DNA of 37,879 nucleotides from NCBI GenBank assembly GCA_965364395.1, contig CBDTXE010000001.1, forward strand, positions 1 to 37,879, in the 5' to 3' direction. This DNA is from an uncultured bacterium (GTDB lineage Bacteria; Patescibacteriota; Saccharimonadia; UBA4664; SCTI01). Below the pieces are notes generated by a model. The model searched no databases. It had not been told where the DNA came from and saw nothing but the letters and a program-made list of their open reading frames with translations. Positions 1-37,879 of the stretch are shown here, piece after piece. Made by a program: the position numbers and the translations under genes. How positions within the stretch are numbered: the first letter of the stretch is position 1; each line of letters begins with the position of its first letter.

Positions 1-43
1 GCAGCGTAAAGCCCTCTTGCTTCTTGATGATTGACTTGCGCAT
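1..43 (-). CDS. type IV pilin/pseudopilin, N-terminal fragment (gene runs off the window)
   Basis: The reverse strand reads GAGGAGGTGAGCACTCAC-ATG, then MRKSIIKKQEGFTL. This is a strong SD followed by a prepilin leader with the G|FTL cleavage/methylation motif. It lies directly downstream of pilB-pilC. Confidence 0.55.
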   Translation of the reverse strand, partial: MRKSIIKKQEGFTL

Positions 44-68
44 GTGAGTGCTCACCTCCTCAATGTTC

Positions 69-135
69 TATCTGGTTTTTGCGGATAATATAAAGCATAA
101 GCTTTATCTGGTCAAATTGTACAAGATTTATCTGG
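69..135. repeat. three direct copies of TATCTGG (two of them TTTATCTGG) in the pilC-pilin intergenic region
   Basis: Copies are at 69..75, 105..111 and 129..135. One lies in the promoter spacer, one near the predicted TSS and one in the leader. Confidence 0.5.
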
Positions 136-145
136 AACAAGTCAA
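116..145 (-). promoter_or_regulatory. sigma70-like promoter for the downstream pilin gene (TTGACT-N18-TACAAT)
   Basis: On the minus strand the -35 TTGACT is at 140..145 and the -10 TACAAT at 116..121, with an 18 nt spacer. It starts right after the pilC stop. Confidence 0.4.
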
Positions 146-149
146 GGTG

Positions 150-1370
150 TCAGATTGCGTTGCTGAGTGCCGACAACGGTCCAAACACCGAGATGACAAT
201 AAATCCGACCATCGAGCCTAGGACAATGATGAGGATTGGTTCGATGATAGACGTAATGCCGGCGACCACCGAATCGACCTCTTTTTCATAAAAGCTGGCG
301 AGCTTTAATAGGATTTCATCCAGCTGTCCGGTTTCTTCGCCAACGGCTACCATCTGGCTGACGATCGGCGGGAACAGGTTTTGGCGTGACAGGGGCTCCG
401 AGATGCTTTTGCCGGCTTTAACCTCATTGGCAATTTTGTGCAGGCTGTCCTGGAAGACGGTGTTGCCCAGTGCCGTGGCGGTGGAGTTAAGGGCTTCCAG
501 TACCGAGATTCCGGAAGCCATCAAAGAACCAAAAGTACGCGCAAACCGCGCCACATTTACCTTGACGACAATTGGCCCAAATATGGGCATTTTTAGCATC
601 ATACGGTCAAGTACGCGTTTGCCGGTGGGCGTACGGGTGTAGCGCACACCAAGTATCACGGCCGTTGCTATGCCGGCGGCGATGAAAATGCCGTATGATG
701 TCAGGCTGTGGCTGATCAACAGCAGCAACTTTGTGTACCATGGCAACTGTCCGCCAAGACCCTCGAATATGGCCGATAGCTTGGGAACGATTACGGTCAT
801 GAGGAAGACAAACGCGCCAATGGTTACGGCGGTGATGACGCTGGGGTATATCATCGCGCTTTTCACCTTGCCGACAATTTCGGCGTCCTTTTCCTGCTGG
901 GTCGCCAAGCGCTCAAGCACTTGGTCCAGCATGCCGCCGGCCTCACCGGCCTTTACCATGTTGATATAGATGGACGGAAATACGTCAGGATGCTCAGCCA
1001 GGGCAGAGCTGAGAGTTGCTCCGCCTTCTACCCGTTTAGCGGCATCGGCCAGCACCTCGCGCAGGTGCTTGTTGGAGCTCTGTTTCTGAAGGATAGATAA
1101 TGACTGGGTGATCGGGACGCCGGCGTTGATCATGGTGGCAAATTGGCGTGAAAAAACGACTTTCTCGGTCAGTTTCACCTTATTGCCAAATTTTAATAGC
1201 GCAGTCAAACCTGCACCGCCCTGGGTGGGTTTGTTCTGGGTTTTTAGGAGGATTGGATGGAGGCCGCGCTCCATCAGGTTGGCAGCAGCGGTGGTCTGGT
1301 CAATGGCAAACACACTGCCTTTGCGGATAGTTCCGGCCTTGTCGCGGGCGGTATAGGCGTAGGTCGCCAT
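150..1370 (-). CDS. pilC: type IV pilus assembly platform protein PilC (GspF/T2SS F family)
   Basis: 406 aa with two GspF-type repeats and TM segments (e.g. KVKSAMIYPSVI..., GEETGQLDEIL). It sits 1 nt downstream of pilB. Confidence 0.9.
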   Translation of the reverse strand: MATYAYTARDKAGTIRKGSVFAIDQTTAAANLMERGLHPILLKTQNKPTQGGAGLTALLKFGNKVKLTEKVVFSRQFATMINAGVPITQSLSILQKQSSNKHLREVLADAAKRVEGGATLSSALAEHPDVFPSIYINMVKAGEAGGMLDQVLERLATQQEKDAEIVGKVKSAMIYPSVITAVTIGAFVFLMTVIVPKLSAIFEGLGGQLPWYTKLLLLISHSLTSYGIFIAAGIATAVILGVRYTRTPTGKRVLDRMMLKMPIFGPIVVKVNVARFARTFGSLMASGISVLEALNSTATALGNTVFQDSLHKIANEVKAGKSISEPLSRQNLFPPIVSQMVAVGEETGQLDEILLKLASFYEKEVDSVVAGITSIIEPILIIVLGSMVGFIVISVFGPLSALSNAI

Positions 1371-1371
1371 T

Positions 1372-3348
1372 TTATTCCTTGGTCACTCTGAAAATTTCTT
1401 CAATGGTGGTCATGCCACGAAGCGCTTTGATGAAGCCGTCTTGCTGCATGGTGAGCATGCCGTTCTTTACAGCTGCGGTTTGGATTTCCTCACTAGTGGC
1501 ATGGGTAATGATCATCTTCTGCAGTATTGGGTCAACTTCCAGTACTTCGTAGATTCCCATCCGGCCCTGGTATCCATGGCCGGCACATTGGTCGCAGCCA
1601 TCACCGGGGTGGTAGAGCACAAACTCGCCGGACTTTAAACTAGGGGCCTTGGCTTTGGTGTCCACGGCGGGCTCCGGGACATCGTCGGCGCCCGTAGCCT
1701 TGGCATCGCTGGCCGGGCGGTTGAGGATGTTGGGGTCGGCGGCAATTCGGTCCAAGATCGAGTCGCTCGTTTCAATTTTGTGCAGGGGTTCAATGACTTT
1801 TTTGCGGCTGCCGTGGCCAGCGGAGTCTGGCGGCTGCTCGGCTGGTTTGGCGGCCGGTTTTTCGGCCGGCTTCTCAAGCGGTGCCATGCCGGGCATGTTT
1901 TGGAGGTGCTTGACGGCGGCGGCGATATCAAACTCGCTCTTTATATCTTCCATCACTTGGCCTTCCGGCGTATACGCTACGCGACACCTGGAGCACAGCC
2001 GGCGGACTAGGCGCTGCCCAATTACGGTGTTGACGGTGGAAGCAATCAAAAACGGCTCAATATTCATGTCCAGCAGGCGGGGCAGGCAGGTAGCAGCGTT
2101 GTTGGTGTGTAGCGTGGATAAGACGACGTGGCCGGTGAGGGCGGCCTGGACTGCAAGGTCTGCCGTTTCGCCGTCGCGGACCTCCCCAACCATAATGACG
2201 TTAGGGTCCTGCCGCAGCAGAGCCCGCAGACCGCTGGCAAAGGTCATCCCCGCCTTGGGGTTTACCTGCGTTTGATTGACTCCGGAAACGCGGTATTCCA
2301 CCGGGTCTTCAACGGTAGAAATGTTAACTCCCGGGGTATTGAGCATACTGAGGACGCTATAAAGAGTAGTGGACTTTCCTGATCCGGTCGGCCCAGTAAC
2401 CAGCACCATGCCGTGCGGCTTATGGATGCCGCGGACGATGCGCTCAAGGGCGTTGCCCTCAAAACCTAGTTCTTCCAGCGTGAGGGCGCGTACCGATTCG
2501 TCCAGGATACGCATCACCACTTTTTCACCATCCATAATTGGCAACGTCGATACGCGCAGGGCGACGGTTTTTGAGCCGACGGCAAACTTGAAGCGCCCGT
2601 CTTGTGGTACGCGGTGTTCATCAATCTTGAGGTTGGCAAGGATTTTGATGCGGGAAACCACTGCCGCTAGGATAGGCTTGGGCAGGGTCATCATCTCGCG
2701 GAGGATGCCGTCGATACGGAATCTGACCTGAACCAGGTTTTCCCGGGGTTCAATGTGGACGTCGGACGCCCGCGATTTTACGGCGTACTCCAAGACGATG
2801 TTGACCGTCTTGGCGATAGGCGCATCTTCTGCCAAATCCTTGGCGCTGACTTCCTGCTGCTGTTGCTCTTCTTCGTCACTACTGTCTTTGATGGCCTTTG
2901 TAATTTCAGAAGAGATATTTCCCTTGTATTGGTCAAGGACCACCAGGATATCAGCCGGTGAGGCGAGGTATATTTTAATGTCCTGGCCAATCTGCTTGGC
3001 GATAAAATCAGCGGCCTGGAAGTCCTCGGGATCGGCCATGGCGAGCTGCATCGTCGAGCCTTCTTTCCCAAATACGACCGCCTGGTACTTACGGGCGATC
3101 CGTTCCGGTACCTTAATTAGTAGGTCGTGCGGGACTTTGGTTTCCTTTAACTCAACAAATGGCACGTCGATGTTTTCGGCGTACAGCTTTAAAAGCGTGG
3201 TTTCGGAAATTATTTTGCGCTTAATAATGGTTTGGAGAAGCGGCTCGTTGGTCTGCTCGTGCACCGTTTCAGCTTCTTTCAGCTGCTCAGGCTTGACCTT
3301 GTTGCTCGCTAGCAACAGATTTCTTAACTCACCGTCAGATATACGCAT
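1372..3348 (-). CDS. pilB: type IV pilus assembly ATPase PilB (GspE family) with an insertion in the C-terminal zinc module
   Basis: 658 aa. It has Walker A GPTGSGKST, Asp/His boxes (VEDPVE, STLHTN) and Walker B VIMVGEVRD. The tetracysteine pairs are C452xxC455 and C585xxC588. Confidence 0.92.
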   Translation of the reverse strand: MRISDGELRNLLLASNKVKPEQLKEAETVHEQTNEPLLQTIIKRKIISETTLLKLYAENIDVPFVELKETKVPHDLLIKVPERIARKYQAVVFGKEGSTMQLAMADPEDFQAADFIAKQIGQDIKIYLASPADILVVLDQYKGNISSEITKAIKDSSDEEEQQQQEVSAKDLAEDAPIAKTVNIVLEYAVKSRASDVHIEPRENLVQVRFRIDGILREMMTLPKPILAAVVSRIKILANLKIDEHRVPQDGRFKFAVGSKTVALRVSTLPIMDGEKVVMRILDESVRALTLEELGFEGNALERIVRGIHKPHGMVLVTGPTGSGKSTTLYSVLSMLNTPGVNISTVEDPVEYRVSGVNQTQVNPKAGMTFASGLRALLRQDPNVIMVGEVRDGETADLAVQAALTGHVVLSTLHTNNAATCLPRLLDMNIEPFLIASTVNTVIGQRLVRRLCSRCRVAYTPEGQVMEDIKSEFDIAAAVKHLQNMPGMAPLEKPAEKPAAKPAEQPPDSAGHGSRKKVIEPLHKIETSDSILDRIAADPNILNRPASDAKATGADDVPEPAVDTKAKAPSLKSGEFVLYHPGDGCDQCAGHGYQGRMGIYEVLEVDPILQKMIITHATSEEIQTAAVKNGMLTMQQDGFIKALRGMTTIEEIFRVTKE

Positions 3349-3482
3349 CTTGTGCCTATTTTACCATAAGCGCGTTACCAGAAAGCAACCATGTTTGTTA
3401 AGAATTCCTTCATCTTTGATTGGCACAATACGTGTGCTATCCGGCATCACGTGCGGATGACATATAAAAAAGGAGAACAAGT

Positions 3483-4883
3483 ATGAAATTCCTCCGTCTT
3501 GCCTGGCTAATGGTTGTCGTATGCTTCATGGCACTTCCCTGGATGGCCGGTGCCGCCAGTGGCTCCAGCGTGCTTATTGCCGAGGTTATGACCGCCAGTA
3601 CCGCAAGCGCGAGCGAGGAGTTTGTTGAGCTGCACAACCCCGGGGATGAAGCGCTGGAACTTTCCGGCTGGTCCGTGGAATACAAGTCGGCTACGTCCCC
3701 CGACATTCCGTCTAGCTGGACGCGCAAGGCAACCCTGGAGGGGGAAATTCCCCCGCACGGGTTCTATTTGGTCGCCCCACGGGCCCAATACCCCGTCAGC
3801 GATGCCGATTGGACGGCTAGCTTGGCGGCCGCGGGTGGGCATGTGAGGTTACGGGACCGGGATGGGGTGGAAGTTGACAGGGTTGGCTATGGCGCCACGG
3901 CTAACGCGGCGGAAGCCAGCCCGGCAGCCGCGCCGGCGGCGGGACAGAGCTTGGAGCGCCTTCCGGGCAAACAGAAAGAGAGCGGAGGCAATTCCCAGGA
4001 TACCGGCAACAACTCTTCAGACTTTCTCGTGCGACAGGCGCCAATGCCCCAGACCACCCAAAGCGACGCCGAGCCGCCCGTCGACCTTGTCGATGTTGAG
4101 GTTCCAATTGAGGAAGAAGCCGAACCATTGGCCGCAATCCGGCTAACCGAATTACTAATTAATCCAATGGCGCCGCTTTCCGACGACGCCGACGAATACA
4201 TCGAGCTCCATAACCCAAACGAAGTGGAGGTCGCCGTAGGCGGCTACCAGTTGCGCAATGGCGCCGAATTCCAAAAAAGCTATACGTTGCCTGATCAATC
4301 AATTCCCGCCCAGGGCTATCTGTTGCTAAACATCAAGACCACCAAGCTGGCGCTGACTAATACAGAGGGGGCGGTGCGCCTCCATGATGCTATTGGCGCC
4401 TTGATTGACCAAACCGACAATTACCAAGACGCCCCTGACGGACAGGCCTGGGCGCTTGCTGGAGAGACGTGGCAGTGGACTCTGCGGCCGACCCCTGGAC
4501 AGGCCAATGACATAGTGCCACCGCTAGGAGCCAACCTTCTGGCAGCTGCAACCACGGCGATAGCAGCAAAACCCAAGACAGCCAAGGCGGCTGCCAAAAC
4601 GACTGTAAGGGCGGCCACAAAGAAGGTTAGCCAGCCCAAGCAGTCATCTACAAAAAAGACTTCGGCCGCAAAGCCGGCGGCGCCTAAGACGCAGCCAGTG
4701 AAAGCGGTCGCCGCGCAGGTGCGACCAGCCATGTGGTTGATAATAGTGCTAGCAATCCTTACCATTACCTACGCACTTTATGAATTCCGACATGACATAC
4801 GAAACCGTTACCACATCCTCAAGCAGCACATCGGCACTGGGCGAAGCAATCGGCAGGCACCTGAAAGGGGGCGAAATGATTGA
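3483..4883 (+). CDS. secreted, C-terminally membrane-anchored protein with two lamin tail domains (LTD) and a Lys/Ala-rich stalk
   Basis: SD AAAGGAGA lies upstream and the N-terminus is a signal peptide (MKFLRLAWLMVVVCFMALPWMAGAAS). There are two LTD-like units (EFVELHNPGDEALELSGW..., EYIELHNPNEVEVAVGGY...). A KA-rich tract is followed by the TM helix PAMWLIIVLAILTITYALY. Confidence 0.8.
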   Translation: MKFLRLAWLMVVVCFMALPWMAGAASGSSVLIAEVMTASTASASEEFVELHNPGDEALELSGWSVEYKSATSPDIPSSWTRKATLEGEIPPHGFYLVAPRAQYPVSDADWTASLAAAGGHVRLRDRDGVEVDRVGYGATANAAEASPAAAPAAGQSLERLPGKQKESGGNSQDTGNNSSDFLVRQAPMPQTTQSDAEPPVDLVDVEVPIEEEAEPLAAIRLTELLINPMAPLSDDADEYIELHNPNEVEVAVGGYQLRNGAEFQKSYTLPDQSIPAQGYLLLNIKTTKLALTNTEGAVRLHDAIGALIDQTDNYQDAPDGQAWALAGETWQWTLRPTPGQANDIVPPLGANLLAAATTAIAAKPKTAKAAAKTTVRAATKKVSQPKQSSTKKTSAAKPAAPKTQPVKAVAAQVRPAMWLIIVLAILTITYALYEFRHDIRNRYHILKQHIGTGRSNRQAPERGRND

Positions 4884-5253
4884 ATTGCGTGGAGACCTGG
4901 GCGCTGGCAAGACTACCTTTGTGAAGGGTCTTGCTGGAGGACTGGGTATTGCGGAAGAAATAGTCAGCCCCACTTTTACCCTGGAGCGCGCCTATGATGC
5001 CCGCGACGGCTTGGCTTTGCATCATTTTGACCTTTACAGGCTTGACGGTAGCGACCCGGTGACTGCTGAAATGCGTGACATTATTGGCAAAGACGACGTG
5101 GTCATCGTGACTGAGTGGGCGCAGCATGGCGATGGCGGGTTACCAAACGACCGAATCAAGGTTGAGATTGGTTACGGCCAGGGGGAGGATGAGCGGCATG
5201 TGCTCGTAAACGCCCCGGCCGAACGCGCCTATGCGCTGGGGGGACTGACATGA
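4780..5253 (+). CDS. tsaE: tRNA t6A37 biosynthesis ATPase TsaE
   Basis: P-loop GDLGAGKTTFVKGLA, SPTFTL and HFDLYRL motifs at the spacing typical of TsaE. Confidence 0.85.
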   Translation: MNSDMTYETVTTSSSSTSALGEAIGRHLKGGEMIELRGDLGAGKTTFVKGLAGGLGIAEEIVSPTFTLERAYDARDGLALHHFDLYRLDGSDPVTAEMRDIIGKDDVVIVTEWAQHGDGGLPNDRIKVEIGYGQGEDERHVLVNAPAERAYALGGLT

Positions 5254-5648
5254 TCCTTACTATCCGCAGTGACGACGATAACGCATCAGTTGGCCTGTAT
5301 AGTGCTGACGGAAGTGAACTGGCTAAAGATACTTGGGAAGCTGGCCGCGCCCTGTCTTCTACCTTGCTGCCCAAGATCCGCCAACTGCTGAGCAGCCAAA
5401 ATGCCGGCTGGGAGGGAATTACGGGAATAATTGTGTTTTCGGGTCCTGGGTCATTCACTGGCCTGCGTATCGGTGTGACGGTTGCAAATACAATTGCGTA
5501 CGCCCGAAAGGTGTCAATTGTAGGTGCCAGCGGGAGCGATTGGACTGCGCAGGGGGTGGCCCGGCTAGCCAACGGGGAGGACGACACCCAAGTTGTCCCC
5601 CGTTACGGCAGCGACCCTCATATTACGCGGCCTGATCAGCGTCCTTGA
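5250..5648 (+). CDS. tsaB: tRNA t6A37 biosynthesis protein TsaB, short form (N-terminal domain only)
   Basis: The motif GPGSFTGLRIGVTVANTIAYA is present. The start overlaps the tsaE stop as ATGA. It is 132 aa, against roughly 230 aa for typical TsaB. Confidence 0.75.
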   Translation: MILTIRSDDDNASVGLYSADGSELAKDTWEAGRALSSTLLPKIRQLLSSQNAGWEGITGIIVFSGPGSFTGLRIGVTVANTIAYARKVSIVGASGSDWTAQGVARLANGEDDTQVVPRYGSDPHITRPDQRP

Positions 5649-5801
5649 CGGGTATCTGTTGGAAACGGTTTAATAGAGGCACTATCCAATATTTGTTAAA
5701 TGCTGACCAATTACATAGGGACTCCGATACAGTCAGACTTTTTCCTGAACCGCCGCTCGGTGGGCCCGTGATTTTCCGTTAGCCGTTGTGAGGTACACAG
5801 T

Positions 5802-7319
5802 ATGGAAGCAGTTCTCGTTGTTGTAGGACTAGCCGCAGGTGCGGCTGGTGGCTTTGGTGCGAGCGTCCTGAACGCCCGCCGCAAAACTAACACCGCCGAA
5901 GCCAAGGCCCGTGCATTGCTGGACGATGCCAACCGCAAGGCCCAAGAAGTAACATTATCCGCCAAGGAACAGGCCCTCCATGTCGCTGAGGAGGCAAAAA
6001 AAGACGAACGTGAGCGCCGGAAACTACTGAATGAGCTTGAGCAGCGCCTAACGTCGCGCGAGACTAACCTTGACCGCAAGCTTGATGAACTGGACAAGCG
6101 CTCAGAAGCCATGCGCAAGAGTGAATCAAGTTTGGAAGACCTCAAGAACGATCTGCGGACGCTGAGGACAAAGCAGGAAGAAAACTTAGAGAAGATTGCT
6201 AAGTTGAACCGTGACGAGGCTCGCCAGAAACTCATGCAGATGGTGGAAAAGGATACCAAAGCGGACCTGGTGTCATTCATCGGTAAGATGCAGGGTGAAG
6301 CCCAGGAAGAAGCGGAGGAGCGAGCCAAGATCATCTTAGTTACGGCAATGGAGCGGATGGCTTCAGACCAGGCCAGTGAGCGCACCGTTACAACCGTCCC
6401 GCTGCCTAACGATGAACTCAAAGGCCGCGTCATCGGCAAAGAAGGCCGCAATATCCAAGCAATTGAGCGCCTGACCGGTGTGGACGTGCTGGTTGACGAC
6501 ACGCCTGGCGTGATCGTGTTATCAAGCTTTGACCCGGTGCGGCGCCAGATTGCCCGCGTCGCTCTGGAGAAGTTGCTTTCCGACGGCCGGATCCATCCTG
6601 CCCGCATCGAGGAAGCGGTCCAGAAAGCGAAGAACGAAGTTGACAAGATGATTAAGGAAGCTGGGGAGCGGGCGGTCAAGGAGGCAGGCGTTGTTGGTTT
6701 GCACCCGGAATTGGTCAAGCTGCTCGGGCAGTTGCGCTTCCGCACCTCATTTAGTCAAAATGTCCTAAAGCACTCGGTTGAGATGGCTAACTTAGGGGCG
6801 ACGATTGCCAAGGAAGTGGGCGCCGATGTCCGGATCGTAAAGACGGCAGCCTTGCTTCATGACCTCGGCAAGGCCGTGACCCATGAGATTGAGGGCCAGC
6901 ACCACCATATTTCCAGGGACCTGGCGGCCAAGTACGGTTTGGATGAGGCGGTCCAACACGCTATTGAAGCGCACCACGATGACATTGATGCCACGACTCC
7001 TGAGGCGGTGATTATCCGAGTTGTCGACTCGCTCAGCGGCGGGCGTCCGGGAGCCCGTGGCGACACGCTAGAGAACTATGCCAAGCGGATGACCGAGCTG
7101 GAAAACCTGGCCAATACCTTTAGCGGAGTCCAAAAAAGTTTTGCCGTGTCGGCCGGCCGTGAGCTTAGAGTCCTAGTGGTGCCGGAAGAGATTGACGACC
7201 TGTCGGCGATCAAGCTGGCCCGCGACATTGCCACCAAGATTGAGGCCACCTTGAAGTATCCTGGCGTAATCAAGGTCAACGTCATCCGTGAAACGCGGGC
7301 GCTGGAATACGCCAAGTAG
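5802..7319 (+). CDS. rny: ribonuclease Y
   Basis: N-terminal TM helix, a coiled-coil region, a KH domain (GKEGRNIQAIERLTGVDV) and an HD domain (LLHDLGKA...HH). Confidence 0.93.
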   Translation: MEAVLVVVGLAAGAAGGFGASVLNARRKTNTAEAKARALLDDANRKAQEVTLSAKEQALHVAEEAKKDERERRKLLNELEQRLTSRETNLDRKLDELDKRSEAMRKSESSLEDLKNDLRTLRTKQEENLEKIAKLNRDEARQKLMQMVEKDTKADLVSFIGKMQGEAQEEAEERAKIILVTAMERMASDQASERTVTTVPLPNDELKGRVIGKEGRNIQAIERLTGVDVLVDDTPGVIVLSSFDPVRRQIARVALEKLLSDGRIHPARIEEAVQKAKNEVDKMIKEAGERAVKEAGVVGLHPELVKLLGQLRFRTSFSQNVLKHSVEMANLGATIAKEVGADVRIVKTAALLHDLGKAVTHEIEGQHHHISRDLAAKYGLDEAVQHAIEAHHDDIDATTPEAVIIRVVDSLSGGRPGARGDTLENYAKRMTELENLANTFSGVQKSFAVSAGRELRVLVVPEEIDDLSAIKLARDIATKIEATLKYPGVIKVNVIRETRALEYAK

Positions 7320-7320
7320 C

Positions 7321-8112
7321 ATGAACATACTGTACGTAGGCGACGTTACCGGCAAGCTTGGCCGGCGGACCGTCCAGGAGGTGCTGGCAGGGGTAATTAC
7401 CGAGCATGACATAGACTACGTAATTGCCCAAGGCGAGAACACCAGTCATGGAAAAGGCTTGCAGACCAACCACGCCAAGGAGATGGATGAGGCCGGCGTG
7501 CAGTTTTTTACGGGCGGAAACCACTCGCTATCGCGCACGGAGGCGTTGGATCTGCCTAACGTTTTGAGGCCAGCCAACCTGCCGGAAGACACCCCGGGCA
7601 AGGGCTATGCCATAGCCGATACGCCGTTTGGAAAAATATTTGTCGCCAGCCTGCAAGGCAAAATTGTCGGCATGCACGCCGAACGCCAACTCCGCAACCC
7701 ATTGGAGGTGATTGACGCCCTGCTGGACGAGACAAAGGACATACCGGTAGTTGCCCGCATTGTTAACTTCCACGGGGATTATTCCAGTGAAAAGGTTGTC
7801 ATTGGCCAGTATTTGGACGGGCGAGTCAGCGCAGTCATTGGCGACCACTGGCACGTGACGACCGCCGATGCCCAAGTTTTGCCGGGCGGCACCGCCCATA
7901 TCACCGACGTTGGAATGGTTGGGGCATTGGATTCATCCTTAGGAGTTGAGACTGAAATTATTGTCCGGCGGTGGAAGCAGCCGGATGAGCGCATAAAAAA
8001 TGAGATGGAAATGAATGGCCGCAGGCAATTTAACGCCGTGGCGGTCTCGGTTAATCCAGCGACGGCATTGGCCACGGACATCAAATTAGTGCGGGTCGTC
8101 CTTCCTGCATAA
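7321..8112 (+). CDS. YmdB-like (TIGR00282 family) metallophosphoesterase
   Basis: It starts MNILYVGDVTGKLGRR and carries GENTSHGKG and NFHGD motifs. The rny-ymdB pairing is conserved. I chose the ATG at 7321, just after the rny stop, rather than the ORF-track start at 7288. Confidence 0.88.
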   Translation: MNILYVGDVTGKLGRRTVQEVLAGVITEHDIDYVIAQGENTSHGKGLQTNHAKEMDEAGVQFFTGGNHSLSRTEALDLPNVLRPANLPEDTPGKGYAIADTPFGKIFVASLQGKIVGMHAERQLRNPLEVIDALLDETKDIPVVARIVNFHGDYSSEKVVIGQYLDGRVSAVIGDHWHVTTADAQVLPGGTAHITDVGMVGALDSSLGVETEIIVRRWKQPDERIKNEMEMNGRRQFNAVAVSVNPATALATDIKLVRVVLPA

Positions 8113-8222
8113 CAAACATGTGCAGAAGTCCGGAAATAACAGCCTAAAAACCATAGTTTTTTAGCTTGGTAAAGGCACAATCATTTGCTAGACTAAAGTC
8201 CAGTAAGGAGGGTTAGTCTCCA

Positions 8223-8525
8223 ATGACCAAGCAAAAGCTGATAGAGACACTGGCACGGGAAACATCACTGAGCAAGCGCGAGATTGAGGGCGTACTGGTA
8301 AAGCTGACAAACTTGGTGGGGCAGACCATCAAGCGGGGCGAGAAGGTGTCGATAACTGGGTTTGGGACATTTGACCTGGGCAAACGAGCTGCTCGGCGGG
8401 GAGTAAACCCCCAAACCGGCGAGGAAATCCATATCCCGGAGATGCCCATGCCGCGGTTCCGGGCAGGAAAGCGTTTGAAGGAAGTGGTCCGACCGGAATC
8501 AATGCGGAACCTACCAGTCGACTAG
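8223..8525 (+). CDS. hup: HU family DNA-binding protein
   Basis: SD AAGGAGG lies upstream. The motifs GFGTF...RAARRGVNPQTGEEIHIP...RFRAGK are HU/IHF signatures. Confidence 0.92.
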   Translation: MTKQKLIETLARETSLSKREIEGVLVKLTNLVGQTIKRGEKVSITGFGTFDLGKRAARRGVNPQTGEEIHIPEMPMPRFRAGKRLKEVVRPESMRNLPVD

Positions 8526-8776
8526 CTCCAGCGCGCTAGCCGGGGAATGATTTCGTTGGCAAGCGACAAAGCCTCCTTATAGCCCATGTTTTGGGATGTC
8601 ATGTTGTCGACAGAAAGGCCGATCATCTGGTCGAGTGTCATGCGGGGCTTGGTAAAGTTGCCATACTTGAAACAAAAAGTGCAGTAGGCCGGGTTGTCAC
8701 TGCCGTCGGCATTAGTGCCATAGTATCCGGTTGTCACGGGCATGCCGCAGCTTTGGCAGCGCTTCTTACTGTCCAT
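8522..8776 (-). CDS. putative zinc-ribbon domain protein
   Basis: CQSCGMP...YCTFCF matches the 'putative zinc ribbon domain' family pattern. The gene is 84 aa. Confidence 0.7.
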   Translation of the reverse strand: MDSKKRCQSCGMPVTTGYYGTNADGSDNPAYCTFCFKYGNFTKPRMTLDQMIGLSVDNMTSQNMGYKEALSLANEIIPRLARWS

Positions 8777-9041
8777 CCGGCGATGGGGCTTGTTTGTCCT
8801 TTTGATATTGGGTAATCATGTCCGGAGTAACCGCGGGCATGAACACGGTGTCGATCTCTGGGGGGTGCATCTCGGGCTTTGAAGGCTCCTCCGTGACAGG
8901 TGATGGCTGAGATTCATGTGGGCTGAGTGCCAGATTCCTCATTTCTTCATCGGTGATTTGCTCTAGTTGTACGGCCGGTATTACGTCTTGATCAGGACGG
9001 TAAACGGGTTGTTCGCTCATAATAAAGTCCTTTTTGGCCAT
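8766..9041 (-). CDS. hypothetical acidic, Pro-rich protein
   Basis: The ORF is trimmed to the MAKKDF start so that it does not overlap tRNA-Pro. No family was recognised. Confidence 0.45.
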   Translation of the reverse strand: MAKKDFIMSEQPVYRPDQDVIPAVQLEQITDEEMRNLALSPHESQPSPVTEEPSKPEMHPPEIDTVFMPAVTPDMITQYQKDKQAPSPDGQ

Positions 9042-9075
9042 GGTATCATGGCAAGCGTAGTCCAGGTAGCAATAT

Positions 9076-9152
9076 CGGGGTGTGGCGCAGTTGGCTAGCG
9101 CGCCTGCTTTGGGAGCAGGAGGTCGAAGGTTCAAGTCCTTTCACCCCGACCA
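9076..9152 (+). tRNA. tRNA-Pro (anticodon TGG), CCA encoded
   Basis: Acceptor CGGGGTG/CACCCCG, anticodon arm CCTGC-TTTGGGA-GCAGG and T arm GAAGG-TTCAAGT-CCTTT. Confidence 0.9.
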
Positions 9153-9171
9153 TATTATTTGCCGGACCCAT

Positions 9172-9957
9172 ATGACTTATCAAAAACTGCTGAGCGTTGC
9201 ATTGCTGATGGCATCAGCGGTTACTCTTATCGCCCTGCAGCTAAAACCGTGGGGATGGCTGTTTCTGCTGGCTTCCGTTGCAAGCCTTACCTTTACTGAC
9301 AAAAAGTATGCCAAAGATCTGCTGCTGGTTAACGTTTCGCTGGCCATTTTGGGGCTTACGCCGATTGATACCGATATAAGCCCTGGCCACATGTTGGCGA
9401 TGGGATCGACGCTCACGGCCGCGCTAGGGCTACCATATTTGGTCTCGCGGTATGTATATGGGGACTACCGCGTCCGTTTTCCCTTCCATCATGGCCGCTC
9501 CTGGTACCGGTCGGAAATAGCGTACATATTTGTGACTTTTGCCATTTCGTACCTCTTGATTCCTTTCTATCTGGTTAATAGCGGCGCCTACCAAAACTGG
9601 CCATCGGCTGCCGATCCAGGAAGCATAATGCGGCTGTTCATCGGCACAAACGCCCTTGGCATATGGGACGAGCTGTTTTTTGTCTGTACGGTGCTTGGCC
9701 TGCTAAGGCATCACTATAAATTCTACCTGGCAAACATATTCCAGGCTGTATTGTTTACGTCTTTCTTGTACGAATTGGGATTCACTGGATGGGGACCTTT
9801 AATGGTCTTCCCATTCGCGCTGCTACAAGGATACGTCTTTAAACGGACTGACTCGCTGCTGTACGTCATTACCATCCATTTGACGTTGGATTTTGTGCTC
9901 TTCCTTGCACTAATCCATGCTCACCATCCTGATCTAATTGACATATTTATAACCTGA
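9172..9957 (+). CDS. polytopic membrane protein, divergent CPBP (CAAX/Abi)-like intramembrane protease family
   Basis: Multi-TM protein with WDELFF and HLTLD motifs resembling CPBP motifs 1 and 3. The start is set at MTYQKL, after the tRNA. Confidence 0.6.
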   Translation: MTYQKLLSVALLMASAVTLIALQLKPWGWLFLLASVASLTFTDKKYAKDLLLVNVSLAILGLTPIDTDISPGHMLAMGSTLTAALGLPYLVSRYVYGDYRVRFPFHHGRSWYRSEIAYIFVTFAISYLLIPFYLVNSGAYQNWPSAADPGSIMRLFIGTNALGIWDELFFVCTVLGLLRHHYKFYLANIFQAVLFTSFLYELGFTGWGPLMVFPFALLQGYVFKRTDSLLYVITIHLTLDFVLFLALIHAHHPDLIDIFIT

Positions 9958-9964
9958 CCCAATA

Positions 9965-9994
9965 TTGCGTACCCCAGCATGAATGGCCTACAAT
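9965..9994 (+). promoter_or_regulatory. sigma70-like promoter (TTGCGT-N18-TACAAT) upstream of the pilin gene
   Basis: The hexamers were read directly and lie about 30 nt upstream of the ATG at 10023. Confidence 0.35.
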
Positions 9995-10022
9995 GCCGGT
10001 ATAAGCGTAATAACTAAAAAGA

Positions 10023-10673
10023 ATGAGACTCATGAAGACATCCTTAAACCAAAAGGGATTCACGGCTTTTGAATTAGTAATTGTTGTGGTTGCCTTGGCG
10101 GCAATTGGAGCTGCCGGGTACTTTGCCTACGAAGCAAGGCAGGATAAGACCGATTATTCTGTCCCAGCGCCCAAAAAATCTGCTGAAAAGCCAAAAGTAG
10201 ACGACAAGTACGAGGGCTGGAAAACGTATACTTCCTCTTTCAATAAAGTTTCCTTCAAGTATCCGGCTAACTGGCAGGTCAGCACACAACCGGCCGACTT
10301 GCCTAACGAAGGGCAGGTCAAAGTTAAACTGGCCTCCCCAAGTGGCTTTGTGATGCATTACAGTGAATGGGTAAATGGACTCGGCGGCGGGTGTGAAAAA
10401 AGCACTCCAAATATTGTAATTACAAAGACGCAAGAGCTAAAGGGAGCGCCTGGATTGTATCTCGTTGAAAATCCCGGAACCATCGCCCTGAGTAGTAGCA
10501 TTTCCAAGACTGGTGACACCGGCACATGTCTTGTGTATCCGTTTATTGACCAAAATAAGCAACTGATGTTTAGTTCATCGACCCAGTTTCTTCCCAATAC
10601 GACCAAGTTCCCGGCAAACCAAGAGAAAGATGTTGAAGAGGGCAGGCTGATTCTGTTAAGCTTCACGAAATAG
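10023..10673 (+). CDS. type IV pilin-like protein (prepilin N-terminal cleavage/methylation domain)
   Basis: MRLMKTSLNQKG|FTAFELVIVVVALAAIGAAGYFAY is a class III signal. Two C-terminal Cys residues could form a D-region disulfide. Confidence 0.8.
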   Translation: MRLMKTSLNQKGFTAFELVIVVVALAAIGAAGYFAYEARQDKTDYSVPAPKKSAEKPKVDDKYEGWKTYTSSFNKVSFKYPANWQVSTQPADLPNEGQVKVKLASPSGFVMHYSEWVNGLGGGCEKSTPNIVITKTQELKGAPGLYLVENPGTIALSSSISKTGDTGTCLVYPFIDQNKQLMFSSSTQFLPNTTKFPANQEKDVEEGRLILLSFTK

Positions 10674-10718
10674 ATTGAAGCTATTCCGGTAGGCAATACC
10701 GGGCAAGGAACCCCACCA

Positions 10719-11216
10719 ATGAGCCGCCCGCATTTAGGATCGCCGATCCTGTCATTTGAAGAGTTTTGCAACCTTAAGCCTCGCCTGGGGAAGATCGTCA
10801 TGACTAGCGGCGGGTTTGACCCAATCCATCCCGGCCACATCAGCTGCTTGATCGACAGTAAACACCACGGTGACACTCTGGCCGTGGTAGTAAATGGAGA
10901 TGCCTTTTTGCGGGCTAAGAAAGGCAAGCCATTCCAAGATTTGCGAACTAGGTGCATGATTGTCAGCGGCATCAAGGGCGTGGACTATGTTCTGCCGTTT
11001 GAGATTGAGGGTGATATGACGGTCAGCAAAGCATTGGAGCACTTAAAGCCCAATGTGTTCACCAAGGGCGGTGACAGGGTTGATGCTAAGACTATTCCAG
11101 AATGGCAGACGTGTGAGCAACATGGAATTGAAGTTGTTACGGGTGTGGGAGATGACAAGCTTTGGTCCAGCAGCTGGTTCCTAAAGGACTGGGAAGCCCA
11201 CGTCACGCGAACTTGA
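10719..11216 (+). CDS. cytidylyl/adenylyltransferase family protein (RfaE domain II-like heptose-1-phosphate adenylyltransferase)
   Basis: Motifs SGGFDPIHPGHISCL, GDTLAVVVNGD and KGGD match the nucleotidyltransferase HxGH fold. Confidence 0.8.
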   Translation: MSRPHLGSPILSFEEFCNLKPRLGKIVMTSGGFDPIHPGHISCLIDSKHHGDTLAVVVNGDAFLRAKKGKPFQDLRTRCMIVSGIKGVDYVLPFEIEGDMTVSKALEHLKPNVFTKGGDRVDAKTIPEWQTCEQHGIEVVTGVGDDKLWSSSWFLKDWEAHVTRT

Positions 11217-11251
11217 AAAAAGGCTTACGCTAAGGTATAGTACGGAGCTGT

Positions 11252-11326
11252 GCGGGCATCGTATAGTGGCTATTATGTCAGCCTTCCAAGCTGAAGACGC
11301 GGGTTCAATTCCCGCTGCCCGCTCCA
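11252..11326 (+). tRNA. tRNA-Gly (anticodon TCC), CCA encoded
   Basis: Acceptor GCGGGCA/TGCCCGC, anticodon loop CTTCCAA and T loop GGTTCAATTCC. Confidence 0.9.
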
Positions 11327-11330
11327 GGAC

Positions 11331-12206
11331 TTATTTATAGCGCCGCCGGCCATACATGACGATAATCCCGATTAGTGCGAGGGGCAGGGAGAGCGACAAC
11401 GGGTTGCCTATCCAGACAGTAGTTTCTGTGCGCGCCAAGTTCATCCGCGTACCGCTGGTGCCGATATCCCAGGCAGACACGATAAGCCGCACAGGCTGCC
11501 AAAAAAATGAAGCTGGCTGCTCGACCACTTGATGGCCAGAAGAACCAGGCTGGATAGCCGATGCAAAGCGCATGTCGCGCGATGACCGGCCCAGTAAATG
11601 CGATGAAGTAATGGTAGCTGCCGGCTGCAGCACGGTGTTGCCGGTGTTGCGTAGAGTGACGGCCATCTGCCCATTGCGCTGGCGGACGTCGATCGTTGCG
11701 GATGGCAGCGCGGCGCCCGGAATAGTTAGGTAGACTCTGATTCCCAGCCGGCGAACAATGCGCACGCTGCCGCCCTGCTCGCCATCGACCGGCTCAATAA
11801 CGATACCGCCAAAATGCCGGCCAACTGGCGCGTTGGCATCTGACTGCATCTTGAAAGCAATGTCTTTAGATTGGCCTGGAGCCAGCTGCAGTACACTGCT
11901 TTCCAATGCGATCCATTTGCCCACGCCGACGCGCGGGGCAGCTTCCGGCAGCATGCCCAGGGCGCCGTCCGTTAATACTCTGGCGTCCACCGGGTAAATA
12001 CGTAGTTTGGTAGGAAAACCCGAGCTATTGCGAACGGTAATCGATCCGTGCACAGACTTATTTTTTGGGGCGGTCATGTCAAACCATGGGCGCTCAGACT
12101 GCTCCGCGCCCGCCGGAAAGGCGCTGATACCCGATGATTCAACGGCGTAGGTGTGGTGCGCGAGTCCAGCTACCATGGCGATAGAGACGGCGAAGCGGAC
12201 AATCAA
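11331..12206 (-). CDS. DUF916/DUF3324-like (WxL-interacting) cell-surface protein with a C-terminal TM anchor
   Basis: Signal peptide followed by beta-rich domains, with a layout like ITVRNSSGFPTKLRIYPVDA and GRHFGGIVIEP. The C-terminus is a TM helix plus RRRYK. It overlaps the upstream WxL-like gene by 4 nt. Confidence 0.6.
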   Translation of the reverse strand: MIVRFAVSIAMVAGLAHHTYAVESSGISAFPAGAEQSERPWFDMTAPKNKSVHGSITVRNSSGFPTKLRIYPVDARVLTDGALGMLPEAAPRVGVGKWIALESSVLQLAPGQSKDIAFKMQSDANAPVGRHFGGIVIEPVDGEQGGSVRIVRRLGIRVYLTIPGAALPSATIDVRQRNGQMAVTLRNTGNTVLQPAATITSSHLLGRSSRDMRFASAIQPGSSGHQVVEQPASFFWQPVRLIVSAWDIGTSGTRMNLARTETTVWIGNPLSLSLPLALIGIIVMYGRRRYK

Positions 12207-12979
12207 TTGAGGGTTTGGGTTATGGTCGCAGTGTAGGAGCCACTCTTAGATCCGGCCGGTATGGTGAGTGATAGCGTAGGTGTCACCGAATACTGTCCCA
12301 TTCCTGAGCCGGAGGAAGCCGACATTAGCGTCATGGGATCGGTATCGCTGGCAAATGCGCGAGACTGGCCGGAACTTACCCCCGCCGCCGCTCCGGCCAC
12401 TATTGCCACTACGGAAGGCGCGATGGTCAGGCCGGTTACGGGCAGGGTATCAATCGTAACTGTCCATTGGTCACCAACTGAAAACATGCCGGACGTGAAG
12501 TTGCCGGTGACTCCGCGAGTGCCAATCGAGGCCGAGGCCGTCGCCGTAGTATCGGTTTGGCTTTCAAGTCCGGTGACGGCGAACTTGGCAAAACCCATTG
12601 GCCCGCCAGCCGTTATGGTCACGGTGTACGCCCCGCCTGTGGACCCTGAATATGTGCCGCCCGACGAGAAGTTGCCGCCGCCGGAGCTGCCTGAGGTTCG
12701 TACGGCGCTACCGATGCGGGCAAACGAGGATGCCGTGGCAGTAACCGCCCAACCGGCACCGGTACCCCGGCCATCCGTGACAGACACCGTGCCCAGCGAC
12801 CCGCTGCTGGTTTGGGGCTGGGAAATATTGACCGTCACCGGCGACAACGAGGCGCTGGCCGGGGCTGCTAGGGTTAGCTGGCCCGGATTAATGGTTTGAT
12901 TGACGTTGGTGCTGGCGGCAAAGGCGGATGAACCCACCATCATGCAAGCAGCAACTATGGTTGCACGGATACGCTGCAT
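12203..12979 (-). CDS. WxL domain-like secreted surface protein
   Basis: SD AGGAG lies upstream and there is a signal peptide. GQLTL..., VTDGRGTGAGWAVTA (first WxL-type motif) and a C-terminal SLTIPAGSKSGSYTATITQTL match the WxL domain architecture. Confidence 0.6.
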   Translation of the reverse strand: MQRIRATIVAACMMVGSSAFAASTNVNQTINPGQLTLAAPASASLSPVTVNISQPQTSSGSLGTVSVTDGRGTGAGWAVTATASSFARIGSAVRTSGSSGGGNFSSGGTYSGSTGGAYTVTITAGGPMGFAKFAVTGLESQTDTTATASASIGTRGVTGNFTSGMFSVGDQWTVTIDTLPVTGLTIAPSVVAIVAGAAAGVSSGQSRAFASDTDPMTLMSASSGSGMGQYSVTPTLSLTIPAGSKSGSYTATITQTLN

Positions 12980-13098
12980 AGGAAACTCCTGTTATGTCTG
13001 CAGCATATCCCCATGCCATGAAACCGGCGTTAACCCTGGCGTTATGGCAAGCATTATGGTATAGTTCATACGTTCCGCTCCGGTGCGGTTCAACGCCT

Positions 13099-13175
13099 GC
13101 CCCTGTAGCTCAGTTGGATAGAGCAGAGGACTTCTAAGCCTAAGGTCGTAGGTTCGAATCCTACCGGGGGCGCCA
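13099..13175 (+). tRNA. tRNA-Arg (anticodon TCT), CCA encoded, with a weak anticodon stem
   Basis: The acceptor, D and T arms are canonical and the loop is CTTCTAA. Only 3 Watson-Crick pairs remain in the anticodon stem (G27.A43 and A31.G39 are mismatches). Confidence 0.8.
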
Positions 13176-13277
13176 TTTTTTGCCCGGTACGCGTTCAAGC
13201 GCAGTTTGAAAACGGACCGGGGGTAGTTACTCCGGTAGCTGCCTCCACCAGTAATCATTGCCAGAGAACGTGCTAAC

Positions 13278-13304
13278 GGGCCCTAGGGAATCTCCCCAGG
13301 GCCC
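13278..13304 (-). terminator. GC-rich hairpin (10 bp, one mismatch) just 3' of CDS 13313..13729, with no U-tract
   Basis: GGGCCCTaGGG-aatct-CCCcAGGGCCC. Confidence 0.45.
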
Positions 13305-13312
13305 GCTTGGTG

Positions 13313-13729
13313 CTAGGCGGCCTGCTTCAGGCCGGCTTCTTGCGCCGCCGACTCCCAGTCGATTGACTCGAGGAGCCTGCGCGCTTCTGCCTGCGTGCGC
13401 TGTTGGCGCTGCCGCTCGCCGACGTCGATGGCGATCTGAACGATCCGGTCGTAGACGTGGGTGCGCCGCATGTGCTCTAGTGCGTTCGCCCCGGATCGCA
13501 TGCCCGTGAGCTCGTTGACGAAGTCTTGGAGATCCTGGACGGCCTGCTGGTCGAACAGGGGGTCCTTGGTAGTCAAGGCGACTGCGCGAAGTTCGATGAT
13601 GCGGCTCTTGGCCGAGTTGATGGCGCAGTAGTCGGGCGCCGGCAGGTCGTCGTCCACGCGTTCGTCGCTCTCCGCGCCCGACCCGTACCGGCTCAGGATG
13701 CCCTCAAGGATCATGCTCGCGTCAGTCAT
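13313..13729 (-). CDS. hypothetical acidic helical protein (GC-rich, foreign-looking)
   Basis: The start is set at MTDASM, which has SD AAGGAG 7 nt upstream. It shows strong G/C third-position bias. No family was recognised. Confidence 0.65.
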   Translation of the reverse strand: MTDASMILEGILSRYGSGAESDERVDDDLPAPDYCAINSAKSRIIELRAVALTTKDPLFDQQAVQDLQDFVNELTGMRSGANALEHMRRTHVYDRIVQIAIDVGERQRQQRTQAEARRLLESIDWESAAQEAGLKQAA

Positions 13730-14023
13730 GATGTGCTCCTTACAAGAAGTTTTGAGTACAAAAAAGGACGCACTCGGCCCTAGCGCAGCTAGGAATAGAG
13801 TCGACGTCCCGTCAGGGTCTTGCCCTTTTCTTTCCACTGAAAGTCAATGTTAGGTTGTCAATATGGATACTTTAATGGCAATGCTTTGATAGTACAACCC
13901 TTTTTTGTTGCGTTCGTACATATTATTTGGACTTTGAGGTTGTTATATATGTCAATTAGCACAATAAGTGGAGAGCCCGACTATTCACTGATCTGTAAAT
14001 GTATGCCATAATGGTTCGCACGC

Positions 14024-14101
14024 GGCGAGTGTAGCTCAGTTGGTTAGAGCGTCGGTTTGTGGTACCGAAGGTCGTGGGTTCAAGACCCATCACTCGCCCC
14101 A
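14024..14101 (+). tRNA. tRNA-His (anticodon GTG) with encoded G-1 and CCA
   Basis: G-1 pairs with C73. Acceptor GCGAGTG/CACTCGC and anticodon arm TCGGT-TTGTGGT-ACCGA. Confidence 0.9.
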
Positions 14102-14252
14102 AAGCATTGATATTGATTCGTAGTACATACTTTAATTCCGTAGCTTTGACATTCCGGCACGGGAGATGCCCAATGGTTTGGTACGCCCACGGTGGAAACG
14201 ATCAGTAGGGCACGCAGAGGAAGTATAAGGTAATAACGTCATCTATCCCAGC

Positions 14253-14281
14253 TTGCAAACACATGCAAGTTATAGTATAAT
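14253..14281 (+). promoter_or_regulatory. near-consensus sigma70 promoter (TTGCAA-N17-TATAAT), with the inverted repeat CTTGCA-N6-TGCAAG overlapping the -35
   Basis: Read directly. It lies in an AT-rich spacer upstream of the GC-rich ORFs 14377..15535. Confidence 0.5.
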
Positions 14282-14376
14282 ATCGCAGACTATTGCCACT
14301 GAGGTTTTTGTGGCAACAGACGTACGCAACATCGACATATATTGGCGACCATGACAACAAGAGAGGGGTAGCTGCC

Positions 14377-14763
14377 ATGCATCCAGACTACGTCGAAGTG
14401 CTGGTGCAGTACGACCGCCGAGGCCACGTGCTACGGGTGTGGTTCAAGAACCTTCGCGTCACGCGCAGGCGGTGCGTCTACATCTACGCCTTCAGCGGCG
14501 AAACCAACGTTCAGAGCTTCAACGCGCACCTGCAAGGCGCCCTGCGGAGCCTGGTACACGGCAACATCGGCGGCTTCGTGGTTGGCGACAATCACCTTTT
14601 GGAAATCCACCTGGAGTCCACCAACAAGGCATTCCACGGCAAGGCCGTACGCGCCGCAGACGTGATTCGCCAGCATCTGCTGAGCCGAGGCAAGGAGGTG
14701 AATGCCTCCACCAGCGAAGGCCTGACCAAGACCAACCCGCTGACCGCAGTGGTGGCGAGCTAG
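14377..14763 (+). CDS. hypothetical protein (GC-rich island)
   Basis: ATG preceded by GAGAGGGG. High GC3. No family was recognised. The upstream TTG extension in the ORF track was rejected. Confidence 0.6.
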   Translation: MHPDYVEVLVQYDRRGHVLRVWFKNLRVTRRRCVYIYAFSGETNVQSFNAHLQGALRSLVHGNIGGFVVGDNHLLEIHLESTNKAFHGKAVRAADVIRQHLLSRGKEVNASTSEGLTKTNPLTAVVAS

Positions 14764-14794
14764 GTCCCCGACTTACCCAGAAAGAGGTGAAGCC

Positions 14795-15535
14795 ATGCCC
14801 GTGCTGACCATCTATGGCATGCCGCCGGATCTCAAGGACAGCTCTGCCCTCACCCACCTGGTGCTGGAGGAGCTGCCTCGGGCTGTGGCAGCAGTGGAGG
14901 AGCTCGGAGTCAAGCCGGGCCAGGTGACGGCGTTCGTGCCGTCCGACCTTGTGAACGAGGCTCTCGGCGAGGAAATCATCGTCTTCATCGAGGGCCTGTG
15001 GATGCGCAAGGAGCGCACACCGGAGGTCCGGCAGCGGCTCGCCGACGCGGTACTGGACTGCATGCGCCGCTTCGCCGAGGAACACGTTTTCAGGTGCGAG
15101 ATGATTGAGGTGATCCCTCGGTCCCAGCGCCCGGAGGACGGGTTTGCTGACTGGCGGAAGGAGCCGGTTACCACCGCAACGCCACTCCCCCAGGTGGCCA
15201 GCTTCTCAACTTCCAGACCGGATCCCACGGCCGACATCAGGGCTTTCCAGGAGCAGGTGCAAAGCTTTGCGCGCGAGGCGTTGACCGAACTGAGGTCCAG
15301 ACTTGAGTCTGGCGAGCGCCAATTCACGATTGAGCGCCGATTCGACCGCTCGGCATGCCGTGAAGACGGCCTCGGCCGATACGTGCGGCTGAATTGGTTC
15401 CAGCGGCTCTTCTACGACATCGTCGATCCCGTTTGGGGTATGCAGGGGGTGGAAGCGTACGCCGACTACGCCAGCAAGGATGCTGACTCGATGGAAGAAG
15501 ACAACACGATGGTCTACAGGCTGTCGGTGGCCTGA
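14795..15535 (+). CDS. hypothetical protein; the N-terminal ~115 aa may be a fused tautomerase-superfamily-like domain (tentative)
   Basis: SD AAGAGGTGA lies upstream. The protein starts MPVLTIYG (Pro after the initiator Met) and is followed by two beta-alpha-beta-like units. The C-terminal half is unknown. Confidence 0.65.
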   Translation: MPVLTIYGMPPDLKDSSALTHLVLEELPRAVAAVEELGVKPGQVTAFVPSDLVNEALGEEIIVFIEGLWMRKERTPEVRQRLADAVLDCMRRFAEEHVFRCEMIEVIPRSQRPEDGFADWRKEPVTTATPLPQVASFSTSRPDPTADIRAFQEQVQSFAREALTELRSRLESGERQFTIERRFDRSACREDGLGRYVRLNWFQRLFYDIVDPVWGMQGVEAYADYASKDADSMEEDNTMVYRLSVA

Positions 15536-15537
15536 CA

Positions 15538-15580
15538 GGGCCCGAAGGAGTGATCACTGATGATCTTGGCCTTCGGGCCC
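15538..15580 (+). terminator. 11 bp perfect GC-rich hairpin after CDS 14795..15535
   Basis: GGGCCCGAAGG-21 nt loop (contains the palindrome AGTGATCACT)-CCTTCGGGCCC, followed by TCCTTTG. Confidence 0.5.
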
Positions 15581-15613
15581 TCCTTTGCGTCTGACATCTA
15601 TAGCGCGCAGCAC

Positions 15614-15642
15614 TTGACACAATAATACGCTTATGTTAAGGT
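15614..15642 (+). promoter_or_regulatory. sigma70-like promoter (TTGACA-N17-TAAGGT) upstream of the methyltransferase leader
   Basis: Read directly, in an AT-rich spacer. Confidence 0.4.
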
Positions 15643-15792
15643 ATATGCACCTTAATTGAAAGGAAAGTTATGGACACAGTTAACCTGTGCAACAAATAAC
15701 GGTTCCTGGTGATAAGCTTCCAACATCATTATTAGGAGTTTGTCACCGGGAACCGCTACGGAGTTCCCCTGACATACAAAGGAGGCCATGCA

Positions 15793-16512
15793 ATGGCTGA
15801 CGAGTATGCGGACCAGGCATCGGTATACGATGCCATCTATACCAACATGAAGGATTACCGCCGTGAGGCGGAACGGGTACGCGAGCTGATAGCGGCGCAT
15901 AGCCGCATCCCGGTTAAGACGCTGCTGGATGTGGCGTGCGGGACCGGCTTGCACGACCAGTTTCTGGCCGGGCACTATGAGCTCGAGGGGCTGGACTTCA
16001 GTCCGGCGATGCTCACCGAGGCGCGAAAGCGACTGCCCAACGTGGTTTTCCACCAAGGTGACATGAGCGGCTTTGACCTCGGCAAGCAGTACGACGCCGT
16101 CACCTGCCTGTTCAGTGCCATCGGCCACATGACTACCTTGGACATGATGCGGGCGGCAACCAGTTACATGGCTGCCCATCTCAAGCCCGGCGGCGTGCTC
16201 ATCATCGAGCCGTTCATCGACCCGAGCGACTGGGTACGGGGTAAGGTCAGCGTTGACCTGGTGCCAGGCAAGAAGATTGCCCGCGTGACGGAATCCAGGC
16301 TCGATGGGCATATCGCCCGCCTGGACATGCGTTTCTTCACCGACTGGGACGAGAAGGCAGGTACCGCCAGGTACTTCCGTGCCCATCACGATGTCGCCAT
16401 GTATACGAGGGACGAGTTCACGGCAGCCTTCAATGACGCCGGGCTGGACGTCTCGTATGACACGGCGGGCCTAATGGGCCGCGGTCTCTATATCGGCGTC
16501 AAGAACTCCTAG
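15793..16512 (+). CDS. class I SAM-dependent methyltransferase, TylM1/DesVI-like (aminosugar N,N-dimethyltransferase family)
   Basis: SD AAGGAGG lies upstream. Motifs are DY..EA, LLDVACGTG, GLD.S..ML, GDM..F.LG, AVTC.FS.IGH and C-terminal GRGL. The whole length aligns to TylM1 as I recall it. Confidence 0.88.
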   Translation: MADEYADQASVYDAIYTNMKDYRREAERVRELIAAHSRIPVKTLLDVACGTGLHDQFLAGHYELEGLDFSPAMLTEARKRLPNVVFHQGDMSGFDLGKQYDAVTCLFSAIGHMTTLDMMRAATSYMAAHLKPGGVLIIEPFIDPSDWVRGKVSVDLVPGKKIARVTESRLDGHIARLDMRFFTDWDEKAGTARYFRAHHDVAMYTRDEFTAAFNDAGLDVSYDTAGLMGRGLYIGVKNS

Positions 16513-16520
16513 CCGTTTCC

Positions 16521-16566
16521 GGTGCGCCCCGCCATACCCGTCCGCGGGTCCCTGGCGGGGCACGCC
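16521..16566 (+). terminator. composite GC-rich hairpin after the methyltransferase, with no U-tract
   Basis: GCCCCGCC...GGCGGGGC forms 8 perfect bp plus an outer extension. An inner stem ACCCG-tccg-CGGGT is also present. Confidence 0.45.
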
Positions 16567-16574
16567 AAAAGTTT

Positions 16575-16583
16575 TGATATAAT
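16575..16583 (+). promoter_or_regulatory. extended -10 promoter element (TGaTATAAT), about 210 nt upstream of rnj
   Basis: Read directly. No good -35 was seen. Confidence 0.35.
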
Positions 16584-16792
16584 CGCCGCAGTTGAGAGTA
16601 ACTCAGCGTGACCCATCCGGTCTCGATGAGCTGTTCTCAACCTTTAAGAGGAAATGAGAAAAGTATCTCGCAGCCGTTCTTAACGGCATAGCTTCCGCTG
16701 CGCATGCAGCTGTCTCAAGGCTTTATCCTTGCGACTCGTGAATATGAATAGTAAGTAAATCCGGATATAAGAATTCCGGTAGAAAGACGTAT

Positions 16793-18454
16793 ATGAATAA
16801 AACTAAACTACGCATCATCCCGCTAGGCGGCGTTGGTGAAATTGGCAAGAACATGAACGCGCTGGAATACGGCGACGACATTATAATCCTGGATCTTGGA
16901 TCTAAGTTTGCGTCGGATGACGAACCTGGCGTGGATGCTATCCTGCCTGACACCCGTTACCTTGAGCGCAACAAACATAAGATTCGAGGCGCAGTTATAA
17001 CCCATGGGCACATGGACCATATTGGCGGCGTTGGCCATTTTCTGAAAAAGTTCCCGGTGCCGGTTTTTGGGGCTCCGTTTACTATTGCCATGATCAAAAG
17101 GCAGCTTGAAGAGGCTGGATTGCACTTCAAACCACAACTACGAGTAATTAATCCGGACACGCATGAAAGGGTGCAATTGGGCCAATTTAATATTGAGTTG
17201 GTCCGTGTCGGCCATCCCATTCCTGACGCGACTGCTATCGTGATTCGTACGCCTGTCGGCGTGGTTGTCGATACAGGCGATTGGCGTTTCGAGGATGACC
17301 CAATCATCGGTCGCCCAATGGACATAGCGCGTTTTAAGGAGCTTGCCCAGGAAGGGGTAACACTGTTGATGGGCGACAGCACCAACGCGTTGGTTCCGGG
17401 TTCCACGGCAAAAGAAAGAGACATTGTGCCCGCATTTGACGAGCTGTTTAGCCGGGCACCGGGACGCGTCATACTGTCGATGTTTGCCAGCAACATTTTT
17501 AGGATCCAGCTTGCAATCAACGCTACGGCTAAGAGCGGACGAAAGCTGGTAGTGACCGGTCGAAGCATGCTGGCAAACATCGAGACAGCCATAAATACCG
17601 GCCACCTTAAAGTGCCGGCTGGGCTGATAGCCCGTACCGCAGACGGTATTGCGAGTTCAAGGATCACTATTCTGACCACCGGATCACAAGGCGAGCCTAA
17701 TTCAGGTCTTTGGCGCATGGCTGCCGGAGAGCATAAGGCTGTGAAGATTAAGCCAGGCGACTCGGTGATCCTGAGCTCCAGTATCATTCCGGGAAACTGG
17801 GAAAGGATCAATGAACTGGTTGACTCGTTGATGCGAGAGGGCGCGAAGGTCTACCAGCACAGTACCCGGCACTTGGACGGGGCAGGTATTTTGCATGCTT
17901 CCGGCCATGCCAGCCGAGAGGATTTGATGGCATTGCTGAAGCTATTGAAGCCAAAACACCTTGTGCCAATCCACGGAAACTACTCCATGCAGCTGGCGCA
18001 TGCCAGTATTGCTGGGAGGGCGGGCATTGGGGATAACAATATTTTCATTCTCAATATCGGAAACGTATTGGAGCTTTCCAGTAAGAGCGTAATGCTTGGA
18101 GAGCCAGTAGAGTCAGGTGAAATTTATCTACAGGGCTTGTTGGAAGGACGCTTGGGGGACGAAGTAATACATGAACGTGTGAAATTGAGTAGCGAAGGAG
18201 TCGTAATTGTAAACGCAGTTGTCAGTGCTACCAGCGGAAAGCTCATGGGTAGGCCAAGTATCGTTTCCCGCGGGTTCGTCCACATGAAAGACAACCAGCC
18301 ATTGATTAACCAAATTGCTTTGGAATCACGGAAGGCTATCGAAAAAGCCTGCGGTGTTTCAGTTGAGATTTCCGTACGTGAGTACATTGGAGACCAAATC
18401 AAAAAGGCAACCGGCCGCCAGCCCTTAGTGCTGACTGCCATCACGAAGGTATAA
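16793..18454 (+). CDS. rnj: ribonuclease J
   Basis: Metallo-beta-lactamase motif HGHMDHIGG, a beta-CASP region and the typical RNase J length and C-terminal domain. Confidence 0.93.
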   Translation: MNKTKLRIIPLGGVGEIGKNMNALEYGDDIIILDLGSKFASDDEPGVDAILPDTRYLERNKHKIRGAVITHGHMDHIGGVGHFLKKFPVPVFGAPFTIAMIKRQLEEAGLHFKPQLRVINPDTHERVQLGQFNIELVRVGHPIPDATAIVIRTPVGVVVDTGDWRFEDDPIIGRPMDIARFKELAQEGVTLLMGDSTNALVPGSTAKERDIVPAFDELFSRAPGRVILSMFASNIFRIQLAINATAKSGRKLVVTGRSMLANIETAINTGHLKVPAGLIARTADGIASSRITILTTGSQGEPNSGLWRMAAGEHKAVKIKPGDSVILSSSIIPGNWERINELVDSLMREGAKVYQHSTRHLDGAGILHASGHASREDLMALLKLLKPKHLVPIHGNYSMQLAHASIAGRAGIGDNNIFILNIGNVLELSSKSVMLGEPVESGEIYLQGLLEGRLGDEVIHERVKLSSEGVVIVNAVVSATSGKLMGRPSIVSRGFVHMKDNQPLINQIALESRKAIEKACGVSVEISVREYIGDQIKKATGRQPLVLTAITKV

Positions 18455-18984
18455 TGGCACATATGAATAAGCGGCATGTTCTAATAATCCGAGGGTATCC
18501 TGGAAGCGGGAAAACCTCGGTGGGGAAAACTTTAGAGCATGATGGCTACGGTAGATTCGTCGACCACAACGCCATCCTGACGTTCATCGCGTCTATAACT
18601 GGTGACGATGAGGGCATTTATGACGACATACATTCATTGGAGCTGGCTATGGTAAGGAAAATCCTTGCCGATGATTCATCAGTTATTGTGGCGCGCGGGT
18701 TTTCATCGGCGGCATCCATTAGGCCGTACAGGGATGTCGTAAAAAGGAGCGGATGCAAAGTCACGATCATAAGGCTGCAGGCAGAACTTTCTGAACTGAA
18801 GGTGGGAGTGCAGGCCATAGAACGAAAGACAGAATTCAATCCTACGGTATCGGCAGAAGCGCTTCAGCGTTGGATCAAAAACAACCCAATTGAGCCGGTG
18901 GATGATGAGGTTATCATTGACGCGTCACCTGATTTGCAAAGCGTTGTTGCCGCGGCAAAAAGATGCATCAGCGCAGCATGGTGA
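18454..18984 (+). CDS. P-loop NTPase/kinase (AAA_33-like)
   Basis: Walker A GYPGSGKTS. The start overlaps the rnj stop as TAATG. Confidence 0.72.
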   Translation: MAHMNKRHVLIIRGYPGSGKTSVGKTLEHDGYGRFVDHNAILTFIASITGDDEGIYDDIHSLELAMVRKILADDSSVIVARGFSSAASIRPYRDVVKRSGCKVTIIRLQAELSELKVGVQAIERKTEFNPTVSAEALQRWIKNNPIEPVDDEVIIDASPDLQSVVAAAKRCISAAW

Positions 18985-19007
18985 CTAAAAAGTGAGTGGG
19001 GGAGGGC

Positions 19008-19337
19008 CTACACCCCACAATCGCATCCCTTAGCCTTCAATATGCCAACTTGCTCTTGCATGGTATTTATAAAATTGTCCTGGATAGCCGAGCCGGTAGC
19101 CTTTAAGGGATCAAGGGGGCTATGGTGCCGGTAACCGCGGCGCTCCATCTCCTCTACCAGTTGCTCGTGCCTGGAGTATAGGGCGGCCAGTTTGCCCTGC
19201 CAGCGCCGCGTTTCGGGGTGTCTGGAATACCCGGACTTGGCTTCGGTAAGTACCGTCCATACGGCGTGCAGCTCGCGGTGCTCCCCCAGCAAATGAACCC
19301 GGCATAACTTTTCCGGCGGCAAGTCCCATATGCGCAT
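19008..19337 (-). CDS. pyrimidine dimer DNA glycosylase/AP lyase (endonuclease V, DenV-like)
   Basis: MRIWDL.PE.LC..HLLGEHRELH...GYS.HPET.RW matches the Pyr_excise family pattern. Confidence 0.8.
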   Translation of the reverse strand: MRIWDLPPEKLCRVHLLGEHRELHAVWTVLTEAKSGYSRHPETRRWQGKLAALYSRHEQLVEEMERRGYRHHSPLDPLKATGSAIQDNFINTMQEQVGILKAKGCDCGV

Positions 19338-19387
19338 GTACCTAGATTAGCAGGAATGCCACCTGCTGGGTGGGTAGCATATCACTA

Positions 19388-19416
19388 TTGCCATTAAATG
19401 AAGGTGATGGTATAAA
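19388..19416 (+). promoter_or_regulatory. sigma70-like promoter (TTGCCA-N17-TATAAA)
   Basis: Read directly. It points toward the terminator and the tRNA-Gln pair. Confidence 0.45.
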
Positions 19417-19505
19417 ACTAATGCTATGAATGCTGTATTTCAACAACGGGAGTGCCATTAATCCGCCAAGCGGCTCTTTGTTGTATCGACAATATCCAAG
19501 AAGCA

Positions 19506-19530
19506 AGCGCCGCTAGAGCGGCGCTTTTTG
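19506..19530 (+). terminator. canonical intrinsic terminator 2 nt upstream of tRNA-Gln
   Basis: AGCGCCGC-taga-GCGGCGCT (8 bp) followed by TTTTGTT. Confidence 0.6.
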
Positions 19531-19531
19531 T

Positions 19532-19605
19532 TGCCTTGTCGTCTAACGGTAGGACGCCTGACTCTGGATCAGGTAATTATGGTTCGAATCCATGCGAGGC
19601 AGCCA
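19532..19605 (+). tRNA. tRNA-Gln (anticodon CTG), CCA encoded
   Basis: U1:A72 pair, anticodon arm CCTGA-CTCTGGA-TCAGG and T loop GGTTCGAATCC. Confidence 0.88.
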
Positions 19606-19608
19606 TAG

Positions 19609-19685
19609 TCGGAGGTAGACAAATTGGTAAAGTCGCCTGGCTTTGACCCAGGAGCTTGAAGGTTCAAGTCCTTCCCTCCGAGCCA
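19609..19685 (+). tRNA. tRNA-Gln (anticodon TTG), CCA encoded
   Basis: U1:A72 pair, anticodon arm CCTGG-CTTTGAC-CCAGG and T arm GAAGG-TTCAAGT-CCTTC. It lies 3 nt after the previous tRNA. Confidence 0.88.
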
Positions 19686-19699
19686 GCTATAATAACCAT

Positions 19700-20125
19700 G
19701 TGGAACATCAAAGCCATGAAGGCGAAATAATCAAAGACTATTTGGATGACTTACGAAAAGTTGGTCCGTCCAAGCCTCTAGGCTATCTTCCGTTGCCTAC
19801 GATTGAAAAATTTGCGCCCTATTCCGCGGAAGGTATTGCAGAGGAAAGAAAGCGAAATGGCCAGGAAGTCCTCCAGCTTTCAGAAGACCAATGCCATGTT
19901 ACTGGGGGCGCATTGTATGTGTATGACCGTGAAGTACTCCAAAGGTTATTGGACGAGCATACCGATATTCTGACAAAGTGGTCGTGGCCTACTTCTGCGG
20001 ACGAATTTGTATTAAAGCTAGCAACGGAAACCGCAACGCCCAAAACGGCACTATTTGACCTGGTAGCAGACTCGTTCGCTGACAACAATAATCCCGGTCG
20101 AACTGATAGCCCGGCTATAGACTAA
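19700..20125 (+). CDS. hypothetical protein (start uncertain; GTG at 19700 or TTG near 19742)
   Basis: The ORF frame is open from inside tRNA-Gln, and there is no in-frame ATG after the tRNA. No family was recognised. Confidence 0.45.
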   Translation: MEHQSHEGEIIKDYLDDLRKVGPSKPLGYLPLPTIEKFAPYSAEGIAEERKRNGQEVLQLSEDQCHVTGGALYVYDREVLQRLLDEHTDILTKWSWPTSADEFVLKLATETATPKTALFDLVADSFADNNNPGRTDSPAID

Positions 20126-20169
20126 CCCACGCAAACATGACATAATGTGTCATTCTGTCTTCCTGATGG

Positions 20170-20820
20170 ATGCATTCGTGTGACAACCTCGACGGAAGGA
20201 CTCCTTTGTACGAAACGTATTCGGAAATCGTGCTGAAGTACCTGCTGGGCCCGTTGCTGGCACTGGCGTGCTTGCTCGCCGTGCGCGATCTCATCAAGGA
20301 TCGGGAGCGCAGTGTCTGGGCCTGGCTGCTGGTCGGCCTGACAATGCTCTATCCACTCGGAAAGCTCTGCGCCTATTGGCAGGTGGGGCCAAACGCGTTC
20401 CGGTGGTGGATGGGCGACTTCGGCTCCATCGCATTCTACGGAATGTTCGTGGCGCAATGGGTTGCCGTCCGCCGTACCGGTACCTACGACGTTTTCCGCG
20501 TCTGGTTGCCCGTTGGTGCCACTGTGCTGGCAGCAGCATGCATCTTGGAAGGACTGCAGTACGTCGCTCAGGCCCAGAACTCGGGTGGTCTGTCCGCCCG
20601 CTGGGACCCCATCGACTTGCTCAGTTACTTCCTGGGTTTCGCGGTCGCAACCTTGTTGGTTTGGCTGCACCAGCGCCAGTACGGCCGCCGGCTTGCCGAG
20701 TGGGAGGCGCAGGTGGCCATGGCCAAGCAGGAGCGCTCGCGTGAACAGGCGCAGCGCGCCGAATCACGTCGGCCGCGGGGGAAGCAGAAGAAGCGCCGCC
20801 ACGGCACAAGCCGCCGTTAG
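20170..20820 (+). CDS. hypothetical 5-TM membrane protein with a highly basic C-terminal tail (GC-rich, foreign-looking)
   Basis: About five hydrophobic helices, then a QERSREQAQRAESRRPRGKQKKRRHG tail. GC3 is very high. An alternative TTG start at 20206 has SD GGAAGGA. Confidence 0.62.
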   Translation: MHSCDNLDGRTPLYETYSEIVLKYLLGPLLALACLLAVRDLIKDRERSVWAWLLVGLTMLYPLGKLCAYWQVGPNAFRWWMGDFGSIAFYGMFVAQWVAVRRTGTYDVFRVWLPVGATVLAAACILEGLQYVAQAQNSGGLSARWDPIDLLSYFLGFAVATLLVWLHQRQYGRRLAEWEAQVAMAKQERSREQAQRAESRRPRGKQKKRRHGTSRR

Positions 20821-20860
20821 CCGTCCATGGCAACACTTAACGGCGCACGACGGTGCTCAT

Positions 20861-20883
20861 CGCCCCCGCTTCAAGCGGGGGCG
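20861..20883 (+). terminator. 9 bp GC-rich hairpin after CDS 20170..20820, with no U-tract
   Basis: CGCCCCCGC-ttcaa-GCGGGGGCG. Confidence 0.45.
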
Positions 20884-20931
20884 TATCATTTATAGTTACT
20901 CCGCATAAGTTTCAAGGCATATAATACCATC

Positions 20932-21840
20932 ATGAAAATACTTCTATTGTCCGGCGGCGCTTCTAATGAAAGGGAAGTATCCCTGCGCTCGGGTGCCAAT
21001 ATGGAGGCCGCACTCATCAAGGCCGGCTATGAAGTTGTCCGGCGTGATCCTGCAGAGACGGGTTTTGATCTCAGCACGGAGACAAAAGGCGTTGATATGG
21101 TATTTCCGATCTTGCACGGCTCCGGCGGCGAGGATGGGGTGCTGCAGACCCAGATGGAGGCTTTGAAAGTGCCCTTCCTTGGTTGCGGCTCGTCGGCGTC
21201 AAAGCTGACATTCAATAAAGTTGAGTACAAAAAATGCCTGGCAGAGCATGGCATTCTGACGCCAAACTGGCAGGTGGTTGAGCCCAATGATTTTGCCGAG
21301 TCCGGCCTCGCGCGCGAATCGTTTGTGCTGAAGCCGATCGAGGGCGGGTCGAGCATCGACACGTTCATCGTGCATAACCCTTCAGGCCAAAAGCTGGATT
21401 TCAGTGAGCCACTCGGGCGCTACGGGTCGATGCTTCTGGAAGAGCTGGTAGAGGGACAGGAGTTGACCGTGGGAGTGTTGGGTGATGAAGCGTTGCCCGT
21501 CATACTCATCATTCCGCCGTCAGGAGAGGAATTTGATTACGAAAACAAGTACAACGGCAAGACCCAGGAGATAACCAATCCGGAAGAAGTACCCAAGGCA
21601 GTTCAAGCCGAGGCTCAGAAACTGGCACTTAAGGTTCACATGCTGATGGGCTGCCGGCATATGTCGCGTACTGATCTGATAGTAACGCCGGGAGGCTCCA
21701 TATATGTCTTGGAAACCAATACCATCCCCGGGCTAACGGAGCAAAGCCTGTTCCCAAAGGCGGCGATGGCGAGAGGAATCAAGCTATCACATTTGGCCCA
21801 ATGCCTGGTGTCGTTGGTTGAAGGAGACTTTAGCTCATGA
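20932..21840 (+). CDS. ddl: D-alanine--D-alanine ligase
   Basis: MKILLLSGG.S.EREVSL.SG, an ATP-grasp region and C-terminal E.NT.PG.T..S..P. Confidence 0.92.
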   Translation: MKILLLSGGASNEREVSLRSGANMEAALIKAGYEVVRRDPAETGFDLSTETKGVDMVFPILHGSGGEDGVLQTQMEALKVPFLGCGSSASKLTFNKVEYKKCLAEHGILTPNWQVVEPNDFAESGLARESFVLKPIEGGSSIDTFIVHNPSGQKLDFSEPLGRYGSMLLEELVEGQELTVGVLGDEALPVILIIPPSGEEFDYENKYNGKTQEITNPEEVPKAVQAEAQKLALKVHMLMGCRHMSRTDLIVTPGGSIYVLETNTIPGLTEQSLFPKAAMARGIKLSHLAQCLVSLVEGDFSS

Positions 21841-22226
21841 GTGATTCAAATGACCCACATATGCCGACCATGGCCCATTACCTTGACGCTCATAGTGAGG
21901 TTAAGCATTTGTACGAGTATTTCCGGCATTACATATGCGGCTTGGGCGACGTTGAGGTCTCCCAGACTAAGGCCCAGGCCAGCTTTGGAAGCAGCCGCAA
22001 GTTTGCTTGGGCATGGCTGCCGCAACTGTGGATCGCGAATGCTCCAAAAGAGGGGCTGGTGATCAGTTTCCGTCTTGATCATCCAGTGGAGCACCCCGTG
22101 ATAAAAGAATGCCTTGAGCCCAGCCCCGGCAACTGGATGCATCACGTAGAAGTGGCTAACCCATCCGATTTGGATGAGAACCTCCGTGGCTGGCTGCGGC
22201 AAGCTTACGAATTGGCCCTGAAATAA
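21837..22226 (+). CDS. DUF5655-like hypothetical protein
   Basis: The pattern SRKFAWAWL...HHVEV....DLDE.L..WL..AY matches the DUF5655 pattern as I recall it. The start overlaps the ddl stop as ATGA. Confidence 0.6.
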   Translation: MSDSNDPHMPTMAHYLDAHSEVKHLYEYFRHYICGLGDVEVSQTKAQASFGSSRKFAWAWLPQLWIANAPKEGLVISFRLDHPVEHPVIKECLEPSPGNWMHHVEVANPSDLDENLRGWLRQAYELALK

Positions 22227-22263
22227 TGCCGCGATAGCTGCCGCTCCTGCTATTATCATTACC

Positions 22264-22743
22264 ATGCATATATCCGTAAGGTCGGCAAACCCGGACGACG
22301 CCAACTTAATCGCTGAAATTATGACCGAGGCGATGAATTATAAGCGCAAGCACGGCGACGATGCCTGGGGCTCGGAGCCATACACCGAGGCTGAGGTGAC
22401 TCCATTACTGAAAGACGCATACGTTGTGCGGAGTGGCCAGTTGGCGGCCGGGACCGTTTCATTGCAGTGGGAGGATGAGCTATGGGGCGATGCGGGGCGG
22501 GATGCTGGATTCATCCACCGCCTGGCGATAAGGGACCAGTTCCATGGCCAACAGCTGGGAAGGGCGATTATTGATTGGGCGGAAGAGAGAGCCAAGGAGA
22601 AAGGGCTAAAAAGCCTCAGGTTAGATTGCCCCGCGTCCAACAAGGGATTAATAGCGTATTACCAAAGCCAAGGATTCAGCCAAGTAGGAACCGTTTATAA
22701 GAATACTCGAGTCAATGCTTTGTTGGAGAAGCGGGTTTTTTGA
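22264..22743 (+). CDS. GNAT family N-acetyltransferase
   Basis: Acetyl-CoA binding motif RLAIRDQFHGQQLGRAIIDWAEERAKEKG and C-terminal YY...GF. Confidence 0.85.
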   Translation: MHISVRSANPDDANLIAEIMTEAMNYKRKHGDDAWGSEPYTEAEVTPLLKDAYVVRSGQLAAGTVSLQWEDELWGDAGRDAGFIHRLAIRDQFHGQQLGRAIIDWAEERAKEKGLKSLRLDCPASNKGLIAYYQSQGFSQVGTVYKNTRVNALLEKRVF

Positions 22744-22812
22744 GCTGGTAATTATGCCATGTCGCGCTAGTCGGCGCGGCTGTATACTTTCTGGATAACT
22801 TGGGAGAAATTC

Positions 22813-23316
22813 ATGCAAATATTCAAGCCCTGCATCTGGTTTGAGGGGACGGCGGAAGAGGCAATGAACCATTATGTGGCCGCTTTCAATAATTCGCGCA
22901 TCAAACATATTGAGCGCTACACGGGAGATATGGGAATCCCCGGCGAGAAAGAGCTCGCCGGAAAGGTGTTGACCGGAGTTTTTGAGCTTGAGGGTCAGGA
23001 ATTCATGTGTTTGGATGGCGGACCCCAATTTAAAATGGGCGGGGCCATTTCATTTGTATTTGAGTTTGAAACGCAGGAAGAAATCGACAAGGTCTGGGAC
23101 AAACTCCTGGAGGGTGGTACGCCGATGCAGTGCGGGTGGATCACTGACAAGTTTGGCGTTACCTGGCAGATCACGCCGGCTAGCCTCGGGCGGCTGCTCA
23201 GCGACGAGAACGCGACGCCCGAGCAGAAAAAAGCGGTAATGGAAGCGATGATGCCCATGGTGAAGCTGGAGAAGGATAAGCTGGAAGCCGCTTTCTATGA
23301 GGCCAAAGCCAGCTAA
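22813..23316 (+). CDS. VOC/glyoxalase-fold protein (PhnB-like, 3-demethylubiquinone-9 3-methyltransferase domain family)
   Basis: P.IWF.G.AEEA...Y...F, F..LDGGP.F..., CGW..DKFGV.WQI. Confidence 0.82.
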   Translation: MQIFKPCIWFEGTAEEAMNHYVAAFNNSRIKHIERYTGDMGIPGEKELAGKVLTGVFELEGQEFMCLDGGPQFKMGGAISFVFEFETQEEIDKVWDKLLEGGTPMQCGWITDKFGVTWQITPASLGRLLSDENATPEQKKAVMEAMMPMVKLEKDKLEAAFYEAKAS

Positions 23317-23472
23317 ACCCTCTATTCCGCTGTGCTTGCAGGCGCGCCGGATGAGCGGATAATTATATTAAGTCTAGAACAGCGCAAAAACGGCGCTGAG
23401 CTATAGCCCCAATGAGAGCGTATTGGGATTAAGTAGCGTAACTTCTCGGCCTTAAAGCTCGAGGGAGAAGTT

Positions 23473-23610
23473 ATGGCTAAGGATCGTATACCACTGTCGG
23501 TTTTTTTGCGCCGAAAAGAAGGCGATAAAAGACAAGAGAACGTCCTAAAGGAGCGCCGTTTTGAAGAAGTTGCGAGCAAGCTAATGCCGGGATGGCGCGT
23601 TAAGCAATAG
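23473..23610 (+). CDS. candidate small basic protein (45 aa), below the ORF-track length cutoff
   Basis: SD GAGGGAG lies 5 nt upstream of the ATG. The product is MAKDRIPLSVFLRRKEGDKRQENVLKERRFEEVASKLMPGWRVKQ. The stop abuts the convergent reductase stop. Confidence 0.3.
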   Translation: MAKDRIPLSVFLRRKEGDKRQENVLKERRFEEVASKLMPGWRVKQ

Positions 23611-24546
23611 TTAACGGATCGCCAAGACTACCTTGCCGGAGACGCCGCCGGATTCACGGACGCGGAAAGCTTGTGCTACATCGTTCAGAGGAAAAACTTT
23701 GCTGACTTGGGGTTTGATGGCTCCGGACTCGACAAGTTCGCGCAACTGATCGAGTGCTTGTGAGGTTGTTTTTGTGGCCTGGGTAATAGCGGTGACGCCA
23801 CGTTCAGCGGCGACCCCTTGGTCCGCCTGGGCGATCATCGATACGGCAATACCGCCGCGCCTGAGTATTTTGAGCGCCTGAGTGAAGTCGTTGCCGCCCA
23901 CGGTATCAAAAACGGCGTCAAATTCCGTGAGGATGGTGGAAAAATCTTCGGCTTTGTAGTCGATGACCTGGTCGGCCCCCAATGATTGGGCTTTGCCCAT
24001 AGCTTCACCGGTAGCCGTTGTGGCTACGGTTGCGCCTAGGTGCTTGGCGAGCTGAATGGCGATTGTGCCAATGCCGCCGGCGCCGCCGTGGATAAACAGT
24101 TTTTGTCCGGGTTGAAGATTGATGTGCGTTACCAATGACTGAAGGGCACTCAGTCCAACCAGCGGCAGAGAAGCGGCGGATTGGAAGTCCAGGTTACTAG
24201 GCATGAGGGCAACTTGGTTAGCACCGGTGAGGGCGTATTCTGCAAACGCGCCGCTGTTGCCGGCGACCACGTTGGCCTGGCCGTAAACTTTATCGCCGGT
24301 TGCCACGTTGCTTACTCCGGCGCCCACGCCGGTAACAACGCCGGCAATGTCGCCGCCCAGAGTGGCCGGAAACTGCAAGGGGATGGCGTCTTTCATGCGC
24401 CCTGACCGCACCGAGGTATCAAACGGATTGAGGCTGGCGGCATGGACCTCTACCAATACCTTGCCGTCGTTTACGGATGGTGTGGCAATGTCTTGTATCT
24501 TAATTACGCTGGGGTCGCCGTATTCATGGATGCGGGCAGCCTTCAA
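23611..24546 (-). CDS. NADPH:quinone oxidoreductase / zinc-type alcohol dehydrogenase superfamily (MDR)
   Basis: MKA..I.EYG.P.V, SLNP.D, the Rossmann motif GGAGGIG and C-terminal GKVVL. Confidence 0.9.
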   Translation of the reverse strand: MKAARIHEYGDPSVIKIQDIATPSVNDGKVLVEVHAASLNPFDTSVRSGRMKDAIPLQFPATLGGDIAGVVTGVGAGVSNVATGDKVYGQANVVAGNSGAFAEYALTGANQVALMPSNLDFQSAASLPLVGLSALQSLVTHINLQPGQKLFIHGGAGGIGTIAIQLAKHLGATVATTATGEAMGKAQSLGADQVIDYKAEDFSTILTEFDAVFDTVGGNDFTQALKILRRGGIAVSMIAQADQGVAAERGVTAITQATKTTSQALDQLRELVESGAIKPQVSKVFPLNDVAQAFRVRESGGVSGKVVLAIR

Positions 24547-24586
24547 ATTGCCTCCTTGTGGATATTTACAGACACAAGTATAAGGC

Positions 24587-25378
24587 TTAGCTGGAGCGTA
24601 TGGCTTGGATGTATCGCCAAAGGGCGGCCAAACTGGCGGCCACGACGATGCTAACCATAATCATTGGCGGGAGGGCGTCGGGCGTATTCATCAGAATAGT
24701 TGCCGCGACGATGCTGGTGCCCATCAGGACCGAGAATGCTAACCACGGCGCCGCAAAGAATTGGCCGGCCTTGGAGCCGCGCAGCATCATCACTCCGGTG
24801 ATAATGAAGGCCGGCAATACCAAGGCAAGGTCAATCACATGGATGGGGTTCACCCACAAGCCGGCTTCCTGCAGGCTTTTTGGTACGGTGCCACCGGCGA
24901 TGGCCGGGATAACCTCACTCAGCCACAACAGCCCAAACAGAGAGCCGATGCCAATCAGGGTGTATGCCGCGTGTTTGAAGGCGCCGGCGTACTTGGCGGA
25001 CATGCTGCGCATGCGGCCAAGGTTGAAGACGATGGCGTAGACACTGAGGCCTAGCACGGCAACGTATATGAGGAAAAGGTAGTTGAAATGCAGGGCAAAC
25101 GCATAAACGGCATAAGCGTAGACAAAGTACAGCAGAGTACCTAACCAAACTAAGGCCGCCTTCAGGGATCCGCGGGCGTAGAGATAGCCGCTGACAATTA
25201 GCACGGCGACCGCTATTAGGTTTCCTATGTCCTGTCCTTTTGCTTGTGAAATCCAGTTTTGGGTTTCTTGGGCATAAACTGCGGCGTCTGTAAGCCCAGC
25301 CACGCTGGCCATTGATGACAGTCCTGCAATCAGTGCGGACCAAGTCATAATTGAGCTAGGGTTTGTTTTGGTTGCCAT
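24587..25378 (-). CDS. hypothetical polytopic membrane protein
   Basis: 263 aa with about 8 hydrophobic helices. No family was recognised. Confidence 0.72.
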   Translation of the reverse strand: MATKTNPSSIMTWSALIAGLSSMASVAGLTDAAVYAQETQNWISQAKGQDIGNLIAVAVLIVSGYLYARGSLKAALVWLGTLLYFVYAYAVYAFALHFNYLFLIYVAVLGLSVYAIVFNLGRMRSMSAKYAGAFKHAAYTLIGIGSLFGLLWLSEVIPAIAGGTVPKSLQEAGLWVNPIHVIDLALVLPAFIITGVMMLRGSKAGQFFAAPWLAFSVLMGTSIVAATILMNTPDALPPMIMVSIVVAASLAALWRYIQAIRSS

Positions 25379-25444
25379 ATAGATCCTTTCTACAACCGCT
25401 TAGTATAGGCCTTTATGGCGTTTGGTGAGATGATGCCAGTCATA

Positions 25445-25473
25445 TTGACGCATGTATAAGTAAATGGTATAAT
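25445..25473 (+). promoter_or_regulatory. near-perfect sigma70 promoter (TTGACG-N17-TATAAT)
   Basis: Read directly. It points into the GC-rich patch 25550..26040. Confidence 0.55.
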
Positions 25474-25605
25474 AACATCTCCTTCTCCATACAGAGTATC
25501 AGTCACGGGAGCTTGAGCATTGCCTGCTTCCAGTTGCTGATACGGCGACTGGTTGAAGGGGTACATGCCCAAGTGCCCTGCGGGGCAAGACCGAGAGGAG
25601 CCCAA

Positions 25606-25920
25606 GTGGCTACCTTGTGGTACCGTTCCAACTGCTACGGGAACATGCCCGAGTGCAACTTCCGCCCGCACGGCGATTTGAAGTCGTGTGACGGCGGCGA
25701 CGAGTCGCCGGCGGCGGAAGCGCGCAGGCGGGAACTGATCGAACTCACGGGCGACCGCAACACCCACCGTACGCTCCGGCTGGTTATCCATGCCGGCCAC
25801 GAGGACCAGGTGGCGGCGATCGCCGGGCGGCTCAGCCGCCCGTTCAACGAGTTCACCTCGGAAACGGCCATTGTGATTTTGGCCGCCGAGGGGCTTCCCC
25901 ATCTGGGAGCGGCCGCCTAG
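25606..25920 (+). CDS. hypothetical protein (104 aa, GTG start; GC-rich, foreign-looking)
   Basis: SD GAGAGGAG lies 5 nt upstream of the GTG. The frame has a strong G/C third-position bias. The alternative ATG start at 25645 has a poorer SD. Confidence 0.45.
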   Translation: MATLWYRSNCYGNMPECNFRPHGDLKSCDGGDESPAAEARRRELIELTGDRNTHRTLRLVIHAGHEDQVAAIAGRLSRPFNEFTSETAIVILAAEGLPHLGAAA

Positions 25921-26005
25921 CGGCTCGCCTACGCAAAAACGACCACGGAGGTGCAGACATGCGATGTTAGGCTGAGTTTCATCTCAACCTTCATACTGGC
26001 CCGCG

Positions 26006-26038
26006 GAAGAGGCTCGCGCTTCAACCGCGGGCCTCTTC
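26006..26038 (+). terminator. 13 bp GC-rich hairpin between the convergent CDS 25606..25920 and gpmA
   Basis: GAAGAGGCTCGCG-cttcaac-CGCGGGCCTCTTC followed by TATTT. It may serve both strands. Confidence 0.5.
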
Positions 26039-26041
26039 TAT

Positions 26042-26674
26042 TTACGCCGGCGGCAGCGCGGTATCGATCATTTTTACTTCCTTATCCACCAGCTTGCCGC
26101 TGTCATCCACGCGGTAGCGAAGGACCGTGCCAAAGACCATCTCAAGATCCTCTACGCCCTTGTCGCTAATGGATTCAATGTATTTCATTAGCGATCGGAT
26201 GGAATTTCCGTGCGCGACCACTAGGATTGTTTTGCCGTCTTTGAGCTGCGGCAGGATCGTATCCAAATAAAAAGGTACCGTGCGCTCATAGACTTGCTTT
26301 AGCGACTCGCCCCCGGGAATGTCCTTGTCCCATCCTCGTCTGATTTGGTTGAACTCGTCCTCGCCAACGGCGTCCTTGACTTCCCACTTGTTTTTGCCCG
26401 TGTAAACTCCATAGTCGCGCTCATTAATGGCGCCGGCGGTCTCATATGGAAACTCCGCGCCCATGCCCTGCATCATCTCCTGGAGTGTCTCCTCCGTCCG
26501 GTGCTGCTGGGAGACGTATGCTAGGTCGACGTGGATTCCCCTCAGTGTCTCCCCGTACTTGCGGCCTTCCTCGCGGCCTTTCTTTGTTAAACGAATGTCC
26601 GTTATGCCGGTCCATTTGCCGAGCGCGTTCCACTCGGATTCCCCATGGCGCACGATTATCAGTTCACCTTGCAT
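26042..26674 (-). CDS. gpmA: 2,3-bisphosphoglycerate-dependent phosphoglycerate mutase (histidine phosphatase family)
   Basis: LIIVRHGESEWN, the catalytic His motif and AHGNSIR. I prefer the second ATG (MQGELIIVRHG), which has SD GAGG. The ORF-track start is 26701. Confidence 0.9.
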   Translation of the reverse strand: MQGELIIVRHGESEWNALGKWTGITDIRLTKKGREEGRKYGETLRGIHVDLAYVSQQHRTEETLQEMMQGMGAEFPYETAGAINERDYGVYTGKNKWEVKDAVGEDEFNQIRRGWDKDIPGGESLKQVYERTVPFYLDTILPQLKDGKTILVVAHGNSIRSLMKYIESISDKGVEDLEMVFGTVLRYRVDDSGKLVDKEVKMIDTALPPA

Positions 26675-26771
26675 GGCTGCCTCGCTCTTATTGGTAACCA
26701 TTATGCCGGAAGGTCGCGGGCGGTGCTATGAAGATCACAGCCCGCATAGTGATTATTGCTATGATAACGCT

Positions 26772-27383
26772 ATGGCACGTTCAACATACAGACAGTGGGT
26801 AAAGACGGTGACATTGGGCGAGTTCCTTGGTTTCATCATCCCTTCGGTCGTGGGCGCAGTGACGTTTGCCATGAATTTACCCCAGGTTGTCCAGATGGGC
26901 GCGATGGTGGTCGCCGGAATCGGGGAAGGTGCGGTGTTGGGCTCATTTCAGGCCCGGGTGCTAGGCAGCCATATACCCAAGTTCAGCCGGCCCGAATGGG
27001 TCAAGGCCACGATGGCGGGAGCGGGCTTCGCTTGGCTACTAGGCATGGTTCCAAGTACGATTGGCGAGCGCTTAACGGAGGTTCCATTACTGGTCCTAGT
27101 CCCGGCCATGGCAGTTCTGGGTACCGCCCTACTGTTCTCTATTGGTGTACTGCAATACCGGGTGCTGAGGCGGTATGTCAAGGGAGCCAAGAAGTGGATT
27201 TGGATCAACGTGGCCGCGTGGCTGATGGGACTCGTCGTCTGCTTTACTTTTATCGGCATCGCGCCTGAAGGTGTAGCGCCGGTAATTGGGTTCAGTGCTG
27301 CCGGTGGCCTGGGAATGGCATTTGCGATGGCGGCGGTTACCGGCATTTATGCGGCTCGCGCCATGGAGAAGAAGCGGCTATAG
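26772..27383 (+). CDS. hypothetical membrane protein
   Basis: About 6 TM helices. The start is trimmed to MARSTYRQW because the longer ORF overlaps gpmA on the opposite strand. Confidence 0.62.
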   Translation: MARSTYRQWVKTVTLGEFLGFIIPSVVGAVTFAMNLPQVVQMGAMVVAGIGEGAVLGSFQARVLGSHIPKFSRPEWVKATMAGAGFAWLLGMVPSTIGERLTEVPLLVLVPAMAVLGTALLFSIGVLQYRVLRRYVKGAKKWIWINVAAWLMGLVVCFTFIGIAPEGVAPVIGFSAAGGLGMAFAMAAVTGIYAARAMEKKRL

Positions 27384-27405
27384 TGAGCACAAATGCTTGG
27401 ATAGC

Positions 27406-27431
27406 AACCGGGGCCTATGCCCCGGTTTTTG
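27406..27431 (+). terminator. canonical intrinsic terminator
   Basis: AACCGGGGC-ctat-GCCCCGGTT followed by TTTGT. Confidence 0.7.
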
Positions 27432-27499
27432 TACTGCTTGCTAAGGCGCCCATAATCTCACTGGTATACACTGAGTGCTTATAAACATGTGGAGGTATC

Positions 27500-27838
27500 A
27501 TGCCCAAGTTTTTAATTATTCATAATGCCGATGAGCGTTCACGGGAGTTTATGGCCAAGTTCTCTGCCGAAGAAAAGCAAGCCGGGATGGCAGCCTGGAT
27601 GGCATGGAAAGATGAGGCCGAAAAGACAGTGAAGTTTGAATGGGGGCTGCCTTTGCAGCCGGTGGCACGGGTGACGCCTCAAGGCGAAGCTGACTGCGAC
27701 AACCAGGCGTCCGGCTATTCGATTATTGAAGCGGATTCTAAGGATGACGTAGTGGCGGTGCTGAAAAATCACCCCCATTTGGAGCGGGACGGTGCCACGA
27801 TGGACGTTCTGGAGATGATACCCATCTCAGAAATGTAG
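27500..27838 (+). CDS. hypothetical small cytoplasmic protein
   Basis: SD GGAGG lies upstream. The gene is 112 aa. No confident family call was possible. Confidence 0.68.
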   Translation: MPKFLIIHNADERSREFMAKFSAEEKQAGMAAWMAWKDEAEKTVKFEWGLPLQPVARVTPQGEADCDNQASGYSIIEADSKDDVVAVLKNHPHLERDGATMDVLEMIPISEM

Positions 27839-27935
27839 GTTAGGTGCGTGTCCGGGCGACTGATCTAAGGGGTGACGCCGGTCATTGCAGGCGACGTTCT
27901 TGAGGCGTAGTTATGGGGAGTGATGGAGAATAGCA

Positions 27936-28277
27936 ATGAACGATCAAATAGGCATGATAGTCGTGACAACCGAGGGTGTGCAGGGATACGACGTCGCCGA
28001 ACCTAAGGTCCAGGTGTTTGGTCTGGTGGTGCGTAGCCGGGGCTTGGGTGGAAATATTAGGGCTGGCCTGAGATCGCTGGCAGGAGGTGAAATCATCGAG
28101 TACACGGAGATGCTTGAAGACGCCCGCCGGAACGCCCTTGACCGCATGGTTAAGAACGCGGCCGCGATGGGCGCCAACGGCGTTGTGCGGATGCAATTTG
28201 ACTCATCGGAAATGGGAAACACCATGAGCGAGATCGTGGCGTACGGAACGGCCGTGATACTAAAAAAGCAACCGTGA
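27936..28277 (+). CDS. YbjQ/UPF0145 family protein (putative heavy-metal-binding)
   Basis: The pattern ...G..V....G.V.G..VRS..........L....GGE...Y...L...R..A..RM...A...GANGVV...FD is typical of the family. Confidence 0.85.
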   Translation: MNDQIGMIVVTTEGVQGYDVAEPKVQVFGLVVRSRGLGGNIRAGLRSLAGGEIIEYTEMLEDARRNALDRMVKNAAAMGANGVVRMQFDSSEMGNTMSEIVAYGTAVILKKQP

Positions 28278-28576
28278 GTCCGTTGCGAATTCTGTTAGGC
28301 ACGTACGGGGTGGCCTGTCTGGCCGGTGCCGCGTACTTGCTGTGGCGCGGCGTGTCTGGCTGGACGTCGCTAGCTGTAGCTTATCTTGTGTTTAACGGCG
28401 CCCTAATTATGATGGCGGCGGTCTTGCGCAGTCGGCGTTACAAGGCCAAAGCCGGCGCCGATGGCCCATGGCAGCCGACGGGCGAAAAATTTGTGGATGA
28501 CACGTCAGGCCAACTGGTCGAGGTTTACGTCAACCCTACAACCGGCGACCGGAAATACGAGCCAATCCGGCGCTAG
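28274..28576 (+). CDS. hypothetical small membrane protein
   Basis: The GTG start overlaps the ybjQ-like stop. There are two or three TM helices. Confidence 0.5.
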   Translation: MSPLRILLGTYGVACLAGAAYLLWRGVSGWTSLAVAYLVFNGALIMMAAVLRSRRYKAKAGADGPWQPTGEKFVDDTSGQLVEVYVNPTTGDRKYEPIRR

Positions 28577-28644
28577 CGGCAAAAATAGGGTGCGACTCCA
28601 CCAAGGCCTTTGCAATTATTGGTTCAAGCAAATATTGTACGAAC

Positions 28645-29430
28645 ATGGATTTCTTTTATGCCATCGCCGCCGCGGTGGCGATCAGCCTAATTTCGCTCAT
28701 CGCCATATTGGTTGTGCCGCGCAAATGGGACCACTCAATGGAGCAGCGGTTGCTGGGTTTTGCCGTAGGCGTCATGCTGACGACCGCTACTCTGCACCTG
28801 CTTCCTGAAGCGGTCGAAGCCACGGCAGGACACGGTGCGTATTACGCGTTGCTGGCCGGAATCATCGGGTTCCTGTTTCTGGAGCGGTTGTTCCGCGGGT
28901 TCCATTCCCACCAACAAGGCTCGCGGAAGGCGCCAGGCTACTTGGTTATCGTGGGCGATGGCTTGCATAACTTCATCGACGGCTTGGCCATAGGAGTCGC
29001 CTTTCAGGTTAGCCCCACTCTAGGCGTCGTGACGACGGTGGCGATTGCCGCGCACGAAATTCCACAGGAAATTGCGGACTTTGTGGTACTGCGCAAGGCC
29101 GGCTTTAGCCGCCAGCGGGCGCTGCTGGTCAATGCTGCCTCGGCGTTCATGGCGCTGCTGGGAACCGTGCTGACATTTGGCTTTGGCGACTTTTTCCACG
29201 CGTATGAGGGCTTGGCGCTGGCATTGACCGCGGGCATCTTTTTGTACATTGCAGCGGCTGACATTATCCCTGAGCTGAACCATGAGCATACGGCCGGCAA
29301 CAAGTTTGCCCTACCCATGGTCCTGGGTGTGTTGGTGATTATCGCGCTGACGATGGTAGTGCCCGAACATCAAGATACCTCCCAGCCGGAAGCCGCCAGC
29401 CGCAGCGCCCAAGCTATAATAGGGCCATGA
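28645..29430 (+). CDS. ZIP family divalent metal transporter (ZupT-like)
   Basis: Motifs HNFIDGLAIG and HEIPQEIADF, with about 8 TM helices. Confidence 0.88.
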   Translation: MDFFYAIAAAVAISLISLIAILVVPRKWDHSMEQRLLGFAVGVMLTTATLHLLPEAVEATAGHGAYYALLAGIIGFLFLERLFRGFHSHQQGSRKAPGYLVIVGDGLHNFIDGLAIGVAFQVSPTLGVVTTVAIAAHEIPQEIADFVVLRKAGFSRQRALLVNAASAFMALLGTVLTFGFGDFFHAYEGLALALTAGIFLYIAAADIIPELNHEHTAGNKFALPMVLGVLVIIALTMVVPEHQDTSQPEAASRSAQAIIGP

Positions 29431-30794
29431 TCCAAATCTATGACACTCTAACTAAGGGACTGCGGCCCCTTGAGCCAACGCAGGGAAAAAAAGTGCGGAT
29501 GTTTGTCTGCGGGCCAACCGTTTACGACTATTCACATTTGGGGCACGGTAAGACGTACACTCAGTTTGACTTTATTGCGCGCTATCTCCGTTACCGGGGC
29601 TATGAGGTCACATACCTGCAAAACATCACCAATATTGATGACAAGATCATCGCCCGGGCGCAGGAGGGGGGCATTCAGTGGGAAGGCCTGACCCGTGAGT
29701 ATGAAGGCTACTACCACCAGGATATGCAAGCGCTGCATATCAGCGGAGTGAGCAAGTACGCCCGTGCCACCGACTATATCCAACAGATCATCGCCCAGGT
29801 GCAGGCGCTGCTGGATAAGGGGCACGCCTATGTGGCGGAAGACGGGGTCTATTTTGAAGTGGCGACGTTCGAGGGCTACGGCAAGTTATCGGGGCGGACG
29901 CACGTGGAGGAAGATGACGCGCGCACCCGCATTGACGAGAGCCAGCATAAGCGCGGCTGGAACGATTTTGCATTGTGGAAGTTTGCCAAGCCCGGCGAGC
30001 CGGAGTGGGAGGCGCCGTTTGGCAAGGGGCGGCCTGGGTGGCACATTGAGGACACGGCTATCACCGAGGCAGAGTTTGGCCCGCAGTATGAACTGCACGG
30101 CGGCGCCATCGACCTGATATTCCCGCACCATGAAGCTGAACTGACACAGATGGAGGCGGTTTCGGGCGTGTCACCAATGGTCCAGGTGTGGATGCATGGT
30201 GGGTTCTTGAACACCGGCAACCGGAAAATGGGCAAGAGCCTGGGTAACTTCACGACCCTGCGGGAAGCCTTGGCAAAATATGATTACCGGGCGCTGCGCT
30301 ACTTGTACCTCAGTGCGCATTACCGCTCACCGCTGGAGTTCAGTGAGGAAACCCTACAGCAGGCGGCGGCCAGCGTTGGTAGGCTGGACGAGTTTACATT
30401 CCAGGTTGAAGGCGGCTTTGATGATGCCGCATCCGCCGCTGCGGTGGAAACTACACGCGCGGCCATTGAGTCGGCCCTGGATAACGATTTCAATACACCC
30501 GCGGCTTGGGCGGCGATCCACGAGTTCATCAAAGAAGAGAACGGATCGCGCCGACCCGGAAAACGAGTGTGGGCGTTGCTTGGGCAGATCAATGAGTACT
30601 TTGGCGTCTTTGACCTGGAAGGCGGCACCAACGAAGACCCGGAAATCGGCCGGTTGGTTGAGCTGCGCGACAAACTGCGCGGCGAGCGCCAATTTGCAGA
30701 GGCGGACCGGGTACGCGAGCAGCTTAGCCGCATGGGCGTCAAGCTTTACGACACCGATGAGGGCACAAAATGGCGCCGCACCGGCAGTCAGTAA
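29427..30794 (+). CDS. cysS: cysteine--tRNA ligase
   Basis: CGPTVYDYSHLGH (HIGH-type motif), the KMGKS (KMSKS) motif and the typical class I CysRS layout. Confidence 0.95.
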   Translation: MIQIYDTLTKGLRPLEPTQGKKVRMFVCGPTVYDYSHLGHGKTYTQFDFIARYLRYRGYEVTYLQNITNIDDKIIARAQEGGIQWEGLTREYEGYYHQDMQALHISGVSKYARATDYIQQIIAQVQALLDKGHAYVAEDGVYFEVATFEGYGKLSGRTHVEEDDARTRIDESQHKRGWNDFALWKFAKPGEPEWEAPFGKGRPGWHIEDTAITEAEFGPQYELHGGAIDLIFPHHEAELTQMEAVSGVSPMVQVWMHGGFLNTGNRKMGKSLGNFTTLREALAKYDYRALRYLYLSAHYRSPLEFSEETLQQAAASVGRLDEFTFQVEGGFDDAASAAAVETTRAAIESALDNDFNTPAAWAAIHEFIKEENGSRRPGKRVWALLGQINEYFGVFDLEGGTNEDPEIGRLVELRDKLRGERQFAEADRVREQLSRMGVKLYDTDEGTKWRRTGSQ

Positions 30795-30864
30795 AGCGCG
30801 CGATCATTTACGAATGCCCATCAGAGACGCTATTATAGCGTAAGCGTTTTAAGTTGGTGGGCGA

Positions 30865-33294
30865 GTGGGCGGACCGCAGGCAAAGCAGACCAAAAGGCCT
30901 CCCGAGCGGGTGAGGGGCAACATAGACCGTCTGGCTATCGGGCTGTCGGTCCTGCTAGTGCTGCTGGCGCTTAGTAACTACGCCGCGCGGCATCCGTACT
31001 TATTCCAGTGGACGTGGAATTCCTTTGCGATCCTCTCGGCAATTATGGTGGCGGCCAACGTTGTGCTGCTGTACGTTCTAGCCCGCCGTCCAGGTAACGC
31101 CGCGATGAAGTTTTGGTTTGGGTTGGACATGGCCGCGGCCACGTTGTGGGGATTTTCAGAGCTTATGATGCGCGTTTCCGCCACGCCGGAGGCGGCCTTT
31201 TTTTGGGGCCGTTTTTCGTATATTGGCCTGGCGGTTCTGCCGGTAGGGTTTTATATGTTTGCCCGGACGTACGTGGGTCAGACCAGTTATCAGCGCGACG
31301 TCGTGACCTCGCTCTGCATCATGCTGTCGGCCGGCATGATGATAGGTATCATGAACAACGACCAGAAGTTTGAGGACATGACACTGACGCCTTTTGCCTG
31401 GGGCTTTGACACTCCCTCGTCGCCCGTTATAAGCATATTTTCCGCCTGGGTAGGGATACTGATAGTACTAGCGCTGGCGCGGTTTGTTGTCCACTATCGA
31501 CGCACAGCCATAGCCGCCCAGCGGGCCCAAATCCGGGTAATCGTCGCAGCGGTGACAATCTCATTAATCGGCACCATCGTGACGGACGTGGTCATGCCCC
31601 GCGCCGGTATCGTGGTACTGCCTATTGGCGTCCTGATTAACACCAGCGTTTCCATGGCGGTACTGTATGCCATCCGTAAGTACGACACGTTTTCAGTCGA
31701 TTTCTCGATGGTGGCCAGTGAGATCCTCGACGCGCTGGGTGAGGCCGTGGTGGTAACCGACAGCCGTTTCAACGTGCGGTTGGCCAACCGCCGGACACTG
31801 GAGTTGACGGGGCTGACCAAGGAGGCGACCGACAGGCTGCCGATGCAAAAACTGCTCGGAAGGGAGGTAAAGCCGCATTTGCAGCGCATCGCCTCAACGC
31901 TTGAGCACGGCAGCACCGCCGAAATCAGTGAGTACGCGTTGCCAAGGCGCCGCCGAGCCGCCCTGGCCGTTCACGTGGCGGTGGCTAAATTGGTGGTGCC
32001 TTACCCTGCCTACATGTTTGTCCTCAGCGACATCACCCAGCTCAAGGCGGCATTTGACCACGAGGTTGATGGCCGGCGTAAGCTTGAGTCCGCCAACCGC
32101 GCTCTGGAGGTGCAACAGAAGGCTTTGGCAAAACTGCTGCAGCAGGATAAGCAGCTGCAAAAAGAACTAGTGCGCCAAAATGAAACGATCGAAATAACAG
32201 TGCAAGAGCGGACTCAGGAGGCTAACGCCGAACGGGCTCGCCTGGAGGCATCAATCAACGCCCTTAACTTGGGGTTTGTGATGACTGATAGCCACCAGGG
32301 AATCATTATCGCCAACTCGGTTGCCCGCAGGTTGTTGGCGGGCGGCAGCATGGAGCATCTGTCGGTAGCCTTGTTGCAGCGCGGGCTGGGTCCGGTGATG
32401 GATTTGAAGTCGGCGATTAGCCAAAGCATGGCTACTCTGACGCCGCTGAAGTACCCATCCGTTTTGGCCGCCGGCAAAGTTCTTAGTATCTTTGTGGCGC
32501 CGGTGATTGAGCACAGCGACAACCGAGCGCTAGGCGCGGTCATCCTGATTGACGATATCACCGAGGCCAAAGCCATTGAGCGGTCACGGGATGAGTTTTT
32601 CTCAATTGCTTCACACGAATTGCGCACGCCCCTGACGGCGATCCGTGGCAATACCCAGATGATGCGGGAGTACTACAAAGACGTCTTTAGTAAGGACAAG
32701 GGCTTGCAGGAAATGCTGGAGGATATCCACGACTCGAGCGTCCGTTTGATTACCATCGTTAACGACTTTCTTGATACGTCGCGGCTGGAGCAAGGAAAAA
32801 TAACATTTGAGTTCAGTAGCTTTTCCATTGGCGAATTAGTGGATGACGTCTTGGGTGAAATAACCAAGGGCGGCCTGAATCCCAAAGTGCGGTTAGTCAA
32901 TGAGGTAGGGGCGGCCATACCGGCCGTGCGGGCGGACCGCGACCGTCTGAAGCAGGTGATTATCAACCTAGCGGGCAACGCCGTGAAATTTACCGACAAA
33001 GGCGTGGTGACCGTTAGGGCGGGCGTTGACCGCGGCATGGTCCGCCTGGATGTGGTTGATACCGGCAAAGGCATTTCTAAAGAGTCGCGCCACCTGCTTT
33101 TCCGCAAATTCCAACAGGCGTCAAAAAACATTCTGACTCGCGACTCAACCCGGTCCACGGGGCTTGGCCTGTACATATCTAAGCTGATTATGAATGGCAT
33201 GGGCGGCCACATTTGGCTGGACAGCTCAGAAGAGGGCAAGGGATCGGTGTTCTCCTTGACCGTGCCGGTAGCTGGGCAAAAACATCTTCAATGA
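30865..33294 (+). CDS. sensor histidine kinase with an N-terminal 7-TM sensor module, PAS-like and coiled-coil regions
   Basis: H-box FFSIASHELRTPLTAIRG, N-box NLAGNAVKFT and G-boxes DTGKGI and GLGLYISK. It uses a GTG start and there is no adjacent response regulator. Confidence 0.9.
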   Translation: MGGPQAKQTKRPPERVRGNIDRLAIGLSVLLVLLALSNYAARHPYLFQWTWNSFAILSAIMVAANVVLLYVLARRPGNAAMKFWFGLDMAAATLWGFSELMMRVSATPEAAFFWGRFSYIGLAVLPVGFYMFARTYVGQTSYQRDVVTSLCIMLSAGMMIGIMNNDQKFEDMTLTPFAWGFDTPSSPVISIFSAWVGILIVLALARFVVHYRRTAIAAQRAQIRVIVAAVTISLIGTIVTDVVMPRAGIVVLPIGVLINTSVSMAVLYAIRKYDTFSVDFSMVASEILDALGEAVVVTDSRFNVRLANRRTLELTGLTKEATDRLPMQKLLGREVKPHLQRIASTLEHGSTAEISEYALPRRRRAALAVHVAVAKLVVPYPAYMFVLSDITQLKAAFDHEVDGRRKLESANRALEVQQKALAKLLQQDKQLQKELVRQNETIEITVQERTQEANAERARLEASINALNLGFVMTDSHQGIIIANSVARRLLAGGSMEHLSVALLQRGLGPVMDLKSAISQSMATLTPLKYPSVLAAGKVLSIFVAPVIEHSDNRALGAVILIDDITEAKAIERSRDEFFSIASHELRTPLTAIRGNTQMMREYYKDVFSKDKGLQEMLEDIHDSSVRLITIVNDFLDTSRLEQGKITFEFSSFSIGELVDDVLGEITKGGLNPKVRLVNEVGAAIPAVRADRDRLKQVIINLAGNAVKFTDKGVVTVRAGVDRGMVRLDVVDTGKGISKESRHLLFRKFQQASKNILTRDSTRSTGLGLYISKLIMNGMGGHIWLDSSEEGKGSVFSLTVPVAGQKHLQ

Positions 33295-33368
33295 GCCTGG
33301 CCCTTGTATTAATCTAAACACTCCGGCCCATGGCCGGCTCTTCATATCCCCGAGAGAGGGAGGCACGT

Positions 33369-33578
33369 ATGTGCGCGCAGTCCATGCTGGCGGAGGCCAT
33401 CACCTACCGGCAGCAGCTGAGCTGCGGCGATCCGGACCACGCTGACGGCCCCGAGCCCGACTGCGTGGCCTGCCGCGAGCAGCGGAGCTTGGCGCTGCAA
33501 AGCATGGCAGAGCTGGGGTTCTTCCCGGACGAGCTGGTGCCCGCGCAACAAGGCGGAACCATGCGCCGCGGCGCATAA
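33369..33578 (+). CDS. hypothetical small Cys-containing protein (69 aa; extremely GC3-rich)
   Basis: SD GGGAGG lies 5 nt upstream of the ATG. Nearly every codon ends in G or C. It contains one CxxC. Confidence 0.45.
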   Translation: MCAQSMLAEAITYRQQLSCGDPDHADGPEPDCVACREQRSLALQSMAELGFFPDELVPAQQGGTMRRGA

Positions 33579-33582
33579 CATC

Positions 33583-33614
33583 GGGGCCGGCGGACACTTG
33601 CGTCCGCCGGCCCC
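33583..33614 (+). terminator. 13 bp perfect GC-rich hairpin, no U-tract
   Basis: GGGGCCGGCGGAC-acttgc-GTCCGCCGGCCCC, 5 nt after the stop codon. Confidence 0.5.
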
Positions 33615-33707
33615 TGCCCTGCCCTGAGCCTTTTGTTAGTTCGCCCATAGATACCCTCGGAGACGTGCCATAGGCTGGCTATCACATAGCAATAGGGAGG
33701 GCAAGCC

Positions 33708-33920
33708 ATGGCAGAGAAGCCAGCATCAATCAATCCGATCCAATTACAAAAGCACTTAAAGGGAGTTGATTACCCCGCCACCCGCGAGTCGCTTATGAAG
33801 GGGGCCAAGAAGAACAAAGCAGACAAGGCCGTCATGGAGTTCCTGGAGCAGATTCCAGAGCAGGAGTATTCCAGTCCGGCCCAGGTGACCAAACAGATCA
33901 GCGGTTCCAAGAAAAAGTAA
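33708..33920 (+). CDS. DUF2795 domain protein
   Basis: SD AGGGAGG lies upstream. The pattern IQLQKHLKGVDYPATRESLMKGAKKNKADKAVMEFLEQIPEQEYSSPAQV is typical of DUF2795. Confidence 0.8.
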   Translation: MAEKPASINPIQLQKHLKGVDYPATRESLMKGAKKNKADKAVMEFLEQIPEQEYSSPAQVTKQISGSKKK

Positions 33921-33978
33921 CGTACTATTGCTTGTATTCGGTTTTTGTTCGGTATATCATCCGGTATAGGAGGTTGCC

Positions 33979-34245
33979 ATGCAGACCGAATATCCCATGG
34001 AGGCCATTGGGCTTCTGTTGTCTATATCGCCAGCCAAAAACCGGGTGGTACTGACGCCCCACGCCCTGAAATGGAAAGGCGAGCGCTACCCAATAGAGGT
34101 CATGGGGATGCACCATACCCGCAAGGATGGGGAGAAGCGCCTGCACGTCTTTGGGTTTAGCTGCGGCAACATGGATATGACCGTGGAGCTGGACCCGGAG
34201 ACATTGGGCTGCACCCTGACTGAGGTGAACTATGAGAATCGGTAG
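33979..34245 (+). CDS. hypothetical 88 aa protein, translationally coupled to the Y-family polymerase
   Basis: SD TAGGAGG lies upstream. Its last 14 nt overlap the polymerase start, whose SD GAGGTGA lies inside this ORF. Confidence 0.6.
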   Translation: MQTEYPMEAIGLLLSISPAKNRVVLTPHALKWKGERYPIEVMGMHHTRKDGEKRLHVFGFSCGNMDMTVELDPETLGCTLTEVNYENR

Positions 34246-35569
34246 CGGAGGTATTGAGCTCCCCATCAGCGGCGCACCACCAGAGGTCATGCATATAGAC
34301 CTCAACAGCGCCTTTGCCATGGCCGAGCAGCAGGCCAGGCCGCATTTGCGGGGGCGGGCAGTGGGCGTGACCAACCGCCTGCATGTGGCCGGCAGCCAGC
34401 GGATTGCTCCGTGGTCCATCTGTATCACCAGTTCCTATGAGGCCAAGCGCCAAGGCATCACAATTGGGACGCGGCACGATGAAGCCAAGCTGATTGATCC
34501 AAACTTTGTGATGCTGGAGAGCAATCCTTGGCGGTATATCACCACGCACCGGCGGCTACTTGGCATTTTTCAGGATTACTCGCCGGTGGCGTTTATGAAA
34601 TCCATTGATGAGGGCATCATTGATTTCCGAGGCATGCGGGCGGTACTTAAGGGGCGTTCACTTGAGGACGTCGCCCGCGAGATCAAGCAGCGGGTCAAGG
34701 AAGAGGTGGGCGACTATATGACCGTCAATGTCGGCATTGGCCAGAACCGCTGGTTGGCCAAGGTGGCGGCCGGGTTGAACAAGCCCAACGGACTGGATGT
34801 CATCCATAAGGACAACCTGCGCGACGTGTTGGGCAGCCAGGGTCTGACGGACCTGCCGTACGTGAAGCGGGGCGTTGGCACGCGCCTGCGCCTGGCGGGC
34901 ATTTATTCGCCGGTGGAATTCCTGGAGGCGCCGTATTGGCAGCTGTTCCGGCAGGTATTTGGCAGTGTCATGGGCCACCATTGGTACCTGAAGCTTCGGG
35001 GGTACGAGACGGAGGTGGATTTTGGTACCCGCACGGCCGGGCGCAGCTATGTGCTGGAAAACCGGACCAGTGTTCCGGAAGACCTTTTGGGGCTGATTTA
35101 CCTGGGGGCTATCAAGGTCAGCCGCAAACTGTGGCTAAAGGGCCTATACGCCCGAGGCCTGAGCCTTAGCCTGCGCTACGCCATCCATACTGACCGCTAT
35201 ACGCCCGGTGACAATAGCAATTCACGTTGGCGTGATAAGCGGATGTGGCAGTATCCCGCCCGGCGTCCGGACGAGCTGTTTGAGCGGGCGGCCTGGCTGT
35301 TCAAGCAGAGCCCTCCCGGAGAGGTAGTGACGGCGTACGAGCTGACGGCTTACGGTCTGCAGCACTTGCCCCACCGGCAGTTGCGGCTGTTTGAAGACGC
35401 CGATGCTAAGCGCGAATGGTTGTATGAGGCCATGGACGACGTTTTTGATCAGTATGGTGAACTGTCCCTGATGCCGGCATCGGTCCTGCGCATCAAGCGG
35501 TTCAACCCCATGAAAGATAAAATACCTTTCTACAACACCTCCTACTTCAACCTGGTCGGCGACATGTAG
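34232..35569 (+). CDS. Y-family DNA polymerase (UmuC/DinB-like translesion polymerase)
   Basis: HIDLNSAFAMAEQ (compare UmuC D-x-N-AFYAS-E), the catalytic motif SIDEGIIDF and GIGQNRWLAKVAAGLNKPNG. Confidence 0.85.
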   Translation: MRIGSGGIELPISGAPPEVMHIDLNSAFAMAEQQARPHLRGRAVGVTNRLHVAGSQRIAPWSICITSSYEAKRQGITIGTRHDEAKLIDPNFVMLESNPWRYITTHRRLLGIFQDYSPVAFMKSIDEGIIDFRGMRAVLKGRSLEDVAREIKQRVKEEVGDYMTVNVGIGQNRWLAKVAAGLNKPNGLDVIHKDNLRDVLGSQGLTDLPYVKRGVGTRLRLAGIYSPVEFLEAPYWQLFRQVFGSVMGHHWYLKLRGYETEVDFGTRTAGRSYVLENRTSVPEDLLGLIYLGAIKVSRKLWLKGLYARGLSLSLRYAIHTDRYTPGDNSNSRWRDKRMWQYPARRPDELFERAAWLFKQSPPGEVVTAYELTAYGLQHLPHRQLRLFEDADAKREWLYEAMDDVFDQYGELSLMPASVLRIKRFNPMKDKIPFYNTSYFNLVGDM

Positions 35570-35624
35570 GCCGGTTTGGAATTATAAACAGTGAACTGGC
35601 GCTCCATGGCGTTACAGTCAAAAT

Positions 35625-36959
35625 ATGCCACAGAAACACGTCATTGTGATTGGCGCTGGATTGGCCGGTCTCAGTGCTGCCTTGGAGCTGCAGGAGCGGG
35701 GATATCGCGTCACTGTATTGGAAGGACGCCCGTACGTGGGCGGGCGCACCGCGTCGTGGGAACAGGACGGGATGACTGTGGAGTCCGGCTTGCACCGGTA
35801 TCTAGGTTTTTACACCCACTTGCCGCGCCTGATCCGCAAGGCGGGAATGAATTTGAGCGACGTAGTCTTTTGGGAAGACGCCGTTGAAATGAGGACGCCC
35901 GGTATCAAGCCGGCAGTCTATCATGCGTCGGTCCATCGGCCACTCAGGAGCCTGGCGACCTTTATTGGTAATAACCACTACATGGGCTGGGCGGCAAAAC
36001 GGCAGTTTGGCCGGTTGATGGCGGCCGGACTTTGGCAGTTCCACCGTTCGCCGGTGGGGTTGGTTGACCAGACCGTGACGCAGTTTGCCGCCGGGCGGGC
36101 AGGCAGGGAGCTGCATGACCGCTTTTTGATACCTCTGACTGAGGGCATCTTTTTCACGCCGGCCGACCGCTATGCCGCCTACAACCTGTTTGGTCTGATA
36201 GCGCCGTTTTTGCCGCGCATGTACCGCCTGCGCATCGGAGGGTTCCGCGGCGGCATGACGGAGGTAATGACCGGGCCGATGGCCGAGGCGGTGAAGCGGG
36301 GCGGCGGCGCGGTGGATACCGGCGCGGACGTATCTGAGCTATTAGTTGAGGAAGGTCGTGTCACGGGAGTTGCGCTGGCAGGCGGGCGTCGGGTCCAAGC
36401 CGACTGGGTGGTTATGGCCGCATCGTTGTCCGGCACCCAAGCCATCGCTAAAAAGCATTTTGCCGGCCAGGAATGGACGCGGGACTGGCTTAAGTTGCCG
36501 TCGGTACCGGTGGTGACGGTGCACTTGGAACTGAGCGAACCGGCGCTGCCGCTTGACCGGACCACGTTTGGGCCGCTGACCAGCCTGGCGGCTTTCTCGG
36601 AAGAGTCGCGGACTACCTTTGCCAAGTCCAAAGGACGGTTATCGGTTATCATGTCGCCGCCGGGCGCGTTCATAAGGAAAGACGACCGGTCCGTGGTGAG
36701 GACGGCTGTGGACGACCTAATAAAACTAGGCATTGACGTCCGCACCACACTGCGCGACGCCAGGGTGGTAAAGATTCCGGCCGACTTCTATAGCCTGGAG
36801 ACCGGTAACCAGCGGCTGCGACCGCCGCAAGCTACGCCGGTGCCGGGACTGACTTTGGCGGGCGATTATACCCAGCAGAAATACCTGGCTACCATGGAGG
36901 GCGCGGTATATAGCGGCCGGCTGGCGGCAGAAGAAGTTGCCAGGAAGCTGCGCCACTAG
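35625..36959 (+). CDS. FAD-dependent oxidoreductase (amine oxidase / phytoene desaturase / HpnE-like family)
   Basis: N-terminal dinucleotide-binding motif VIVIGAGLAGLSAALELQERGYRVTVLEGRPYVGGR and a C-terminal GDYT... motif. Confidence 0.85.
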   Translation: MPQKHVIVIGAGLAGLSAALELQERGYRVTVLEGRPYVGGRTASWEQDGMTVESGLHRYLGFYTHLPRLIRKAGMNLSDVVFWEDAVEMRTPGIKPAVYHASVHRPLRSLATFIGNNHYMGWAAKRQFGRLMAAGLWQFHRSPVGLVDQTVTQFAAGRAGRELHDRFLIPLTEGIFFTPADRYAAYNLFGLIAPFLPRMYRLRIGGFRGGMTEVMTGPMAEAVKRGGGAVDTGADVSELLVEEGRVTGVALAGGRRVQADWVVMAASLSGTQAIAKKHFAGQEWTRDWLKLPSVPVVTVHLELSEPALPLDRTTFGPLTSLAAFSEESRTTFAKSKGRLSVIMSPPGAFIRKDDRSVVRTAVDDLIKLGIDVRTTLRDARVVKIPADFYSLETGNQRLRPPQATPVPGLTLAGDYTQQKYLATMEGAVYSGRLAAEEVARKLRH

Positions 36960-37000
36960 GCTTTCAGCAAAAACTCAGGGCGCGGCGCTACAATAAAGGC

Positions 37001-37684
37001 ATGAGAGTCTTGGTAATTGAGGACGAACATAAGATAGCCAATGCTTTGCGCAAAGGGCTGGAGCAGGAGTCCTATGCCGTAGACGTCGCCTATGACGCTG
37101 ATGAAGGGCTGAGTTCGGCGCTGACCGGAGACCATGACCTGATCATCTTGGACCGGATGCTACCGGGGCTGATTGAAGGCGTTGATATCTGCCGGGAGGT
37201 GCGAGCCAGCAATGTGCACGTGCCAATAATTATGCTGACCGCCAAAGACCAGATCAAGGACCGGGTTACCGGGCTCAACAGCGGCGCCGACGACTACCTA
37301 GTAAAGCCGTTTGCCTTTGAGGAGCTTCTTGCGCGGGTTAGGGCGCTTTTGCGGCGCCCGCAGGATAATCTGGGCACCGTGCTCAAAATTGATGACCTGA
37401 CTATGGACACGGTTTCTTTTGAGGTGCGCCGGGCGGGAAAGCCTATAACCTTATCCAGCAAAGAATATGCGCTGCTGCAGTACTTACTGCGTAACCAAAA
37501 CCAAGTGCTTTCTAAGAACGCCATAATTACCCATGTGTGGGACTTTGACGCCGACGTCCTGCCCAACACTGTGGAAGTCTACATGGGATACTTGCGCTCC
37601 AAGATAGAAAAACCCTTCAACGGCCCCTCTTTGATACAGACGGTGCGGGGCTTTGGTTACAAGCTGGCGGTTGGCGGTGCGTGA
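37001..37684 (+). CDS. OmpR-family response regulator
   Basis: Receiver domain (DLIILDRMLPG, the phospho-acceptor Asp, and KPF) plus a winged-helix domain (LSSKEYALLQYL...GFGYKL). Confidence 0.92.
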   Translation: MRVLVIEDEHKIANALRKGLEQESYAVDVAYDADEGLSSALTGDHDLIILDRMLPGLIEGVDICREVRASNVHVPIIMLTAKDQIKDRVTGLNSGADDYLVKPFAFEELLARVRALLRRPQDNLGTVLKIDDLTMDTVSFEVRRAGKPITLSSKEYALLQYLLRNQNQVLSKNAIITHVWDFDADVLPNTVEVYMGYLRSKIEKPFNGPSLIQTVRGFGYKLAVGGA

Positions 37685-37685
37685 G

Positions 37686-37879
37686 ATGAGGGAGCGCTGG
37701 GCCTCACTGACGCCAGCTACCCGCCTGGCCGGTGCTTACCTGGGCATCCTGCTGGTTGTCAGCCTGCTGTTTAGCGTGTCCCTATACCGGCTGTCGGCCA
37801 CCCAACTGGAACATAGCCTCCAGCAACAGTATTCGCGCCTGAACCGGGTGACCGGCGGACTGGTGCCGCCACCAACTCC
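37686..37879 (+). CDS. probable cognate sensor histidine kinase, N-terminal fragment (runs off the window)
   Basis: The ATG lies 1 nt after the regulator stop and is followed by a TM helix (LAGAYLGILLVVSLLFSVSLY). The identity is inferred from context only. Confidence 0.55.
   Translation, partial: MRERWASLTPATRLAGAYLGILLVVSLLFSVSLYRLSATQLEHSLQQQYSRLNRVTGGLVPPPT

Follow-up and report, generated by a model that had tools for sequence, protein, structure and literature searches.

A run of four open reading frames with G/C-ending codons lies between a tRNA-Arg gene and rnj in a contig of 37,879 nt from an uncultured bacterium (the whole stretch of DNA analyzed, hereafter the window). A first-pass annotation had read this run as one island, perhaps captured from an actinobacterial host, placed under native promoters and possibly forming a four-gene module for small-molecule modification. 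The locus raises the question of whether the four genes share one origin and of what controls them.

Layout of the interval between tRNA-Arg and rnj

The variable region was delimited on the left by tRNA-Arg(TCT) (13099..13175, plus strand; Rfam tRNA, 64.7 bits) and on the right by rnj, encoding RNase J (16793..18454, plus strand). A tRNA-His(GTG) gene with encoded G-1 and CCA (14025..14101, plus strand) was located between ORF1 and the ORF2-ORF3 operon. Detection of the tRNA genes by ARAGORN and of rnj by Pfam agreed with the first-pass annotation. The four ORFs were likewise recovered, each with a strong Shine-Dalgarno sequence (SD): ORF1 (13313..13729, minus strand, 138 aa, SD AAGGAG), ORF2 (14377..14763, plus strand, 128 aa), ORF3 (14795..15535, plus strand, 246 aa) and a methyltransferase gene, MT (15793..16512, plus strand, 239 aa). 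ORF2 is the first gene of a two-gene operon, with a 31-nt gap before ORF3, and the four genes are arranged as three separate transcription units.

As described previously, each unit ends in a GC-rich hairpin. The hairpin GGGCCCUAGGG/CCCCAGGGCCC (13278..13305, minus strand) lies 3′ of the ORF1 stop and carries no U-tract, the ORF2-ORF3 unit is terminated by the perfect 12-bp hairpin AGGGCCCGAAGG/CCUUCGGGCCCU (15537..15581, plus strand), and the third hairpin follows MT (16521-16566). Near-consensus promoters had also been reported. Two of these, TTGCAA-17-TATAAT 5′ of ORF2 (14253..14281, plus strand, 10/12 matches) and TTGACA-17-TAAGGT 5′ of MT, do exist, but the number of promoter-like sites in the region (3) does not exceed that in shuffled sequences (2.1 ± 1.2). 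The spacers between the ORFs have a GC content of 0.42-0.51 and resemble other intergenic DNA of the window (0.512 pooled).

The best RNase J matches were Saccharibacteria (39-47% identity) and, judged from sequence, the host genome does look Saccharibacteria-like or Saccharimonadales-like (Patescibacteria), as had been supposed. Searches of the window for an integrase or transposase domain and for an att-like direct repeat found none, in line with the first reading. Since the contig is metagenome-derived and its composition changes sharply at gene boundaries, foreign GC-rich reads might have been joined into it during assembly. Such a chimera is extremely unlikely: 20.7 kb recurs in a further assembly record (L001; 99.995% identity) with the same gene order and different ends, the junction between MT and rnj is found independently in another contig (L089), and the spacers are host-like and include a normal tRNA-His.

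Codon usage

GC3 values of 0.862, 0.820, 0.801 and 0.791 were obtained for ORF1, ORF2, ORF3 and MT, respectively; the 33 other genes of the window averaged 0.640 (sd 0.067, range 0.44-0.78). With z = 2.2-3.3, the four genes occupy ranks 1-4 of 37 and are adjacent. The chance of an adjacent top four is about 34/66045 = 5e-4, provided that gene values are exchangeable. The G/C-ending codon style was thereby confirmed. Lysine was encoded by AAG in 23 of 23 cases in the four ORFs (compared with 0.60), phenylalanine by TTC at a frequency of 0.87 (0.40), isoleucine by ATC at 0.84 (0.44) and glycine by GGA at 0.02 (0.19).

The signal is essentially a third-position one. Of the supposed GC-rich island, the GC3 excess held up but the bulk GC did not, the latter being 0.59-0.63 for the four genes and reaching 0.64 in other 500-nt windows. 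Similarly, the four ORFs were outlying within the window in GC3 but not in tetranucleotide distance, and at fourfold sites their z dropped to 1.4-2.1. The gene used earlier as comparator, rnj, has one of the lower GC3 values in the window (0.56). GC3 is 0.78 in another orphan (20206-20820) and as high as 0.70-0.75 among the genes at 28-37 kb.

ORF1 and the ORF2-ORF3 operon

No match to ORF1 was obtained in Pfam, NCBIfam, PHROG and PADLOC searches, and a full HMMER scan of 1.84e9 representatives returned ORF1 itself alone. ORF2 likewise matched only itself among 5.8e9 proteins, and its AF2 model was unusable (pLDDT 41.5). Viral relatives were searched for with both ORFs and not found. Both are predicted genes, for which the evidence consists of frame-specific GC3 and SD sequences. 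Three of the four proteins had been called orphans, which stands for ORF1 and ORF2 but not for ORF3, for which a single partial homologue and an N-domain resembling tautomerases were found.

This single homologue, P0002, shares about 57-58% identity with ORF3 over residues 1-124 and is encoded with a GC3 of 0.90 on a contig of 63% GC. Pro2, R71 and R74 are invariant between the two. Fourfold-site identity is 0.38, versus a random expectation of 0.36; 58% amino acid identity with fourfold sites at random expectation indicates purifying selection on the N-domain. In the AF2 model, built on a two-sequence alignment (overall pLDDT 65.7, mostly 67-91 within the N-domain), residues 1 to about 120 are predicted to form a duplicated beta-alpha-beta unit with Pro2 at its start. 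A linker of low confidence (111-144) comes next, and about 100 residues at the C terminus make up an uncharacterized alpha/beta domain. Pfam and sequence-profile searches with ORF3 gave no match. The best 50 Foldseek matches in the PDB were all members of the tautomerase superfamily, the best E-value being a marginal 1.8e-3.

The tautomerase catalytic residue set was taken from PMC5818174. On the model, ORF3 would share the duplicated beta-alpha-beta unit of about 120 residues with fused 4-OT (6BLM), linker proteins (5UNQ/5UIF), cis-CaaD, CHMI and MIF, together with the N-terminal proline. The two arginines just before its second helix are residues 70 and 73 of the mature protein, the same numbering as Arg-70/Arg-73 of cis-CaaD. 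ORF3 differs from the superfamily in the missing sequence-profile match, in its marginal structural E-values and in the additional C-terminal domain, nearly all members being composed of only one or two beta-alpha-beta units (PMC5818174).

The methyltransferase

MT is a class I SAM-dependent methyltransferase (Pfam Methyltransf_25 and others), and its assignment to the TylM1/DesVI type was borne out. Residues 6-236 of 239 aligned with the dTDP-aminosugar N-methyltransferases TylM1, DesVI and CalS10 (PDB 3pfg, 3bxo, 6uk5) at E-values of 4e-49 to 1e-45, the best being 3bxo (4e-49). The GxGxG SAM motif is kept, and the active-site His of TylM1 (H123) and F118 correspond to H112 and F107 of MT. 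MT differs from these enzymes in that identity is just about 40-48% and in that EPWWFPE, present in all characterized enzymes, is replaced by EPFIDPS; EP[FW][IL]xP was found in 77/77 of the nearest environmental homologues. With 4882 homologues at E ≤ 1e-20, MT belongs to a large uncharacterized environmental subfamily. Its most probable reaction is N-methylation of an amino group, the acceptor being a nucleotide-sugar-like compound or another small amine. None of the contexts of MT includes a nearby NDP-sugar dehydratase or aminotransferase, in contrast to Streptomyces plasmids, where MT homologues adjoin DegT aminotransferases.

The MT cassette and its occurrence

The promoter TTGACA-17-TAAGGT, with TG at -15/-14 (15614..15642, plus strand), is kept in three other contigs (L002, L005, L008). 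At the 3′ end (16513..16566, plus strand), TAGCCGTTTCCGG is followed by the GC-rich terminator hairpin (inverted repeat 16521-16534/16553-16566), kept with compensatory variation in L089, L002, L008 and L087 and followed by a U-tract in L087. Promoter, 9-codon upstream ORF (uORF), leader, MT and terminator (15614-16566, about 950 bp) form one unit in at least seven contigs, and this unit occupies at least four genomic locations in unrelated neighbourhoods. Similarity between contigs stops after the terminator. Pairwise homology was confined to about 15658-16562 of the window, with three exceptions: rnj (window/L089), PLD-tRNA-Glu (L002/L008) and a small ORF (L087/L089). The cassette adjoins tRNA-Glu in L002. 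In L008 it lies behind a tRNA-Glu-linked serine recombinase/Replic_Relax module of 3.5 kb, and a T4SS coupling protein is encoded downstream of it.

In L089, the MT 3′ end, the terminator and rnj can be matched to the window nucleotide by nucleotide, and RNase J is 79% identical over 270 aa, compared with at most 47% elsewhere (58% in short fragments). ORF1-3 and tRNA-His are absent there. Because this junction is shared, the right boundary is inherited, MT is older than ORF1-3 and the cassette is an old resident of the lineage. On this comparison with a relative, suggested earlier as a check, the region does not form one island, the MT-rnj junction being orthologous.

A single island, recently captured from an actinobacterial host as four linked genes under native promoters, is in our view very unlikely. 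Several observations do fit it, namely GC3-rich codon usage of the kind that high-GC bacteria typically show, an MT family best characterized in actinomycetes, the 63% GC contig of the sole ORF3 homologue, the Saccharibacteria-like host and the occurrence of leaderless MT relatives (54-56% identity) on 63% GC contigs. A further leaderless homologue, 48% identical and adjoining a phage integrase, belongs to Solirubrobacteraceae. However, L089 keeps the MT-terminator-rnj junction without ORF1-3, and the promoter, uORF, leader and terminator of MT stay with the gene in its different contexts and are not native. The four genes co-occur nowhere else and form three transcription units, which also speaks against a four-gene module, and ORF1 and ORF2 have no homologue in the well-sampled Actinobacteria. 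Nor did best-match taxonomy point to an actinobacterial origin. The nearest MT relatives (60-79% identity) lie on contigs of 46-55% GC, one with rnj as in the window, and a named Saccharimonadales MAG carries a homologue of 51% identity behind the same leader, above Solirubrobacteraceae (48%) and Streptomyces (about 40%, beside the DegT aminotransferases that are missing here).

Across hosts, GC3 of MT was 0.62-0.84 and that of neighbouring genes 0.46-0.87. MT exceeded its neighbours in 5/6 other contigs (z 1.9-4.2) and was no richer than they are where the host GC was 63-66%, which places the bias with the gene and not with any host. As it keeps a GC3-rich composition irrespective of the host, MT acts as a horizontally circulating gene. 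Synteny with rnj, the synonymous sites of which are saturated, means that high GC3 is no simple mark of recent transfer.

The same saturation leaves room for native genes that had never been transferred and whose G/C-ending preference is gene-specific (expression, mRNA stability or biased gene conversion), since MT remains GC3-rich in both the window and L089, a pattern unexpected for a neutral leftover of transfer. The broad GC3 range of the window, including the genes at 28-37 kb, the modest fourfold z values and the unremarkable tetranucleotide distance are also compatible with this explanation. We nevertheless regard it as unlikely, given that the four genes are the adjacent top 4/37, that three of them are orphans or near-orphans, that the cassette occurs in unrelated positions, including a recombinase/relaxase/T4SS element, and that the bias is gene-bound, MT not rising above its neighbours in GC-rich hosts.

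The leader of MT

The cassette carries a uORF of 9 codons, MDTVNLCNK (15658..15699, plus strand), with the SD GAAAGGA at 15658-15664, ATG at 15670 and TAA at 15697-15699. In 5/5 full-length leaders the SD lies 6-7 nt 5′ of the ATG, 8-9 codons follow, and the stop (TAA in four, TAG in one) is placed exactly 1 nt before helix P1. The sole indel in the uORF alignment measures 3 nt; third codon positions vary in 8/8 codons and positions 1 and 2 in 5/8. A hairpin can also be drawn within the uORF from the alignment. The L087 leader has kept the RNA and lacks the uORF, which may therefore be dispensable.

In the RNAalifold consensus, the structured leader (15700..15792, plus strand) comprises P1 (15700-15716 with 15739-15755) around a variable P2 hairpin. 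An alternative helix on the same strand, P3, pairs GGGAAC (15748-15753) with GUUCCC (15763-15768) and is mutually exclusive with P1. The SD of MT, AAGGAGG (15779-15785, plus strand), is situated inside the structured leader. Among seven copies, which are incompletely independent, 92.5% of cells were paired versus 37-51% in slid controls, and compensatory double changes were observed in 4/29 base pairs, in P1 and P2. P3 is 97.6% pairable and invariant; as P3 and lower P1 never vary, the covariation does not extend to the switch itself. The MFE z-score of the leader was -4.4. Following in silico masking of the P1 5′ arm, P3 formed in 6/7 leaders, and predicted SD exposure shifted inconsistently between leaders. 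Nucleotide identity was 86% in the leader core, above codon position 2 of the coding sequence, 66% in the MT coding sequence and 54% in the apical part; the conserved positions cluster in the two arms competing for GGGAAC. A covariance model search of 683 kb gave matches solely upstream of this MT.

These features suggest a previously undescribed RNA switch, of which the output step is predicted. By default, the long P1 hairpin would fold immediately 3′ of the uORF stop. If a ribosome paused or terminated slowly at the uORF end, it would melt the P1 5′ arm; GGGAAC, once released, would pair with GUUCCC, which is invariant, and P3 formation might then remodel the region containing the MT ribosome-binding site. 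MT would be made only upon a translation-linked signal such as a drug, a metabolite or tRNA charging. Ribosome sensing and the direction of regulation are what we infer from this arrangement.

Many SAM-dependent enzymes are under riboswitch control. Such control being frequent, the leader could instead be a metabolite-binding riboswitch of an undescribed class, sensing for example SAM/SAH or the MT substrate or product, with the uORF incidental or secondary. The conservation of the core, the covariation in P1 and P2 and the RNA without uORF in L087 are in keeping with this. We consider it a rather doubtful possibility, as no Rfam family matched the leader at E ≤ 1 in the window or E ≤ 0.1 at the other loci, the long near-perfect hairpin has a variable apex and offers no conserved junction or bulge for a pocket, conservation centres on the two competing arms, and all five full leaders agree in where the uORF starts and stops, in its length and in its frame.

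The proposed uORF-linked switch resembles the leader-peptide attenuators of inducible resistance genes (ermC/ermB, cat86/cmlA, B. subtilis yxjB/tlrB; PMC8274638, PMC6851288). The points of resemblance are a short SD-preceded uORF before mutually exclusive helices, a first helix arm reachable by a ribosome at the uORF end and a methyltransferase as the controlled gene on a self-contained mobile transcription unit. The control logic of erm/cat leaders would here act on a TylM1/DesVI-like small-molecule N-methyltransferase and not on an Erm or RlmA rRNA methyltransferase. The MT leader further differs in that neither sequence nor Rfam relates it to known leaders and in its uORF of just 8-9 codons, missing in one copy; inducer, stalling and SD sequestration are proposed by analogy.

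Origin of the interval

With slightly better than even confidence, we read the tRNA-Arg-rnj interval as a mosaic of separately accumulated accessory genes, in which MT is a circulating cassette under uORF/RNA control. ORF1 would be a lone orphan, one separately acquired part, and ORF2-ORF3 a separate operon of an orphan and a tautomerase-superfamily-like protein fused to an uncharacterized C-domain. ORF1-3 are probably later additions from GC-richer, unsampled sources.

Like tRNA-linked genomic islands and integrative (conjugative) elements, the window has deviant, orphan-rich accessory genes beside tRNA genes, and in L008 the cassette is preceded by tRNA-Glu, a serine recombinase and a relaxase-like gene and has the T4SS coupling protein on its downstream side. 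Unlike these, the window has no recombinase, att repeat or single boundary, and its pieces differ in age. The positions of the cassette among contigs could partly reflect rearrangement inside one lineage instead of transfer. Horizontal movement of MT is credible, and this methyltransferase gene would then move among genomes self-contained, together with its promoter, a tiny uORF and a putative RNA switch.

Results

All four ORFs claimed by the first-pass annotation were recovered at their positions, each with a strong Shine-Dalgarno (SD) sequence upstream: ORF1 on the minus strand (13313-13729), and ORF2 (14377-14763), ORF3 (14795-15535) and ORF4, the methyltransferase gene MT (15793-16512), on the plus strand. 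tRNA-Arg(TCT) is located at 13099-13175, tRNA-His(GTG) at 14025-14101 and the RNase J gene rnj at 16793-18454. The GC-rich hairpin described after each transcription unit was present; promoter-like sites exist in the region, yet they are no commoner than in shuffled sequences. GC3 of ORF1 to ORF4 amounts to 0.86, 0.82, 0.80 and 0.79, compared with 0.640 ± 0.067 in the 33 remaining genes of the window (range 0.44-0.78), giving the four adjacent genes ranks 1-4 among 37 (z 2.2-3.3) and confirming that they stand above the other window genes. Their codon dialect differs as well, with AAG used for 23 of 23 Lys codons versus 60% in the rest of the window; the corresponding values are 87% versus 40% for TTC (Phe), 84% versus 44% for ATC (Ile) and 2% versus 19% for GGA (Gly). 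This deviation is limited to third codon positions and does not extend to the tetranucleotide profile or bulk GC: bulk GC of the four ORFs is equalled elsewhere in the window (55.5% GC overall), the fourfold-site z is only 1.4-2.1, the tetranucleotide distance of the region is no outlier in 3-kb windows, and the spacers (0.42-0.51 GC) are close to ordinary intergenic DNA of the window (pooled 0.512).

Domain searches of 13176-16792 returned no integrase or recombinase, in agreement with the first-pass annotation, and a search for flanking att direct repeats derived from the tRNA 3′ end yielded only short, chance-level repeats. The region shares with a tRNA-linked integrative island its adjacency to tRNA-Arg and tRNA-His and its deviant GC3, but differs in having no recombinase, no att sites and no single boundary. 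An imperfect 23-nt direct repeat (78% identical; 13867-13889 and 14127-14149) brackets tRNA-His at −158 and +26 and is overlapped by a 15-nt inverted repeat (13874-13888 and 14100-14114); these repeats could be of chance origin. Elsewhere in the window, a plus-strand ORF at 20206-20820 (GC3 0.78; no Pfam or NCBIfam match) lies directly 3′ of two tandem tRNA-Gln genes (19532-19685), and orphans with G/C-ending codons may lie next to tRNAs repeatedly in this genome. The same 20.7 kb recurs at 99.995% identity in another assembly record, and there is therefore no apparent sign of an assembly chimera.

Searches with RNase J yielded no close island-free relative among GTDB representatives or JGI metagenomes. 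The best matches among GTDB representatives were Saccharibacteria/Saccharimonadales MAGs of only 39-47% identity, nothing closer than 47% full-length identity was present in the JGI metagenomes, and no further window gene was syntenic at these loci. The nearest relative found, contig L089, surfaced through the MT search alone, in which relatives were graded (79, 71, 70, 65 and 60% identity) down to a plateau of ~50% that includes a named Saccharimonadales MAG. L089 carries the 60% identical MT, followed after 108 nt by an rnj whose product is 79% identical to that of the window over 270 residues. The DNA alignment of the window and L089 begins at the MT 3′ end, crosses the terminator stem (CCCCGCCA/TGGCGGGG) and extends into rnj, so the right-hand edge of the supposed island is an orthologous junction. 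Upstream of MT, L089 contains unrelated small genes, without ORF1-ORF3 and without a tRNA. As the MT-rnj junction is kept in their absence, MT is of long standing in this lineage, and it is the side carrying ORF1, tRNA-His and ORF2-ORF3 that varies; this argues against the single island originally proposed.

The rnj leader measures 280 nt in the window and 108 nt in L089, which lacks ~170 nt of the window sequence; the window 5′ UTR (16567-16792) has no Rfam match and contains an extended −10 element, TGATATAAT, after the cassette terminator. A small ORF that L089 has in common with L087, a Saccharimonadales MAG contig, ties the lineage to the Saccharimonadales. Directly 3′ of the shared conserved ORF of 82-84 aa, near-threshold type III hammerhead ribozyme matches (RF00008) were detected at 3580-3634 (+) in L089 (45.3 bits, E 1.2e-6), ending 10 nt before the MT leader, and at 5589-5643 (+) in L087 (37 bits, E 2.5e-4), both below the gathering score of 48.5. 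In the window, the intervals 150-3348, 10032-10673 and 11331-12979 encode PilC-like T2SSF and PilB-like T2SSE type IV pilus assembly proteins, a prepilin-like protein and a WxL/WxL-interacting surface protein pair. These genes fit an episymbiotic Saccharibacteria-like lifestyle.

MT is part of a cassette (~15614-16566) consisting of promoter, upstream ORF (uORF), structured leader, gene and terminator. The leader is present upstream of MT in seven contigs (the window, L002, L005, L008, L087, L089 and L090) and missing from the MT homologues on the 58-66% GC contigs L091-L095. The promoter (TTGACA-17-TAAGGT, 15614-15642) is common to the window, L002, L005 and L008; 3′ of MT, conservation with compensatory variation extends over TAGCCGTTTCCGG and a GC-rich terminator, where similarity ends. 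In all-against-all BLASTN, pairwise homology between contigs was confined to approximately window 15658-16562, the three exceptions being rnj in the window and L089, a PLD-tRNA-Glu segment in L002 and L008, and the small ORF in L087 and L089. Promoter, leader and terminator are thus conserved with the gene across contigs, and the idea that MT had been placed under native promoters found no support.

The surroundings of the cassette vary. In L002, it begins ~80 nt 3′ of tRNA-Glu(CTC). In L008, a 3.5-kb serine recombinase/Replic_Relax/DUF7249 module is situated between tRNA-Glu(CTC) and the cassette, and DUF5677, SRAP, a Y-family polymerase, a KAP NTPase and a T4SS coupling protein are encoded beyond it. 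The L008 region resembles an integrative conjugative or mobilisable element, probably of a Patescibacteria-like host; no convincing long direct repeats were found in this contig. L008 (1-15017) and L002 (9174-10780) have a PLD-tRNA-Glu(CTC) region in common (76% over 577 nt). In L087 (9273-10901), ~530 nt separate the cassette from the 5′ half of a 23S rRNA gene (1297 bits) that lies downstream at the contig end, and this represents yet another genomic position. From these varied neighbourhoods, including the L008 element, it follows that there are at least four genomic positions for the cassette, and that in one or more of them integrative elements carry it as cargo.

Phage and plasmid origins were considered and rejected. 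None of the four proteins, ORF1-ORF3 included, has a relative on IMG/VR viral contigs, which also lack the leader motif; the cassette matched no phage record, and PHROG matches were to generic MTase only. As for plasmids, ORF3 has no match and the cassette matches only ~200 nt of Streptomyces MT genes (68-77%). Minus-strand tblastn matches of the MT contigs to the window were discarded as antisense shadows of MT.

GC3 of MT is above that of its neighbours in L002, L005, L087, L089 and L090 (z 1.9-4.2) and not in L008 (z 0.95). In hosts of 63-66% GC it is 0.72-0.74, at or below the neighbouring genes, and in L093 (58% GC contig) it is 0.65; altogether, MT GC3 spans ~0.62-0.84 in hosts with a gene GC3 of 0.46-0.87. 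Fourfold sites of rnj are saturated between the window and L089 (0.31 vs 0.27 expected), and MT GC3 in these two contigs is 0.15-0.20 above that of host genes. Because it stays high despite the saturated rnj sites, high GC3 is a property of the gene and no clock for recent capture. It may persist through frequent exchange or allele replacement, through selection, or through biased conversion. In an NJ tree, constructed without bootstrap, L089 branches off first within the core leader-bearing clade, followed by L005, L090, L002 and the window; the sister group mixes leader-bearing L008 and L087 with leaderless high-GC L091/L092 and Solirubrobacteraceae. GC-rich and moderate-GC hosts may plausibly have exchanged the gene.

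The leader comprises ~140 nt and, in the upstream alignment, is better conserved as non-coding sequence than the MT gene itself. An SD sequence, GAAAGGA (15658-15664), precedes the uORF MDTVNLCNK* (15670-15699), which is followed by helix P1 (15700-16 with 15739-55) enclosing the variable P2. The alternative helix P3 pairs GGGAAC (15748-53), which it shares with P1, with GUUCCC (15763-68); the MT SD (15779-85) and ATG (15793) follow. In the RNAalifold consensus, P1 and P2 form together with a helix in which GUUCCCCUG pairs with the MT SD. Paired cells reached 92.5% in the real alignment versus 37-51% in slid controls; double changes were present in 4 of 29 pairs (equalled in 15 of 500 shuffles), and the covariation score, equalled in 3 of 500, lends support to P1. 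P3 is invariant (97.6% pairable), and the window leader folds with z = −4.4. A covariance model run over 683 kb found only the seven MT-linked copies (89-147 bits). The known riboswitch and cis-regulatory families of Rfam 15 gave no match in 13100-16900 (E ≤ 1), in the whole window (E ≤ 0.01) or in the six other leader-bearing loci (E ≤ 0.1). Mean identity is 86% in the switch core versus 66% in the coding sequence (78% at codon position 2) and 54% in the apical part. With conserved competing arms and an apex that varies freely and covaries, the leader fits an alternative-pairing attenuator better than an aptamer.

In all five full-length leaders, the uORF consists of 8-9 codons, its SD GAAAGGA is located 6-7 nt before the ATG and its stop codon (TAA in four, TAG in one) ends exactly 1 nt before P1. 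The sole indel is 3 nt long, and third positions vary in 8/8 codons versus 5/8 for positions 1 and 2. L087 has the leader RNA and no uORF. When the region under the terminating ribosome was constrained in silico, P3 formed in six of the seven leaders; unconstrained, it was absent in six of seven. Single-sequence folds showed inconsistent shifts in MT SD accessibility upon masking of P1, and a uniform freeing of the SD by such masking was not borne out. Inside the uORF (window 15680-15694), a hairpin CACAG/CUGUG can be drawn, with apparently compensating counterparts read from the alignment in L005 (ACAGG/CCUGU), L008 (ACAGAU/AUUUGU) and L089 (UAUGUA/UGCAUA), and the region may be constrained as RNA as well as coding.

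MT belongs to the class I SAM methyltransferases, with Pfam matches to Methyltransf_25 (6.9e-17) and related families, and its LLDVACGTG aligns to the GxGxG SAM motif of 3bxo, 6uk5 and 3pfg. The TylM1/DesVI-type assignment made earlier holds over the full length: residues 6-236 of 239 align to DesVI 6-237 (E 4.2e-49), C-terminal cap domain included, and CalS10, TylM1 and KedS8 were likewise matched full-length (DesVI, CalS10 and TylM1 at E 4e-49 to 1e-45). In the alignment, H112 and F107 correspond to TylM1 H123 and F118, and Y5, invariant in 77/77 homologues, is one position off TylM1 Y14 in the HMMER alignment; H123, the active-site His of TylM1, and Y14, its N-terminal Tyr, have reportedly been probed by mutagenesis. 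The EPWWFPE of DesVI, CalS10 and TylM1 reads EPFIDPS in MT. Since all 77 nearest environmental homologues carry EP[FW][IL]xP, MT is a member of a large subfamily of uncharacterised proteins (4882 at E ≤ 1e-20), the sister group of those actinomycete enzymes that have been characterised. EPFIDPS as a marker of the leader clade was rejected, this form of the motif being general to the whole environmental subfamily.

No NDP-sugar 4,6-dehydratase or aminotransferase genes were found in the window or near MT in the other contexts examined, and Streptomyces plasmid homologues (~40% identical) adjoin DegT/EryC1 aminotransferases, whereas the window MT does not. Judged from its sequence, MT would work like an N-methyltransferase of the TylM1/DesVI fold; as it lacks both the pathway context and the WW motif, it is filed as N-methyltransferase-like, short of a sugar dimethyltransferase. 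A role in defence was rejected, the sole PADLOC match being to the generic MTase domain of mad2. In the Solirubrobacteraceae MAG GCA_036009505.1 (L094, 154-8708, and L095), a leaderless MT homologue (48% identical) lies directly 3′ of ArdC, HTH_17 and a phage-type integrase, and genes for two glycosyltransferases, an ATP-grasp enzyme and another methyltransferase come after it. This homologue may be part of a gene cluster for glycan modification on the border of an integrated element.

The description of the other three proteins as orphans was upheld for ORF1 and ORF2, and ORF3 has a single partial homologue. A full HMMER scan of 1.84e9 representatives retrieved nothing but ORF1 itself, and ORF2 likewise matched only itself among 5.8e9 proteins. 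For ORF3, P0002, encoded on a 2.2-kb contig of 63% GC, is 57% identical over residues 1-124. None of the three matched Pfam (even at E ≤ 10), NCBIfam, PHROGs or PADLOC, and no paralogy between them was detected. The AF2 model of ORF2 was unusable (pLDDT 41.5). That of ORF3 has a mean pLDDT of 65.7, mostly 67-91 in the N-domain, in which two beta-alpha-beta units are predicted (b3-7, a17-32, b45-47, b60-66, a76-97, b103-108). Its best 50 PDB fold matches all belong to the tautomerase superfamily, including fused 4-OT, CHMI, MIF/D-DT, cis-CaaD, Cg10062 and 1u9d (probability ~1.0, TM(target) 0.41-0.67); coming from a moderate model, they are marginal (best E 1.8e-3). The protein starts with MPVLT, and Pro2 is invariant in P0002, as are R71 and R74 (mature Arg-70 and Arg-73). 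An N-terminal proline (Pro-1) is the hallmark of this superfamily, and Pro-1, Arg-70 and Arg-73 are listed among the catalytic residues of cis-CaaD (PMC5818174), a match to ORF3 by numbering alone. No match was obtained to the Pfam Tautomerase families (even at E ≤ 10), to PDB sequences with the N-domain or in a BFVD fold search. The N-domain thus appears tautomerase-like by predicted fold and Pro-1, and is no member by sequence profile. Fourfold sites of ORF3 and P0002 are at random expectation and 58% of residues are kept, so this domain evolves under purifying selection. The C-terminal ~100 residues have no assignable fold.

Discussion

Accessory-gene hot spots beside tRNAs are frequent, and it is well established that Saccharibacteria receive genes by transfer; a GC3 patch beside tRNAs is as such ordinary. 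Literature on host-to-Saccharibacteria transfer with a GC signature provided general background only. Because high GC3 persists across an orthologous junction with a saturated neighbour, codon bias alone neither dates nor proves transfer. The first-pass annotation holds for the MT family, the orphans and a composition that looks foreign; its single recent actinobacterial island, native promoters and four-gene module found no support.

By analogy, the regulatory logic of the cassette would be closest to that of the erm/cat/yxjB leader-peptide attenuators, which control rRNA methyltransferases or drug-modifying enzymes. With the erm/cat type, it shares a short SD-preceded uORF immediately upstream of the regulated gene and mutually exclusive helices, of which the first falls under the footprint of the uORF ribosome, here as determined in silico; there is no sequence relationship between the erm/cat/yxjB leaders and this leader. 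The cassette might be a new inducible, horizontally circulating small-molecule-modifying determinant of episymbiotic Saccharibacteria, a reading we consider rather unlikely. A TylM1-like N-methyltransferase would then be under the control of a ribosome-sensing leader, an RNA switch of a new class, triggered by a translation-targeting compound or an amine from the (actinobacterial) host or community, and it would serve detoxification or resistance, not biosynthesis.

The leader is the point worth following, being absent from Rfam, combining a tiny ORF with two competing helices and moving with its gene from one genome to another. The conserved uORF and RNA-switch cassette represents a novel variation on a known regulatory principle. 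If the leader senses ribosome state, the erm/cat paradigm would extend from rRNA to small-molecule methyltransferases. Should the proposed reading be true, it would make this leader the first erm/cat-style attenuator of a methyltransferase that does not act on rRNA, and would give Patescibacteria a new family of cis-regulatory RNA. To our knowledge, very few regulators are known in these bacteria, and a leader that senses ribosome state would provide a rare, experimentally tractable case of conditional gene control.

Follow-up and report, generated by a model that had tools for sequence, protein, structure and literature searches.

Are the compact GC-rich hairpins that close the GC-rich genes of this Saccharimonadia contig a terminator style brought in from another phylum, or the ordinary 3'-end signal of the lineage itself? 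The window, that is, the whole stretch of 37,879 nucleotides that was analysed, belongs to a metagenome-assembled genome of 1.25 Mb (164 contigs, GC 57.6%). The HU protein of this genome falls in a 90% cluster together with proteins to which NCBI gives the names 'Patescibacteria group bacterium' and 'Candidatus Saccharimonadales bacterium'. An earlier note had proposed two terminator dialects, with U-tract-less hairpins marking GC-rich patches imported from Actinobacteria and canonical terminators marking native genes.

GC-rich patches and their hairpins in the window

Genome-wide GC3 is unimodal (0.69 +/- 0.08) and the patch genes lie at about the 85th to 93rd percentile; their 'GC-rich' label is relative only. 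The patch genes and their predicted promoters are as follows.

13313..13729, minus strand: P1, orphan ORF, 138 aa, GC3 0.79
14253..14281, plus strand: promoter of the P2-P3 unit, sigma70-like, TTGCAA-17-TATAAT, 10/12 matches
14377..15535, plus strand: two-gene unit P2 + P3, GC3 0.78-0.80
14377-14763, plus strand: P2, 128 aa
14795-15535, plus strand: P3, 246 aa
20118..20146, plus strand: P5 promoter, weak sigma70-like, TG-extended -10, 9/12 matches
20170..20820, plus strand: P5, membrane-protein ORF, GC3 0.78, basic C-terminal tail; start may be 20206
25445..25473, plus strand: P6 promoter, near-consensus TTGACG-17-TATAAT, TG-extended, 11/12 matches
25606..25920, plus strand: P6, orphan ORF, ~104 aa, GC3 0.79
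33369..33578, plus strand: P7, orphan ORF, 69 aa, GC3 0.82

Promoters had been suggested upstream of most patches. Promoter-like sites at 14253, 25445 and 20118 were recovered in the promoter scan, whereas the one at 15614 was missed by it, yet is conserved in homologous cassettes. The scan found no promoter belonging to P7, which begins 35-75 nt past a histidine kinase gene. P1 is flanked by tRNA-Arg (13099-13175) and tRNA-His (14025-14101), and the window holds no integrase and no att repeats.

Relatives of the patch proteins are scarce. None was detected in other genomes for P1, P2, P6 or P7, and P1 matched nothing in Pfam, PHROG or NCBIfam and had no relatives in metagenome and viral contigs. 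The N-terminal ~120 aa of P3 correspond to a small protein family in other Patescibacteria (29-41% identity in 5/300 Patescibacteria); a search of 5.8 billion proteins gave no close homologue, with one partial homologue at 57% identity. For P5, no close homologue was present among 1.8 billion representative proteins, the best relative being 35% identical.

All six hairpins of the earlier note (H1-H6) were found where it had placed them, as compact, GC-rich structures 1-84 nt past the stop of the upstream ORF (1-40 nt without H5). The ORFs ending in them have a GC3 of 0.78-0.82, compared with the genome mean of 0.69.

13277..13305, minus strand: H1, CGGGCCC...GGGCCCG; 5 nt past P1 stop; T-poor tail; -29.9 kcal/mol, z -1.8
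15537..15581, plus strand: H2, 12-bp stem AGGGCCCGAAGG/CCTTCGGGCCCT; 1 nt past P3 stop; tail TCCTTTGC; z -3.4
16521..16566, plus strand: H3, 8 nt past methyltransferase stop; tail AAAAGTTTT; z -3.9
20861..20883, plus strand: H4, 10-bp stem, 9 G-C pairs; 40 nt past P5 stop; tail TATCATTTAT (5 T in 8); z -3.2
25998..26038, no strand assigned: H5, between convergent genes; z -3.1
26042-26701, minus strand: His_Phos_1 phosphatase gene (gpmA-like), native composition
33583..33614, plus strand: H6, 13-bp stem, 92% GC; 4 nt past P7 stop; tail TGCCCTGC; z -3.1
19505..19533, plus strand: canonical terminator-like hairpin followed by TTTTGTTG
27406..27434, plus strand: canonical terminator, 9-bp stem followed by TTTTTGT

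A strict scan of the window, requiring at least 8 contiguous Watson-Crick pairs, yielded ten hairpins at gene edges or in intergenic DNA, namely H1-H6, those at 19506 and 27406, a second hairpin near H4 (20812-20845) and one at 23439-23473. Folding energies range from -21 to -39 kcal/mol. Compared with dinucleotide shuffles, five of H1-H6 score better than almost every control (z -3.1 to -3.9); H1, which also lies ~100 nt downstream of the plus-strand tRNA-Arg, is weaker and was equalled by 10/300.

An uninterrupted T-run follows none of the six, although tails are T-poor in only three (13278, 16521 and 33583); those at 15538, 20861 and 26006 hold 4-5 T in 8 nt, interrupted, and H4 is the top terminator-like site of a consensus scan. 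H5 lies 84 nt past the P6 stop, but 3 nt past that of the convergent phosphatase gene, and is at least common to P6 and this gene of native composition. The local observation is confirmed in part. The claim that canonical terminators mark native genes fits the site at 27406, 22 nt past a membrane-protein gene (about 26772-27383) with GC3 0.64, but not that at 19506, which has no protein gene before it and lies between a possible mini-ORF and tRNA-Gln (19532-19605); the comparison comprises two sites only.

3'-end hairpins across the genome

We surveyed hairpins genome-wide using gene calls from a simple in-house caller; the cut-offs are arbitrary (dG <= -15 or -18; T counts in 8 nt), with results stable across thresholds. 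Hairpins of <= -18 kcal/mol occur in 91% of convergent but 32% of divergent intergenic regions and are hence 3'-end specific, at a median offset of ~9-14 nt from the stop codon. In the cross-tabulation against GC3 that the earlier note had called for, T-poor hairpins form the majority in all GC3 classes: depending on the class, 63-77% of 3' hairpins have a tail with T<=3/8 (64% for high-GC3 genes, 77% for the rest). At convergent gene ends, a T-poor GC hairpin follows 45-62% of low/mid-GC3 and 58% of high-GC3 genes, so that the two dialects dissolve. The supposed tie between canonical tails and native genes is, if anything, reversed, since tails with T>=5/8 amount to 3-11% of hairpins for low- and mid-GC3 genes, but to 15-20% for high-GC3 genes (T-tails overall, 9% after native and 16.5% after high-GC3 genes; Fisher tests run). 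The family relative G004 (768 kb, 51.8% GC), the one comparison genome analysed in full, has the same hairpin and tail pattern.

What does distinguish high-GC3 genes is how often they possess a hairpin of their own: 103/128 (80%) compared with 243/577 (42%) of the rest (OR 5.7, p 1e-15), rising to 94% of the high-GC3 genes absent from G004. This excess persists when the shuffles control for composition, with z<=-2.5 in 57% of high-GC3 genes vs 17-27%.

We conclude that H1-H6 are probably the ordinary 3'-end signal of this lineage and no foreign dialect, and that the patches are best read as accessory units of a Saccharibacteria pool or as lineage-specific genes. The general signal would be a hairpin, compact and rich in GC, that lies a few nucleotides past the stop codon and has a scant U-tract or none. 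Searches for Rho stayed below the cut-off in the genome of the window (G000) and in 20 other genomes of its order, while control genomes score; since no Rho was detected, intrinsic termination is the most likely role of the hairpins, with probable help from factors such as NusA/NusG, and they may also protect the mRNA 3' end. They would be conspicuous in the window because the genes before them appear to be transcribed on their own: a GC3-rich ORF, or a pair of them, would have a putative sigma70-type promoter and a hairpin to itself, whereas most native genes would lie within operons and need no terminator.

In the in vitro assays of PMC3993855, U-tract-less hairpins of mycobacteria failed to terminate, and the mycobacterial RNA polymerase needed a U-tract at intrinsic terminators; on the strength of that report, hairpin-only termination is not established biochemistry. 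The hairpins could instead be stabilisers or processing stops that set mature mRNA ends against 3'-5' exonucleases, with termination occurring downstream or otherwise. The missing U-tracts, read against that polymerase requirement (PMC3993855), the closeness of the hairpins to stop codons and two RNase J copies in the genome are consistent with such a role, which overlaps in part with the preferred explanation. However, hairpins are strongly concentrated at convergent gene ends, where termination is required; with no Rho detected in the order, some other terminator would have to exist; and an attenuator role for the uORF and hairpin leader described below presupposes that hairpins influence the access of polymerase or ribosomes. 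We regard stabilisation without termination as unlikely.

A methyltransferase cassette and the accessory high-GC3 genes

The one patch gene that could be traced is the methyltransferase ending in H3.

15614..15642, plus strand: cassette promoter, TTGACA-17-TAAGGT; homology with other copies starts here
15670..15792, plus strand: conserved leader, uORF, then long hairpin, then GGAGTTCCCC, SD AAAGGAGG
15670-15699, plus strand: uORF in leader, 9 codons, MDTVNLCNK*
15793..16512, plus strand: class I SAM methyltransferase, Methyltransf_25, GC3 0.79

The protein is homologous to the DesVI/TylM1/CalS10 sugar N,N-dimethyltransferases (PDB 3bxo, E 4e-49). Homologues with 65-79% identity lie in different neighbourhoods, yet promoter, uORF leader and hairpin are conserved, and homology between copies at unrelated loci spans exactly the -35 box to the hairpin end. 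The alignment covers four copies (window, L021, L024 and L109), in all of which uORF position and length are conserved; the leader hairpin (15700-15755, stem about 17-21 bp) abuts the uORF stop and its stem shows compensatory changes. H3 is homologous to the 3' hairpin of 5/5 cassette copies. As judged from these alignments, at least this patch unit is a cassette running from promoter to hairpin, with further copies at unrelated loci of other Saccharibacteria-type genomes. This scattering, together with the Resolvase/Recombinase (serine recombinase) and Replic_Relax (relaxase-like) genes adjoining the L109 copy, indicates movement. The proposal that each ORF arrived with its own 3' end holds for this gene, whose hairpin moves with the ORF.

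The cassette also bears on the origin of the patches. The window methyltransferase falls in a 12-member clade (SH-aLRT 95) of Saccharibacteria-type metagenome proteins that includes an NCBI 'Saccharimonadales' protein; Actinomycetota sequences lie far off, at <=45% identity, and G004 holds a family member only 40% identical. If the patches had come in recently and independently from high-GC Actinobacteria (the likely hosts), keeping donor U-tract-less terminators beside canonical native ones, this would account for the coincidence of strong T-poor hairpins with GC3-rich ORFs in the window, the shift of patch proteins towards GC-rich amino acids (Gly+Ala+Arg+Pro share, GARP, 0.30 -> 0.34), the absence of the patch genes from G004 and the actinobacterial antibiotic-sugar enzymes in the methyltransferase family. 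Against this stand the distant position of the Actinomycetota methyltransferases in the tree, the lack of close homologues for P3 and P5, and a search of 401 Actinomycetota genomes that gave one marginal match to the orphan patch proteins. The promoters moreover follow the AT-rich sigma70 consensus and are common to other Saccharibacteria-type copies, and T-poor hairpins are the majority after native genes, with no enrichment of canonical tails there, in G004 as well. The import is thus weakened on the very points, hairpin frequency after native genes and phylogeny, by which the earlier note had proposed to judge it; we consider it very unlikely, and the patches are best read as something other than recent actinobacterial imports keeping an actinobacterial terminator style.

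That the patch ORFs are not core genes is upheld. The orphans have no homologue in G004, and 60-65% of typical-GC3 genes but 2-16% of those with GC3 >=0.80 have one; this accessory status is found in both directions between the two genomes. The high-GC3 set comprises ~182 genes in ~134 islets of 1-4 genes (127 kb, roughly 10% of the genome), spread over many contigs and the whole genome, which does not support the proposed unusual clustering of at least four acquisitions in 20 kb. The GC3-rich units would thus form part of a genome-wide accessory fraction that is largely missing from the nearest family genome.

Assembly chimeras or binning contamination from a GC-rich organism could produce such islets in a MAG of 164 contigs, whose high-GC3 genes show a modest excess close to contig ends (0.6 vs 0.44). 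However, the patches sit inside a 38-kb contig, flanked by tRNAs and native genes, and have native-type promoters and sharp borders at the level of ORFs; estimated contamination is 0.71%, and independent assemblies (L021, L024, L027, L109) have the same architecture, which makes an artefact extremely improbable.

Alternatively, the GC3-rich genes may not be foreign at all, being lineage-specific, fast-evolving or de novo genes in which GC-biased gene conversion or selection, acting on accessory loci that recombine frequently, would have driven GC3 up. Most are orphans, with no Pfam match for P1-P3, P5-P7 and six of the ten longest genes with GC3 >= 0.84. The aspartate carbamoyltransferase gene (ATCase, C39) has a GC3 of 0.88 and its nearest relatives (50-54% identity) lie in CPR-type (Patescibacteria) contigs with native GC3 of 0.71-0.73, a Xer-like integrase being near both; G004 shows an equivalent skew relative to its own lower baseline. 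Such in-place evolution is difficult to reconcile with a methyltransferase cassette at unrelated loci, one beside a recombinase, and with its GC3 of 0.78 among neighbours of ~0.45 in a 46%-GC contig, and we think it unlikely. Under the preferred explanation, the recurring cassette and its recombinase-adjoining copy lead us to read the patches as probable cargo of a gene pool that Saccharibacteria exchange among themselves, or else as lineage-specific genes that evolve fast.

Comparison with known systems

Like the canonical (L-shaped) intrinsic terminators of E. coli and Bacillus, these hairpins are GC-rich stem-loops just past the stop, at transcription-unit ends and between convergent genes. 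They differ in the 7-9 nt U-tract, which about 2/3-3/4 of the hairpins genome-wide, and 6/6 here, lack or have only in interrupted form; at least 5 T in 8 occur in only about 9-17% of this genome's hairpins. Strong GC hairpins closing the genes of a non-AT-rich genome recall the 'I-shaped', U-tract-less hairpins predicted as terminators in mycobacteria and high-GC Actinobacteria, for which termination is disputed in mycobacteria, according to the assays in PMC3993855. In contrast to those, the lineage here is Patescibacteria (52-58% GC, no Rho detected) and the hairpins are not limited to foreign-looking genes.

With small genomic islets and horizontally acquired genes the units share their unusual composition, their absence from the closest relative, proximity to tRNA genes in some cases and one recombinase-adjoining cassette elsewhere. 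Unlike the usual islets, the units comprise 1-4 genes, number ~134 per genome, are GC-richer than the core, have no donor identified outside the lineage and, in the window, lack integrase and att repeats. Integron cassettes (ORF + attC) are likewise single-ORF units with a terminal imperfect inverted repeat at different loci in different genomes; the present units differ in having their own promoter and no conserved core sequence among hairpins, and the genome yielded no integron integrase.

Finally, the methyltransferase leader resembles erm/cat-type leader-peptide attenuators, although the gene encodes a DesVI/TylM1-like methyltransferase and not an Erm rRNA methylase. Both have a short uORF and, after it, a stem; the 3' arm of this stem could pair instead with a segment that might otherwise cover the SD. 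Four cassette copies keep this arrangement of four segments, and its sequence suggests that the leader would work by an attenuator-type mechanism.

Hairpins at the 3' ends of GC-rich genes in the window

Six GC-rich hairpins had been described in the window as standing, without a following U-run, at the 3' ends of GC-rich patch ORFs. All six were recovered at the positions given for them (start coordinates; P1, P2, P3, P5, P6 and P7 are orphan GC-rich ORFs):

13278, hairpin after P1
15538, hairpin after P3
16521, hairpin after the methyltransferase gene (15793-16512)
20861, hairpin after P5
26006, hairpin after P6
33583, hairpin after P7

Their folding energies range from -21 to -39 kcal/mol, and they lie 1-40 nt past the stop codon (84 nt in the case of P6) of ORFs with a GC3 of 0.78-0.82. 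Since a sliding 70-nt MFE scan does not discriminate at this GC content, giving imperfect structures of -20 to -35 kcal/mol throughout the coding sequence of the window, a strict-stem scan (8 or more uninterrupted Watson-Crick pairs, loop of at most 25) and shuffle z-scores were used. Five of the six hairpins outperform virtually all dinucleotide-shuffled sequences (z -3.1 to -3.9), the hairpin at 13278 being weaker (z -1.8). The strict scan detected 20 hairpins in the window, ten of them intergenic or at gene edges: these six, two that had been called canonical terminators (19506 and 27406), and those at 20812-20845 and 23439-23473. As the hairpin at 20812-20845 (CGCCGTTA...TAACGGCG) overlaps the P5 stop codon and precedes the main hairpin (20861) by 16 nt, P5 ends in tandem 3' stem-loops.

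The tails of the six contain 2-5 T in 8 nt, with no unbroken run of four or more at any stem base, and all six lack a canonical U-tract of about 7-9 nt directly 3' of the stem. The hairpins at 13278, 16521 and 33583 are truly T-poor, whereas those at 15538, 20861 and 26006 are followed by an interrupted 4-5 T in 8. The hairpin at 26006, 84 nt from P6, lies only 3 nt past the stop codon of a convergent His_Phos_1 gene of native composition. Within the window, a TTTT(T) tail occurs only at 19505 and 27406. The claim that such canonical terminators mark native genes fits the one at 27406, which follows a membrane-protein gene (GC3 0.64), but not the one at 19506, which has no protein gene in front of it and stands immediately before tRNA-Gln. 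With these caveats, the hairpin observation is confirmed locally. Around the latter terminator, the segment 19400-19533 contains a TG-extended -10-like box (TGGTATAAA) and then a possible 11-codon mini-ORF (ATGAATGCTGTATTTCAACAACGGGAGTGCCATTAA), followed by the terminator itself (19505-19526 plus TTTTGTTG), which ends 5 nt before tRNA-Gln; this element may be an attenuator or a small RNA upstream of two tRNA-Gln genes.

Hairpin tails across the genome and the question of termination

The window is contig C1 of G000, a MAG of 1.25 Mb in 164 contigs (57.6% GC; estimated completeness 98.9%, contamination 0.7%). The earlier note read its hairpins as two terminator dialects, U-tract-less in foreign, actinobacterial patches and canonical after native genes. 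Downstream of every complete gene of G000 we sought the most stable hairpin and counted T residues in the 8 nt past the last G-C pair; A-U pairs were trimmed because bidirectional terminators, in which the A-tract pairs with the U-tract, are otherwise misread. Hairpins are clearly a 3'-end feature in this genome, one of -18 kcal/mol or below being present in 91% of convergent versus 32% of divergent intergenic regions. Among hairpins of -15 kcal/mol or below, tails with at most three T account for 75-77% in the low-GC3 class, 73-77% in the middle class and 63-65% in the high class, and tails with at least five T for 3-11% in the low and middle classes and 15-20% in the high class. Compared with all remaining genes, high-GC3 genes have fewer tails of at most three T (64% versus 77%; Fisher p 0.017), and tails of at least five T follow 17 of 103 versus 22 of 243 (Fisher p 0.06), a direction opposite to that claimed. 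At convergent ends, a T-poor hairpin was found in 45-62% of native-composition genes versus 58% of high-GC3 genes. The tail pattern of G004, a relative from the same family, matches that of G000. U-less hairpins are thus neither restricted to GC-rich genes nor enriched after them: cross-tabulated with GC3 over the whole genome, T-poor hairpins follow native-composition genes too, and the dialect dichotomy is not supported.

In low-GC Patescibacteria (contigs L150, L153, L155 and L156; 35-49% GC), textbook terminators with a U-tract stand behind distant homologues of P5 and of the P3 N-terminal domain. This suggests that the T-poor style tracks the GC content of the lineage and not the origin of the gene, loss of the U-tract seemingly accompanying the elevated GC content of the G000 family. 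On these results, the T-poor GC hairpin is the native style in G000.

It has long been disputed whether a hairpin by itself suffices for RNA polymerase to terminate, and Saccharibacteria would offer a clean natural test of this if U-less hairpins really end transcripts in a lineage without a detected Rho. The Rho model TIGR00767 exceeds its cut-off in eight control genomes but in not one of the 21 genomes of the order that were scanned, G000 included. With Rho undetectable, the T-poor GC hairpin is the most plausible candidate terminator. Each GC3-rich unit would be transcribed from its own sigma70-type promoter and end at the hairpin, which probably works as an intrinsic terminator that is assisted by factors and needs no U-tract, and also stabilises the 3' end. 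That it serves mainly as a stabiliser or a processing stop seems rather unlikely to us. One study reports that mycobacterial U-less hairpins failed to terminate in vitro (PMC3993855). In these genomes, most ends of transcription units will escape terminator predictors that require a U-tract.

High-GC3 accessory islets

The hairpins are conspicuous at the patches because patch genes are monocistronic accessory units and native genes lie mostly in operons. A hairpin of its own follows 103 of 128 high-GC3 genes versus 243 of 577 others (OR 5.7, p 1e-15). Among tandem genes followed by a gap of 80 nt or more, 96% versus 34-65% have one, and in composition-controlled shuffles z is -2.5 or lower in 57% of high-GC3 genes versus 17-27%. 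GC3 per gene is unimodal across G000 (0.69 +/- 0.08, with our own codon-usage gene caller), and sharing with G004 (768 kb, 51.8% GC) falls along its upper range: a tblastn homologue exists there for 60-65% of genes at GC3 0.65-0.75, 33% at 0.75-0.80, 16% at 0.80-0.85 and 2% above 0.85. Reciprocally, 15% of G004 genes at z of at least 1.5 are shared versus 84% of its modal class, and 94% of the high-GC3 genes of G000 that are unshared with G004 carry a hairpin. Accessory status of high-GC3 genes in general is supported. The low-GC3 tail (below 0.60) is also less shared with G004 (38% versus 60-65% for modal genes); accessory genes are enriched in both compositional tails of G000.

About 182 genes with a GC3 of at least 0.77 form some 134 islets of 1-4 genes, 127 kb in all. 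As these are spread over many contigs, several patches within 20 kb, earlier thought unusual, are the norm in this genome. Islet genes also have raised GC1, GC2 and Gly+Ala+Arg+Pro (GARP) content, are somewhat enriched near contig ends and slightly so near tRNAs (8.8% versus 6.5%). The patch genes of the window deviate in composition (GC3 0.78-0.82 versus 0.69 +/- 0.08) and are patchily distributed, P1-P3 and P5-P7 having no G004 homologue and the methyltransferase cassette occupying unrelated loci elsewhere. We found no mobility genes in the window, a recombinase being seen only beside one methyltransferase copy (L109). A search around the islands for tRNA 3' ends repeated directly, as in att sites, was negative. 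tRNA-His lies between the two copies (13867-13889 and 14127-14149) of a 23-nt direct repeat (ATACTTTAAT..GCTTTGA, 78% identity), which is not an obvious att site. Nor do these units qualify as integron cassettes: no integron integrase (IntI) scored over the cut-off in G000, and the hairpin sequences are mutually unrelated, so there is no conserved attC core.

No empty site was demonstrable in relatives, where no tRNA lies within 1.5 kb of rnj. Relatives in the compared genome set measure 0.6-1.7 Mb, and RNase J identity to the nearest is only 54%. RNase J identity to two named 'Saccharibacteria' genomes is 38-39%, no different from that to Chloroflexota and Actinomycetota. More informative on affiliation is the HU protein of the window, whose 90%-identity cluster includes proteins labelled by NCBI as 'Patescibacteria group bacterium' and 'Candidatus Saccharimonadales bacterium'. 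G000 itself has two RNase J paralogues (C1:16793-18454 and C71:101-1777; mutual identity 49%), and an order-level relative, G026, has a tandem pair.

Origin of the patch genes and the methyltransferase cassette

The patch genes have no paralogues in G000, and searches of Pfam, PHROG and NCBIfam assign P1, P2, P3, P5, P6 and P7 to no family. Among 5.8 billion proteins, P3 has a single partial homologue, on a 2.2-kb contig where a TTGACA/TATAAA promoter precedes it and a T-poor hairpin follows; the N-terminal domain of P3 has relatives at 29-41% identity in five of the 300 Patescibacteria genomes searched. For P5, the closest sequence among 1.8 billion representatives reaches 35% identity, and P1 and P2 have no match in metagenome or viral contig collections. 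A concatenated query of the orphans gave one marginal match in 401 Actinomycetota genomes, a low-sensitivity test in which only three of eight candidates scored in G000 itself, so that the lack of a match for P2, P6 and P7 is weak evidence. As a check on the extreme compositional class, an aspartate/ornithine carbamoyltransferase (ATCase) gene at C39:4921-5946 has a GC3 of 0.88 among neighbours of 0.66-0.71; its best matches reach only 50-54% identity, on contigs typical of CPR (Patescibacteria), where their GC3 is a native 0.71-0.73. On the CPR-type contigs a Xer-like integrase adjoins the relatives of this gene; in G000 the distance to a Xer-like gene is about 4 kb.

The methyltransferase is homologous over its full length (residues 2-237) to 3bxo (E 4e-49), 6uk5 (E 5e-48) and 3pfg (E 9e-46), which places it, as judged by sequence, in the DesVI/TylM1/CalS10 family of sugar N,N-dimethyltransferases. 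Its closest relatives (60-79% identity) are on metagenome contigs with Saccharibacteria-like gene content, and identity to GTDB species representatives is at most 49%. In a phylogenetic tree it belongs to a 12-member clade (SH-aLRT 95) that includes an NCBI-labelled Saccharimonadales protein, Actinomycetota falling elsewhere. The nearest relatives of the methyltransferase are therefore on Saccharibacteria-type contigs, and the other patch genes are orphans; the tree, the 401 genomes and the P3 and P5 searches reveal no nearest relatives in Actinomycetota, and an actinobacterial donor was found for none of the genes tested. The proposed actinobacterial origin is not supported.

Four further copies lie in unrelated neighbourhoods:

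L021, copy adjoining a tRNA
L024, copy within a 46%-GC contig
L109, copy beside serine recombinase and Replic_Relax genes
L108, copy after an ABC exporter

Nucleotide alignment of the copies shows homology from the -35 box to just past the 3' hairpin, indicating that the methyltransferase brought its own 3' end, together with a promoter and leader. That each ORF arrived with its own 3' end, as the earlier note supposed, is supported for this one cassette only. In every copy a hairpin of -31 to -37 kcal/mol lies 8-13 nt past the stop codon, the stem sequences differ, and a U-tract follows only in L108. Cassette traffic among Saccharibacteria appears to be involved. Where the background GC3 is 0.69, about 0.63 or about 0.45, that of the methyltransferase stays at about 0.78, which points to a GC-richer source pool. 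Tentatively, a GC3-rich pool of mini-cassettes might be exchanged among soil Saccharimonadales, each comprising a sigma70 promoter, an ORF, a hairpin terminator and in some cases a uORF attenuator; they would amount to ~6-14% of genes and insert at many loci without integron machinery. The hairpin might then double as the cassette boundary and, in a lineage lacking Rho, as a terminator that needs no U-tract.

The novelty is modest and consists of one more lineage whose 3' hairpins are U-poor and of a notable genome-wide set of GC3-rich mini-cassettes. About one tenth of this 'reduced' genome consists of GC3-rich accessory genes, apparently promoted and terminated individually, at least one of which moves among Saccharibacteria as a cassette; such cassettes bear on how ultra-small episymbionts gain genes.

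The methyltransferase leader (15670-15792; also in L021, L024 and L109) contains a conserved 9-codon uORF, MDTVNLCNK*, with MDTGNLCIQ*, MDTGNSCIE* and MLTDEICMQ* in the other copies. The uORF stop codon abuts a 17-21 bp hairpin. As an alternative, the 3' arm of this hairpin (CCGGGAACCG) can pair with GGAGTTCCCC, which is invariant and immediately precedes the SD. An Rfam search of the window returned tRNAs only, with no known riboswitch or family in this leader. Its predicted four-segment layout resembles that of erm attenuators, here placed ahead of a DesVI/TylM1-like methyltransferase gene.
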